Both the position numbers and the translations under genes were made by a program. A DNA stretch of 64,000 bases from Oculina patagonica (taxonomy: Eukaryota): assembly GCF_052425735.1 (NCBI RefSeq), contig NC_135759.1, forward strand, positions 32,922,001 to 32,986,000. Direction: 5' to 3'. The notes under the pieces were generated by a model. That model did not search any database, had not been told where the DNA came from, and worked only from the letters and a program-made list of their open reading frames with translations. Below, one piece after another: positions 1 through 64,000 of this stretch (positions are counted from its first letter, which is position 1; each line of letters opens with the position of its first letter).

Positions 1-3000
1 CCTTTTCCAAGAGAAACAACGTCCACCAGGCCGCCTTCCATCAGTTCATCCTCGTCAGTTCCCGGTGAACTGTCGACTACAAAAATGAACAGTAACAATT
101 AACCACTTTTCACAGTTTCAAATGAGGGCAGTTGTTACAGGGAGTGGAATGTGTTGCTATCGGTGGTCAGGCGAGTATGGGCTTTTATTGAACGTTGTTC
201 AATCATTATGGAAACAAGGACGGGTTTTCCATTTCCTGTGTAATTTACGCACATATTTTGTCATAGAAATTGCTCTCGGTTAATCAATCAAATTCAAGAA
301 CGAGAATTTGCACAAATACACGGAGATGCACCAGGGGAAAGGATTCCTTTTACGCAGCGGATTTCTCTATAATTTATTTTGTAATGTTCCCTTTTCTCAC
401 CAGACCGGACGTCGTCTTCTTTTCTGTTTACTTCTTCAGAACTTTGCACACTGACTACTTGGATTTTCTGAAGTTGAAAAGTACTGGGTGAAGACCCGTG
501 CTGACTTAGCTTCTAAGTTTTATTATGCAAGTTTGCTAGTACTATTGCGTTCTTACCAAATCTTAACTATAATTAAAAGTAAAAATAGTAAGCCACAAAA
601 ATGAATCAAATACCTTTTGTAATGTATGGTTAATATGACATTTTTGTTACTTCAAGAGCAAGAGAAAATGAGGTTAGCTATGATAATCGTTAATTGAACG
701 TTGAAATCAATCAGTTTAAAGACTAAACTTTTATTTTAATAATTTGAGTTATGAACTATGATGCTTTCAGTATGTCGATTAAACACCTAGCGAAAAAAAC
801 GATGGGTCATTGGCTAGTGAGGCCTTCTAATAAAAGCTCCTAGATTACATCGAGAAAATAAAGGAATTGTTGCTGATGTTACTAAATGAAAATAATATTT
901 AATTTTTATCAAACCTTCAAGTTTTCCAGCTCAATATTCTTGGAAAACTTCTCGATGTGTCTTGAGACAGAGGTGGCTGCTCTGCAGGTAAGAAAGACCA
1001 TCTCTAGTTGACAACTAGATGTGCTCATCTAGAAAAGGAGAACAAGAGCAATTTACAATAAAAATTTCAGTGGATAGAAAGATTGAGGTCAATTTCGCTT
1101 CGGTTAAAGTCATAAAAGGTACGAAACAATGCTGAGTTATGTCAAAGTTCTTGTTCCTATAGAAACTAAGTGTTAACTGGGTGAAACGTTTGAAAAGGCC
1201 CGGCCGATACCGGAATCAGAATTCAAGTTTATTAAGTTTGTAGATGATCTAGCCCTGATCTGAACTACAGAGTCAGATGCAGGGGAAGACTGAAGAGCTA
1301 TCATAAACAGCCCAAAGAGTACGGCTTAAAATTTCCAATCGGCAAGAGAGTTCCCACCAGAGATGTTGTTTGGCTTTCAAGCCACTCATGATCAGAAAAA
1401 CTGGCATTCTTTATGAAGAGACAGTGATCGCATCATATAGCCCAAATTTCGGCCGTCTTCTCTGGCCGCTTACTCTCGAGTAATCGTCTTTTCCAAAAGT
1501 AAGCATCCGGAGAAGACGACGAAACGTCAAAAAATGAACCAGCAAATGATAATCATGATAGTGCGGTATTGTTTCTGACCTGTCTCAGACTTTGCGATTG
1601 TCGTTTAAACTGTGCTGCTGCTTCCTTAAGCGCTTGTAGAATAACATCTTGAAGGAAAAGAATTTGAATAAGATTTATTAATACTGCCCATGATAATAAT
1701 AATGATAATAATGACTTTATAAATGTGTCTACAGTATTAAATCCAGCAGTGTGGGGGGGGGGGGGGGGGGGGGCACTGATAATAGGAGACACCTAGCTAA
1801 AACTATCTAAAATAACCATGGCGGCCAGTCTTCAGTTCAAATTGTAGCGATTCCACAAACTCAAACTTACTTTCTAGTACAGTAAAAAATCATTGACGCT
1901 TTTAACGAGTGTCGACCTGTTTAAAGCCACGCGAAAAAAATTTCATGGGGATTAATGGTTAGGTGGAAAAAACCTCATAGTGCAATGCAATCGCGCATTG
2001 AGCTCCAACGAAGGACGGGCGCCTGAGTACGAGGCAGGTGTGACGAAATAAGTCAGTAGTTTTCGTTACGCTTTGTGTTTGCTTTTTACCGACATAAATC
2101 CGCAACGTGCTAGAGCGATCGTTAAAAGTATAGTAAAGTGAGTAAAGCTGAACTTATTAAGCAAGATGCTCCAGTTAACGCGAAGGCTGGTCCTGTATCG
2201 GCTAAAACTGAATACATAATAATAATAATAATAATTTGCTAATTTATATAGCGCATATTTTCATGTTCTGATTAATAGCGCTTTACATCTTATGAAAATA
2301 AAAATAAAGTTATAGATTATAAAAATACTTCTTAAAAAGATAAGTTTTAAGTTGAGATTTGAAACAGTCAAGTGATGTCGCTTGACGAAGCTCCACAGGT
2401 AGAACATTCCAAAGTTTCGGAGCTGCCACTGAAAATGATCTAGCTCCCAATGTTGACAGCATCTTTCCCTTGGGATGGTCCAATAAGGGCATGCCAGTAG
2501 ACCTAAGATTGTATAATGAATTCGATTTTATCCTAATTAGATCGCTAAGATAAGTTGGCGCCAGGCCATAAATACATTTAAAAGTCAAAAGTAAAATCTT
2601 ATAATCAATACGCAAAGAAACCGGCAACCAGTGCAGCTCGTAAAGCGCCGGTGTAATGTGAGAAAACTTTCCGATGCCAAGAATAAGTCTTGCTGCTGCA
2701 TTTTGTACACGTTGTAATTTAGCAATCTGCGCCTTTGGTAAGCCAAACAATAAACCATTACAATAGTCAAGACGGCTAGTTATAAAAGCATGAACCAAAG
2801 TAATTAAAGAATCCCTTGATAGGTATTTCTTAATACGTCTCAAATTATGCAAATGATAAAATGCCACATTACAAGCCTTGTTTATATGATCAGTCATGCT
2901 TAAGTTGCTGTCAAACCACGATCCAAGGTTTTTGACACATGGGCTTGGACTGATGCGATTATCGCCCACAGTAATGGAACACGAATCTAGTTTATCAAGC

Positions 3001-5239
3001 TGTTGTCGTGTGCCGATCAACAAAAACTCGGTTTTGTCATCATTGATCATCAACCGATCGTGAATCATCCATTTCCTCACCGCGTCAATGCACTTTTCCA
3101 TAGCTTGTATAGCATCAGCTTGAGCGGTGTTACCAAGTGGTTTAAAACTCAGGTACAGCTGCGTATCATCCGCGAAACAATGAGCATCAGGAAGATAATG
3201 TTCTACGATCTTAAACAGCTTGGACACATATATTATGAATAACAGAGGCCCTAAGCACGAGCCTTGAGGTACTCCGCAGTTCAAGTCAAAAGGACGAGAA
3301 AGGACCCCATGTACAGAGACGCGCTGACTTCTATCAGACAAGTACGATCTAAACCAATTCAGAGCAGTCCCACGTATGCCAACCTCGTCAGATAGCCTCT
3401 CTAAAAGTAGTTGATGATCAACGGTGTCAAAGGCAGCACTCAGATCCAACAAAATTAACAATGTGACGTGTTGAGAATTCATCTTTAACAAAATATCGTT
3501 CATCACCTTGATAAGTGCAGTTTCAGTGCTATGGAATTGCCTGTAAGAAGATTGAAGCACGGGAAAGATAGCATTTGAAACCATGTGATCGTAAACTTGA
3601 TCATTATAGGAAACCATGTGATCGTAAACTTGATCATTATCCCGGGATCATTATAGGAAATGTACGATACATGTAATTAACGCGAATTTCAAAAATTCGC
3701 GTTAATTTAATGTACCTTAATTTAAGTCATTGTTAATTAAAAACACTCTATTTAACAGCATTGTTATTTTAAGACACCTTTATTTCCTGGTAAGTTATAT
3801 TAACACGTCATCTACTTCTCCGTCAAAGCTGCAGGGATAGCAGAGGCAGTGGAAAGCGAGCGCCAGGACGGGATGTATTCCATCCCTGGACCCATGCATT
3901 GAATATTAGTCACTTTTTGGTCTGTGTAAATATCTTTGTTGTGTATGGTTTATCGGAATTAAACCTCAAGTTCTGATGTTGGACGTTCTTGTTTTGTCTT
4001 TGGAATAGCGCAGCTTGCTATAAAGATTACTACGCAACAAATTCGCGTTAATTAACTGCATGTAAGCACACACCACACGAGAATTCGCGTTAATTATATG
4101 CATGTAAACATAAAGTTTCGACAATTCGCGTTAATTTTATTACGCGTACATTTTGTTCGCGTTGTTACAATGCTTCGTTATATTCCTATAATAAGGTATA
4201 CCTGGTGTACACAGACAAGCCGACTTTTCCTTGAAAAACAACTTGAGTTCCTCAAAGGCAGTGTGGAGCCGCGGAAAGTTTCCTCTGACATGTTGCAAGG
4301 TGAAAACGTTCTGAAAAGATTATATAGTTTTCACTATTTCTTGATATCGCGATTAGAGTCATTCTGATAAATTAAACTAAACCATAAATTAAACTAAACT
4401 AAACAAAACCATCATTGAAAAGTTCTTGCTTGAATGGAAGAACAGTATATCAGTATATGACTCAACTGTAATACCTCTGGATGACTGGTGAGTGCAAATA
4501 AACCAAAGAATGGTGTTCGACATGGTCCACTCAGATGCGTGACAAGAGAGAAGAAATTTACCAAGGTATCATGAAGGTATTCACAGGTATCTGCGTCAAA
4601 TGGGGGACTGTAGTCTACGAGTAGCACCCGAGCTAAAAAGACAAATATAAATGCAGCATATTACAACCTGCGAATCCGAACTGAAATTTTGCCTGTGTAC
4701 TCGCAAAATCATTTGCAAAACTAGTTGCGGGTCCAGAGGTTTGAATGGAAAACGAAGGGGCAACGTGAAAATTGGCCCTTTTTTGCTTGAGGCCCTCTGG
4801 TCACTTCCACCACTGCACTGAAAACCAATCAGCATTGCTTCCCTCGCGTGCTGATTGTTGTGTGTAATTTGACAAGAACATGATGCAAACAAAAACTATT
4901 AAGCAAGCGTACCACGGGGAGTTAATTTGAAGGCCTTCCTTGGGGGGGGGGGGCGCCTTTTTTTTCTTTTTTTCTTCATTAATACATGTAAATTAAAAAA
5001 AAATACGAAATTTTCCTGTTAATTCATATTGTAAAGATAATCCTTGTTGTTCGGTTGTTCCCAACCATGTTTCAGCTTCCTTGTTCCGAAAATCCCTGGG
5101 AGTCCCTCTTATTTTTTTATTTCACGGAAAGATGCCCAATCTCAAATTTTATTTACGGTATTAAATAATATTTTTTTTCCTTGCCTGGTTGTCTTATAAA
5201 TGCTGTTCGGTTGGGTTGCTTTTCTACAGTTTTATCCAT
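1..5239 (-). CDS. M1AP: Meiosis 1 arrest protein (M1AP) orthologue, 5' part; continues beyond the left edge
   Basis: Hand-spliced exons on the minus strand: 5239-5185, 4632-4475, 4310-4202, 1647-1580, 1028-915, 467-401, 76-~1. All phases are consistent; introns are GT-AG except the first coding intron (GC-AG). Translation MDKTVEKQPNRTAFIRQPARVLLVDYSPPFDADTCEYLHDTLVNFFSLVTHLSGPCRTPFFGLFALTSHPENVFTLQHVRGNFPRLHTAFEEL...ALKEAAAQFKRQ...QLEMVFLTCR...KIQVVSV matches the remembered human M1AP N-terminus (QPPRLLIV...LCEALQNFFSLACSLMGPSRMSLFSL...QVKGNFARL...QFKQ...LEITILT...FQVV). A probable 5'UTR exon ends at 5472 (GTAAGT donor). Confidence 0.88.
1237..1336 (+). mobile_element. Degenerate RTE-like non-LTR retrotransposon RT fragment
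   Basis: Translates, with stops and a frameshift, as FVDDLALI*...QMQGKTEELS*TAQRVRLKIS. This resembles the FADD...GLKIN region of RTE-clade RT. Confidence 0.5.
2216..3640 (-). mobile_element. 5'-truncated L2/CR1-group LINE in an M1AP intron
   Basis: Contains the RT ORF 2310-3617. The 3'UTR has a TGTAAAGCGC...GCGCTATATAA stem motif and an (ATT)n tail at 2216-2235. No endonuclease domain or ORF1 is present. Confidence 0.92.
2310..3617 (-). CDS. LINE (L2-like) reverse transcriptase, C-terminal part of ORF2
   Basis: Uninterrupted 435-aa ORF with RT motifs HSTETAL, LLDLSAAFDTVDH, GVPQGSCLGP, FADDTQLY, KNLG, SRLDYCN and LHWLPV. Confidence 0.93.
   Translation of the reverse strand: MVSYNDQVYDHMVSNAIFPVLQSSYRQFHSTETALIKVMNDILLKMNSQHVTLLILLDLSAAFDTVDHQLLLERLSDEVGIRGTALNWFRSYLSDRSQRVSVHGVLSRPFDLNCGVPQGSCLGPLLFIIYVSKLFKIVEHYLPDAHCFADDTQLYLSFKPLGNTAQADAIQAMEKCIDAVRKWMIHDRLMINDDKTEFLLIGTRQQLDKLDSCSITVGDNRISPSPCVKNLGSWFDSNLSMTDHINKACNVAFYHLHNLRRIKKYLSRDSLITLVHAFITSRLDYCNGLLFGLPKAQIAKLQRVQNAAARLILGIGKFSHITPALYELHWLPVSLRIDYKILLLTFKCIYGLAPTYLSDLIRIKSNSLYNLRSTGMPLLDHPKGKMLSTLGARSFSVAAPKLWNVLPVELRQATSLDCFKSQLKTYLFKKYFYNL
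3650..4192. mobile_element. Putative non-autonomous TIR element with internal AATTCGCGTTAATT repeats
   Basis: Inverted ends ATTATAGGAA (3650) and TTCCTATAAT (4183-4192). The subterminal motif occurs in both orientations at about 3674-3710, 4040, 4082 and 4123. Confidence 0.45.
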
Positions 5240-5471
5240 GCCGTCTCGTTTTTCTGTGTTTCAAAATAAAGAAAAATAAAAGATAAGCTGCTTACAGAAT
5301 GAATTTCATTTAACTTTTTACTTGACTTTATAATGACGTTCAGTCAACGTCGAATTTAAATGTTTAATTTGAATAAGTCGCTTCTTACAATCTTTAATTT
5401 GCATGAAGCACACAAAAAACGAACGAAGTCAACGAAGCAAGCAAAGTCAAGTATCAGTTTAAACGACTTAC

Positions 5472-5802
5472 CTGATTTTACAAAGCTGTCGAGCTTATTT
5501 CTCGAGTTCCTCGAACGTGAATCGTTTCAGGGATAGTAATTAACTTTTCTCGTTTAAAGAAATATTCCAATAGAATAATAAAAAATGTGTTGTCATTATA
5601 AATTTGTTTTTTATTTCTCTTTCTCGAGTTTCCTATTCAAGTTTTTGGCGGGAAACTGAACGCCGGCCGCCCGCTCCTGATCAAAAGTCAATTTCTTCCA
5701 ACGATTGTTGACCGCTGCTCCAGAAACCGACGGCTCAATTTATTCCACGAGAACGCCATTTTAGAAATTTTATTGTAAATCGAGCTGAACTTTCGTGTAA
5801 AA
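5472..5802. promoter_or_regulatory. Bidirectional promoter region M1AP/PSMD13 with E2F-type and YY1-type sites
   Basis: Divergent genes about 330 bp apart and locally CpG-rich. TTTTGGCGGGAAA at 5643-5655 (E2F consensus TTTCCCGCC on the minus strand) and CGCCATTTT at 5754-5762 (YY1 consensus). Confidence 0.6.
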
Positions 5803-8800
5803 ATGAGGGATGTGAAAGGATTCCTTAGTAGGAAACAGAGTGAAGGAGGACCTTTGGCATCGGAATGGGTTGCTTTGGGTGAACTGTACGAGAAAAAGTA
5901 AGTTTTGTTCGATTTTGAGCGAGTTCAAGTTAACTGCTTAGTCATCGAGCTTTTTGTCAAAGTATTTCAGTTGTTGAAACTTCAATTGTGTTCGTGTCAG
6001 TCTCTTTTCCGTCTGATAGAGAATGTCGGCACATTTGCCAACAGATACTCTTTTAATATCTGTGTTAAAAACTTACATGAATCATTTGTTTTGCGACAAG
6101 AGTGATATTTTCAATTTGCATGATCATTCGTTGTATGTAGTCTTTATTAGACCTCAACTCAGCTTTACGATTTAATTTAATTTACTTCCCTTTTTTAAAA
6201 ACTTTAAAATTATCTTAAACCTTACGCGTTACTTAAGCTTTGATTTCGTAATGTTATCTACCTTTTAAACCTCGAATTTTATTTTTAAGTTTGTATATAA
6301 AGCACATGTACTGGCTATACATGTAGTTCACTTACTATTTAAGAATAATTTTTTCTTACATTTCCTGTACTCTTGCTGAAGTTTGAATCAAACATGTGAT
6401 ACTCCAGTCCATAGCAATAATGACAGGGGATTTAATTTTCTTAGACATGTATCTGCAAGGGAAACTGAAAAAAGGCTGAATGATTCAGTTGAGATATTTC
6501 ATGTGCATGTACTGTGCTTGTCATTATTTTTCATGTAACACACACTGAGCTTTTTTTCTGATGAAGGCATGACTTCACTTAATTATTAAGCTGGCCAATT
6601 TTTTCTGGTGACGTTTCCATATATTGGAACACAAAAACCAAACCTGAAATATAAAAACAATACAGTAAAAGAAAGCTATGACTCTAACTGAGGAAATACA
6701 AATTATACAAATTTTCTCAATGCTCATCAATGGTGCACCAGGACAGGTCCGGCTGTTTTTTTTGGAAAGTTGTGATAATTATAAGACGTTGCTTTTTTTC
6801 TTTGTTTTAATGACTGGGATGCGTAATATTGCAAAACATTGTAAAATGTTTTTCCTTAGGTTGTGGCATCAACTGACTCTAAAACTTACTGAGTTTGTCA
6901 AGAATGACCACTTTGCCAAAAATGGAGGACTTGTAGAGGTATAACAATATTTGCATACACTAGAAGTGTGTATATAACATCCTGTAAAGAGATGGTTATA
7001 AGAAAGAATACTGAAGAATAATGTCTGAACTCCTCTCCTTCTGTTTTTTTTACATCTTAAAAATATTGAAGAAAGGAGATATAGTTTTTTGGTTATTGTT
7101 GTTATGACAGGAGTTTAAAATAATGATAATAAAAAATAAATACAGGGTACATACAATCATGTAGACTCTTCTTTTTTCAATTTTGTTTGAAGTTGCTTAC
7201 TGCTTATTATTGAGGTTAATAAAGGAGTAATAACAAATTCATACTCACAAAATGTATGTTACACGTACATGTACATCCTCATCATTCAGACTGTTTATGG
7301 TACTTAACTTTAAAATGTAAATCTTGTTTTGTTTTGTTTTCTAGATGTATGAAAATTTCCTTGCAGACTTTGAACACAGGTAATTAATGGAAAAGCTAAA
7401 CACAGTAACGCACTCTAGAACCACGTTTTGGGATCAGGCAGTTTATTAAGATACTACACTTACATACAACACAAACGATATAGAAAATTGTAATACAATC
7501 TCAGAAATAAACCTACGATAACTAGAGGCCCATCAGGGCTTGTACTTAAAAACAAAACTGAAAATTATAAAACTCTAAATCACAAAGAAATTACAATACA
7601 TAGATAAAATCATACACTGTAACTGCCATGGAGGTGGGAGGGTGGGAAAGCTAAAATGTAGGGGTGTAATGATACATTGAACTATCGATGCATATTTGCG
7701 ATTGGGAGTGCTCCGATAGCGATGCATCAATGGCAAATTCAACTATCGATAACAATCGCGATAGTTTCATTAACTATCGATAGTTACGATAGTTTTCAAA
7801 TGGTGTCCTCTAGCTAGTACTTTTTCCTTGATTGAAAAATACCCCTCTTGTTCTCTGCCGTTTTTTCTCGGCTTTCTGTTCGTTGTTTCAGAATCCGTAC
7901 TGTACAACAAGCCATAAAAGCAAACTTCACGGACGTCGCTCATCTCCAGGGCCTTAACAGCCTTCAAAATTGTGGTTCGAAGAAAAACTCCACCCCCTCT
8001 GGGAGAAATAAATGATTACAACGCTATAAAGTCGTTAATTACAATACTATGGCAATAGTATCGCGATAGTGTGGTTCAATACAGTGTACAGGTCTGCGTG
8101 CAGCTGAGAGTGACTTGTTTTTTTTGTTAACAAGTACTAGCCTTGAGTGGGTTGCAGCTCATATTGACTGCAGTACCTGCATGCACATAACTTGAAAAGG
8201 TCATACTAATTGCCAAGTACATGTAGTGTTCATGTACAGTACCCTAAATATTACACATGTATATGTGTTACTATATATTGAGAGAGGAATCCACATCAGC
8301 TCTCACATGTTTGTTGTGGTTGTAATTTATCTGTGGTTTAAATTTGTTCAAACTTGTTTGATTTTCATTTCCCTTGTTTCAGATTATGATAATCAATGTG
8401 AAACAACGAACAATAAAAATTAAACTGGTTTGAAAAAATTTTAAACCAAAGAAAAAAAACTGTGTTCTAGCAGTGTCTGCTGTTTCTTATCAATGGTTGT
8501 TTCAAATTTAACTAATGAATGATGCTCTTAAACTAAAAGAGTTCTTTTTCTTTTTAACCCTAGAATAAACATGCTATCCCTCATGGAAATTGTGTTATAT
8601 ATCATAAAGGAAATAAAAGGTATGTTTTAACTACTTATAATAATTTATCATTGCCTGGTAGATATGAACATGTACAGTGTATACATGTACATTTTGTTTA
8701 GACTTGATTGTGGTAGCCACACGTTACTCTTTTCCTTCGTTTCAGAACCAGAAACTGCTATTGAGTTCCTAGAGAGGGAAAAAGAAAAGGTCTGATGTGC

Positions 8801-11800
8801 ATCATTGTAATTTAATTTGTTATTTGTTTTCCAGTGTTTATGGTTTTCATTTTGCCTCACATGCCTTCCAGTGTATCCGGCTTACCTTCAGTGACAGTTC
8901 AATCATGTAATTTGCTGCTCTTGATGCAGAGTATGCATATTTCAACAAGCAAGATTTTTCTTTATTTCAGATCAAAAATGATATAGAGGCTGAAGTTCTT
9001 TGTATGACAGCCATTGGCAACATTAAACTCCAACAGAGCAACATGGAAGAAACAAAGGTGGGAATTTTTTGTTTTGTTTTTTAGTTTGTTATGTTTTGAT
9101 TTTATGTGATCTCTCATAGAAAAATGTACAGTAGAGGTTTTCCATTTTTAAATGTACAGTAAGACTGTGCACGAGCCGTTCATCATCCGTGCAGAAAAAA
9201 ATTCCATCTGTGCAAACGGCTAAGGTCATCCATTCTGAAAAAATTACCGGTACATGTACATCGGTGCGAACAGCTAAGGTCATCTATTCAGAATCCGTTT
9301 TCGCATATGAGATCACATATTATGTTACTTTTCCTTGACAACACTGCTTGTCAGTAAAGTTTATTGTTACTCCATATATACGTAAGTCATCCCTGCACTA
9401 GTTGTTGAAACGCTAAATGTGTGGTTCCTGAAAATATCCATACCCTCCCCTAAGGGTGTGGGGGTGGGTCTCAAAGCCACAATTTGGTAAAGAAAAGTAT
9501 GAAGCTTAACTTGAATTTCCAAAGGGGTGGGGGATTTAAACCTAGAAGACTTCATGTGAGGGGTATTTTCTGGATATCTTCAAAGGTCTACAACATGTAC
9601 ACCTGGGTTTTAATGTTTTGCATAATAATTTTTGCAGGTGCTAGTTGAACAAGCCAGAGGGATGCTGGAGACCATAGATGGAGTGACAACAGTTCATGGA
9701 AGGTTTTATGAACTGTGCAGTAACTATCACAAAGTAAGTGTCACAATTTTTCACTTTCACCATAACGGTAGCAAATTATACTACTGGCTCATAACCTGCT
9801 TCGCACTCAAAGCACAGATAGGGGAAACTTACACACACAACTTACTCTAGCATTGTATGCATGTTGCTAGATACATGTATTTGTTTTAACAGAAAAATTT
9901 GAATCTTTCTTCTTCTGTAAAGGGTTATTAGATTTTGAAATGTAGTTGTCAACTTCTAGTAATGTAAGTGTCAGAGTTCTTTACATGGAATTTGTTTTGC
10001 GAAAAAGTAAATACTGTTAAAAAAAGGAAACGAAAATCATGTCTCTGAGAAGTATTCCTCTCCTCTTTGCCATGTGAAGTAAACTGTTTTCAAAATAATA
10101 CAGGCAGCTGGTGTGGGTTTGTTGATGCCTGCATGTCTTGATTTGACTGTGCTTACAGTGTTTGTTTTTTTGTTGTTGTCATTTTAGATTACTGGTTCAT
10201 ATAATGATTACTACAGAGATGCACTTCGCTTTCTGGGCTGCGTAGAAATAAGTACCATGGCAGGTCAGTTGTGAATTTGAAAGTAAAATATTGTAAAAAA
10301 TATATATTTTAAAATTTTCAGAGTGCAAATTCTGAGTTTCCATTATATTAAAGGGACCTTGTCACAGATTTAAGCCAAACTTAGGCATAGGAAATGACTG
10401 TCAAATTTGTTTAAATATCATAATTACCAGTAATAACCTTTTGAAACAGTGAAGGAATTATTATTTAAATAACACACCAAATGCAAAAGAAGGTACGGCT
10501 GGCCAAAAGTGATGAAGATTGAAACAGATTGCTTTATGTTTTTTTTTTTTAAAATGGCCCGGCAGAACAGTTTTTTGTCTACTTGTAACTTTGAATTATA
10601 GCACCCGGGAGACATATTTGACTGCAATGAAGCTATGGTTTTGTCATTTAGACTCATCAAATTAATTTCTTTGCAGACAATTTAGTTTCATACCGAATAT
10701 TTGACCAAATATTATAGCATAAAATTAACTAAGCCGTGACAGTTTTGTACATTGTACCCATGATTTTTAAGCTAAAAATTACCCTGTCAGGTCAAGTGAT
10801 CTAATATGCATAAGTCAACCACATAAATAGCCCTTATGCATGTTTATGTCAGACTGGCTAGTTTCACGACCAAGCCTCGCTTTCAAAGTGCAAACTTGTA
10901 AATTTTATTGTGAACGATATCTCAAAGCAGGAAAGATGAAAAGAATACCCATGTAAAAACTGCATGAAGGTGGAAGAAGGTTGGGAGTAATTCACGTAAA
11001 CGAGGCTTGGTGGCGAATTTTGAGGATTATGACGTTGTCACACATAACTAATAAGGCCTATTTGACAAAATTGCAGACTTATTACATCAACATTGTACCC
11101 AGACTGACTCTGAGACAAATGCCTAATTAAATCTGAGTATCTTGGTGAATTTCCTTGAGAAGCACCTTTGAGGAACTTAGCAACAGGATTCTCCTTAAAA
11201 TACTTTTTGTAGCATTACATGCCATTTGTTTACTCCAAATAACATGTGACAACCAACAATTTTGAATAAAATTGTCATGTGTTCTTTGACTTTAGGAGCA
11301 GTTGTAGGACTTGGTTAATAATTCGTGGAAGTGTGGGCTTTGAATAATTACATGTAGAGGGGCCACAATTAAATAGCTATCAACTGGCATATACATGTAC
11401 ATGTACATATACAATATAGTTGTTTATGTGTGAAATAATGCATGTGACATGATGTTCTCTGTTTTATTGCCACATGTAGCCGGTGAACAAGTTGACAGAG
11501 CCCTGCACCTTTCTTTAGCAGCTTTACTTGGAAATGATATTTACAACTTTGGAGAGTTGGTAGGTAAACGCTAACTTCTTTATTTCCCTCTTACTTGTGG
11601 CCAAGCAGTGACCACCATTTGGAGTTGTTTCCCAGTAGACCTAAGTTCAACTCCTCAGCCATGCTTGTAAATAGTACTGGTTTGCCTTTTGCCAGTTCGG
11701 ATTTTTAACTTTGTTACGTTTAATTTGTAATATTTGTTTCCAATGTTTGAATGCCCAGCCCCATTAGCACTTGTAATAGATCAGTTACTGAGGGTAAACA

Positions 11801-14800
11801 AAATCTTTTTGGGGGATTGTTGGCAGCTTGTTCTTGGCCAGCGGTCATTACCTATCTTAGTTTTACCATTACACATATACTTGTACATGTACCGGTATAT
11901 CTTAAATATTTTTAATTGTGTATGTTTGTTACTTTTTCAGTTAGCACATCCTGTGCTGCAGTCCCTCAAAGGAACAGAGCATGGATGGCTAATCGATCTT
12001 CTCTTTGCCTTCAACAGTGGTATGTACAACTGAAATAAATTCCTTGTTAGCTGATACATATTTACATTACATTGTAAGTAAGTACATGTACAGTAGCATT
12101 GATAAGCATCACATGAAGTAGTGTGTGTAAATTTATGTATTTGTCAGAGCTTTGTTGATAATGAGCTTTCTCAAACTTATGTCACGTTTTACGTGTACAT
12201 GTACACTAGCTCTGAACCAGTCTGTTGTTTTGCAGGTGACTTGGCAAAGTTTGAACTCTTGAGACCTCAATGGCAGAAGCAGGTACTTCATGTAAATTGC
12301 CATAATTTTATGTTGTGGCTTTCATTGTACATGTAATTTTGATTTGATTTTTTATTTTTCATTGTCTTATATTTATTATCATTATCTCAGGGCTGCAAAT
12401 AGTTTTTTTCACTTGAAAGTACAATGTCCTACTGAGACACCATCGTGGTCGTACAATGCAAAATTATTGTGGTCAGACATCACAAAAAACAAAAGATTGA
12501 ATTTTATTTTAAAAAAACTGAGCTATCACTTGCCTAGCAATCTCTTGGGAGGTGCGGTGGCCTAACGGTTAGGGCGCTGGACTCCGGATCGAAGGGTCCG
12601 GGTTCGAGACCTGGCTGGGGTCATTGTGTTGTGTTCTTGGGCAAGACTTTTTACTCTCATAGTGCCTCTCTTCACCCAGGTGTATAAATGGCTACCGGCG
12701 AATTTAATGCTGGGGGTAACTCTACGATGGACTAGCATCCCATCCAGGGGGGAGTAGAAATACTCCTAGTCGCTTCATGCTACAGAAACAGGGATAAGCT
12801 CCATCCTGATGGGCCACTAGGCTCGTATGCAGACTTTACCCTATACAACATAGCCAGTAAGCCTTGAAATACAATACACTACTACATTAATTTTATTACA
12901 TGTGATGGTGCACATTACCATATAGAGTCAAAAGATGACCATTACACAGCCATTTATAACCAGTGTAGTAGAAAACTGAATTGGGAAAAAGTCTTAGCTG
13001 CTTATACCTGCAGAAAAAAAGTTACCACTAGAGAACTAACTTTTCTTAGACACTGTGAGGGTTGTTTACAACCCTGCTAGCCGTGTACTACATCTGGTCG
13101 TGGGAAATCATGATTAGTTTCTACCAGCACATACATTGAGAATATTGTGTATCATGTCTAGTGGATATAATTAGATCAATTTTAATTTGCTGTTTTACAG
13201 GCCGACTTAAACCGCAACTACAAGAACCTGAGACAAAAGATCAGCCTGCTTTGCTTGATGGAGGTCTGTTTTTTGTGCAATTTCTCTTGCTCTTGCAGTA
13301 ATTCCTTGTGTAAATAAGTGTAAATAAGGTTTCATGCTTTTTGAATTAACAATCATTTCGTTTCTTTCTTGCAACAGTTGACATTCAAAAGGCCCTCAAA
13401 CGACAGAAACCTTACATTTGAAGTGATAGCAAGAGAAGCACAGTTACCCCTTGAAGAGGTTGGTAAAATAATGAATTACTACTGAACATCCTACACAGAC
13501 ATTTCTTTTGTCACCCAATCACTGACATGAGTGTCAAGCTAAGTGCTGCTAAACTAATTTATTGTATTATGGTGGTTCAACTTTTCCTATGCTTTCGTTT
13601 GGGGCTTGACCGTTCCCTCCCCCTCCCCTCTCCTCTGAATGGTCTAGAGAGAAGTGACTGAAGACTGAAAGGCAAAAAGTGGCTAGCTCAAAAATCCAGT
13701 AAGAGAAATACATGCAAAAAACTAAAGAGAATGCTTGGGTTTGAATCAGACTACATGTAATCTGCTTCTGTTTCTTCATCACAGGTTGAGCTTCTTGTAA
13801 TGAAAGCTTTATCCCTTGGCTTAGTAAAAGGTAGGATACTTTCTATATTATATGTATTTAATCCCGGGGGGGGGGGGAGGACTCCCATATGAAAGAGACG
13901 GGGTGCTCGTCATCTCGCTTAGGGGTGTAAATTTCGGATTTTCGTCTCGCCGGTATATTTAGCCACCAAGGTCCCGTTTAGAGTTGCATGCAAAAAACTA
14001 TAGAAATATATCAGTTCTAATGGTATCTTTTAGGGGTCAAAAAAGCGTGAGTAACGCCCAGATTGGTCTCTTTTAGGGGTTTAATTCAAAATTTCATCCA
14101 ACGAGCATCCCTGTCCGTTTGATATGGGAGTCCCCCCCCCCCCAGATTTATTCAAACATTGTTTTTGTTTTGTGTGTTTGACAAGCAGTATGCTTTACTG
14201 TAAAGTCATATTTTTGCTACCCCTCTGAACGTAAAACATTTTATGTAATGCACGAACAAGCCGGAAATAGAAGAAATTACATTGTTTTTACTTTTATCAT
14301 TACTTAGTATTTATTTTTTATCCAGGCAACAAATTTGCGACAAGTTAAACGTATTCTCCATTACCCTTCTAGATAAAAATAAGTGTCACAATCACTTGAC
14401 TGTCAAAAAATGTTTCATTTGTCACCAGGCTCCATTGACGAGGTTGAACAGATGGTTCACATGACCTGGGTACAACCACGAGTACTGGACTTGAATCAGG
14501 TAAATGTAAACACCTTTAATTCTGCTGTGCGTGTTTTTGTTTCCGCAAAGGAGATAATAGTTGTATAAGGCAGTGTGAAAAGCTATGATTAGTTGGGGTC
14601 ATGAGTTTTATGCTTTAATGGAGATGAACTCTTTAACATCAGTTGCATGCACATCTTAGACCCCGTCCACGCTATTCCAGATAAAATTGAAAAGGCATCT
14701 CTTTTTCTCCGGATAGGCCAACCGTCCACAGTAACACGGAGTTTTCTGTCACCAAAAACGATCGTTTTCAAATTTATCCGGATTATGTGGACGGAAGACC

Positions 14801-15130
14801 TTTTATCCGTTGACAAGGCAAATCAAATCTCCGTTTTTAAATTTATCCGAATCGGTGTGGACTAGGCCTTAGGTTCACGAGCTCTTTCTAATTCAACTTC
14901 TGTTGTAAGAGTCCATAAATTGTTTTTGTTGTTGAGATAATGAATAGCGTTCCAGCCTTCATCATGCAGCTACACGTAGTGAACCCACATTGAAGACACA
15001 AGTGTGTTGACGTTCCTTTGCTTGTTTTCTATAGATCGCGCACATGAGGGATCGTTTATCAGAGTGGTGTGATAAGGTCAAGACTCAAGTGTACTCTGTT
15101 GAAGACCAAGGTCCCGAGCTGCTGGTGTAA
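5803..15130 (+). CDS. PSMD13: 26S proteasome non-ATPase regulatory subunit 13 (Rpn9), complete, 16 coding exons, 376 aa
   Basis: Exons 5803-5897, 6860-6938, 7345-7379, 8564-8619, 8746-8789, 8971-9057, 9638-9733, 10188-10263, 11480-11559, 11941-12019, 12236-12282, 13201-13263, 13378-13458, 13785-13830, 14429-14499, 15035-15130. All introns are GT-AG and the exons sum to 1131 nt in frame. Motifs [54 protein letters not shown] and [10 protein letters not shown] are diagnostic. Confidence 0.97.
10352..10742 (-). mobile_element. Kolobok-like (TTAA) MITE, decayed copy of the element at 42468-42857
   Basis: Starts TTAA|AGGGACC and aligns along its length with the reverse complement of 42468-42857. 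The right end is truncated. Confidence 0.75.
12547..12842 (+). mobile_element. tRNA-derived SINE with CORE-like central domain
   Basis: A-box (GGTGGCCTAACGG) and B-box (GGTTCGAGACC) head, followed by TTGGGCAAGAC...CACCCAGGTGTATAAATGG and a tail ending GCAGACTTTACC. Confidence 0.85.
13863..14143. mobile_element. MITE with poly-G/poly-C terminal inverted repeats
   Basis: CCCG(n)AGGACTCCCATAT...GCTCGT at the left versus ACGAGC...ATATGGGAGTCC(n) at the right. Confidence 0.75.
14659..14868. mobile_element. PIF/Harbinger-type MITE
   Basis: TIRs GACCCCGTCCAC / GTGGACTAGGCC flanked by a TTA duplication (14656-14658, 14869-14871). Confidence 0.75.
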
Positions 15131-15161
15131 ATAAGGCTTCTCTACTGTCATAATTGTGATA

Positions 15162-15167
15162 AATAAA
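15162..15167 (+). terminator. Probable PSMD13 polyadenylation signal
   Basis: AATAAA about 30 nt downstream of the stop codon. Confidence 0.5.
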
Positions 15168-17942
15168 GATTGTCAACGTTTTGATTGTTGCTAGATGTCT
15201 AATCTGTCTACATGGGTAAAGGGTAGGGGAGTGCAAAAGCAAGAGTCGGGTTTCCTGCCCAGCAAGATAAACGGCCAATACCATTTTCTGCCTGAATTTT
15301 CCGCTCGGAGACTAAGCACCAGCTTTCGGTGTAAGAATGATTTCTCCACTTCCGGTTTTGATTGTACCCGAACATCACTTGCTATTCTATTCCTTTCAAG
15401 GGAACATGTAAACTAACAAATGAGCCGGTCATTTGTGAGTTTACATAGAAGCCAGTGAAGTAAGGCTTGCCCGCAATTCGCCACTTTAGAAACGAGAAGA
15501 AACTGAGCGAGTCTCGGCTGGCGGTTGCTTGTGGGATCGTTACTCAGGACAGTATGGCTTCTTATCTTTTTGTCCCAGCAACGTTCCCACAAGCCACTGT
15601 GCCTCAGTCATCGTATTGGTAAATGATCATTAGTAAATGAGAGACTTGAGCTATACGATAACTCTGGTAATTCACCCAATGAGTTGTTAACAAAACCTGC
15701 CATTTGCATGTCAGGAGTTTTGAGCCACCTCGTCGCCAGTTTTCTTGTTGCATAGAATATGCTGTAGCGACCTTTGATACAAAGTCCCTGGTCTCAATGG
15801 TCCAGGCTTTCGTTTCTGAAAAAATTTGCACTCGATTCCTCTTCGTTCAGATAATTGGCCCATTGATGGGCTAGTACTCCAAACCAACAATCAGTGCGAG
15901 TATTTGCTCAAGAAAGTTTCCCGCTTGCTATGCATTCTTGAAGTTGTGCTCAGACAAAGATTGTTACGTAGAATCGAATGTTATTTACAAAGCGCATGTC
16001 TAAAAATAGTCGTTTTTTTCCGACGCAATTGTTTTGAAAAATTTCGTTAGCTGCGCGGGTGACTCAAGAAAATGTTGATGCTAGAGAGGCATTTTCTACG
16101 TTGTTTATTGCAGGTTTCCCAATAAACATTCTTTGAAAGAGCACGTAACGTAAAAACATCACACAGGGTTGAAACAAAACAATTTACGTTCGATCAAACA
16201 AAAGAATTGCGCGCTCTCTGAGAAATCGATGCAAAAAGAACATAGAAAGAGATATACATTGGTTGGCTAACAGTGTTTAAGCAGTTTGTACATTACGAAA
16301 GCAAAACAGGAGGATTTGTGCTGGAAGGCGATTGAAAAAGCAGGCAAATAAACGGCAAAGTGTAAGTAACATGATTGTTGACTTTAACGTCAAAAACCTT
16401 TGTTCCCGAAAAAGCTTTCAACTCTAACAATATAAGGAGGAGCAATTTGTTAAATTGCTTCTCTAACTTCGTAACGTCTTAGTTAAATTTGTATTATATG
16501 AATGAAGTGTGTGTTAGTCTTTTAATGGTACTCTGCGAACTATTTAAATAACACATTCATTAAACTGCCTTTAGTCTGATCTTATTTAACGGAAGACAAC
16601 TAAAATGATCAGTGTACCGCCCAACGCGGTACAGGTTGAACCGTGAAAGGCTTTTTGAGATAGTTGGCTGCGTTTTTCTGTGGATATTTCGATGACAAGT
16701 AAATGTATGTGACCGTAATATCGAAAATTCTCCTCACAGGTTGCAATTGATTGTTGATGGTTTGTAACGCACGTGCGCGAACTCACGAGTCAGGACATCA
16801 ATGTCAAGACAATAGTCTTCATTTTAACGATCCTTATCAACGTTATGGTTTCTACTTGCAGCTTTCTTCGATTTCCGATTTGGAATTCCAATTCGCTTCT
16901 CGACATATGATATATCATTTGATTCTACGTTTAAATTTAAAGATATACTTTCTTAGATTTGGTCGTTAGTTTTGGCTGCATGTTTGTGCTGTAAGTAGCA
17001 GTTAAACTTCACCCTGCTTTTCAGTCTTCGGATATGGAAGTCTATTCGGTTAATAAGATGTTGTTCTTAATGTTCTTTTTTTCTCTATATCACTGCTCCG
17101 TTCTGCAGTCGTGCTCAGAAAATACTTATTGCTATAATTTTAATTTATTTCTTTATGAGGATTAGCTTTATTATAAAAACACCGTTATGCTTCGAATTCT
17201 AGTAGCAAGTAAAAAAAACACTTGTTAAATAAGGTATTTCGAATTGAATCGACATTGTGACGTTCCTGGAACTGAAACTGAATCTGACGTTCTACCTACT
17301 ATTTCGTTGGACGTACGTCACAGCAATCGAAACAAGAAACGTCAGCCTGACAGACAGGGTCCATTAATCTTACCAACTAGTATTCAAACCAGTAACAACT
17401 TGAAGTACAAGCCGATGTGACGGTTTATGTATACTGCAGTGAAATTTACTTAATTGCACCGTTGGCAATCTACCCGTTTTGGACAATTTGGTTTGTTTTT
17501 CGTTGTATACGTGATCACGTTAATCCTTAGACTCTATATAGGTCGAAAGCGAACTCTATTCTCATAAAGACGATTTTGCAAAAGATGAGAAATTCACAAG
17601 TCTATTTATTTGCCACCTCCACTCAGTAAAGTACAAATATAGCGCAAAACGTAAGTTATTTGTCATGAAAGCCGAACTGTCGGTTAAACAGGTTTAATAG
17701 TTATATTCCTTCTAGTTATCTTGACCGCGTGGAACCCAAGCAAAGTTCAAAGTTCTGATTTTTAGAAAAGAAAAACGTCGGACTATAAATTCTTTCTAGA
17801 CACTTGTATTGTTACTCACCTCTACCATCAGCTAAAAATACGAAACGACTAGTAAAACTATGCGGCGATACTACACACTTAAAACCTTATACGATATGTT
17901 TATTTTGCTCCTTAACAGCGATGTAGGCTGTGCAGTCCCATA

Positions 17943-18796
17943 ATGCACTCGTCGATTTGGGGCTCAGTTCTCGTCATTCTTCTCTTGCTCCTTGCGGTAC
18001 AGTATGGCAACGGTAAGCAAGTAACACTTCCGTGATTTTTAGCATGACAGAACGTAGTTGTAATTCTCTTGTATTGTTATTTAATTCTTGATAATCTTTC
18101 GGGCCCTTTTCAAAGCCTACACTTTGTGTCGTAGGGACCAGTTCACGAAGATTGTTGTCATTATAACGTTGTTCTTTCATTAGGCAAAACGAACGCTCAA
18201 GAAAAGGACCTCGTGGACTCCGATGGTGAAGAGGTCGAAGAGGAGAGAGAGTCTCAGAGGGTAAAAACGGCACATACAATTAAATTCTTACATAAGCTTA
18301 TATTACACTGAAAAGGTTATCATAATAGGCCCCATTATAATACGGGTAAGAACCGATGTTTGGGTGAAACTTCAGAGGTGAGACTTTAATTAGCGGTGCA
18401 CCTTGAAAAAAATGCCCAATTTTTTTTTTCAAGTATGTCTTTAAAAAATCCGTTTTAATCTTCGACATTTGTATTCATCCTTGTTTATTTTAACATTTTC
18501 TCAATTTGAATGTAGTTTTGCACATCAACAATTTCTTACAATATCGCAGCGTTTGACATCATTACTTTTTAACTTTACAGTCGGAGATCCCTCGACACCA
18601 CCGCAGCCGTGAAGCACACGCCCGTCATAACAGGAGAGCCGAGCGAGGCCGCTACCGATCCGTTTTAGCTGTAGGCGTGGGTTGTGCAGTGGCCGGCGGC
18701 TGGATTTGCTTGGCAACAGTTGTTTATGTGGTGCGCTATCTTCGCGCCAAAAAGAATGCGGGTGCACGTGATTCTTCGTCTGAAAACTTGCTGTGA
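17943..18796 (+). CDS. Gene D: small (120 aa) type-I single-pass membrane protein with no globular ectodomain; not in the ORF track
   Basis: Exons 17943-18012 (MHSSIWGSVLVILLLLLAVQYGN, signal peptide), 18184-18260 (acidic linker) and 18581-18796 (SEIPRHHRSREAHARHNRRAERGRYRSVLAVGVGCAVAGGWICLATVVYVVRYLRAKKNAGARDSSSENLL*). Canonical GT-AG, 363 nt in frame. Upstream TATA-like motif at about 17535 and UTR-exon donor GTAAGT at 17651. Confidence 0.8.
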
Positions 18797-19841
18797 TTGG
18801 TCAATTAAGAGGAAGAACGAAACAATGATTTCAACATTGAATTTGCTGGAAACTTTACAAGATTCATCATATTTTCACGGTGATACCGAGAGTTAAACAA
18901 ACATAAAATGTATACGTTACCTAAGGCCCGCTTTGATTTTTCCACTTTGGCTAAGCGTTTCGGTTATTTCGTAAATGTACTATTTCAATGGGTAATTGAA
19001 GCGAAGATAACATAATTTTCGATAATTGGGATATGAAAGTTTCAACTTGGCTCCGAGGCTTTGGGGAATAAAACAAAGAAATTATTCATTCCACCCTCGA
19101 CCCGTCGATGAGATATATTTTTCTTTATTCCCCGGAGCCTTGAAGACAAGCTAGAATTTTAATATATCGAAATGGGCCTATAATTGAATAAGAGAAACTA
19201 GCATAAAATGTTCCAGTCGTATAATATCTTGTATGTACATATTTACTATTTATAATATTTAGTTCAAAATGATTCCCACGGAAGAGTGATAAGACATTTT
19301 CAGAATTACTGAGAAAGGAAGCATTTTACAAATATGATCAGTCAAGGTTGCATAGATGTTCTGGATTATTTAATACAGAGCTATTTCAGGAAATGTTGTC
19401 GGGAATTGCTTACGCCTCGACGGCACCGAGTGAGTGATAATCTCGGTATTCATAAGATTAATTTTGCATATTGGTGGAAAATAAATCGCCAAGTTCTGCC
19501 CTCAAGAAATCTTTTGTTTTTGAAGTTTTTTTTTTCATTTTCTCGGGAAATTGGGATGTTAGAAAATTCTGCTAAAAGTTTGGCTGAAGGTAGCGTGTTT
19601 AAAACAAAACGGACTCCTTATTTGGTTAATCTCATTAGTGTTTAGCTACCCCTTTCCACCTTTCGGGCTGGTCGTAAAGGCTTTAAAAAGCTTTCATTTA
19701 ACAACCTTTGTTGAAATAGCTGTGTGTAAATGTTACCAGAAGTTCAGGATTATGAACTTTTGATGTTACCGAATATATATTTCTTAACATGGATTATCTC
19801 ATCCTATTATTAATACATCCATATACGGTGTTGGTTTAAAG

Positions 19842-19856
19842 AATAATAATAATAAT

Positions 19857-19915
<59 letters not shown>
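19842..19915. repeat. (TAA)n microsatellite
   Basis: About 24 TAA units with one interruption. It explains the poly-Leu ORF 19856-20044. Confidence 0.95.
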
Positions 19916-19919
19916 GAGT

Positions 19920-20426
19920 CTTGGTTTTAGGCCATCGTAATATAATAAAAATATAACACAAACAGCGGTGATAAACATTATGAAAAATCGCATTTTTATA
20001 AACTTGACGTTTCGTGCTTTAAGGCCCTCACTAAATGTGACCATCCATCAGCTATTGCTGATCACATAAAAACCACAGGCCATAACATCAAATGGGATCA
20101 TTTTGAAATCCTTGCGTCAGGCAAAACTGACCTCCACTGCAAGATTAAAGAGACCTTATACATTCATGAACTACAACCTTCTTTAAATGCCAATGTCGGC
20201 AGTGAGAGGTTGTTACTTTATTAACCTAAATGTAAATATTAAGTTACTGCTGAAGATCAATTGTCTCAGTCTAGGTTCCAGACCCCTTTAATAACAATAT
20301 ATAAATAGTTGCCAAAATTTTAACGGTCTTACTTTTGAAAATGTATGTAGCTTAGCATACGAAACGTCAAGTTTATAAAAATGCGATTTTCATAATGTTT
20401 ATCACCGCTGTTTGTGTTATATTTTT
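19920..20426 (+). mobile_element. 5'-truncated Penelope-like element: GIY-YIG C-terminus plus pseudo-LTR with an inverted partial copy
   Basis: 20018-20224 reads FKALTKCDHPSAIADHIKTTGHNIKWDHFEILASGKTDLHCKIKETLYIHELQPSLNANVGSERLLLY*. A ~70-bp inverted repeat pairs 19946-20015 with 20359-20427. A 12-bp flanking duplication AATAATAAGAGT lies at 19908-19919 and 20427-20438. Confidence 0.88.
20331..20372 (+). ncRNA. Minimal type-I hammerhead-like motif with variant core (UUGAAAA)
   Basis: Stem I ACTT/AAGT, core TTGAAAA in place of CTGANGA, stem II GTATG/CATAC, GAAA, palindromic ACGT stem III, GTC cleavage triplet. It lies in the Penelope pseudo-LTR. Confidence 0.55.
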
Positions 20427-21069
20427 AATAATAAGAGTATGTGGTTTCCACCTGCGTATTCGTTGAAAGTGAATTGATTGTGTAAGTGTTATAATTGTGT
20501 GTCGATTTCGTTCATAATTAATGGAGAGTATGAGAAAGCAAGACGTTGCAGATCGAACTGAAAAGAACTGCAGAACATTGTCATGTGACGCACGAATCTA
20601 CAAAAAGATTCAATTAGATAAATTACTCCCTGGTAGAATAGCTGTAGTTATGCGAAACAGTATGATAGGTGAACGAACAAATAAATTTTGAAAGAAAATA
20701 TTTGTTTCTGATTTGCACTTTGTGCTTGGGTGGCGAGTGGGGGGAGGGGGGACACGTTAAGGAAGCTTAGGTGGTGGGTTCCGCTGAAGTCTTGTTTGAG
20801 ATAAGGCACCTTATTTTGTAATGTAACTCTGTTTAAGAGGACAATCCAGGTATTACATGTTGTTAAAAAAATATGTCGTTCTGTTTCTATCAAGACCTAC
20901 CGAACGCCTTGTCGCTGACGGAACTTAAGTTACAAAGGTAATTTGACTTCTGATAGTACAGTAGCTGCAGACATAGCCTGTTCAACATTTACAGCGAAGA
21001 ATCTCGAGGCAACCCTGACTGGTTAAGAGTTACATCGCGAGAAATAGCCCATGGAAATTAGGTAATGAA

Positions 21070-21380
21070 CGTTTATTCGTTTGTCTCACGATAGAATCGC
21101 TTTGAGATGTTGATCGCGACGTTTCGACTGCAATACTGCTAGTCTTCATCAGGCGATGAGGTCGATTGTTTACGCGTCGCTATTTATGCACGTTGGTTCG
21201 CTGTGATTGGTGCATTTCGATCCTCATTATTGTTCCGACTAACAGATGATGTTCCCTCATAGGTCCGCTTTGTACTGGTGTAGTTGAACGGCTGTTATGC
21301 TTTCTGATCGTAGGTATCCATGCTTCAGGAATTTCAATTCCGCTATCTCTATTGATGTTATTAGAATGAAGTCTTATTTG
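21070..21380 (-). mobile_element. Penelope-like element 3' remnant (second family)
   Basis: The minus strand encodes IRLHSNNINRDSGIEIPEAWIPTIRKHNSR, a GIY-YIG C-terminal tail, followed by a pseudo-LTR with a hammerhead motif. Confidence 0.8.
21113..21157 (-). ncRNA. Minimal type-I hammerhead ribozyme
   Basis: Minus strand reads ATCGC-CTGATGA-A-GAC(TAGCAGTATTGCA)GTC-GAAA-CGTC-GCGAT: complete catalytic core, stems I and II, palindromic stem III and GUC site. Confidence 0.8.
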
Positions 21381-23620
21381 GAAATTGTAATCATTTCATT
21401 AAAAAAAAAACAGTACGCCGCACCTCACTCCGATGGGCCAACAACATTGTAAGCTTCTATGAGATATTAGACGAACAATCAAAAACCTTGTATGTTGCTA
21501 GTTTTAATAACAACCTTTTTGTTTTTCTAACAACAGTTTGTTGCTAAACACTTCTTGAATGACAGCATTCATATCTGCATACCCATGTTATCATGGTGTC
21601 ATAAGGATTCGTCACTTGGCAATTACTGTCCAAACTTGCGGGAAGTCTTCGAGAAGGGTATCAGCAACTTAATGCCGGTTTGCAAAGCCAACTGGACAGA
21701 CGAAGGTTTTCAATTTGTGCAACGCGCACGATCTAATATAATCCATGAGTGGATAGCAAAGAGGAATGGGCTTTGGACTTGACAATCGGGGCTCGGAAAT
21801 TCAACGAATGTCGATTTCGCTAGATCATCGTTGACGCATCCGAAGAGTTTCCGAAGGCTGTTGTCCGAGCGAAATAATGTTAACACTATGTTGTGGCAAG
21901 CCCTTGTCACCTCAAAGATACGTCACATCAGTTTAGCAACATCACTGCGAAAACCTCTCGGGCTCAGCGTGAAGTCTGATATAGAGCATTTCAACCGAGT
22001 AGGGTAACTGATCGCCCGGATGAAGCCAGCTACACGCAAGAGACTACTTCTAAACGCCAAGCATGTCTGTTTACAGGAGATTTTTGTGCGATTTACAAGG
22101 TGATATTAATGACACATTTACTGTTGCAATTCATTCTATAGACATTGTTACTGTCATAACATACCAGTCGTCACTGGCAGGTACTATTCTGCCCTCCGTA
22201 CTGCGCACGCTCTAGGTTCAATTTATTAGTAATGGTCTCTAGGGAGGTGAGTGACTTCATCTTTGACTGAAAACTCTTCAAAAATCGCGGATTTTCTCGG
22301 TAAGTAAATAGAGATTTTCATGATTTAGTTCATTGTTATTGATTGTAAAGCAACGCTTGTTAGATCATGCAAAACGTTAACTTAAAACCTCAAAAATATT
22401 GTCAACAACAGTATGGTCCGTGATCGCGCGCACAAGTCGTGTAAGAGTTTGCCAGTCGGCTGAGATCAACACTTTGATTTTTTGTTAGACAAGAGAGTAC
22501 CTATCATAAGTTTCCATTTAGCTTCTCTTTGGAGGAAAAAACCGAAATGGTTAAAGAGAATAAAGATCAAAAATACACAGCAATGTAAACTACGAATATA
22601 ATTTTGACATTGTCAAGTTCAGTTGAGTTGTTATTCTGGTGCCTTATTCACGGTTCGTTGTACAGCTACATGTTTTTTTTTTCAGTTTGTAAACAGTTTT
22701 ACTGCGTTTTTAAAAAACAATTTTAAACTCAGGGAGCTTTGAGTCATTTTAATTTTTAACAACTATTTAAAAGCCTCGCGAAATCTGTAAAATGGAATAA
22801 CATGTGCTTATGTTCCGGAAAATTGATTACAAACATCCAATACAAAACGTAATAACACAATCATCTTAATTGGCCAGTTTAAGGGAGCGTAAAATAAGAA
22901 TTGAGATTAATTACGCTTACATGAATTTCGCTTCATCTGGTGCACACCTCTTATGAGAAGGTCAGTTTATTTCAAAAAAGGCTAAGTTGGTTAAAGCATC
23001 GCAACCTTGGATAAACGGCCGAAAAACCTGTTTGATCTGGGCTGTCTTGTTTAGATAGAGGTTAGGACAACCGAAATAAAAATTGCTTGAAATGATAGTG
23101 TAAATGATTTAGTAAACGGTATACCATGTTTCCAGTTTTACGCCCAAATACAGATCGCGACTTTTGTGAATGTATGCCAAATGATGAGTTGAGATTTTGG
23201 TCACCGAAACTCGGTAAGGCTTGTCTTCTGGGGTTACCTTCAGTTCGTACATATTAGAAGACATCACCTAACGTTCTGTAAGTTATATAAGTTACAGGGT
23301 TAATAATCATCGCACAGAATACGCTGCACAACATTATTCCCTGCGTTTGCAAAACTTGGTGCGCACTCGACTTCTACCTGCAGAGTGTGTATGTGTGGGT
23401 GGGACTGTGGCGAGACCTTCCACCTACCGGGCATGCAGGGGAAGGGAGAGAAAGAGGGACTGTAGGACAGTCTTAGAGCAGAACATGGCTGCATGGTTAT
23501 TATTGAAGTACATTAGAAAAAATATTCATTCTGTTGTAGTTATATGAGTGATAAAAAGGGTTCTGACGCTTTCCTTTTGGCTTCTCTTTTATCTGAATAG
23601 ACGGTGGGGACAACGAAGAC

Positions 23621-26311
23621 ATGGAGACTGGTTTAAATCTGGCTTGTTTATTTTTACTTTCACTATTTAGTATCACAGGTAAGATAAAAAGTAATTTTGT
23701 AAGCAACTGCTAGCCCGATAACAACAGTACTCCGTTTGCTATAGCTTAGCTCATTTGATTTAACTAAAAGTATACATCACCCTTCCCAAACTCAATTGAC
23801 AACTGATATTATACGTTGTGAGTTTATGTGCATACACGTTTGCTATCATTCAGGCCTTCTCAGTCTAGTTTTTCGCAGTTATTCCAGTCTGTCAAGTTAC
23901 ATTATTGCTTCTTTTTTCTCAATTTTACATCAATTTCTACTTGTGAAAGTGATTAATGAAGATATTAATAATAATAATTTAATATTTATAATGCGCAAAT
24001 CATACATGTAAAAAATTATTAAATGCTCAAAACTAATTAAAAAATTCTTAAATTAAAATATTTAACAAAACACAAATATGAAACTAAGGTAAGTAAATAT
24101 CAAGTAAAGTAAATCATCGCAGTGTATTTCCAATTTAAGCAATTGGAATAAAGAAGCCCGAGAGAAAAATCAGGGCTTTAACGGGATTCGAACCCCGTTG
24201 ACCTCCGCGATTCTACTTGTGTTTAAAAGAATAGCTAACATGATTATTCTGCTCCTCTATTAGCCGCAAATCTCGAACTGATCTCGTCTGACAAGACACC
24301 TTGTAAGAAAAGTGCAGTAAACTACAATGTCACACTCAGCAAAGGCGCCAAGGCTGGAAAATATTACAAAATGGCAGGAATTCACAAGATGGACGAATGT
24401 CTAGGACACTGTTGTGGGTCTAAGAGATGTGACGTTGCCTTCATGGTGAATAAAAACTGTTATCTAGTCAAGTGTTTTAATTCAGACTCGTGTGCCATCA
24501 AGCAGTCCGATAATTCCAAGTTTGACACGATGCTTTCTGTGGTGTCTAAATCAAACGCAAAGGAGACAAAAGGTATGCCCGCTCATTTTCTGCATAGCAC
24601 TATTTTATGATTTGTTTTCTCATTTTGCCAAAAGTTATAAAAATATAAATTAACGTTAATGTAAAGAGTGACGTTTCTCCCAAAGAAAGATATACTTTTG
24701 AGAAAAGTACCAAGAAGAATTTTTATTCCTCGTGTAGTATTATTTTCTCACCAACGCCCTTCTTGCGTTTTAACCAGATATGCTTCTGTTTTAACTAAAT
24801 AGCTAACGCCTACCTATTTAGTTGGCAGTTCTCAATTACCGTACTTGTGCATTTATATTATGAAATGGTTATGCCTACGCAGCGTTATTTTCATTTATTT
24901 CTGTCTAGCCTCATAGCCCAGTCAGTCGACTGGTTCAACTAGAATTGTCTTCTCCGAAACTTCTGGATTCCGGTTAAATATTTGCCCTTGTAGTATAACT
25001 TCTTTGCTGGTGTTAAAGCTCGTCGGTTAGCACTCCAAATGATGCTTAATCACTTCTATCGCCGACACCTTGTTTGATTAGCCTCTCGTTTGTTTGATTC
25101 GGTTATCATCATGAAGACATAAACATATTTGCATGATGGTGAAGAAATTATTCTACATGACACGAGCGTCGGACAAAGAAAAAATCTGACTGGTCCCCGA
25201 CGGGAATCGAACCCATGGCCTCCCAGATACCGGTTGGGCGCTCTAACCAACTGAGCTACGTAAGACTCGCTGTGAGCTAGGCCATTTACTAGGTTGATAA
25301 GTGACACGCGTCCTGCATACTGCTAGGATCAGCAATGTCGAAATCATCAAATTTGTAGTAAATAATAAAGCATGGTAGATGGTAGATTTTAAGCTCGGTG
25401 ATAAAAAATCTTTGATCTTTCATCACACAGGAGAAGGAAAAGGGGAACCTGCTATGGAGGAAAACCTTCAGGAGAAGGCTTCTGGAACAGAAACCACAGA
25501 CCCTTTTATTGTTGACAAAGGAGAAGATGACATGACCACAGTGACTGCTTTTGGGGTGAGTTGGAGCTTTTTACTGTGTAGTCACTACGGCAAGACGGTG
25601 AGATGAAGACAGAAACCGCAATCGTCCTTGGGGCCACCTTATGTCGAGGCTAATAAATTTAGGTTTAAACAAAGTTACAGTCCTTTATTAAAGCAAGTCT
25701 AGCCATCCTGGCCAATTTAATTCAGTGGCAACATATTCGTTGGTAGGCGAATTGATAGAATATAAATGTGATTGCAAGATGCTCGTGTGCGTCGAATTCC
25801 TTGCAACTGCAACACGCTCAAGTCACAGAAGGTGAAGAAACAGCTGTGTTCACGCTGGGCATTCTTTATGACTTGGCATAGCACAGTGTCGACCTTTTCT
25901 CACAATTCCAAGCAGTTTAGTATCAGCATTGTATTTATACTCAAAACCTTAGCATATTGTCAAGCCTTGTGAAGAGAATGAACGCATTCTTTAACTTGGG
26001 ATATTTCCTTCATTTACAACCAAATTCTCAGAAATTGGCAAAAGGTATCAAAAATCAAAATGTGACTCTACTATACAGTATGGTTAGAAACTATAGAAAG
26101 CTGTGTACATTGTCAATAGTGTTTTAGACACTTCAAGACTTAAGATGTTTTTGACAATGTTTTGTAGACTGGAAACACAAAACGATCAAAGCGGTCTTCT
26201 GATGTAATCGACATGGTGGTAGCGATCGGCTGCGGAACTGTGGCTGTTGCAGTGGGCGTGGCTGGTGTCATTGTGATGACAAGACGTTTGATTGACAACA
26301 ACAAATCATGA
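23621..26311 (+). CDS. Gene A: type-I membrane protein (211 aa): signal peptide, one MANSC/KIAA0319-N-like Cys-rich domain, acidic linker, TM helix
   Basis: Exons 23621-23678 (METGLNLACLFLLSLFSIT), 24264-24572 (C...NVTLSKGAKAG...CLGHCCGSKRCDVAFMVNKNCYLVKCFNSDSC), 25431-25555 and 26168-26311 (TGNTKRSKRSSDVIDMVVAIGCGTVAVAVGVAGVIVMTRRLIDNNKS*). 636 nt in frame. Probable UTR-exon donor at 22300. Confidence 0.87.
24105..24212 (-). mobile_element. tRNA-related SINE-like repeat fragment
   Basis: B-box GGTTCGAATCCCG on the minus strand with a non-tRNA tail. Confidence 0.55.
25150..25425 (-). mobile_element. tRNA-related SINE-like repeat (same family as 27270-27495)
   Basis: Minus strand GTAGCTCAGTTGGTTAGAGCG...GGGTTCGATTCCCGTCGGGGAC...TTTTTTCTTTGTCC. 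A related copy lies on the plus strand at 27270-27495. Confidence 0.8.
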
Positions 26312-27269
26312 TTTACAAGCTGACGTGAGACAAATGCTGGGCGTGTTCACACGAATTGTAAAAGAGTACTGTCGCGAACTGTTTGCTTTGTAGAACATTA
26401 TTGTCAACCATTCAAAACTGTAACAAGAATTTACTTGGAAGTAAGGATGATTATGGATAGCGGGAATTGAAATGGGTCGCAAAACGGACAAAATTGAGAA
26501 CATATTGTTGTCAAGCTTTCAAGTCCGGTTAGGAATGCTTTAAACGCATGTAAAGTTAGTTTTCCCAAGTGAGGAAATATTTTATTCACTGCGTATAACA
26601 TTTGAGTGGTAACAGTCTCAGATCAGCCTTTCTTTTACACTGTAGAGCTTATAGGAATTTTGCTAGAGCAGCTGTTAAAAAACAGCTTCAAAACCTTTAA
26701 CATTATTTTTGTAATGGTGCATTATATATTAATATTTTGATTTTTAAACTCGTATAGGTTTTGTTTTAAACAATTGCTATCAACCCTTGTAGTAGGGGCG
26801 TCTTTTTATAAAATGCATTTCAAAACTTAAAGGACCTAAGATCGTTGAATACAAAACTAAATTTATGACAAAGCACAATCATCGATATTCTGCCGATACT
26901 GTCTTTGGTGTACAGTCGACCCTCTCCTTACGGAGACCATAATAATAAGAACACGTCTATATAAAGGACAGTCTCATTTGGGTCCAGAGAAATCAGAATC
27001 TCTACCTCTGTAATGAGTCTTTAATACAGACAATAGTAAAATGATACAAATCATGCATTAAAGTGTTGTTTTATTTACGTACATTGTCTTTGGTTTGGTT
27101 TATCAGTAATAGTCTCAGAGAGACGTTTTGCGTTGTGAGTCAGCTTTTTGCCCTTCGTTATTATCCCCGTCGGGTTTAGCCCAAGATCTTCAAGATTTAT
27201 TGCAAAAGTTGTACTCAGTAAATGGCGCCATAGTGTTCTAACCGGCTAACCGCAAGATCACGTAAATGG

Positions 27270-27495
27270 CCAACTTGTTAGAGGAAGGTCATTTGCATAT
27301 GAATACAAATAAACCTAGTACTGAAGACCTAGCTCATCAGCACTCTATCCCCTGGAACTCAGTAGCTAGAGCATCCGACCGGTGTACGGAAGGGTATGGG
27401 TTCGACTCCCGTCGGCTGGGGGCTCAGAGTTGTTCTTTGTCCATCGCTCGTGACCACAGATCTTACGTCTTTTTCAATAATACTTATCATGTTTC
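27270..27495 (+). mobile_element. tRNA-related SINE-like repeat
   Basis: AACTCAGTAGCTAGAGCATCCGACCGGTG...GGGTTCGACTCCCGTCGG...TTCTTTGTCCATCGCTCGTGAC. Confidence 0.7.
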
Positions 27496-30400
27496 TTAGT
27501 CCTAAAAGATGCTCGGCAACTTTAGGGCAACTGTTCATCTTCCGAGCAACTTGGTAGAAACTTTTTACAATTTCTAGACCAAAGAGATCGGAAGATTGTC
27601 CGAGTGTTGTTCGAAGGCCGTACGAACGTTTCCAAGTATTTTTCGAACTTTTCCGAAAATTAACGAAATTTACCGAAGGTTTTCGAGGAAGTTCAGGAGA
27701 TGCTGGAAAATGCTTCAACTTTCGGATCATTTGGCATTAAAATCTCCTCAGCAAACATGGCGTCAAAGGTATCTTTACGATTGTTCTTAGTGAAAGAAAT
27801 CCTTGTAATTCAACAATTTCTTTTTTCTTTTCAAGTGTTATTTAGATTTTTCTGTTGCATGTTAATGCTAAGAAATCTTACCTTCAAAGGGAAATTACCA
27901 TATATTTGGAGAACTTCTTAATCAAAAGCAATGTTTTGAATTTTTTAGAGCAACTTTTTGAATTTTGGAGCAACTTTCAAGCAACTTTTTAAGAAATTTT
28001 AAGCATCTTTGGGACAGCCCTAATGTTACTTAGCAACGCCACTGACCAACACGCGTTGGCAGCGCTGGCTCAATGGAGCTTCAAATTCAAGCGATTCGTT
28101 TACCATGAGTTAGATTTTTATGCCCCAAGCAGGCTTCTTAGTTTGGAGTTAAGTTTTCTTGAGAAATATCAGTTTTGTCCATAAATTTCTTTTTCTAAAA
28201 TAAAAGGGGACCATTAATTGAACACCTGAAATTTGTGATCTCCTCACAATGAGTAGCCTGCGTTTTTAGTTAATGAGCTAGTCTAATTTTAGTTTTTTGA
28301 AAACCATCATTGTCATTCTTTTTAGTTCCTTTTTTTGCGCAGACGGTCACACCCTTTTCTATGCAATCAGTAAGGAGTCATTTACTGCTTTTGGTGCCAA
28401 AAAACCTTAAATAGCCACACCTCAGAAATAAAATTGCAAAGTGTCAAATAAATTTCATAAAAAAAAATCAAACGGAAAGCCTTCAAGCATAACTTCACAG
28501 CGAGTTTTTAATTTGCTTTTGCAAATCGTTAATTAAACTTTTGGTCAATTTAATTTGCCTTGCATGGTTCAATAACTTCTTTTCTTTTCTGAGTTTTGAA
28601 TTCTTTTTGAACAAATCATAGCGTATTGCCCCCTGAGATAACCTCCTGCAGCCCAAAGCCACACGTTGTGTGAAACAGAGCGTGAAATATTCTATCTTAG
28701 GATTTGGACACGGATGTGAACACGGCTTTCTTTTGGTCAGTAGATCACCTGCAAAGCTATGACTGGGCACTTCCCATAGTTAGCCGAGTAACACCGCCCA
28801 CAATCACAGCCACGCACTTTTAACTCTTATAAACTTCAGAAGAAAGCGTTGAAGCCGGAATAGGATACCGTGTGCGAGGAATTCTTTAGAATACAATCGG
28901 TTGTTTTGAGTGTAGTTAATAGATCATCAAATGTAACGAGTTACAAGGCCTTTTCGTTGTTCGTTTGTTTATGTTTCGTGCCAACTAAGCGTGCAATTTA
29001 AGTGGAAAACACTATGCCAACCTGTTTGTCTGTCAGATTTTTTGCTACTACTGGTACACAGTTGATTAAGTATCTGCTTCGTTAAACTGGCGGGCTTGAT
29101 TCGACAACTCAAACTGAATAATCAAAGTTTTGACGGAACGCTCAATCCAATTTTCCCGCCTTTGTCGCGACTTTTTGATGTTGCTCGGAATCGAGGTTCT
29201 GGACTCAACTAGAAGCTTCTAAATTTAGCCACAAAAATCAGCTGATTATAATGAAAAATTCATGAATCTTAAATAGCCTTCCTTCTCGATTTCAAGCAAA
29301 GGGTTGACGTAATATTGATTCTAAGAATTAAGGTTTTAACTTTCATCGCTTCTCAACTGCAAATTCCGCAACGATGAAGGACACGGACCTCCTGCCTTAA
29401 TTTTAGGTGAGTCATTGTTTCCTTTTGTGACTTGTGTTGGACGATTGCTTTGATGTTTTAAACGATGTCTGATCTTAATCTTTCCGATTGCTGGTTTGTT
29501 TTGCCTCGTGTGGACTTGTCTATCTTATACCAGCACAATAAATCTAAACCAAACTTTGTTAAGGCACTTAAGTTTATAATGAGCGCGAGGCAAACATATG
29601 GCCTTAGGTTGAAACGTCATATTTCCTTCTGCCGTTGTTATCTTAAATGGACTTTAATGACGGGTTTCTTGTTTTTTTAGCAAAGGCACGGTAATGATTG
29701 CGAAACTTAACGCCGCCGTGAAACACAAAATACCCCGGATAGATTTTGCGTCGCGGACCGCTAGAGTTTCGATTATCTGCGCTGTGTTAACCCCTGCCAT
29801 TTAGCATTGTCACATAGTCAGACGCGAATGGTTGACGACTTTGAGACAAGATTATCCACAGCAATTGCATGTTATTGTTATATAATCGATCGTTCGTTTA
29901 AGTAATCATCTAAAGTCATCCTTCACTTATCAATACCACGAGTATAAGCGTAAAAATCTGGAGATTTACCGGATGAATTAATGTCCCTACTTAAAACCTT
30001 TTGTATAAGAACTAAGCACGCGTTATTCTGATCGTAAAGGCTTTATGAGTTTTGACATAACTTTGTTTTATTAACCAATCAGGGGAGTTTTGTTTGGTCA
30101 AGTTTAATCTAGTGACATACATGTTAACGATGACAATATAACGATATCATTACTAGAGCTGTGCAGTACAAGTGTATGTATGTAAGTCGCGTTTCAAAGC
30201 AGCTTTGCAAACCGCAACTTGACATTAATAGAAATGGAAACAATTCAGTGCTTAACTGTTCATCCATTTTCTTAACTATGCATTTTCCAATTTGTTCTAT
30301 TGAATTTAATACGATTAACATGCTGATAAAGAATCTAATTTTGAAAGCGCGCTTTGCATGTGTAATCAGTTACTCCAATAACGGGCTGAACCTGATCTTG

Positions 30401-30984
30401 ACCAATATTTCCAATAGCACCAATTGCAGGGAAACAACGTGCTACATATAATGACACATTCGATCTCATCCATTCATACTGATACTGAGGGGTCGAAATT
30501 ATATTAAGATAAAAAAATTACGAGGCAGAACATTAAATCGTTGTTAAAAGGTTCCTCTCTACCTCTGGTCAGTGATTTTACAATCTCGCATTCTCGCTTA
30601 GTCGATCACGGGCACCTTTCCATCTATCCACCCAGTTACTTAAGTTTGACTGCAGTCCCAACATAGCAACATAGCCTAGTCCAATAATGGCAGTCGGTTT
30701 TTTGTGTTGGCTGTCGAACTTGCCTTTTTTCTGTGGAGATAGAAAATGAAAACATTGAAGTGAAAAGACTTAAAAACCGTAATTACATAGAAAAGATACG
30801 CAAATATAAGCGCTGCATTCAATTTCTCCTCAGCAAACCTTTTGACCTCAGCAGGTGTCCTAGCTTGCATTAGTTTGACTTATTTCAGTTTTATATTTAT
30901 TTCTGGTATCCTTGCGTGTCAGGTATTTCAGAAGATTAAAAGCTAAAGGACAAAGTTAGGATCCGTGAGATTCGTGGATTCAAG

Positions 30985-33900
30985 ATGATGCGTTTCATTC
31001 AGTTTCTGTTGTGTCTGATGTCACTCAAATCAACGACCAGAGCTCAAGGTGTGCATATTTATAACGTCTTTGCTAAGAAATGCTATTAAATGCGAGAGTC
31101 ATCAACATCTAATCGTCTAATTTCTCTTTACGGTATCAACAGACAGTCGAACCTCTACTTACTGACACTTCTATAATACGGACACCTCCCTATTGCGGAC
31201 AGTCTACTTGGTCCAAAAGAGACCAAAATTCATATTAATTCTACCTCTATAATACGGACACCTCCACAAAACGGGCACTCTTCCCTATCCCTTTTGGTGT
31301 CCTTATTAAAGAGGTTTGACTGTACAGTCGAACTTAATACGAATACACCCCCATTACGGACGGTTTACTTGGTCCAAAAAAGACTAAAAATTCTTACAAT
31401 CTCTACCAACGTAATACGGGCACCACAATAATACGGGCTCTCTTCTCTGCCCTTTGGTTTTTGTATTTAAGTGATTCTACTAAATACTTAAAATGTTAAG
31501 TCATGAGTTTTACCTAGCAGGTAGTTAGCTCGAGAACGTAACCGCGTCGTCCAAGTTAATTGCACACCTCCTAAATTTCGTTCTTGTATATATTTTGTTC
31601 TCTCCAAATGTCAGTAAAAAGACGATCTTAACCGTAGTTTTATTCCAAACATTTCAGTATTCCAAATGTTTCTCATGGACCAGAAAGGGGAAAACGCTCA
31701 AGTCCTGGACACCGTCAAGTTACCCACATGCACTCATTTGGACATAAAACATGACGTCACGTTGCGCGGCGGAATCAAATCCGGGAATTTCACCAAGCTC
31801 GGTTACCTGAGAGACATGCAGACATGCGTGGATGCTTGTTGTCAGGATCAAAAGTGTGACGTGGCTTTTATGCCAGGTCACGTGTGTTATTCAGTAAGCT
31901 GTTTTAGTGAGAAACTTTGCGAAAGTATTCCAGCTGTGCCTTCCACTGCAGCCAATAAGAGTGTGAGGATTTCTCACGTAGTTCGTGGCGGAGGGAAAGG
32001 AGATGACTTGGAGCAGTTTAAGAAAACACAAGGGATGGCAAAATACAGTAAGTTAAATTTTTATATATATACTTCATTGCAATCTAAAGTTCTACGTTGA
32101 AAAAAGTTTTCACTTAACTGATACACCCAAGATGTTGAGTCACTACTAGTAAATTGTATATCGGTAATTCAGGAATACGTTATTTAGTGTACAAAGTAAA
32201 AGAAGGTAAGATGTATTTTTATTTAAAAAAAAATGATGGCATCTTTGGGGACTGATTGACTTAAACACTCTGTACATTTTTCATACTTTGGGCTAGATAT
32301 TTGTTCAGTAGGATCTTTTTCACTAAAAATGGAAAACATAGATACTCTACTAAGAAGACCTCTAATAATATAAAGTAAAGCAATACGGAAAACATTTTCG
32401 TAAAGGTCAGGACACACTATGCGACAAGTCGCAGCGACAGGTCGCTGCGACGAGTCGCTCCGTGTTTACGGCTTACAAACAAGTCGCTGCGACAAGGTGT
32501 TTGTTTGGTGTACAAACAAAGAATTCATGGTTAATTCATATTTTGTCGCAGCGACTTGTCACAGCGATTTGTCGCAGACGTGTACACACGATGCGACAAC
32601 GCTGCTATCGCTTATTTTGTCGCTGCGATGTGTCGCACAAATTCAAACCAGTTTGAATTCTGTCGCAGCGACACAGTTTGTCGCATGTCACACGAGGCGA
32701 CGTGTTGCAGCGACGTGTCGCCTAGTGTGTCCCGACCTTAAAACACTATTACTCGCACCAAGTAAAGAGGAATTTTTTCCCGATTGTTGAAAACATCTGC
32801 ATATAATGAAAGCTAACTTTATTATTTTCTTACAGCTCAGAAAAATTCAGATCAATGCACACCAAGTCGAATTATGACCAATCACACTCTAAGGGGAGGC
32901 AAGACAGCTGGGCAAATTAAAGACCTTGGAATGGTGGAAAGTGTAGAGGACTGCATCGAAAAATGTTGCGGGGAAAAAACATGCGAAGTCGCTTTCCTGG
33001 TAGATGGCAAGTGTCATTCGATCGAGTGTTATGGAGACGAGCTTTGTCAGACTTTTCCTGTGGAAGATGAAACGTTCTCTCCGACGGTTGTTTATATGAA
33101 CAAGAGAAACGGCAAAAGAATGAAGGATAAAAGTAAGGCTGCTAAAACGGTTTCTCATTAACTTCGCAAATTATCTCGGGGATCAATCACATGCTGAGGG
33201 GACTGAATGGGTAAAGTGGGAATTGGATTTGGGCAAATTTTCACTGGGAAAATGAGATTTGGGTCACTGGGACTGGGATAAACAATAGTACTGGGACTGT
33301 AATTTGTAATATCGGAAAGACAATAGGCTGGGGAATGGGACTTGGGCAATATTTGGTCTGGAAAATTGATTTTTCATACCCCCACTTCAGTATCCTCCGT
33401 GCTAGCTGGCCTTACATCCGCCCTATTAATGGAATGATTTTTTCTTTGCTGTCTTACTGTATAGGCACGTGCAGTTCCCCATGTGTGTCGGGAGTTTGTA
33501 CAGCTAAAAACAAGTGTGCGTGTGATAGAGGATTTGAAGGACCGCACTGCAACGATACTGCAACTGCAGGTAGGTTGAGGAGGGAGGTGTGGTGTTTTGA
33601 AAGCTAGAGCTTTGTCCCCTCCCTTCTATATATTAAAGTGGACTTATTAAAGTACCCACTATTTTGAACAAAGAAATTGTATTTGTACATAATCTTCGCT
33701 TTCACTTAAGCTATACAATATTTTCCTTAATTATGTCGATGTAGGCTTGGTCAGTATTGAAATGCCAAACTCTATACATGCATGAAATCTCCTGTTTCCA
33801 GTCAAGGAAAAAGAATAAGACATTGGGTTGAATAAAACCACAACCAAATGTATTGAGTTAAAAATTGTATGTTTTGCCTCCACTACACATCGGGACACAC

Positions 33901-36900
33901 ATCTCAGTTATAAATTGGGTGCGTTGGCCAGCCGAGCCACCGTCCCGTTTATTCAACCTCAACGGATAATACAAGAAATTACAAACTATGAATAACGCTA
34001 GAAAACTTAATGCACAAGAGCCGGACACGAAAACCCCTAAAAACCAGCAAGTGGAGAAAACGGGGAACGTGTGCCCCCGACCAAGGCAGTGGCGCAACCC
34101 TTGGGGTTTTAGGGTATTCTATCTAACATACTGTAAACAAATACTTTTCGAAATATATGATCTTACAGTGATACAATTATAATAGGAGAACTATTTTTTT
34201 TTTTACACAAAACGAAGCGTAAGCCTGCATCCACGGATGACAAAGGAAATAAAAATAAAACCAAACATTGACCAAAACGTGGCGAAGGCTGACCGTAGAT
34301 TGTCTCACCTTCCTAACGGCCAGCTATTACAAACTCAAATCCCACTATACATTGCACACCGCAAACCCGCGCCCAACCCTCTAGTTCGTGCTGGCAAAAC
34401 AGTAATTTATGCTAATCTAAGACTATCACAAATTACATTTTACTTTTAAACGATATTCCAGGTTTCTGTGGATTGTCTGGCTGTGGAGTGTTTGGAGAAT
34501 GCTCGTTCAACGACACATGTGTTTGTGAGCCAGGATACTTTGGCCACCTCTGCAATAGCACGTGTAAGTAGACAATGGTTTCCAAGGAAATGTTCTCGTA
34601 TGCCCAAAGGGCTAGAAAAAGTCTCGAAGTGGACCAATAATCGACAAAGCTGTAGAATATTATTCTTTTAGGAAGCTGTTTTGATCCCAGCTGCGGAGAA
34701 GAAGACAGTGCTATCTTGCTTTGATTTGAATTCGCTTGGTGGAGTGACATTTCATTGTGCCTGAAAGTCGTTACAGACGAGAGGTCATGTATCCGCAAAT
34801 GTTGCAGCGTACAAAAAATGTGCTATAACACGAGGGGAAATGGCAGGCACAACAGAAAATCCATCGGGGACTTGCCGAGGGGACAAATTTTGCAAGGATG
34901 CGATTTCCTCTTGTTTGAATGGTGCATGTTTTTTTCACTGCAATTTGTCCATGCAAGGTGACCCTTCCGGAGAATCGACCTTCATAATCGGCGTAAAAAA
35001 CATTGTTGAAAATATTGGTTTCGAAACGAAGCTAGTACATATACGTTCTCATGCATTACCTCTATGGTACTTCGAGTGCACTTTGGTAATATATTCTAAT
35101 TTTCCCTTCCAGTAACCTGTAACCCGCAATGTGAAAATGGAAGATGCATCGACAATTCCACTAATTCAACAAAATGCTACTGTGAGATAGGATGGGAAGG
35201 ACAGTTTTGTAACAAAACAAATGGAGGTGAGGAAACACATAATGCACTATGAATGGTCCTAAATTGCACGAACCTGGAACCAACTTCAGACAAAAGTAGA
35301 TTTAGCCACTATTTCCGCTTCTACTGCACTTACAAAAACTAGCGCTTTGTCGAATTAAAAGAAAATTAGTCCTCTTAAACATTGTAAAGGATAGGAAGAG
35401 CGAATTGAATCTTATACTGGCTTTCTGACATTTTTTATCAATATCTTGGTATTTTGATTGTTTGTCTTTTTTGGTATTTTTGCACCAGTGTTGAATATTT
35501 GCTGAATACATAACGGCCTAAAATTATGTTATCTACTTTTTAAAGCCGACTTTCTCAAAAATTCTGTCATGAAATGAATAGAGAGGTCGTAAGCAATCCA
35601 TTACATTGATATAAGTAAGGTCATAAGCGTTAGTGTTATAAGCAAGTTCTTGTTTAGTCGGCTATTTTCTATTTACTAAATAAGGCTTTGACAGATGTGC
35701 TTTGTTCATTAGTTAAGTCATAAATGAAATGAACACAACAGTAACATGGTAGTGTGATACATTTTCGTTATCATTCTTAGATCGGAAAATTTATTCACCT
35801 TCAGGAGGGGAAGTGTTATTCACAAAAATGGACCAAGAGGCAGAGATGGATATCAAGGTAATGGAGAACATTCAAATATCCCTTTCTTTTCTTTCCGCCA
35901 ATACAAAAACTTGACACATCCTTTCTTTTATTCCCAAAAAATAAAATTTACTCATCAAATGTGAAGTAAAGACATTAAATCTTACTAAATTTGATTAACT
36001 CTGCCACAAAAAATTTGATTAACTCTGTCACAAAGCAGGACCTCTTTGCAAATGGTGTTATTCTTCTATAAAACCTACTGAATCTTTTACAACTGCCTTC
36101 TCGGGGTGGGGAGCTTTCATGTTAAATGCTCGTCTGTCGTGGTGGAAGCTTTATTTGACCTCTAAATACCATTCTAAAATAGACACACAAATGTACGAAC
36201 CAAAGCGGCTTTAAGGACAACATTTTAACATTCAATATTAGTGCACTGCAAAATAAATAAAAAAAACTAGACACTGAGCTTGCAATATAAATTACAAGTA
36301 TTCGGGTTTTTTAATTTTAGTGATTAGAAAATATTTGTTTTAAAACACATTCAACATGACTGTCAATAAAACAAACCACACGCCACGCGACCTTTCTAGA
36401 ATTAGTTGACACTACAGCTGCCCCCGCTGTTACTCAATTTTCGTTAAAGTTATAATTGGTAGACTTTCTCTTCTAAAGTAGAGGTAAATTAACTATAAAT
36501 TATGTCCTATTTACACTAGATTCATCAAATACCCTCCAAATCAGCTGAGTCCATCTCGGCCCTGGCTGTGGCGATCGGCTGTGGAGTGGCGGCAGCCATT
36601 GTTGGAAGAGGGTCTGAATGGGGGGTTCCACATGTCGGTAGTCGGTTAAAAATTCCTTACTTTGTCGGTTGTCGGTTAAAATTTTCGACCTTTGTCGGTT
36701 GTCGGTAAATCTCAGTTAATAATTAAAAGTGCCAGTTAATTATTAATATTTGTTAGTTAATTTACGCAGTTTTAAGACTTTAAACTCTAGACGAGATGTA
36801 AAATTTGTAATAAAACACTTAAACCTCGTTAACTCTGTTTTTTTTTTTAAGAATGTGTTCGTCTAGTACCGATAATATTACCAAAGCTTTTATTCTAGAT

Positions 36901-37592
36901 GTGAATTTGTTTCCTGTCGATTACAGGGCATCGAAGTTTTTAAGAGAGGTAAATCAGACAAAGAGTGAAACACCTACTCTAGCCCTTGGGTTACGTAATT
37001 TTGCTATTTTCGGAAGTTTGTTCTCCAAGAAGTCCACAAGCACTTATTACGCTTATTAATTAGCGGCTTTCGTGCCTTTACCGTGGGTTTCTTTTTTTTG
37101 CCAAAATTTCGTTGCCATACGTATCATTCTGCAGCGTTTAATGGATCTTCAATGATTTTACACTTAAAATAAATCAAACTTAAACTTGGTGGGCTTCAAT
37201 GAAAAACAACATCCGATATCAAAAAACAATTTCTGTGAAATTTAGTTACATACTTCAGCTGCACTTCTTTGTCACAATATCATCTTTTGAAGAAATCTAC
37301 AAATCGTCTCGAACACACATAAAGACAACTATCATTATCTTTTACCGTCACATGTCGTCCGTATAACGTCGGACTATGTCGGTTATCGGTTAGAATTAAT
37401 TTGTCGCTAATCGGTAATTTTTTCCTCGTTTTGTCGGTAGTCGGTGATATTTTTCGCCCTTTGTCGCTAGTCGGTTAACCCCATTCAGACCCTCTTGGAA
37501 CAGCCACCGTGGCGTTTATCGCGCGAAAAATTTTGGGTAAAAAATCTACCAATTATGAGCTACTAAGAACACCTATAAGACACAAGACATAA
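30985..37592 (+). CDS. Gene B: type-I membrane protein (442 aa if uninterrupted): signal peptide, 2 MANSC-like domains, 3 EGF-like domains, linker, TM helix, YxxL tail. The last exon is interrupted by a transposon in this sequence.
   Basis: Exons 30985-31048, 31658-32047, 32836-33132, 33465-33569 (EGF), 34462-34563 (EGF), 35113-35226 (EGF), 35781-35857, and 36520-36607 plus 37501-37592. Removing the insertion and one TSD copy restores IHQIPSKSAESISALAVAIGCGVAAAIVGTATVAFIARKILGKKSTNYELLRTPIRHKT*. Probable UTR-exon donor at 29407. Confidence 0.88.
31144..31482. mobile_element. Two tandem Tc1/pogo-type MITEs (CAGTCGAACC termini)
   Basis: CAGTCGAACCTCT...AGAGGTTTGACTG|TA (31144-31322) is followed directly by a decayed second copy from 31325. 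A related fragment lies at about 26912-27030. Confidence 0.7.
32404..32738. mobile_element. PIF/Harbinger-type MITE
   Basis: TIRs AGGTCAGGACACACTA / TAGTGTGTCCCGACCT, TAA target duplication, internal TGTCGCAGCGACA repeats. Confidence 0.85.
33196..33397. mobile_element. MITE with GAGGG..CTGAA termini and 6-bp TSD
   Basis: Ends GAGGGGACTGAATGGG / CCACTTCAGTATCCTC; flanks CATGCT and CGTGCT (one mismatch). Confidence 0.65.
36608..37494. mobile_element. 887-bp non-autonomous TIR transposon inserted in the TM exon of gene B
   Basis: Perfect 16-bp TIR GAGGGTCTGAATGGGG / CCCCATTCAGACCCTC, perfect 6-bp TSD TTGGAA (36602-36607, 37495-37500), subterminal TGTCGGT(A/T)GTCGGT repeats, no transposase ORF. 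Confidence 0.93.
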
Positions 37593-40500
37593 CGAATACT
37601 TAGACTTCTTTAAGTGCCGCTTATTTATTTCGAGATAAGAGTCAATATCTCTGGTATTCACAGTAGGCTCGGGCAGATACCATTAATTAAAAAGGCTAAC
37701 AATATACTAAACCGCTAATATTAAATAGCTAGCTAGGTTAGCAATCTATTCTGTATATCATGCTATGATTGCTTTCCTTGAGGAATTGTGTATTATTTAA
37801 AAACGTATATATTTTTATTCATTTTAAACACTAGAGAATTCGAACACTCCAACTGATTGTATTTCCTTTTTGTTGGAAAATGATTAAAAGATAAATCAGT
37901 TCTTGACGATAAAATTTATATTAATTATCTTTGTCAACTACCTTCGTACAGTACGTTTTCCACGGTTGGTATCAGGTAGTTTTCTTCCATTCAGGCTTAA
38001 TATACGATAACTTTTGTAAAAAAAGAGGATAAACAACAGAAAATATTAAATTGTACATCGCGCAACTAATTTGAGATAACTTTCTATTCCCGAGTAGCCT
38101 TTCCGATCCGAAACTAAATAAACCAAATAAAATCGAGCTTCCGTTTGTCAGTTAAATAAAAATTTCAAATAAATAAATCGCATCTCAAAAGAGGATAAAA
38201 CTAGTACGTTTGCCTGAGTTGGTGGTGTGAAGCTGGAGAACGACCATAGTTATATAAACTCACGGGACTTTTATCCATGAAAGCCTTTTTTTAGGTTTCA
38301 AATTGCTTCGACTCGCTTACTGTCCAATTAAACATGCCAAACGTGGTAAAGATAACTTGAACAGAAGAAAAGGCTGGCTTAAAAAATAGTTTCACTGTTG
38401 TGATCACTTCAGACAAGTGTACTGACATAAATAGAGAAATATGCGAACATTAAAGAACTTGTCTGAACATTATAAGGCAAGATTTGAAGCAATGCTTTCC
38501 TGTGATTTTATATGACTTATTTGAAGATAAACAAGTGTAACTGACGCCGATTTACATCTGTTGAAGTTATTAGAAATCCTTAGTTCTCGATTACCTATAA
38601 AATCACACTATTTTCTGCTCTCGTTAGCATACTGGTTGTCATGGAAACGTCTAAAATAAACTTATGTGGTCCCTGATAAAGGTAACAACAACATTTATAA
38701 GTTATTTTCAGCAATGTTTAAAAAAGGAAAGTAGAAAAATGTTTTAACTTCGCATTAAAGGATATCATTTGTCATGTTATGTGCGCAAATGAATAGATTA
38801 TTGACCTGCGGAAAAAAATCATTTAACGATATATCACTTTTTAGGATGCAAAATGATGCAGTTACACTGGCTTATCTTGCTTTATTTCATTTTGCCTTTG
38901 GCAAAATAACTATTAAATTATATATACTGAATTAACTATTGAAAACTAACTATGAGGAAACTATTTGCATCTTATTTTGGCAGATGTGTAGATATGTAAT
39001 TAGATACAGCATGCACGTTTTGTGCAAAACCTAAGAAAAGTAGAGCACAACTTCACCTAAACGGTGTATATGTAAATATGGATGAATTAATGTTAGCTGT
39101 GTAAAATATTTGTTAAATAAAGATTAAAAACAACATAAAACGGTCTTGTCTTGGATTAGGAACTTATTGATGACGTGACGTTTCCATGACAACCGAATCC
39201 CTCCTGTAACATAACAAAAGAGCAAAGGAAATCAGTTTGAATAGCTGACCTTCAACGAACCAATGAATGATTAATTTAAAATGTTTAAAAAAAGACTGAA
39301 AAATTGGAGCATCAAGTAATACGGCCAGTGGGCATTCCTCTTCAAAAGTTAAAAACAGCACGTGACAAATTTTATTGGAAGTACATACAGAGAATCACTC
39401 AAAATTATAGTCTCTTAAATTATTTCTGAACATGCATTTAGAAGTCTCTTTCTGGCATGACCACGAGGACTCCTGCAAATGTCCTTCCCCCCAGCCCCCT
39501 TCCTCCTATTCATGTTGTGGAACTACAAATACATTGTGTGTTTCTGAAAACGAAAAGGGAAGATTTAAATTAGTACAAAATCAAATTATGGCCGCGTACT
39601 TAGTTTACAATTGGGAAGTGGAACGTTTTTTAACTTTACCAACCGCAGAAAACGAGTTAATCATTTGAAATTTGGTGTGCTTTGTGGCGATACTTCCTTT
39701 ATTTCTAGAAATATCAATTATAGTGGTAATGAGTGACAAAATCTTCAATAAGATGATAATTTATGAGTTAAAAAAATATATAGAGAAGATTACGTGGAGC
39801 AGATTGCTCGATAGCACGCTCTGTCATCCAGCAACGTTTTCTAGTACTATACAAACTTTGTTTACTGTTGGACACAAAATTGCAGGTTTTGAGGCTTCCG
39901 AAGACCTTTCGAGTCAATGTTTACAAAACAGTGTGCATAATTCAAAGCTGTGAATCTAATTATGATAATTCGCTTTGTACGAGCGCACGGGAAACAAAGC
40001 TAAGAACAATAACGTGCAATTACTTGCGCGACCTTAATTTTTTGAAAAACGAGGGAGGAACGACGTCATTTGCACGACACCTTAAGCTTATGCTGTTTCT
40101 TATATATACTGTCGTGGCGCTTTTGTGTTAAATATGCAATCTTTGCACGCCAATCTTTCCAGTTTAGACATTTTTATATGTTCCTAATAATTTGTGTGAT
40201 TTTGATTACGTAGAACATCCCGATGGATGGAGATCAATACGATAACGAGGAAGAATCTCGTCTGGCACAAGATGGAAAACTCCTTGTTCGTGTTAGCAGG
40301 AAACCTGAAATCAGCGCTCACTTGCAAGTCCAGTTGTACAAATCAACATTGAAAAGAAAACCAAGCAATACAGGAATATTATTATATCCTCTCTTGATTA
40401 ATTACAACGAAAATAAATTTGCTTATGCGAAAAACAACAAAACAGAACTTTCTAAAAATGAGAGAATTTATCTAAGGTACAAAGATAATTTTTATTTACA

Positions 40501-42467
40501 CATTGTAAGCTCATCTCTTTAGAATTAAGTTACTGGGAAAAAATGATCAGTAGTTATATCAAGGTAGATAACTTATTATGAGTCCGCCTTACTAACAATT
40601 TTTAGCATGTTAGTACATACAACATGGTGACCATACCAAAAAATAATCAAACTTTCGTGTGAATATCGCAATTTTTTCCTACCTTATCAATATTAAATTT
40701 TATTACACTGAAAGAAGACAAAGTTTTTGTTAAAAAAAAACACGCCAATCCAGCAGTCGCAAACTGTAATTATGACAAAGATTAATGTTGATATACTTAT
40801 AATATGCCAAAAATAAACAAAGAAACAGAATAACAAAACAAAAACAAATTTGCAGAATAAGAATAATACGAAATATGATGCATTATCATGTATTGACCAA
40901 GAAGGCTTTACTTAAGCTTATGTTAGTAAACAGTAATCTATTGTAAACCTTTTAAAAAAAACATTTATTTATTTGTTTTTTGTAAATAAATAAATAAATA
41001 AGAATAAATAAATAAATAAAATAAGAAACAAAAATAACAAGATCAATCAAGAAATAGTACTCTAATATTAATTATCTGAGGATGCGTTTCTATACTATTA
41101 TAATAATAGAGAAAATCTGAATTTTCAAAAAAAAATCATTAAAATCTCTTAAAGTGTCTTTAAAAACTACAGATATGATAAATAGAACAGTTTCTAAGAA
41201 GATTTCCGCTGAACTTTTAAAACATTTGCCAATATTTTCAAGATGTGTTGTCCGTGACATAGCTCCTTTAATACAGTTAAGAAACACTTAACGAAACTTG
41301 AGCTCTCAAGCTGACCCCGCGAGTGAAAATGAATTTGAAAATGTCCATATTTTTAAAGCGGACTTTTGACGTCAGTTTAAAATAACTCGCTCTTTAAGCA
41401 TTTTTAGGAAGGTTTGACATTAGCTTTCTCGAGAATGCTTTAGAATTTAATCGCGGGGTCACTAAGAGAAATGAATTACAGTGAGATGTTACCGTGCTAT
41501 GAGAAGATTTTTGGTAATTAATTTTTTGCACTTATTACTCATAATTTCAGCGGAATCCTCTTAATAACTATCTTATGTTTTAATTTATTGTTTTGTAGTT
41601 TTCTTTCTTTGACCTCAGTGAAAGGCGGTCCCTCTCTTTCAAGCAAGTACTTAACGGAATAAATGCGAGTGAGGTTAGTTTAATTTGACGAAAACATGCT
41701 ACCACTTTTAATTATCGTACCTCTTTTTCCCTCCTCCTCTTTTGTTTGAAGATAACCTCCATCTTCCTCTATGTAAACTCATTATTTGTGCATTCGTGTA
41801 CACAATTAATATAAAAATATGGAAAGGATTATGAACTTGAGGGAGTAGAGCATGCAAAATCAGAACTGGCTTTTTTAGAAAAGTATTTCTGTCACAATTC
41901 CTAGCCTTTCATTCAGGCGTTATAAAAACCATAGAAAAATTCGATGTCCACCTATTTCGTCACATAGAAAACCAAAAGACAACGGTGTTAGATTCACAAA
42001 GAGCTTGAGCTGTTAAAAGTCCCCGTGGGGAGAAATCTTATTATTACTACTAAAAAACAGCTTGCTGGCTGAGCTTATTTATATTATTACTTTTTTGGAG
42101 TATTTTTATCATACTATACTTGTTGTAAATTCGATTCATTTTAACGTTGGTATTTATTTGCGAATATACAACTGTCCTTTTAATAACGTAGATAAAAACT
42201 GAATTTTTATTGTAAATAATTAATGTAATGAAAAAAAGAGAACAAGACTTGTGGCAAAGGGAATAATGTTTTGCTTTAAATTTAAATTATTTTACTCATT
42301 TGATGATCTTGTTTTCAGTTAGCATATCGAACGAGTTGATAAGTCCTGATGATTTTCTTTTACATCGAGTCGATGTTTATGTAGTTGTCACCTTTATTAA
42401 AAGCGCCTGCGAAAAAATAATATTTAGAGCTGCTAACGGTATTGCCTTTGGACAAACAATCAATTAA

Positions 42468-42857
42468 AGGGACTGTGTCACGGCTAAGTTAATTTTATGT
42501 TATTAAATTTTGCCAAATATTCGCTATGAAACTAAATATTTGTAAAGAAATTAATTTTATGATTCTAAATGACAAAACCAAGCTTCATTGCAGCCAAATG
42601 TGTCTCCCGGGCGTTATACTTTAAAGTTACAAGCAGGCAAGATTAATTTTGAAAAGTGTTTCGCCGGACCATACTTCAGAAAAACCCATATCGCAATCCG
42701 TTTCAGTCTTCGACACTTTGTCTATCCGTACAGTTTTTGCATTTGGTGTGTTAATTAAATATTCCTTCACTGTTTTAAGAGGTTATTTTATACATTTAAA
42801 CGAATTTAATGGTCATTTCGTGTGCCTAAGTTTGGCTAAAATCCGTGGCCGGTCCCC
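42468..42857 (+). mobile_element. Kolobok-like MITE
   Basis: TTAA|AGGGACTGTGTCACGG ... CCGTGGCCGGTCCCC|TTAA. Confidence 0.8.
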
Positions 42858-44664
42858 TTAATACGAGCGAAAACTTGCACAGCTCCATGGGATTTTAAAA
42901 GAAACTTGTACACATACCCTCGTGAATGTTTTGTAAATAAAATTACAATACAAAACAACAATACCGTAAGGTACAATCTCTGGTTTGAATATAGATAACT
43001 CGATCATCCTTACTCTAAAAAAGTCCTGTTTCCTCATTAATTCACGGGATTTCTTTGGTATCTTCAATATAGCAATCGTTTATTTATTTCGTTTGGACCG
43101 TATCTTCCAGAATGAAGAATCCCCTATGTCCCCTTTAACGTTTCTCTTGCGTAGTGCTTGTAAATAAAGCTCAGATATCCATCATGCCCGCCATCATGCT
43201 TCACTATAACCTTTTCCGCAGCGAATATGTCTCTGGTAAGAGGGATTCTTTATTAAAATCAAGTGAACGTAAAAATCCAAGATAACCTAAGCAAATACAT
43301 TTTTCCTGAAAATGTAAATTATGTTAACTGTGATGCTTTCAAACTTGGCAAATTGTATTTCAACAAGCCGACAAAGCAAGCTACTTGTCATCTGTTACTT
43401 TCAAGCTATTTTGTGCTGTATTTAATAAACCTTTCACTCTGGGTAAAATGATTTTATTTGAGATATAAATAGTGTTTAGCTAAATCCCTTTTCATAATCA
43501 TTTTTTTGTGATTTCCATAAAGAGAAATTACTTTCCCAATATTTGGGTTTAATTGACTCTCGTCAAATTTTAAATATAGCAAATAATTTTCTGTCTCACA
43601 AACAGGAATACAGTTGCCATAATATTTTGAAGCTTATCTAAGTTTACGAATTCAATTTCCTTGATACATTCAACATAAACTAAACTAACAAAGAAACCTT
43701 CACTCTTGTTTGGCCAACTAAAAATTCAAATGCACATTTTAAACATAAACCTAATTTTTCTGCTTTTTCGTATAAAAAGAACGATTTGAGACATCGTGTA
43801 TTTAACTGAAACTGGCATCAGTTTCTAGGTAAACTGTACTGGTACACTGATGTTTAAACATTAAAACTGGTACAGTTGGGAAACCTAATGGAAAAAGTAA
43901 TTTGGACCATATTTTGGCAAATTTTGGCATGTTTGAAGGTTTATCCCAAGGTAAAAACAAAAACAAAAGAGAAAAATAAGGCATTCAAAAGAACTTCAAA
44001 CAAGCTACTTTAGGTGTTTCTTGCTGTGTCATTTTTTTTTTTTGAACTGTGCCAGGTTTAACATGATGCGACGTGTTCTGAAAGATTCATATGTCAGTAG
44101 CATACAAAAAGATAAACATGTATTTTTATGATAACGAAATTGCTTAAATGTAAGCCGCAGGTGTATATTTAAAGATAAAGGACTAAAGAGCAATACAAAT
44201 GTGGGCTTTTTGATAAATATGTCAGTGGTAATTTGAATGTTTCCTGTTTTATTAACAGAAAAGGCCAATTGAGATTGAATGTTGTATTTCGCACTTCTTT
44301 CTAGATTTCATTAAGGACTGTCTGATTCATTTGGCGAGGGATTTTGAAGCTTTTTTCACGATAACTAATTAATATCCTACGGATTATTTGTTACTGAAGG
44401 GTAATCGAATGCAAATTCTGCTAACTGTTTTTATTTATTTCGTATTTAGGCGCAGGTCAAGAGCATTATAGTGGGCGTCTTGTGGTGGACATTACAAAGC
44501 TTCTCGCATGGGCGTTGAAAACTGATGTATTTTTTTCACGGCACGAGATGTAATTCCCCTTTCAATTAACCAACTCATGCAACTTACTTTTCCCTAAAAA
44601 AGTAGACGAAGATTATCCGCTTCACACCTCTTAACTTGTCTGGACAAGAAACACTGCTGCAGAA

Positions 44665-45786
44665 ATGGATCTGACAAACACATCTACAAGGAATTCCTCT
44701 CTTGAGAACTCGACCACTGATCAGATTGTTTGTCCGGCTATTGGCGATGAAACGACATCAAAAGCCATCCAAACAACTGCATACTGTGTCGTTCTTCTCC
44801 TCTCCTTGGTGGGGAATACTCTGATAATACTAGTCGTATACCAAAACCCTCGCATGTGGACGGCGTCCAACTACCTTATCGTCAACATGGCTGCATCGGA
44901 CCTCCTTCTTCCCTTCTTTGCAGTTCCGAGAATGATCGTGGAAGTCCTGGTCGGTAGAGAGCGATGGTTGATCGGAGGTACAGCCGGTTTGACCCTATGT
45001 AAACTTGCCTATTTCTTCCAAGACGTCTCCACTGCAGTCTCTGTTCAGAGCCTTCTTGCCATAACAGCTGAGAGGTTTTACGTGGTGATGTTCCCATTTA
45101 AAGCAACTGCGATGAAGTCCAAGATCAAGTATGTTATTCCCTTGACCTGGCTCATGGCGGTCGGTCTTCATGCTCCGTATCTTCAAGTCTTCAAGCTGTG
45201 TTTGGTCCATGGAAAACTATATTGTTGCCAGAGGTGGTCTGTGTCCCTTCAAAGCAAAATTATATATTTCTTTTTAATTATCAGTTTAGTGTTTGGCGTG
45301 CCGTTAATTACAATTGTGATTTTGTATGCATTTATTGTTTACAAATTGTTTCGCCAAAAGCTTCCACCCGGTGCCCGCAATTCCATCACTCAGAATCAGC
45401 GAGATCAACGGGAGAGACAAAACCGGAACATCCTTAAAATGGCGGTGACGATCGTTGTGATTTTCTTCCTATGTTTTTCGCCACTAGTAATCCTAGCCCT
45501 GCTTTTAACTACCGGCAGCGTTAGCATAGACAAGTGTAAAGCCGAGATATTTCGCATGGTTGCAAAGTTTTTCGGTCAGTCAAATTGCGCCTTGAATGTT
45601 TTTGTTTATTACGCGTTTAATTCACAATTTAGAAGGGGATTTATTTCTAATTTGAAAAGAATGTTTTTCTGTGGTGGAAGAAATAATAATCGCATAAATA
45701 TAAGCGTGAGATATTCCACTTCAAGCCAAAGAATTTCTCTCTTGTCAGAAAAACGGAATAAACGTGGTTGTACTGCAAAGGAATAG
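44665..45786 (+). CDS. Class A (rhodopsin-like) GPCR, neuropeptide (RFamide/tachykinin)-receptor-like
   Basis: 373-aa single-exon CDS with N-terminal N-glycosylation sequons, GN (TM1), NMAASDLL (TM2), TM3 Cys, ERF, TM4 Trp, CFSP (TM6) and NVFVY (TM7). Confidence 0.93.
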   Translation: MDLTNTSTRNSSLENSTTDQIVCPAIGDETTSKAIQTTAYCVVLLLSLVGNTLIILVVYQNPRMWTASNYLIVNMAASDLLLPFFAVPRMIVEVLVGRERWLIGGTAGLTLCKLAYFFQDVSTAVSVQSLLAITAERFYVVMFPFKATAMKSKIKYVIPLTWLMAVGLHAPYLQVFKLCLVHGKLYCCQRWSVSLQSKIIYFFLIISLVFGVPLITIVILYAFIVYKLFRQKLPPGARNSITQNQRDQRERQNRNILKMAVTIVVIFFLCFSPLVILALLLTTGSVSIDKCKAEIFRMVAKFFGQSNCALNVFVYYAFNSQFRRGFISNLKRMFFCGGRNNNRINISVRYSTSSQRISLLSEKRNKRGCTAKE

Positions 45787-46342
45787 ATATCCATAAAAGA
45801 TTAAAAAGAAAACTTTGTTTTTGAAAAGTTATTTAGTTATTTAAGTAATTCATAAGGTTTTTTGTCAGCTTGGCCTATGTAGGTGGGCCTGAGCAATACA
45901 GCAATCACCACTTTAATCTTATTAGATTAGTCTCAGTCGAAAAGGCAGTTATAGCAATAAAATACTAATGCGTTGAAAAAGTAGTGTTGTAGAAGATTCT
46001 AGTCTGTTTTTCATCGTATGTTGTTTCCCGAGTTAAATCATTAGGAGAGCACTAAATTTTCCCCCGCGTTTTTTGATATGTTTTTGGGCATAATTAAGTA
46101 GCTAAAACATTTTCTTTTTAGGCAGTTATCACTGAATCCACAAGGATATACCACAGTGATCAACATGATGATATTCAATATTAACTCCGTCTGTGGTGAG
46201 ATAATTTATCGATAAGAAAATAGTGAAATTATTTTGTTGTATTTATGTTGTACTATAAATGAAAAACCCTGCTAAAGTAGTTTATACTTCAGTCGATTTT
46301 TTCAAAGCCAGCACTGTCAAGTCGATATTGTACATAAAATAA

Positions 46343-46557
46343 CAGTGGGAGCACGAAAACCGTGAACACTTTTATTATACTTGGAAACAAGAAAGTAGAG
46401 AATATAGTCGGTAAATTATTCACAAAAAAACAACCAATTTCCCATCTCTGGCCCATGGCATTTGTATATATTTTGTGCAGTTTAAGCTATCATTCGATGG
46501 TTTTCTGAAAAAAAAAAAATACATATCCAAGTGTTCACGGTTTTCTGATTCACACGG
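46343..46557. mobile_element. Tc1/mariner-type MITE
   Basis: Inverted GAAAACCGTGAACACTT / AAGTGTTCACGGTTTTC near the ends; TA at the right flank. Confidence 0.65.
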
Positions 46558-46653
46558 TAAATTGTAATATGAATTATATATACTGCAGAAATAACGTCAA
46601 TAAGAGTTTTCATTTTAGTTTAATGTCAGTGTTATATACATGTATTATATTAA

Positions 46654-47038
46654 AGGGACTATGTTATAGGGATTACGCAGATTTTTGGTCTAAACTGTTC
46701 TGAAATTAGTGGTAGGCAACTTAACCCTAAATAAACATTATCTTTGAACTTCTAAAGAAATATAAAACCTCAATTTGCGGATATAAATCAAGCTACGACT
46801 ATATATAAATATCGATATTTCGAAGACGCGCGAAAACAACTTGAAAATGTTTGCCAGACTTTTTTAAATTGCAATCAGTTTCCATCCGAGCCTTCCTCAG
46901 CCAAAAATGCTCGTTAACAGTTTTAATGCTCTAATATAGCAATTTTCAATGAAAATAGACTATTATTTCTAGGTTTCCTGCAACACAAATATAATTTTTA
47001 CGGTTCAAAAATCTGGTAAAATCTGTGACATAGTCCTT
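46654..47038. mobile_element. Kolobok-like MITE (second family)
   Basis: TTAA|AGGGACTATGTTA ... TGACATAGTCCTT|TTAA. Confidence 0.7.
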
Positions 47039-49145
47039 TTAAAGCCTTTGCTTAGCGATTAACAGATACAAATTGCATATCCTTGACCAAAATGAATGTC
47101 TCGTCAGTTTTTGCTAGCATTGATAACTTGTGAAGGATAAAGCTAAATGAGAAAACGTATAGAAAAAATAATAAGAAGAAAAAGAAAAGGAAAGAAATTC
47201 GATAATTATCAATGGCGTCGGGCTTAACTTTCTAGGAACTTTGATAATTTAACCATGGACTGATAAACAAAGATAGTATCACGCACAACTTTGTAAAGAT
47301 TGTTAGTACAAAAAAAATGTAATGTAGCAAAAGGAATAAATAATCAACAATTGTCTTGATCGTGTCGATCCTTTTTATAATTACACTACTCGCTAACACT
47401 ACTCGATAATGTACTGACATACACCAATTGTTAATATTCAATTCAAGACCAATATTACCCAGCGAAAATAACTGGCCATACCAAGCTATCAATAATTGAG
47501 ATCTGCAACCAAGATATATTCAATTATGTCAACTGAGGGAGTAAATCCCATGCATTTATCTCTGTTTGCTCATTTTTTAAAAGGTATTTCATGTGTGATT
47601 AAGATTAGGGAAAAAATTAACATCTGGTCCTTATTCACACTGGTAAAGAATACTAAGACTTTGACAGTTAGTCAGTAGTCAACGATAGATACGACCCTTT
47701 AAGCTAGCTCTGGTACCCACTGACTGTTTTTGTTTTATTTCTACTAGTAAACGGAATTGCCAATTACATGTATTCATTTTTCGTGCACTTTTTTATGTAA
47801 CAAAACCAAGCACAATATTAATCGACCTTCTTACGTCTTATACTTAATCCAGACAACAAAATTGCGCGTCAATCAATCCATCAGTTTTGCATTTTAATGA
47901 CGATAGGAATCAAGAAATGTGTTTGCGGTTGATTACCAGACCATCTGTTTACACAACACCTTACACGACCAATCCTACCCTCGTTACTGGTCGTCTGTTA
48001 TTTGATTTCGTTGCGATCGAAGGAGGCGCAGCGATTGCAGTTGCAATTGGCAACTACTGTACGTTTTTAAATTTTCCTTCGGAAAACGTTTGTATGTGTT
48101 TGTATGTTTCTATGGCAATGAAGTTGTTCTTCGACTTAATTTTGGATTTTTTCGGTTTAAGATCAGGTTTCAATGAGATATTTTAGGTTTCTTCGAGCAT
48201 TTTTTTGCAGTATCTGCGTCGAATTTTCAAATTTAAATATTTTTGACATTTTCTAAATAAATATATATATATATATATTTAAAAATTATGTTAAGAAATC
48301 TTACAATTTTTAGATCTAGATGCACTATGCTTCTACAAAATGAATTGTGGGGAGGAACGGCGAAGGGAGGGAGGAGTGTCTAACTACAAAGTTGTAGGTG
48401 CCGGAAAAGTAAGTAAGTAAGCAAACTTTATTAGGCCAGGGTGGTGCATTCAGCGAATGGTGGTATCCAGAGGAGCCCCTGTAAAAAAGTTGTTGGATCA
48501 ACCAATCAAAAAATATTCGGGTACCCTGTGGTTGACTAACATTATTCAATCCAGAAGGAGTACAACGCTCGTTCTTATTGGTCGAAAAATTATCTATTAT
48601 TGTACCGATAAACCTTTAGAAATCCGACAGCAAGAGACAAATATAACTTCCTTCTGCACGCAGTAGGACAATGAATCTTCCATCTGCATTTTAATGTCTT
48701 ATTTTGGTTCACAAGATGATGAAACAGAAGATCTCATTGTTATAAATTATTATTATGTACACAATTCACCGATAATCGACCAATCAAATGGAATTTCTCG
48801 CGCAGACCACAATGGGAGAAAGGAACTTCAGCAAATAAATGAAAACATTCAACTGAAAAAAAGAGCGACAAAGGAACACAATAAACGGTGATTTGTTTTC
48901 CATTGACATTTGAATCAAAATGAAATTGTTTGGCGGTGATCTCTTTTATTGCTTCACTTTATAAACAGTGCCATCTTTATATGACAGAAATATTGTAAAT
49001 TGATTGGAAATAACGTCTGAAGCTGCATTTATATATTTTTGATTAATTGAGAATACAATTTTCAAACACCAGCTGTCCCTAACAGAAGAACACAACACAT
49101 TATTGCTTGTTGCTTCATCAGCTCAAGTTCAGTGCAAAAACTAAT

Positions 49146-50087
49146 ATGGAATTAAATTTGTCCAACATCACATTTTATTTGAAACAAGACGTCCATGGCT
49201 GCCATCCATACAAATGGTATTATAGCGAAATATCTCCAGGAGTTTTTGAACTTATTTCAGCCATACTTGATTGTTTGATATCCGTTTTTTCAGTCTTTGT
49301 CAACGGGCTTGTAATTTTTACTATACACCAATCTACGAACCTTCATTCGCCGTCAAACTTGCTTATTGCCGGGCTGGCCATGTCGGATTTTGGAACAGGA
49401 CTTATTACGCATCCAAGCCATGTAATCGAATACGTGGCAGCCGTCCGCGGCGACAACTGCACGGCAAATATTGCTTTTATGGTCATTAATATTTCTGGAT
49501 GGTTGTTCACAATACTCTCGCTTACAACGTTGACGTTCATAGCTGTTGAGCGCTACTGTGCGGTGGTATTTCATCTCAGATACAACGAAAAAGTCACCGT
49601 GAGGCGAACTATGATTGTCCTGTTGTCTATATGGTTCACCGTTCCATTAGCTTCCACTCTAATCGCAGTGAAAAAATTGAAGGCTCTCAATTTTCTCTTG
49701 GCGCACGCATTCATTATTCTAATTGGAATCTTCATAACATGTTTGTGTTATTTTAAAGTTTTTCTTGTCCTCCGGCGGCATTATGGACAAATTAGCATCC
49801 AGCTACAAGCTCAATCTCTGCAGCAGCCAGCAAGTAACGCAGCCCACTACAGACGGAAATTCTTCACAGTTCTTTACATTGTAGGAGCATTTGTGGCTTG
49901 TTATTTGCCATACAGCATTGCGGTTTTGGCTCGTTTCGAACAGAGAAATCGTATGACCATGCTCGCAGTTTTAGGTGGTAATTCTTGTCTTAACCCTTTA
50001 ATATATTTCTGGAGGATACGAGAATTACGGGAGGCTGCCAAAAGTCACGTAGCTAAAATAGTCAAATGCTGCAGAAATAATCAATAA
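49146..50087 (+). CDS. Class A GPCR, melanocortin/adenosine-receptor-like
   Basis: First ATG at 49146 (MELNLSNITF; the ORF-track start at 49107 is not ATG). Motifs LHSPSNLLIAGLAMSD, ERY, CYLP and NSCLNPLIYFWR; very short ECL2. Confidence 0.9.
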   Translation: MELNLSNITFYLKQDVHGCHPYKWYYSEISPGVFELISAILDCLISVFSVFVNGLVIFTIHQSTNLHSPSNLLIAGLAMSDFGTGLITHPSHVIEYVAAVRGDNCTANIAFMVINISGWLFTILSLTTLTFIAVERYCAVVFHLRYNEKVTVRRTMIVLLSIWFTVPLASTLIAVKKLKALNFLLAHAFIILIGIFITCLCYFKVFLVLRRHYGQISIQLQAQSLQQPASNAAHYRRKFFTVLYIVGAFVACYLPYSIAVLARFEQRNRMTMLAVLGGNSCLNPLIYFWRIRELREAAKSHVAKIVKCCRNNQ

Positions 50088-51825
50088 GGCCTGAAGTTGT
50101 TCGAGTTCTGAAAAACTCAACGGCCTATTGCCCAAATTTAATAAACTAGAAGTTGTTGAATAATCTTAAGACGTTTTTTAGGATTTTGAAGTAAGATAAG
50201 AATCAGTTCCGAAATCAGACTTGTGACGACTTACCTTATTAACTGAAATTTTAAACGGACCTGGACCCTGTTGCATAAAGATTTTGTGCAACTGTTGTTT
50301 GTGTTCCAAAGGAGTATTTCGCACCGGCGTTGTGTTTATCGTACTCTTTAATTCACCTTCGGCTGATTTATCCATAGAAGTGTAGACACCCCGGAACACA
50401 GGGAATGGTTGCAAAAAATCCCACTTAATCTTAAGGTTGCTTTATTCAACTGGGCCCTGAACCTCTGAGAAAAATATCTTCGATCATTTAGTCGGGGTAA
50501 AAGCTATCGCAGTTGTCCAATATTTCAAGAAACCCTCTCCAGCATTCTGTAAGACTGAATCGCCTCGTAGCAGTATTACCGCAACGTTATTATCGCTTTC
50601 AAATATTCAATGTTGAATATAATCAAGATATAAATAAAAGGCTAAATTTTGTTTGCTGTACAGAGATGGTAACTTTTATTTTTTTCAGTTAAGGTGTTAG
50701 GTGCGCATAAAACTTCAACTTCAATAAAAATATGCTCTTCAAAGTTCTTCCTCGTTTTAATTATTCACAGTCTTCAGCTGCTGTCAAAGTCTTTTTTTGT
50801 AAATACTGTAGTTTGTTCTATCTGGTTGCGTCGGCGGACAATAATGTTAAGGACTTTGTGCTTTTGATTAATAATTGATTTCCCCAAATCTTATTTATTG
50901 CCACTACAATTTTTAATTAAAACTCCGTTTGATGCCGTCCTTTCATTCTTTCTTGGGAGGGTTTAACTATGTATGGTGTTTTTTACTACAATGCAATCAG
51001 GGTCTATTTGATGTTGATGTTTAGACTTCTTTACTTAAATGTTTTTGTACTTCAACTTATAACTATAATATCAAGAAATTAATTTTTTTCCACTGTGTTT
51101 TCATCTAATAAAACTTCATTTATGTTGTGTTATGAAATTTGCGCGCTACAAATTATTCAAAATTAGAATTTTATCATCATGTCATCATCTATTGATTGGA
51201 CGGTGGCTTTCAAGACAGTTGTCGTTATGGGAATTTTGGAATTTATTCCAGCCCTAAATCAACATACCTTTTTGAGATAAAAAAGAGAATTAAGCCCATT
51301 TACAGTTGAAACAACAGAATAGAATTCAGTTGACGCCTGTATGCTTGTTTATGTTTTTAGAGCAGTATCTATATTTTCACGGCTTTTTGCCCCTATGAAA
51401 CGCTCATTATCTTCTGTTTTCGTAGCCGAAGGTCTACATTGTTAATTGTTATAAAACGAGTTCATTGTGGAAATTTAAGTCCGCAGAAAATCAGTTGACG
51501 CGTAGCCGAACAAGGTCCTAAGAAAAGAGGGTTATCATGTTATCTTCTCTGGGCCTCGACAGTATGATGCGCAGGGCAGGATAGCAAAATTAAAAGGCAC
51601 AATATTTTATTCATACCTCTTTTTTAATGCACATCCGACCAAGATTAGCTTATTATGATGATTTTCGGGTGTCTTGTTACCATGCTTTATAGTAATCCGA
51701 TCCTGTTTCTTTTAAATAACTTGTTTCTGTCTTTTTTGGTACAAATAAACTGTTGTTGTTGTTGATATTGTTGTCAAGGAGGTACATATTTCGAGAGTCA
51801 TGAGTTGGCTTAAGCGGGCCGAGAC

Positions 51826-52109
51826 TACAATGTTTGACAAAAGTAGTTGACACATTGACTTCTCGTTGAAGTTTTTTTATGGTATTTTAATTAAAGTTTT
51901 AAAATTTCACTTCACTTTAACAAAATACCCTCTGCCCCTCGCGCCTTTCATATAGTACGATTGCAGAAAAGGACTTCCAGGAACAAACTTCAACATTGAT
52001 CAGTCTGCGGAGGGGGTGAGAGATAGGGGGAGTGGGTGAAAAATATTGTATTGCAATAAAAAAGGGCTAAAACTGACACAATGTGTCAACACTTGGATCA
52101 CTTATAGTA
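51826..52109. mobile_element. Decayed MITE
   Basis: Inverted GTTGACACATTG / CAATGTGTCAAC near the two ends. Confidence 0.55.
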
Positions 52110-53435
52110 GCGTCGGGGCTTCATAAGTTAACAATAATCACTTCTCTTAGTTGGTTTTGTCCGGCACTTTAAACTTTAATGAATGCCAAATAAACGTTCA
52201 GTCGGAAGGGTCAAAAACGTCAGTTGTTAATCAGCTTTCAAACAATCAGGCCCTGATGCCCGTTATAAGGTGAACTGGCACCAGTGGTTTTTCAATCATT
52301 ACGACTAAAAATCAATTTCAATTACTAGGCCTGCAAAGCAAATTTGTTTTTCCGTGCTGACCGAACCGTGTTCAAAGGTCTTCTAACGATACCTCAAGGA
52401 CAACACAAAGATATCCCTGAAACTCTCGTATCCTTGTACAGATATTTAAATGCCTTATCAGCAGATTTTAAAGATGTAAATAAAGTCTCCGAATAATTCC
52501 AAGGTTCTTTATATTTCTACTAAATAGAGATTTGAACCACAGCCCCAAACAAACACTGAACAGTGTTGCTTTTTACTGATAAATTGTTGTACATAGAAAG
52601 ATTCCTTCATTAACTAACTTGTTTACATGCTTTATATTCATGTGAATATGTCTAAATAGCTTGTCTATCTATCTTACTAAGTTACTAAAGTTAATGCTAC
52701 GTTGAATATATAGCTATATAACTGTAGCAGCAATTGTTGCAAATTGCGCGCACTGAGCTAATGACACAAACTCTTGTCAGACTGGTTTAATAACCCAAAT
52801 ATTAGTACCAAATATGGTTATTTTCGATTCACATTCCATTTAATAGAAATGTTGTCAATGATAAATAAATGCTGTTTTTTTGGCATAAGTATTATAGCTT
52901 TGGCAATATTTCTTATAACACTGAAATTGCGAGAAAGATGTTTAACGTTGATTCAAGCTACTCAAAGAAAAAACAAGTATAGTATTACTTACAAAAAACA
53001 TGGCAAGTTTTTCCCTGACAAATGTCTTCTCTAAAATCACAGATACACGAGTACCTTTCGAAAATTGAAAAAATAATGGCATCTCGCAAAGAAACAAGGA
53101 TCATTTAAAGAAAACTTTAATAGTTTTTGTTTTTTGTTCTACACAACAGCAAAGAAAACCTCAAACAAGGAACTTTACATGTACATGCGAACAAATGTAC
53201 TTGTCAAGGAAAACTCGCTTGTGCCTTAATTCTCCCAATTAAGTGTTTTTACTTACACTCCAACAGAGTATTGGAAAAAGCAGTTTCCTATATTACTTTT
53301 AAAATATTTTTGTGCCATCAATATAATGCAACATGTAGACTATGTCAAAAACGTCAACATGACGCAAATTTTAATAAACGGCATTTAAAAGTTCGACACA
53401 CAGTCTGACATGACAATGTTCAAGTCACGAAAATT

Positions 53436-56400
53436 TCAAGGATCGTCAGGTCTTGGCTCATCATCATCGTCATCATCATCATCATTTCTTTTTCTCATCA
53501 GTTTCTTTGTCACCAGAGCAATGGACGCTGTGCCAACCATTGCGCATGCGATTCCCACGCCAATAGCAACGGCCAGGCCAGAGGACTGCGTCTTATTGTC
53601 CAGCTCGGACTAAAATGAAAAACAAATTTCGTTTATTACATTTTATAAACGCATTGAGACATCCTGTTAAATGAAAAATTTTGAAACCGATTTAAAAAAA
53701 ATACAAAATTAATCTTATCAAAACTTTTAAAACCAAATATTCGGCCGCCTTCTGTTGCCTTTATCAGAGTTTGAAACAGTTAATAAATGTAGAGTTAATA
53801 AGTTGTTTGCATACCATCCTTCAACATCCAACCAACACATGTTGAGAGTTGTTTTTTTTTTAATCATGTCAAAATTGTTACAGTCAACTCTCTCTAAGAC
53901 GGACACCGTCGGGACCGGCCCGAACTGTCCGTCTTAGAGAGGTGTCCGCCTTATAGAGAGTCGAGGTAACCTAACACCAGAAATTTTGAGTTGATAAAGC
54001 TTAACGGCTATGCACAACGGATACACGTCTGTTTTAAGTCGCTTACTTGAGAAAAACCTAAAAAGTGGGACAAAAATAATATCAGAATTCGACTCATTTG
54101 CTCATTACAAACGGTAATACTGTAAGTATAAAACTACCTCCCTGGTGCCCATGCGCAGAGATGTAATACGTTATAAGGGATTGTTTTTGGTAAGTTTGGT
54201 ATTCTAAAGCGCTGACTTACTATGATATATGTCAATACCATGTTTTGGAGTATTATTCACTAAAAAATAACTTTTTGTGCGTGTCCGTTAGCGGTTTCAA
54301 AGTGTCCGTTGTCCGTTTTAGAGAGGTTTCCGTCTTACAAAGAGTTTTGTTACAGTAAAATGACTGAAAAACGGCAGGGACCATCACCAGGTGTCCGTCT
54401 TATGGAGGTGTCCGTAACGAGAGAGTTGACTGTATTCTTAGCAGTTCAATTCCTAAGCGACTTAAGAAGGCAGCTCTTAGATAAGTAAGTAAGTAAGTTG
54501 CCTTTATTTAAAAACACGATTTGGATAAAAGCTTACAGCTTGTGGGGTCGTGTAAATTAAAAGTATTAAAAGTTAAAAATATTTACAATTAATTAGGCTA
54601 TTTATATTTGTATTTGATTTTAAAATTAGTAAAAGTTAAACTTATAAAACTATTTAAATTTGAATTAATTTATAAACCAGGCGACTTAAACCATATTCAG
54701 TCATTGCCTCGATATTGCACCATGAAATAACAGAATAATTACGTACTCAATAAATAAATAATATAAAAAATATATATATATTTTTTAAGAGGATGCTCCC
54801 GTCACATGACGTGGTTTTCAGGGATGTCCTCACATAAAACTAACTACAAGGTTAAAAATCTAGTTTGAAAGGTAAGAATATTAAATTACAAGTATGAGGT
54901 TCTAAAAAATTAAGAATTATGTTATAAAAATTTGTTCAATAAAAAACTAAAAGTATTTTGCTATTAAAATAAAGTACTCACTCCCGTAAAGAGGGTTTTC
55001 TCAACTTCTTGACTTTCTGGAATTGCTACGGTTCCACCTAAATGAAAACAATCCTTAGGAATTAGTCAGTTGCGAATAGATCACCCTGTTAATCTGCAAC
55101 ACAGTAGTATCAGATTTTGTCAGGTCTTCTTCAGTGTTCAAGAACTGGCATGCACGGCGGAAGGACGTTCTACCGCTCAGCTAGAGGAGACTTTGAAGCT
55201 ACGCCACATAACAAGGTTCAAATGTGCCAACCTTCTCCCCACTAGCGCTAGGATTTTTTAGTTGGTATGTTAGATATGCGTAGAAAATAATGATAGCATA
55301 TGTTAGCCTTGGTGGGAAAAATGAGATGAATGTTATTTAGTTAGTGACACAATCGACTTTTGTTGGAAGAGTTCAGAGGAGACAGAAGAGTCTATTCCGA
55401 GATGCCTGTGTCACTGACCTTTCTCAAATAATGTTTTTTATGAAGTAAATTAAATTACCAACTGTGGCTTTCGGTTTAAGGGTATGTTCCTCTACATGCA
55501 AACCTGAAATTAATTGAAGTGTGTGTAACTACATGCATACATGCAAAAAAAGTACTGCCCGGCACGAAAGTTGGAAAAACAAGGGATTAGGAAAACCAAT
55601 CCTTGGTAAGCCTTTTGTCGTCAATCTGGCTTCTCAATGAGAGCATACCTAAAGGACCCCAACAGAAAAACAAAACATCCCTAAACAGAAGGGAATCTTG
55701 ACCCATTAACTTACCCTTAACAGAAGGAAGGTCGTCGATTTGCAAAGTTCTGCATAAGCATAGCTTATATGGCTGCAAAATGCCTTTTGTTGACAATTCG
55801 TTTAATAATAAACAATTATCCTGCGCAATTTTGCAAGTTGTGGTCCGATTTATCTTGTAAAAGAACAGCTTTCTATTTTGTTGAAGTAATAGCCTCACTT
55901 AGCCACGGCCTCGTCGGCTAAGTATCAGGCGATTATCCACGTGATTTTGCAGGATAGTTGTCAAATATAAGTTCAGTAATTGCATTACAGAAAAAAAAAA
56001 AAAAAAAAATCTGATCCTGGAAATTGTCTTTCTTACCCGGCGTATAATAGCAATACGTCAATTTCATCTGAGCTCCATTCTTGTCCATCTGGAAAGGATT
56101 TTCACCTTCCATGTTTATCTGATATCTTCCAGCGTTTTTATCAAAGTTAACTGCTTCTTCTTTCAGTGTTGCACCTTTGACTTGTTGGCATCCACCGCCG
56201 CTCAGAGAGTACAAGTAAAAAGGTTTGTCGACAGGCAGCGAGATAGCATTGGTGATTTCACCTGCGAGTTAGGCAATGAAATGTACAATTACAAGACGTT
56301 AACGAGGGGTGGTAGCAACATATAACATAACATAACATAACATAAAACTTTATTTATCCTCGAATTTAATATAGCTAAGACAAGCTAGTTTCTTCGAGAA

Positions 56401-59400
56401 ACAAGTGAAATATATATTAAAAAATAAAGATAAAATAAGTAAAATAGAAATAACAATATTATTATATCCGTTAACTACTTACACATTAAAACTATATAAA
56501 AATACAAATTTACAAAAGTTTGTTCTATTCACCCCCTCCCCAATGATAAAAAGTCTTAGCTAAAAGTACATTGTCGGATTAACTAGCAAAAGTTAGTTCC
56601 ACACTAAGTGGCTCGATTTTTACTTTAGGAGTGAAAGAATTAGTGGAAATAGGAGTAAATATATAATACCATCACAGTGTCCCTGCAGATATTTTAATAA
56701 GTATGGCCTGTAACTTGCTATAAACTTGTTTTATTATCTTGCAACAGAAATAAAAACACCAAAAGTGGTGAAAGCAAAGAAAGATCAACTAAAGAGGAAA
56801 AACTAATGATTAAAAAATTAAAAATTTCACCACAATGGCAATTTTGATTTTCTGGCATCCTGCCACAAAATCAAATTGATAAACTATAATCCACTTCCAT
56901 CCTTGTAATTCTGTACTTCTTCCCCAAAAGACTTGTTCTTTAGAATTTTTATCAAATTTATTTGTATATTTGGTGGTATTTGGCAATATAACTTAGAAAT
57001 TAGGAAAGAGAACTTTCGCTTATTAGCCAGGACACTGTCCCTTTAATTTGTTTCTTTAATACTGTAATGGGACATTTTGTGCGTGATACATAGTGTAAGG
57101 ATCGGACCAAAAGCACGTTAGAGGGAGAACGATTTGATTTCGGTGCGTTCGGTGCTACGCGATTAAAACAGTTAAAACGACTTCAGGAACTGTCTATACC
57201 TTCCTGTGTGACGTTATTACAATACTTTCCTTCGACCGTTATACAACAGGTCAGGTATACAATAAGCAACTTAGCCACTTACCTCTAGCACTACAACAGT
57301 AGTTAATTGCTGTGTCTTTTAACTTCTTTCCATTAACAGTTTTGTCTTGGAAATGAGAACTTTTTGGGTGCCAGCGAACCGACCTGGGTGTTCAAACAAC
57401 ATGACAACCACCAAGGTAGAAATTAAATATATAGAGGACTGTTTCGACTGCCATAAGTGCTTTGAGGGTACACGCACAAATCAAATTGAAGTCTTGGAGT
57501 TAAGGACATTTACGGGCAAACTATTTGAATGCATGGAAAAAGGAAAAGTGCTGAACACGAATTGAACACGAATTGTCTAAACCATGTCGTGGTTTTAGAC
57601 CATCGACGACCTTTGTAAACTACCATAAAAATAAAGCATACTTTTGAAAACTGGCAAAGTATAGATTTAAAAAAGTGATTTGCGGGTGGATGGGTAGATA
57701 GGGACATTTGGCATTGGAAATTTCCAATGACTTAAAAAAGTCAAAGAATCATTTTAGGTTTATTTTCGATCAAGAGTTAACACATTTATAATGAAATATA
57801 TGAAAGGAAATTATTTACCCGGCAACGAGTCCAGCTGGACAAGCTTCGTGTTTCAAAATACAATATCTTCCTTGTGGCCATTCTTGGGACTTATCTTTGC
57901 TTGTCTTGATACAAAAGTCCTGTTCAATACCTAATCACATATTAAGTTAAAAAAAAAAAATTTTATTCTCTAACTGCAGGCAGTAGTCATAGTATAGACT
58001 CCCTTAAATGAAAGAAATTAAACGGACATACCTTCTTTGCTAACCCAGCCAGCCAAGTGAAGAGAGTCGTACACTTTGCGGTCGATAAGATTGCTGTTGG
58101 TATCATCATGAAATCTTCGACCGTCAAACCAGTTATTCGGACAGCCGACTTTGGGCATTGGGAGGCCATAATTACCAGTTGGCCATTTGAGATTTCCTGT
58201 AAACAATAAATAAATTTTGGTAGATAGTAGAAACATTCTTCTCAGTCAGGAGCGATAAGAACTTTTTTAAGCAACAGGAAAGAAGGTCCAGTCAAAAAAA
58301 AACTAAAACATTAACACGATTAGAACCCACGACCGTAGCCAGGGCGACGCACGTTCTGCCAAGTTGAACTCGGTTACTTTGGAACCAGGAACTCATCCGT
58401 GATAGTCTGTCCGTTTCCGTTTATATGGGGAGGCTATTTAAACGGTTGTACAAAACAATTCAAGAAAATGACTGGGTGATCTTTTGTTCAAAATAACCTT
58501 TGAACAACAAGAGAAGGCTTGAAATCAGTCTCCAAGATGTAACTGATGGTTTTTAAGAAATTTTCTTCCAAGTGAAGCTGTCAAACTTGAAAACGACGGT
58601 CCGACGTTTTCACGTTTCACGTTCCTACCAGTCAGTGTCAATCCACGTTTTAGCAATTTTCAGGATTTGTAAAGTACGTTTTGGCGAGGACAGGCCACTA
58701 TCATTGGATTTACAATTCATAATAACACCTTCATGGGATTTTCAAATTGCACTAAATCTCGATGATACTGCCCCTTTTTAAGTCGGGGTTCCACTGCCAG
58801 GAGTCCTTTATTGGAGCATAGCTCTTATACAGTAATGTTTACCTTGAGAGGTAAATTACTTGCAATTACTGTATCTTAAGACATTCAAGTTTGCTTAGCC
58901 CAAATATCGCGACATTCCTTCAGTAACACATCAATCCATCAATTGTCATCCGTTCTAGGGCCAATGATGATTTTTGTTTATGAATCATTGCAAGGTGTTT
59001 TAACAAAATGTTAGATAAATATAGCTCAGCGGATTTTATCAAGCGTTAACTGGGCTCCTGCCATAAGTGAATAATGGTAATTTTTTAAAGTTATCCGGCA
59101 TATAAAATGTTTTAGTGATTGTCTTCTGGAACCGTTCAAATACAATATCATCTCGGTTATCTCAAATCTCGCTTTTTCAAACTCCCGCTTTCTCGAACAA
59201 GTTATCGTTTCCTTTTTGTGATGAAGAAAGTGGGATGATGGTGTATCGCGTTTAGTTCATTAGGGGCTGACTGAATGCGCAAACAAAATGCACAGTCAGG
59301 GCCATAACCAGATCTTTGGCATAAACGAGGCAAGATCTTGCTATGAGGTTCTGGGAGCATGCCCTCCAGAAAATTTGGAAATCTAGGAGCTCTGAAACTC

Positions 59401-59712
59401 TTTCTTGAACATTTTTTATGAGGCATTTCTTGAAAAAAATTATTCTTGTTCAACTGGGGATTATTTTCCCAACTAAACATATTTTGTTTTTAATTTTAGG
59501 TTAAGAATCTAGACGAGGCAAGTGCCTCGTCTTGCCTTTTGCTAGTTACGGCCCTAACAGTGTAAAATGAGGCTGAACTATTACAATGGAAGACACAGAC
59601 ATTATACAATCGACGGTCTACTAATGGATTTAATTAGTTTACCTTTCGTCGAATGGCACCAGAAAACCACCAGCGAAAAAGTCACCGATAACCAAAATAT
59701 CACTGGACCCAT
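53436..59712 (-). CDS. Gene C: membrane-anchored apextrin C-terminal (ApeC) domain protein (300 aa): signal peptide, ApeC, linker, TM helix, poly-Asp tail
   Basis: Minus-strand exons 59712-59643 (MGPVIFWLSVTFSLVVFWCHSTK), 58196-58032 (WPTGNYGLPMPKVGCP), 57930-57819 (FCIK...WPQGRYCILKHEACPAG), 57383-57283 (NYCC), 56261-56037 (ISLPVDKPFYL...CQQVKG...LTYCYY), 55037-54982 and 53609-53436 (GLAVAIGVGIACAMVGTASIALVTKKLMRKRNDDDDDDDEPRPDDP*). 903 nt in frame, eight ApeC cysteines. Confidence 0.9.
53881..54432. mobile_element. pogo/Tigger-like MITE
   Basis: TA|CAGTCAACTCTCTC ... GAGAGAGTTGACTG|TA with subterminal GTGTCCGT repeats. Confidence 0.85.
54480..54900 (-). mobile_element. Stacked LINE 3'-end remnants
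   Basis: (TAAG)n tail plus TTTATT (poly-A signal on the minus strand) and a hairpin. A second tail starts at about 54780. Similar solo tails lie at about 1695, 48405 and 56320. Confidence 0.45.
57401..57622 (+). repeat. ~220-bp direct repeat, copy 1
   Basis: Near-identical to 60965-61211. Confidence 0.9.
59297..59556. mobile_element. MITE with CAGGGCC termini
   Basis: CAGGGCCATAACCAG / CTAGTTACGGCCCTA, flanked by an ACAGT duplication. Confidence 0.6.
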
Positions 59713-60964
59713 AATATGGCTTTGTCTTGAGAGTTCAGTCAACACTCGTTCAATTCTTCATTTTCCTGTTTAACAATAATGGAAGGATGTTTTGATTCAT
59801 GCCTCGATGAAAATAATCAAAGACGAGAGATGTTCAACATGACAATTTCTCACCGAAGTTTGTCACGGTGGTGTTCAGTTGCACCGCTTGTGTTGTTTGG
59901 TTGTTTAACACATTAAACTTTCAAGACGATTTCAGTTTTATCGCGAGTTCATGTAACGATCGAATGACTATGTTTTGAAACTTTGATATTTTTTTATAAA
60001 AAAAACAAGGTGCAGTAGAAGCAAAGCCGTTATAGTTCTTCGACAGTTAAGACAAAGAGGAGAAGTTAAATAGCATATTTGTAGTTTTATGACCGAATTT
60101 TACTGACAAATTGTACCTGTCGATTAGGTAATGTCTCGTTATATACATAAATCTCGCGCGAAAATAAAAGCTGCAGTAGAATTCTTCGTTTCAGTTTTCA
60201 GTTCTTAGTGTCATTATTGTTCGGACGCTTTGGAGGAAAAGGTTTTTTTAAAAGCAAAAATTAATTTTGGTGGCACATTTGTGCTATCTGTAGACCCAAA
60301 TTCAAATTCATTTCTAGTTTAATTCTTGGTCTTACAACTTAGTTTCAAGAGTTGAAATCGCTTTGAATGTCTCACGATATTGTAGATGAAATATGATAGG
60401 TTTGAAAATAAAAAAAAAACTATCAAGTTAGCCATTGCAATTACGTGTAACGTGTAATTTAGATGACTGTTCAACGCCATGTACGTTTAGAAATCAAAAA
60501 ACAAAGCAAAGCTTCAAAACGTGTTATTTATCATGGTCATCATTTGTTTCTTACCTTATATTGCAAAACATTCATCCAGCGAGAATTATTTTTACTCTCA
60601 TGTATCCCTAAAAGTACATCCAAGTTCTGTTTATTTTGACTGTGGTTTACTGTATCACTTGCGGTCAATTAACCAAATTTCGACATTGTTTCTGGCAAAA
60701 AGCAAACGACCGTTAACTTTCTCGCCGCTACGCAAATCGCTCAATCGATCAAAACAAATTATACCTGTTTTCCATTGTTTCTAGCTCTTGGTGCCCGCTA
60801 GCAACACAATAAAAAGCACTCCAGGCCAACAAGCATATGAGGCAAGCTTAATGGACTATCTGCTTGATTTCACCTAGTGCATTCAATATGGTGATAAAAT
60901 ATTTTGAACGTGAGTCAGTAATTCACAGTTGAAAGGAGCTGGAATATATAACTGATTCTTTAAA

Positions 60965-61211
60965 ATGACAACAGCCAAGGTAGAAATTAAATATATAGAG
61001 GACTGTTTCGACTGCCATAAGTGCTTTGAGGGTACACGCACAAATCAAATTGAATTCTTGGAGTTAAGGACATTTTCGGGCAAACTATTTGAATGCATGG
61101 AAAAAGGAAAAGTGCTGAACACGAATTACAGCTGAGCGAATCACTGAGCTGGAATTGTGGCTTGTCTAAACCATGTCGTGGTTTTAGACCAACGACGACC
61201 TTTGTAAACTA
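60965..61211 (+). repeat. ~245-bp direct repeat, copy 2
   Basis: Near-identical to 57401-57622, with an extra segment of about 30 bp. Confidence 0.9.
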
Positions 61212-64000
61212 AAATGTTCCAGATTAGCCATTGTTAAAACCTCGACCTAGCACCAGTTTCCAGAGTAGCGGAGCTCGGTCAAACGTAGGACTCATCAGTG
61301 CGTCATGTAACATGAATACATATGGACTTATCTCCAGCTGAGGCTCTTTTACGCCATACAAGTCTTATACACTGCTTTTATTTGCTCATAATTCGAACGT
61401 TAAGTCCATTCTGGCCTAGCACTGCAGCTGCATTTGCAGATATGTCTGTAATTTCAACTCTTTGGTGAAAATGCAAACGCGTTATTAGTTTTTGCGGAAA
61501 CCTTTTTGGTCGGTTGCAAGTGAATTTAATTCACTTCATTTTGATTTACAGAAGCATCGATTATTTTAAAATAAGTTTTTAACCCAGGTCAGCGTATAGA
61601 GAGCGTGTACGTTCAATTTTCTGCCAGAGCCAAACGCTTCATTAGCTACAATCATCTGAATTCTAAAACAGCAGAATGTTGAGAAAACAAGACGACCTCA
61701 GCAGTCTATGAAACCATGCACTGAAGTTCATCTACGAGCGTAGTTAACCGATTTAAACTCATTTTACTCCATGTGCTATAGTGGCGACATCTTGTCTTAC
61801 CCCGAAATGTCCTCCCAACGCTCTATATATTCATTGTATTCGATGACAATAAGCCACCCCTCCCCACCTGCTATCTGCCTTCCCCTTTAATATAAACGAC
61901 AGCTAAGTCATCCGTGAAGTGCCAGTGATTTAATTTTCTTGTCAGTGTTCAGTCGAGAGGAAATCGAAAAAGAATCGCTTTTAGTTTCTTGTTCATTCGC
62001 TCAACTCAACAAGCGCAGCATCGAAGCAAGAAAGCTAGAACTCTGTGACGTCATCGAAAACCTGTTTGTTGTGCGGTTGAGCGGGTCATTATCTAACTGA
62101 AGAGTCTGCGTTAATTTATTGATAGAGAAATGTTGTGAAAAGAAATATGGCGGATACCTAAAGGCTAAAAGGTAGGGCCGTCAGTGACTTATTTTGAAGT
62201 AGTTTTAAAGCATTTTTTCATATAACCCGATGGTGTTAGTTCAAGAATGCCTTTATCTGTGGTCATGGTTGTTTGAGCGAATACTGTGGGAGGATATTAC
62301 GAGGTCAGTTTAGGTTCGAGTCACGTTGTTAGTTTTTATGGTTGCTTTGTTTAAATTCACAAACGCTAGCCGCGATTATAATGCGTGGATATGAAAATGT
62401 ATTTCCTGATTCTTTGATACAGTATTACGTTAACAGAATTGGGACATCTAAGTCAGTGAGAATATAAAGCGACAAATCTGAGTTTATAGAAAACAGATTC
62501 GACGCTTAACTAAGATAGCATTTAATAGTAGAAAAAGTCAATTGTTTAACGATCAACATATCAAAATTCGATTTAGTAATGCATTGTTTCTTAATAAAAA
62601 GGATGAAATTCTTCGTTCTTTTTCGTTATTTCCATGGCTAGAAAATTACAAATCGTGCAAACGGATCAATGTCAGCAAAAATTGTGAAATATCTTTACAT
62701 GACTTTAAAATTACGAAAGCTGGGGTCAAAGTCTTTCCAAGCGAATAGTTCACTAAATCAAAACAAGAACTAGACGCCCAATATGGAACATCGCTAGGCG
62801 AGTTTTACGTGAAGTAGCTTGGTCCAAAGTTTTTAAATAGACGCAATTTGACAGTTGCTACCATCTCTTGCGCTAAAACTTCTGTCAAAAGACCGCTATA
62901 GTTACAACGTGGGTGAAAATACTAAAGTAAATAATATTGTTTAGATAAATTACGTATTTCACGTTACGTGATTGTGTTTTGCACCATCGTGCAAATAAAG
63001 GAGTAAATGGCTGAGTAAAGCGGAGTTAAAACATTAGAATGCCACTTTATTTAAGCGTAGAAAACCTTCCGCTAAATTGCCAATGCCAGGTTTTTTAGAA
63101 TAGGAATGCTGTTACTAAACATCTGTTCGAACTTAACTGTAAGTGAATTTTACCTAGTGTAAAAAACGCAACATATCAAACCTAAGTGTACCAACACAAT
63201 CATTGAAAACGTGCTACTGGGGAGCTAAATTAATCTAAAAGTATGGCCTGTAGTGCTGAGGGAAATCAAAAGTGGTATGCCTTAGCATGTGTACACTCCA
63301 AGAAGTTGGTTTGTGATTATATATTACTTTGTTAACTGGAGTTTCTATCACAACCAAACTTGATTGCCCCTTTAATTTAAAATATATATTTTTATAACCA
63401 ATTTATAATGAAGTTTTCAGAGTAAGTAACTAAGTTTGCATTGATTGCAATTTTGACTAACCAGCTCCTCTCCATGTGTGATGTTAGAAAAATCAATTTA
63501 CGCAGCGAAAAGTGAAGAAATGTAAACTTTTGTTTTGGGACGTTTTGACCCAAAATTCATCGTTAACAGTGGGCGTGTTAGGCTCAGTTTGTATTTTTGA
63601 TGATAATACAAAGCGTCTTGGAATCATCTGAAATCCATCTGCGACCACCCGTTTTGTTTCGCTAACAGCCTGAAATTCGATTTAGGTTTACTTTTGCCAA
63701 AATTTCATTCGTTAATCTCAGAATTGTATTATTGGTTTTCAGCGCATCTGCAGTAGAGATGAATATTATTCCAGTAATTCCTGAAAGATGACTCTTGCTT
63801 ACAAGCTTGTTTTTGTGGTGTTGTTGGAACTCTGCTATTTTGTGGAATATGACTTAGGTAAGATCACGTAAAAATGTTTTAATGTGCTCCGAAGAATGAA
63901 GAGGATAAAGAATGTTTAATTAGATCGTACATTTTTACATCATTAGATATAAAGTATTTTAATTATTAAATTAGTATGATTAGTATTAAATTTTTATATT

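Follow-up and report, generated by a model that had tools for sequence, protein, structure and literature searches.

Gene content and exon organization

The window (the whole stretch of 64,000 nucleotides that was analysed, on a stony-coral chromosome of the assembly GCA_052425735.1) holds four genes coding for type-I membrane proteins, named here D, A, B and C. Their exon models come from a reading of splice sites and spliced translations, and the splicing is supported by annotated orthologues and by RNA-derived contigs, those of ~2 kb holding the entire spliced reading frame. The features are listed below, with the evidence for each in brackets.

17943..18796, +, gene D, 120 aa (splice sites, translation; annotated orthologues)
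17943-18012, +, D exon, signal peptide, ends in phase 1
18184-18260, +, D exon, 77-nt acidic linker, phase 1 to 0
18581-18796, +, D exon, basic juxtamembrane stretch, helix (18662-18742), ENLL-ending tail, stop
22238..22297, +, gene A, probable non-coding first exon (alignment of the RNA-derived contig L014)
23621..26311, +, gene A, 211 aa (splice sites, Pfam, Orbicella orthologue, RNA contigs)
23621-23678, +, A exon, signal peptide
24264-24572, +, A exon, MANSC cassette, phase 1-1
25431-25555, +, A exon, 125-nt linker
26168-26311, +, A exon, RSKR site, helix (26210-26290), short tail, stop
30985..36607, +, gene B, part before the insertion (splice sites, Pfam, orthologues)
30985-31048, +, B exon, signal peptide
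31658-32047, +, B exon, MANSC 1
32836-33132, +, B exon, MANSC 2
33465-33569, 34462-34563 and 35113-35226, +, B exons, three EGF exons
35781-35857, +, B exon, 77-nt linker
36520-36607, +, B exon, terminal exon part 1, helix residues 1-16
36608..37494, strand not assigned, non-autonomous DNA transposon, 887 bp, within the helix codons of B (inverted ends, target duplication, empty site in Orbicella)
37501..37592, +, remainder of the B terminal exon, second helix half, YELL-containing tail, stop
44665..46135, +, rhodopsin-type GPCR gene, 373 aa, 7tm_1, between B and C, outside the family (called gene, open frame)
49146..50087, +, second rhodopsin-type GPCR gene, single-exon, between B and C, outside the family (Pfam 7tm_1, 93 bits)
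53436..59712, -, gene C, about 300 aa (splice sites, Pfam, called gene in the source assembly)
59712-59643, -, C exon, signal peptide
58196-58032, 57930-57819, 57383-57283 and 56261-56037, -, C exons, ApeC over four exons, outer borders in phase 1
55037-54982, -, C exon, 56-nt linker
53609-53436, -, C exon, helix (53579-53499), poly-Asp tail, stop

All four terminal exons start in phase 0 and follow linker exons that enter in phase 1 and leave in phase 0, with lengths of 77 nt in D and B, 125 nt in A and 56 nt in C, and the signal-peptide exons (70, 58, 64 and 70 nt in D, A, B and C, respectively) close in phase 1. In the splice-site reconstruction every ectodomain cassette of A, B and C is bordered by phase-1 introns, and in gene D, which has no cassette, the phase-1 signal exon is joined straight to the linker exon. 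A preliminary description of this DNA had proposed such a shared layout, with a 77-nt linker of phase 1 to 0 in both B and D and terminal exons spliced to the ectodomains. The layout was confirmed by splice sites, annotated orthologues and RNA-derived contigs, the linker by splice sites, and the splicing of the terminal exons by orthologues and the ~2 kb contigs. As a separate observation, an alternative in-frame acceptor in gene B would yield a linker of 53 nt.

Orthologues of D are annotated at 114-123 aa in Oculina, Orbicella, Desmophyllum, Porites, Acropora and Nematostella. Orbicella LOC110040941 has an architecture identical to that of A, and the RNA contigs L013 and L014 match the A exons block by block; in L014, which comes from a related coral, the leading 65 nt match a site ~1.3 kb upstream of the exon with the start codon of A (80% identity, E 4e-7). 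B orthologues of 443 aa adjoin A in Orbicella and Acropora, and Nematostella B has 455 aa. For C, a gene call in GCA_052425735.1 has the same end coordinates as our model and an ApeC match, and the linker/terminal-exon junction is also present in P0051 and in A. cervicornis P0060.

Ectodomain cassettes

The N-terminal part of A was recognized by the Pfam profiles PF23597 (KIAA0319_N; 47.4 bits, cut-off 27) and PF07502 (MANEC; 27.9 bits, cut-off 25.5), the two MANSC exons of B scored 38.9 and 46.9 bits, above the gathering score, and were accompanied by three EGF domains, and C gave four pieces of PF16977 (ApeC; 35.0, 41.1, 14.5 and 56.3 bits, cut-off 26.5), which span the greater part of profile positions 1-208 and leave a gap at 97-115. 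Pfam thus bears out the proposed cassettes at phase-1 boundaries (MANSC once in A and twice in B, 3x EGF in B, ApeC in C), and same-phase flanking introns, which make gain or loss frame-neutral as in exon shuffling, surround the cassettes of A, B and C. The ectodomains had been described as unrelated; the cassettes do differ, but A and B both carry MANSC domains.

The spliced translations of A and B, with a predicted signal peptide, N-terminal MANSC/KIAA0319_N domains and a single C-terminal helix followed by basic residues, resemble KIAA0319/KIAA0319L, MANSC1, LRP11 and HAI-1. However, A and B lack PKD, LDLa and Kunitz domains, and their helix module corresponds to no Pfam family and was cnidarian only in the searches run.

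ApeC-containing proteins occur in many domain architectures, and the ApeC domain is marked by a set of eight cysteines that are conserved, together with three DXED motifs (PMC8361754). The amphioxus and mollusc members that have been studied, apextrin-like pattern-recognition proteins, bind peptidoglycan (PMC8361754, PMC9585378). C has a full ApeC domain with all eight cysteines, by count in the spliced model, but differs from the studied proteins in being anchored in the membrane by the family helix and in its DXED motifs, which are degenerate at all three sites in the window (HDDT, WHPKSS and FDKN). In the Acropora paralogue C' these sites are still acidic (DTED, WDDE and DDDD). Since ApeC proteins with mutated motifs are on record (PMC8361754), this loss makes canonical function harder to claim but leaves domain membership untouched.

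A Pfam search at E<=10 with the terminal exon of each of the four genes, and with the last 92 residues of Orbicella A, gave only two chance-level DUF matches. The annotation labels of these genes are limited to 'uncharacterized protein', 'MANSC domain-containing protein' and 'Apextrin C-terminal domain-containing protein'. The suggestion that domain-based annotation splits the genes is right as to these three label types; nevertheless D is not hidden, being annotated in six genera.

A transposon in the helix exon of gene B

Of the four helix peptides quoted in the preliminary description, those of D, A and C were found exactly, at the positions given above. The B peptide, in contrast, is a conceptual join: residues 1-16 run up to 36606 and the others start at 37500, the helix being broken in the assembly by the 887-bp insertion, and the intact Orbicella exon differs from it at one residue. 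The insertion has perfect 16-nt terminal inverted repeats, unique to these two places in the window, a target-site duplication TTGGAA (36602-36607 and 37495-37500) and subterminal TGTCGGTWGTCGGT repeats, and shows no transposase-sized open frame. The Orbicella exon (L001 21326-21502) lacks it; this exon is 97% identical to the remainder exon of B, and its two aligned parts share 5 nt of overlap where the element sits in the window. Terminal inverted repeats, target-site duplication and absence from orthologues are the marks of a TIR DNA transposon.

Relatedness of the helix module

A module profile of 41 columns was searched against 1.84 billion proteins. All 38 matches at E<=0.001 are of A, B, C or D type, all those with a source name are cnidarian, and no unrelated protein reached this threshold; neither this search nor a targeted one found the module outside cnidarians. 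The profile search proposed earlier came out in favour of a specific module. HMMER and HH-suite statistics are less reliable on hydrophobic segments; composition-preserving shuffles and a six-frame translation served as nulls. In the shuffles, B compared with each of A, C and D gave p<1/3000 and A with C gave 3e-4; D with A (0.05) and D with C (0.013) were weak.

Cross-group HMMs connect B and C with 53-61 bits, corresponding to E 1e-9 to 1e-12 on the scale of the library. They connect A to B/C with 21-29 bits and D to B/C with 23-30 bits (E ~1e-6 to 1e-4 per proteome of 30,000 proteins); measured against the whole library, neither A nor D reaches significance with B/C (E 0.03-9). When its own group is left out of the profile, B is still recognized at whole-library scale (32-57 bits), as is C (37-50 bits), whereas A (11-28 bits) and D (7-25 bits) are recognized at proteome scale only, and for some members only. 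Local hhalign probabilities are 96 for AB, 96 for AC, 99 for BC, 95 for BD and 94 for CD. Direct similarity between A and D is absent (1-5 bits by HMM, 28% by hhalign). These comparisons indicate that B and C are clearly related, the Acropora paralogue C' having a helix and tail intermediate between the two; relatedness of the module appears strong for B-C and moderate for A and D to B/C, with A and D linked solely via B and C. The earlier proposal of a family defined by its helix is therefore supported by the cross-group profiles as regards a shared helix exon, but not by any direct likeness of A to D.

The missing A-D similarity, the weak D-A and D-C shuffle tests and the whole-library E-values might be read differently, namely that only B, C and C' share a homologous helix-and-tail module, the likeness of A and D being convergence of Gly/Ala/Val-rich helices and the position of D beside A incidental, so that no four-member helix family would exist. 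A and D indeed have tails and linkers unlike those of B or C, and Nematostella D, at only ~9 bits, was missed by the B+C profile. Against this stand the next matches of that same profile, which are the A and coral D exons (23-31 bits) and no others, at least 14 bits above a noise of <=9 bits in 209,000 residues of six-frame translation including 14 GPCR helices, as well as the hhalign values of 94-96% for A and D against B/C. In addition, MANSC homology and tandem position tie A to B independently, all four genes agree in their exon phases, the 77-nt linker is common to D and B, and the D-A-B order has been preserved since corals and anemones separated. We consider convergence quite unlikely and infer common descent of all four helices. 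Recent gene conversion among the paralogues was rejected, as their similarity is confined to the protein level.

Age of the family and conservation of the helix

Nematostella shares the D-A-B order and orientation and has a C-type gene besides, the PSMD13-D-A order is common to Porites and the window, and gene A is present as far as jellyfish and hydroids (Medusozoa). The microsynteny anticipated in the preliminary description was thus recovered, and a coral-specific or recent origin was rejected. Judged by sequence and gene order, the family is cnidarian and arose no later than the split between corals and anemones. No paper describing it was found in literature searches, in agreement with the earlier statement that it matched no described family, and the family is previously undescribed.

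The helix is the best-conserved segment of A, C and D, with identities of 81-85% against 37-49% in the ectodomain for A (Hydractinia, Nematostella), 70% against 18-52% in other segments for D and 70% against 39% in the ectodomain for C; such a pattern is as expected given a specific function. In A and D the helix dN/dS is 0.01-0.03, with 53-67% of synonymous sites changed (near-saturated). Conservation across paralogues is focused on the outer helix half, which is rich in helix-weakening small residues and carries the motif L-A/V-V-A/G-I/V-G-C-G/A-V; seven helix positions are small in all four groups.

These shared small positions show no excess on one helical face over shuffles (p=0.21), which would suit a helix without a specific partner, under general insertion and trafficking constraints, in ordinary tandem paralogues with independent functions. 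Motifs of a generic sorting type are also seen in the tails, namely YELL in B, LL at the C-terminal end of D and a stretch of acidic residues in C. Anchoring constraints are, however, not normally enough for 70-85% identity in a helix beside folded ectodomains at 37-49%, nor for the dN/dS values above with near-saturated synonymous sites, and we regard this reading as very unlikely.

The stretch before the helix may suggest instead that helix and flank form a processing signal, in which a proprotein convertase would cut the conserved basic site just outside the membrane in A and D, and rhomboid/gamma-secretase-type intramembrane proteolysis of the stub or outer helix half would free ectodomains such as the EGF-bearing one of B, in a Spitz-like manner. 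An R-X-K/R-R motif lies <=40 residues before the A helix in every coral examined, in Nematostella and in Hydractinia (in the window RSKR, 6 residues before the helix peptide), D has three or four RXXR motifs in its juxtamembrane stretch, 85-100% conserved within stony corals, and both the type I topology with short tails and the small-residue-rich outer half fit such cleavage. Yet the basic site is a match at pattern level only and is absent near the membrane in B and C, and conservation in A and D runs through the whole helix, beyond any cleavage zone. A processing role is, in our view, unlikely.

Probable helix packing and exon shuffling in one cnidarian family

The four genes are probably paralogues of one old cnidarian type-I family in which helix packing explains the constraint. 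A homologous 3' module, composed of a phase 1-to-0 linker exon and a phase-0 terminal exon with the helix, would have been kept fixed, and the ectodomains would have diverged as phase-1 exon cassettes were gained, lost or swapped (none in D, one MANSC in A, two MANSC and three EGF in B, ApeC in C). Purifying selection, much stronger on the helix than on the ectodomains, would reflect sequence-specific packing in the membrane, either of the family proteins with one another or with a partner common to them. The conserved outer-half motif and the seven small positions point to such packing, which we infer to be the cause of the constraint. Membrane-mediated assembly into complexes, as suggested in the preliminary description, is plausible, and the immune or symbiont-recognition role raised there is hypothetical; with a cytoplasmic tail of only ~9 residues, any signalling by A would need a partner.

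More tentatively, the proteins might be membrane-docking subunits, the helix binding a common multi-pass or signalling partner or other members, with interchangeable MANSC, EGF and ApeC heads on one transducing core, D as regulator or competitor, and the D-A-B cluster kept by co-regulation for more than half a billion years. This we hold to be doubtful; if true, it would mean a cnidarian receptor system organized by a transmembrane code, not by cytoplasmic domains.

Single-pass helices are commonly regarded as passive anchors and are ignored by domain-based annotation, but here the helix is the sole feature uniting proteins filed as MANSC, ApeC or uncharacterised, and its constraint spans the coral-anemone split in A, C and D and reaches hydroids in A. 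The family offers a concrete case for studying membrane-helix specificity in early-branching animals, open to tests in Nematostella, and a clean example of phase-1 exon shuffling onto a fixed 3' module. It also flags conserved coral surface proteins, one of them with a lectin-type ApeC domain.

Comparison with other small type-I proteins

Syndecans are type-I proteoglycans defined by their conserved transmembrane and cytoplasmic region. The present family is similar in having its signature in the helix and not in the ectodomain, a helix rich in small residues, small type-I proteins and short tails. Nevertheless, its terminal exons give no Pfam Syndecan match and lack conserved C1/C2 cytoplasmic blocks or an EFYA ending, and its ectodomains are folded MANSC/EGF/ApeC exon cassettes, unlike the glycosaminoglycan-bearing stalks of syndecans.

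Gene D, as a type-I protein of 120 aa with a conserved helix and juxtamembrane stretch and no folded ectodomain, recalls FXYD, KCNE and RAMP proteins by analogy; a sequence relationship of D to these was not detected. Its neighbours in the ESM Atlas were generic small membrane proteins only, at lead-level scores.

Gene models and exon organization

The four clustered genes are best interpreted as old paralogues of one family, which keep a fixed 3' module (the terminal exon with the membrane-spanning helix) and have diversified by exchange of phase-1 cassettes. All four gene models were rebuilt from splice sites and reading frames, as follows:

17943-18012, 18184-18260, 18581-18796, plus strand: gene D, 120 aa
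23621-23678, 24264-24572, 25431-25555, 26168-26311, plus strand: gene A, 211 aa
30985-31048, 31658-32047, 32836-33132, 33465-33569, plus strand: gene B, exons 1-4
34462-34563, 35113-35226, 35781-35857, 36520-36607, plus strand: gene B, exons 5-8, followed by a transposon and then by 37501-37592
59712-59643, 58196-58032, 57930-57819, 57383-57283, minus strand: gene C, exons 1-4 (about 300 aa in total)
56261-56037, 55037-54982, 53609-53436, minus strand: gene C, exons 5-7

The common layout proposed in the preliminary description was recovered: in all four genes the signal-peptide exon ends in phase 1, the cassette borders are all located at phase-1 introns (phase-2 and phase-1 introns are present inside the ApeC cassette), the linker exon has a phase-1 intron before it and a phase-0 intron after it (D and B, 77 nt each; A, 125 nt; C, 56 nt; an in-frame alternative acceptor in B would give 53 nt) and the terminal exon begins in phase 0. 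With Pfam, A matched KIAA0319_N/MANSC once and B twice; three exons of B had EGF-type matches, and ApeC extended over the four cassette exons of C. The helix peptides previously quoted for D, A and C are exact translations of 18662-18742 (+), 26210-26290 (+) and 53499-53579 (-), respectively.

Orthologues and contigs from sequencing runs corroborated that the terminal exons are spliced to these ectodomains. Orbicella faveolata LOC110040941 (211 aa; 92% identity to gene A over the matched region) has an architecture identical to A, and the whole A reading frame is present on two ~2-kb contigs assembled from related-coral sequencing runs, with aligned blocks that stop at the rebuilt exon borders. 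One ~2-kb coral contig adds 60 nt at 22238-22297, upstream of A, which is likely its non-coding first exon. Annotated D proteins of six other anthozoans have 114-123 aa, and the Orbicella B orthologue (443 aa) terminates at the stop of an intact terminal exon. The source assembly calls a gene with an ApeC match and end coordinates exactly those of C, with 315 aa versus 300 aa in our model; the rebuilt linker exon, and also its junction with the helix exon, agree with the protein P0051 and with that of Acropora cervicornis (P0060, KAK2563740). The Acropora ApeC paralogue has uninterrupted coding sequence on many transcript-sized contigs.

Transposon in the helix codons of gene B

The B helix peptide, which had been quoted as contiguous, proved not to be so: residues 1-16 are encoded up to 36606 and the others from 37500, on either side of the following element:

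36608-37494: non-autonomous DNA transposon, 887 bp, inside the B helix codons

The element has perfect 16-nt inverted repeats at its ends, with no other copy within the window, and subterminal TGTCGGTWGTCGGT repeats; TTGGAA is duplicated at both sides. Since the orthologous Orbicella exon is unbroken (21326-21502 of contig MZGG01000774.1, its alignment to the window having a 5-nt overlap precisely where the element is inserted) and the element lies between the two B pieces, the quoted peptide corresponds to the pre-insertion reading. In the assembled frame, the half-helix runs into the element and reaches a stop after 33 codons. The source assembly calls a B protein of 570 aa, extending to ~41662; because no convincing coding sequence was seen within 37600-41700, we discounted the extension across 39146-41662, which the broken terminal exon probably induced in the gene prediction.

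Conservation and relationship of the helices

In A, C and D, the three genes measured, conservation is highest in the 27-residue helix. The identity of the helix is 85% between A and Nematostella (MANSC, 49%), 81% between A and Hydractinia (MANSC, 37%), 70% between D and Nematostella (other segments, 18-52%) and 70% between C and its Acropora paralogue C' (ApeC, 39%). Within stony corals, helix dN/dS is 0.01-0.03 despite synonymous sites being 53-67% different, so that selection acts on the protein. The groups have the outer half of the helix in common (consensus L-A/V-V-A/G-I/V-G-C-G/A-V), and seven columns (13, 15, 17, 20, 24, 26 and 27) have a small residue in all four groups, five of them spaced i, i+4, i+7, i+11 and i+14. 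A helical-moment test did not place these seven columns on one face beyond shuffled positions (p=0.21), and for this reason we do not claim a single interaction face.

In composition-preserving shuffles with free register, similarity of B to A, C and D was each p<1/3000 and that of A to C was 3e-4, with weaker values for D-A (0.05) and D-C (0.013). For the search suggested in the preliminary description, a 41-column profile of the helix and short flanks was made from alignment A2, which combines the A, B, C and D sequences with three orthologues. In a database of 1.84 billion representative proteins it retrieved 38 matches at E<=0.001 (17 at E<=1e-10), every one of A, B, C or D type and none an unrelated membrane protein. 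Locally, the family exons reached at least 36 bits and all other open frames at most 10, in a six-frame background of 209,000 residues that contains the helices of two GPCRs. With left-out-group profiles, B and C find each other at 53-61 bits, significant for the whole library; when the profile is that of B or C, the scores are 21-29 bits for A and 23-30 bits for D (E ~1e-6 to 1e-4 per 30,000-protein proteome, not significant against 1.84e9), and the group profiles of A and D did not recognize each other. A combined B+C profile ranks the A and coral D exons straight after its own members, at least 14 bits over noise, and gives only 9 bits to Nematostella D. The hhalign local probability is 94-99% in all pairs but A-D (28%).

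Because similarity statistics are less reliable on hydrophobic segments, and the nulls used were shuffles and six-frame translation rather than real single-pass helices proteome-wide, we graded the relationships. That of B and C (with C') was rated as secure, that of A and B as very likely, since MANSC domains and adjacency are also common to both, and that of D with B/C as likely. Recent gene conversion as the source of the likeness among paralogues was rejected: the same codon is used in only about one third of the identical residues, and the similarity is old and maintained.

Distribution and conserved gene order

A-type proteins were found in Nematostella (A7SXW4), the jellyfish Rhopilema and the hydroid Hydractinia, with a further medusozoan gene model known by its EukProt label only, which we read as Aurelia genome annotation; D-type in Nematostella (LOC116609823); and C-type in Nematostella (A7RXW2) and Acropora cervicornis. 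The C' group (Acropora millepora LOC114964484 and relatives), another ApeC paralogue with a membrane anchor, in which the acidic ApeC motifs are retained, has a helix intermediate between those of B and C and a tail that joins the Y-x-L-L of B to the P-x-P-D-x-P ending of C. No bilaterian relatives were retrieved by the profile search of 1.84 billion proteins or by a search with the helix region of Nematostella A, which returned cnidarians only.

Nematostella D, A and B have the same order and orientation as in the window, within ~12 kb, and its D and A genes have the same exon plan. The order is PSMD13-D-A in Porites and PSMD13, D, A, B in the window, and in Orbicella A adjoins B and the contig also carries D, ~30 kb upstream of A. 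This shared order indicates that the D-A-B cluster predates the coral-anemone split.

Possible role of the helix module

We propose that the family helix would have a sequence-specific role within the membrane. Packing with other members or with a shared partner is the favoured possibility, given how strongly the helix is constrained, its many small residues and the absence of a self-sufficient cytoplasmic signalling domain. None of the four tails is long: that of B contains YELL, that of D has LL at its C terminus, that of C has an acidic run, and that of A is only ~9 residues. The combinatorial receptor assembly proposed in the preliminary description may occur among family members.

A processing model, in which convertase shedding is followed by intramembrane cleavage, was also considered, and two features are relevant to it:

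26183-26194, plus strand: RSKR in A, a convertase-type motif 6 residues ahead of the quoted helix
18593-18661, plus strand: juxtamembrane basic stretch in D, with three or four RXXR motifs

In Nematostella, Hydractinia and the corals that were compared, the 40 residues before the A helix include an R-X-K/R-R motif, and the D stretch is 85-100% conserved within stony corals. Processing would account for these sites and for the conserved outer half-helix, but fits B and C, in which no basic convertase-type site was found near the membrane, less well, and we consider it unlikely relative to helix packing.

Three DXED motifs are listed as typical of ApeC (PMC8361754). In the ApeC domain of C (57283-58196 and 56037-56261, minus strand) the eight cysteines are kept and all three motifs are degenerate (HDDT, WHPKSS and FDKN), so that the suggested immune or symbiosis link is weak.

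As anticipated, domain-based annotation splits the members, all being filed as uncharacterised or by ectodomain only, and no Pfam family was assigned to the module when the four terminal exons and the last 92 residues of Orbicella A were scanned. ESM Atlas neighbours of Oculina D were generic small membrane proteins (glycophorin, TMEM154, syndecan, podoplanin) with lead-level scores, and were not counted as evidence. Neither these genes nor a MANSC or ApeC transmembrane family in cnidarians were found in the literature searched, in agreement with the earlier reading. The general pattern has precedents in tandem paralogues, exon shuffling and helix-defined families, syndecans being likewise a family defined by its helix; it is this cnidarian helix-module family that appears undescribed.

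Neighbouring genes and other sequence features

The window (36.6% GC, zero N runs) has its protein matches in stony corals, and a query with the gene D terminal exon matched Oculina patagonica LOC144640927 at 97% identity. Three further genes were identified:

about 5171-15201, plus strand: PSMD13 (proteasome subunit; PCI domain), upstream of D, likewise in Orbicella and Porites
44665-46135, plus strand: rhodopsin-type GPCR gene 1, between B and C
49146-50087, plus strand: rhodopsin-type GPCR gene 2, single exon, between B and C

The single-exon GPCR (49146-50084 of the window) has an exact match in GCA_052425735.1, by which the window falls on chromosome CM126636.1 of that assembly. Beyond PSMD13, Orbicella has an M1AP-like gene on the minus strand that aligns to 5171-5246 of the window. 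Coding exons 1-2 of Orbicella A and their surroundings are present twice on MZGG01000774.1 (3957-5103 and 10001-11147, offset by 6,044 bp and matching identically), which would be a duplication introduced in assembly or else a partial one of very recent origin. The D-A intergenic region contains a long AAT/ATT trinucleotide run (19839-19937), which translates as poly-Asn or poly-Ile. A repeated element is present in two copies with near-identical open frames (57322-57480 and 60886-61044, both minus strand; flanks 57513-57731 and 60990-61208), one in a C intron and the other upstream of C.

Follow-up and report, generated by a model that had tools for sequence, protein, structure and literature searches.

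Elements of the hAT group are marked by a transposase with a BED domain and a dimerisation domain and typically by an 8-bp target-site duplication, with some hAT groups making duplications of 5-8 bp, and the Ac/Ds elements prefer short-range transposition to linked sites. Dada elements make duplications of 6-7 bp. Dada insertion is described as specific to multicopy small RNA genes (PMC3706591, PMC8869645). Duplications of 6 bp are also made by IS3EU/GingerRoot elements, of which the complete IS3EU families have TA..TA (occasionally TG..CA) termini (PMC10045372). In Acropora, the elements termed CMITEs are of piggyBac type and have both filled and empty alleles (PMC2872659).

The window analysed here covers 64,000 nucleotides of the Oculina patagonica genome (NC_135759.1, positions 32,922,001 to 32,986,000, forward strand) and contains an 887-bp non-coding DNA transposon inside exon 8 of LOC144644233, here termed gene B (Table 1). 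An earlier note made from the sequence alone had described an 887-bp element with perfect terminal inverted repeats and a target-site duplication, placed within the transmembrane (TM) codons IVG|T, and both the element (36608-37494) and its insertion point (IVG|TAT) were borne out. The inverted repeats are perfect over 16 nt, or 17 nt when the adjoining A/T is counted. Together with the fixed-length duplication, the dispersed copies and the empty site described below, these ends place the element among the class II non-autonomous transposons. Removal of the element and one copy of the duplication restores ATT GTT GGA ACA GCC (IVGTA), and the spliced frame then encodes 442 aa with a single terminal stop, identical to RefSeq XP_078359803.1, in agreement with the earlier claim that the flanking coding sequence is otherwise intact.

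Table 1. Positions of the exons of gene B and of the transposon features within the window.
Feature	Positions	Strand	Remarks
Exon 1: start codon and signal peptide	30985..31048	+	spliced model = XP_078359803.1
Exon 2: MANSC / KIAA0319_N-like domain, first	31658..32047	+	
Exon 3: MANSC / KIAA0319_N-like domain, second	32836..33132	+	X15 contig on 32836-33132, resumes at 33465
Exon 4: EGF-like domain 1	33465..33569	+	
Exon 5: EGF-like domain 2	34462..34563	+	
Exon 6: EGF-like domain 3	35113..35226	+	
Exon 7: stalk	35781..35857	+	matched in length by a 77-nt gap in contig 9 of X15
Exon 8, left part: juxtamembrane segment and first 19 hydrophobic TM residues	36520..36607	+	
Target-site duplication, left copy	36602..36607	.	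TTGGAA, 6 bp; overlaps codons GTT GGA and base 1 of ACA
Non-autonomous DNA transposon, without transposase	36608..37494	+	887 bp
Left terminal inverted repeat	36608..36623	+	GAGGGTCTGAATGGGG
Left subterminal array	36633..36714	+	3 units of TGTCGGTnGTCGGT, spacing 30 bp
Read-through stop TAA	36706..36708	+	33 element-coded residues added
Right subterminal array	37373..37483	+	4 units of TGTCGGTnGTCGGT; direct, not inverted, relative to left array
Right terminal inverted repeat	37479..37494	-	exact reverse complement of left repeat
Target-site duplication, right copy	37495..37500	.	TTGGAA, 6 bp
Exon 8, right part: remaining TM, RKILGKK, STNYELL, TAA stop	37501..37592	+	alternative donor 37536|37537
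Isoform X2 alternative tail exon	40214..40245	+	codes (E)HPDGWRSIR*

The 16-nt end of the element has 525 exact matches genome-wide and its reversed control has none, so that the inverted end is not a chance match. The whole 887-bp element has 56 matches; relatives both smaller and larger occur in the family. Perfect 6-bp duplications, differing in sequence from site to site, were present at 14/16 family copies checked, and the duplications and flanks of the 16 copies are unrelated AT-rich sequences. Only one identical copy was found (C2:32994228-32995114), on the same chromosome and 35.6 kb downstream, with 0 differences in 887 bp, and the next closest family copies have 23-57 differing positions. 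Judged from this identity, the insertion is very recent, as the earlier note had proposed, and the intact duplication and otherwise intact reading frame agree. Going by identity and proximity only, this downstream copy is most likely either the donor of the element or a copy that arrived alongside it.

As compared with known families, the Oculina element shares with the Acropora CMITEs (PMC2872659) a short length, the lack of a transposase, inverted ends, a duplication, many copies and the occurrence of filled and empty alleles in a coral. It differs from them in having a variable 6-bp duplication instead of TTAA, ends of GAGGG...CCCTC instead of CCYT, and an insertion in a coding exon instead of an intron; the CMITEs, being piggyBac/TTAA elements, are a different family. 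The 6-bp duplication is shared with IS3EU/GingerRoot (PMC10045372), an assignment rejected on the termini, which are GA..TC (GAGGG..CCCTC) and not TA..TA. Dada was set aside on its insertion specificity, since the 16 copies have duplications and flanks that are AT-rich and unrelated to each other, and one copy lies in a protein-coding exon. Non-autonomous hAT elements of the Ac/Ds kind have in common with the Oculina element short inverted ends, subterminal repeat arrays and an apparent local hop, neither the arrays nor the hop being defining for hAT, whereas the Oculina duplication is 6 bp and the subterminal TGTCGGT repeats point the same way at both ends. The regions and contigs searched yielded no hAT transposase partner. 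More generally, a search that covered the first 100 end matches found no autonomous transposase partner in 20 genome regions, in 120 metagenome contigs or in matches to the internal open frame. Followed inward for 9 kb, 20 unpaired end matches either had no partner or belonged to short MITEs whose partner end carries one mismatch, and the longest elements in the regions examined (2.5-2.8 kb) were MITEs with other repeats nested in them. Long open frames in one of the sequences searched (L033) were considered as a transposase and rejected, as they belong to a decapeptide-repeat gene. In the metagenome contigs, scanned with the 16-mer, those from coral metagenomes held only MITEs of ~100-200 bp and the bacterial matches were due to chance. 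The internal open frames of the element itself (up to 68 aa) had no Pfam match, and the 68-aa frame matched copies of the same family only.

The 442-aa product of the uninterrupted gene is a type I membrane protein with a signal peptide, two MANSC-like domains, three EGF domains, a TM segment and a short tail. Pfam PF23597 (MANSC / KIAA0319_N-like) was detected in two copies with E about 5e-10, and these domains, along with an alignment with proteins from Hydra, Clytia, Nematostella and corals, place it in a MANSC/EGF type I membrane protein family of LOC144644233 orthologues, seen in cnidarians in the homologue search. KIAA0319, KIAA0319L and MANSC type I proteins likewise have an N-terminal MANSC/KIAA0319_N-like cysteine domain, a single TM and a short cytoplasmic tail; in contrast, the gene B product is without PKD domains and has two MANSC-like and three EGF domains instead. 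Names assigned by automatic annotation, among them "notch homolog", "adhesive plaque matrix protein 2" and "cueball-like", mirror the EGF repeats only. The alignment showed conservation of the TM segment and tail, ESISALAVAIGCGVAAAIVGTA...NYE[LY]L, in Hydra, Clytia, Nematostella, Dendronephthya, Montipora and Porites. The criterion for immune receptors with ITIM/ITSM motifs is (I/V/L/S)xYxx(I/V/L) or TxYxx(V/I), with phosphorylation of the tyrosine and recruitment of SH2 phosphatases; the STNYELL tail fits this loose pattern and also resembles YxxΦ sorting signals, a resemblance of motif only. The alternative (E)HPDGWRSIR* tail of isoform X2 was also found in Porites lutea and Actinia, and isoform X3 has 8 residues fewer in exon 7, which points to an internal acceptor.

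The state of the site was further examined in contigs of four public runs, of which X1, X2 and X5 are probable DNA and X15 is probable RNA (types guessed). Contigs from 4/4 runs join 36601 precisely to 37495; the join leaves out 893 bp, and 6 letters at it can be assigned to either side. The polymorphism raised as a possibility in the earlier note is thereby supported. The depth at the join was at the single-copy flank level in all three DNA-typed runs (36.7 in X1 with flanks of 44 and 31, 54.2 in X2 with flanks of 56 and 54, and 124.7 in X5 with a flank of 118). Contig 9 of X15 covers exon 6, the joined halves of exon 8 and the 3'UTR to 38087; since this contig is spliced, X15 is probably RNA, and it is the uninterrupted allele that is expressed, with correct splicing. 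Only the assembly showed the filled junction, which was in none of the contigs listed from any run (contigs drop variants), and a search within the assembly found no copy of the empty site. Every examined read set carries the uninterrupted gene, which makes the filled site a rare or private insertion allele of the ordinary kind. It is highly probable that a recent non-autonomous cut-and-paste insertion in LOC144644233 is present as an allele in the reference haplotype and that the examined read sets carry the uninterrupted ancestral allele. On this account, a non-autonomous transposon would have jumped recently into the last common coding exon of the gene, by a short-range hop from, or together with, the downstream copy, and the insertion would have been captured in the reference haplotype, the uninterrupted allele being ancestral.

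The earlier note had named transcripts with precise removal of the element as evidence against its interpretation, and formally X15 is such a case. The element could then be removed from the transcript like an intron, leaving the filled allele functionally silent, a reading with which RefSeq isoforms X1-X3 also agree in encoding an uninterrupted TM. However, the same join occurs in the three DNA-typed runs at single-copy depth, and none of the 7 equivalent cut positions at the join gives GT..AG or another canonical pair, so that the empty form is an allele in the DNA and not a product of RNA processing. In addition, the RNA run carries the other organism label (B), and the DNA run with that label, X5, has the empty site. 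Processing as an intron was therefore rejected and is the least credible of the readings considered. An assembly error at a repeat (a mis-join or a faulty consensus), with the element absent from the site, would fit three observations: the filled junction appears in no run among the contigs listed, an unplaced haplotig terminates exactly at the insertion boundary, and the RefSeq models behave as though without the element. A mis-join would not, however, yield an entire element in which both ends are exact, flanked by a perfect 6-bp target duplication, the length characteristic of the family (14/16 other sites), and both flanks are single-copy and collinear; an assembly artefact is accordingly very improbable.

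A somatic insertion in the sequenced colony, in which only part of the cells carry the filled site, on the haplotype that also has the empty site, is improbable, if less so than the artefact. It is consistent with the identity of the two element copies and with X1 and X2, in which the pieces flanking the join have zero substitutions relative to the window. The assembly also holds a third haplotig (C633, 2.4% divergent), and three forms in a diploid would fit mosaicism if X1 were the assembled colony. Conversely, the window has letters at 35117 and 37861 that none of the four runs shares, which suggests that the window is another germline haplotype, and low-fraction somatic variants are rarely kept by assemblers. 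A bolder proposal from the sequence, of which we are doubtful, is that the identical pair represents a transposition within the last few generations, or a somatic one in the sequenced colony, by a transposase that is still active in the coral and belongs to an uncharacterised lineage (6-bp duplications, GAGGG..CCCTC ends and direct subterminal repeats).

Under the preferred reading, that of a recent insertion in the reference haplotype, the predicted product of the filled allele has 412 native residues followed by 33 from the element, the read-through peptide being ...AAAIVG-RGSEWGVPHVGSRLKIPYFVGCRLKFSTFVGCR*. The peptide given in the earlier note was wrong beyond ...GSRLK owing to a frame slip, and the stop lies at 36706-36708. 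The element contains AATAAA/ATTAAA signals at 36722, 36809 and 37168, and in the X2 splice form the new stop precedes the 37536 donor, so that decay of that transcript would be expected. Missing from the product would be the final 8 TM residues, the stop-transfer stretch RKILGKK and the two alternative tails, both of them conserved, for which reason the filled allele is inferred to be loss-of-function or strongly hypomorphic. The predicted loss of the NYELL motif was correct, and the lost tail matters: conservation of both the TM segment and NYE[LY]L extends from Hydra to corals. The loss of half the helix was an overstatement, as 19/27 uncharged residues are kept. The predicted truncated product retains this 19-residue hydrophobic segment, followed by Arg, and may still anchor in the membrane, so that the "null or secreted-decoy" allele of the earlier note is not established, and the secreted decoy was rejected as a fact.

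The locus is also an annotation trap. In the RefSeq annotation of this assembly the TM of isoforms X1-X3 is uninterrupted; their models skip the element, which is treated like an intron without canonical splice sites, and the GenBank submitter model KAL9984816.1 (570 aa) is a chimera that enters the element and is then fused to downstream exons. Transposon insertion polymorphisms within genes are common, and the finding is not surprising in kind. It provides a concrete insertion polymorphism of a stony coral that can be typed by PCR, together with evidence at the sequence level for very recent movement of a non-autonomous DNA transposon family in such an animal, and a probable natural loss-of-function allele of a membrane protein whose TM and NYE[LY]L tail have hardly changed between Hydra and corals. 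If the bolder proposal held, the locus would report DNA-transposon activity live in a stony coral and would supply a natural knock-out of a conserved cnidarian membrane protein.

The TM exon of gene B (LOC144644233), which encodes a membrane protein of 442 aa, is interrupted by an 887-bp non-autonomous DNA transposon, and perfect ends, a 6-bp duplication and a multicopy family bear out the earlier note's observation of this insertion. Assembled on the + strand through canonical splice sites whose phases agree, the spliced gene model has a terminal stop as its sole stop and exactly matches XP_078359803.1 (‘uncharacterized protein LOC144644233 isoform X1 [Oculina patagonica]’). Behind the signal peptide come two KIAA0319_N/MANSC-like domains (both matching Pfam PF23597 at E about 5e-10), followed by three EGF-like domains, then a stalk, the TM helix and a 22-residue tail. 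Relatives of the same layout occur in Hydra, Clytia, Nematostella, Actinia, Dendronephthya, Montipora and Porites; the ESISALAVAIGCGVAAAIVGTA stretch is near-invariant in Anthozoa and recognisable in Hydrozoa, and after it comes the tail motif NYE[LY]L, also conserved. The element splits the ESISALAVAIGCGVAAAIVGTA stretch midway, separating VG from TA. Isoform X2 is spliced from donor 37536|37537 to a short exon (40214-40245, +), which replaces the NYELL tail with EHPDGWRSIR; this alternative splice is conserved, and Porites lutea and Actinia tenebrosa have proteins with a tail of the EHPDGW(R/K)... type as well.

Coordinates of gene B exons and of the inserted element in the window
Feature	Position	Strand	Remarks
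Gene B exon 1	30985-31048	+	
Gene B exon 2	31658-32047	+	
Gene B exon 3	32836-33132	+	
Gene B exon 4	33465-33569	+	
Gene B exon 5	34462-34563	+	
Gene B exon 6	35113-35226	+	
Gene B exon 7	35781-35857	+	
Gene B exon 8	36520-36607 joined to 37501-37592	+	
Element, 887 bp	36608-37494		ends GAGGGTCTGAATGGGG and exact reverse complement, 16 nt
Target duplication TTGGAA, direct	36602-36607 and 37495-37500		flanks element
Left subterminal array	36633-36714		3 units of TGTCGGTnGTCGGT motif, 25-30-bp spacing
Right subterminal array	37373-37483		4 units of TGTCGGTnGTCGGT motif, 25-30-bp spacing

The element is a member of a genuine mobile family. A whole-element search of the window's own genome returned 56 matches, including six copies of ~870-890 bp with 94-100% identity, and >30 elements of 1.0-1.75 kb match only its first ~270 bp and last ~140 bp. 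Genome-wide there are 525 occurrences of the 16-nt end (0 of the reversed control), many of which pair as MITEs of ~120-550 bp. Six flanking bases were the same on both sides, and different from copy to copy, in 14 of 16 copies checked, which indicates that the family's target duplication is 6 bp and that the element begins at G and not at the preceding A/T. One copy (G000:C2:32994228-32995114), which lies inverted 35.6 kb downstream, slightly beyond the window, matches at 887/887 positions; among the remaining copies, the closest have 23, 26, 31 and 57 differences. Full identity on the same chromosome makes the two copies either parent and daughter or sister products of a transposition that took place very recently and looks like a short-range hop, and the earlier view of the insertion as recent is largely upheld.

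The interior of the element contains no open frame >68 aa and no Pfam match, ATTAAA/AATAAA signals lie at 36722, 36809 and 37168, and the two subterminal arrays are, unusually, oriented alike. With regard to superfamily, IS3EU/GingerRoot elements have a 6-bp duplication and TA..TA termini (PMC10045372); the element shares the former but lacks the latter. Dada elements are described in PMC3706591 and PMC8869645 as inserting into small RNA genes, which the family copies here do not target, so that this assignment was rejected. Membership of the hAT superfamily is possible. No transposase partner was found among 20 genome regions from the first 100 end matches listed, 120 metagenome contigs and the matches to the element's open frame. 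Three coral metagenome contigs (L061, L072 and L099) carry elements of 875-1,725 bp with exact 16-nt ends and no BLAST match to the element's subterminal regions, so these ends may be common to several families.

That the insertion is polymorphic, as had been proposed, is largely confirmed by a precise empty site in the contigs of four public sequencing runs (X1, X2 and X5 typed as DNA and X15 as probable RNA, the typing being a guess) aligned to window 32800-38400. All four contain a join from 36601 to 37495 that skips 893 bp, with six letters fitting either side, so that exactly the element and one duplication copy are missing. In the DNA-typed runs the joining contig is as deep as its single-copy flanks: 36.7 in X1 (flanks 44.3 and 30.8), 54.2 in X2 (flanks 56.1 and 54.2) and 124.7 in X5 (flank depth 117.8). 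On either side of the join, the contig pieces of X1 (organism A) match the window without substitutions, as do those of X2, a coral metagenome of a separate study; X5 (organism B) was 1-2% divergent. In X15 (organism B), an 887-nt contig covers exon 6 and both parts of exon 8, joined without interruption, and extends in the 3'UTR to 38087; a 77-nt gap in it matches exon 7. Exons 3 and 4 are linked by another contig. Thus gene B is expressed, its splicing follows the model and the TM exon is intact.

RNA processing as the source of the join was rejected; GT..AG is absent at all seven equivalent positions of the skip and the join is also present in the DNA-typed runs, which makes it an allele. 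The empty site has one clean TTGGAA and codes for the sequence that other cnidarians conserve, which makes it ancestral and not an excision product. No filled junction was found among the contigs listed for the four runs, where contigs drop variants and >3,400 further records exist, and no empty-site copy was found in the assembly itself. The right flank of the insertion is single-copy. The unplaced contig C633 (4,014 bp), annotated as a partial gene B copy (XP_078355352.1), shares 95-98% identity with the exon 3-exon 8 region and 97.6% with the left flank (aligned 34590-36607), carries T>C at 36602 (Val to Ala) and terminates exactly at 36607, where the left target duplication ends, as would be expected had an empty-site haplotig been trimmed at an alignment break. 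Two differences from the window are common to the four runs, a synonymous one at 35117 (C vs A) and a 1-bp deletion in an A-run at 37861, which suggests that the reference simply represents another, less common haplotype; these differences are either its private variants or small consensus errors.

Read-through of the filled allele is predicted to give 412 native residues followed by RGSEWGVPHVGSRLKIPYFVGCRLKFSTFVGCR, with a stop at 36706-36708; the peptide proposed in the earlier note slips frame after SRLK. The TATVAFIARKILGKK conserved stretch and both alternative tails are certainly lost from this inferred product. Its best 19-residue hydrophobic window, upstream of the insertion and followed by Arg, is unchanged (Kyte-Doolittle 2.13), so that the product may still enter the membrane with a short anchor and foreign tail; the 21-residue window drops from 2.17 to 1.84 and the 23-residue window from 2.23 to 1.48. 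A ‘secreted decoy’ is only one possibility, and the product may equally be mis-sorted or degraded.

Elsewhere in gene B, 33174-33360 and 33735-34482 in introns 3 and 4 show summed contig depth in the thousands (about 45 in the flanks) and are high-copy repeats; X5 contigs skip 95-568 bp here, indicating that these introns too vary structurally among samples. Intron 2 contains a further repeat-rich element (32419-32790, +) with GTCGCAGCGAC-type motifs in both orientations, probably a separate MITE. An unrelated minus-strand, poly-Asp-tailed neighbour gene has a similar TM, LAVAIGVGIACAMVGTAS, around 53532-53582, and this module (LAVAIGxGxAxAxVGTA...KK) is found in further window genes at 18626-18757 (+) and 26189-26299 (+); such resemblance suggests a TM exon shared or shuffled among neighbouring genes. 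The window also contains a retroelement reverse-transcriptase open frame (2310-3617, -; 435 aa) and two intronless open frames (44665-45786, +, and 49107-50087, +; 373 and 326 aa), seven-TM receptor-like by eye.

The insertion has also affected annotation. RefSeq isoforms X1-X3 encode an uninterrupted TM on the filled assembly, so the pipeline must have skipped the element, though no canonical splice sites fit. The GenBank submitter protein KAL9984816.1 (570 aa, modelled across 36556-41659, +) enters the element for two codons, then uses the element's 68-aa open frame, translates the right half of the exon in the wrong frame and continues in exons 40214-40480 and 41588-41659; the insertion is what makes this prediction a chimera. 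The case is an ordinary one among polymorphic transposon insertions, of modest value as a natural mutant, as an indication that transposons are currently active in a coral and as an annotation hazard.
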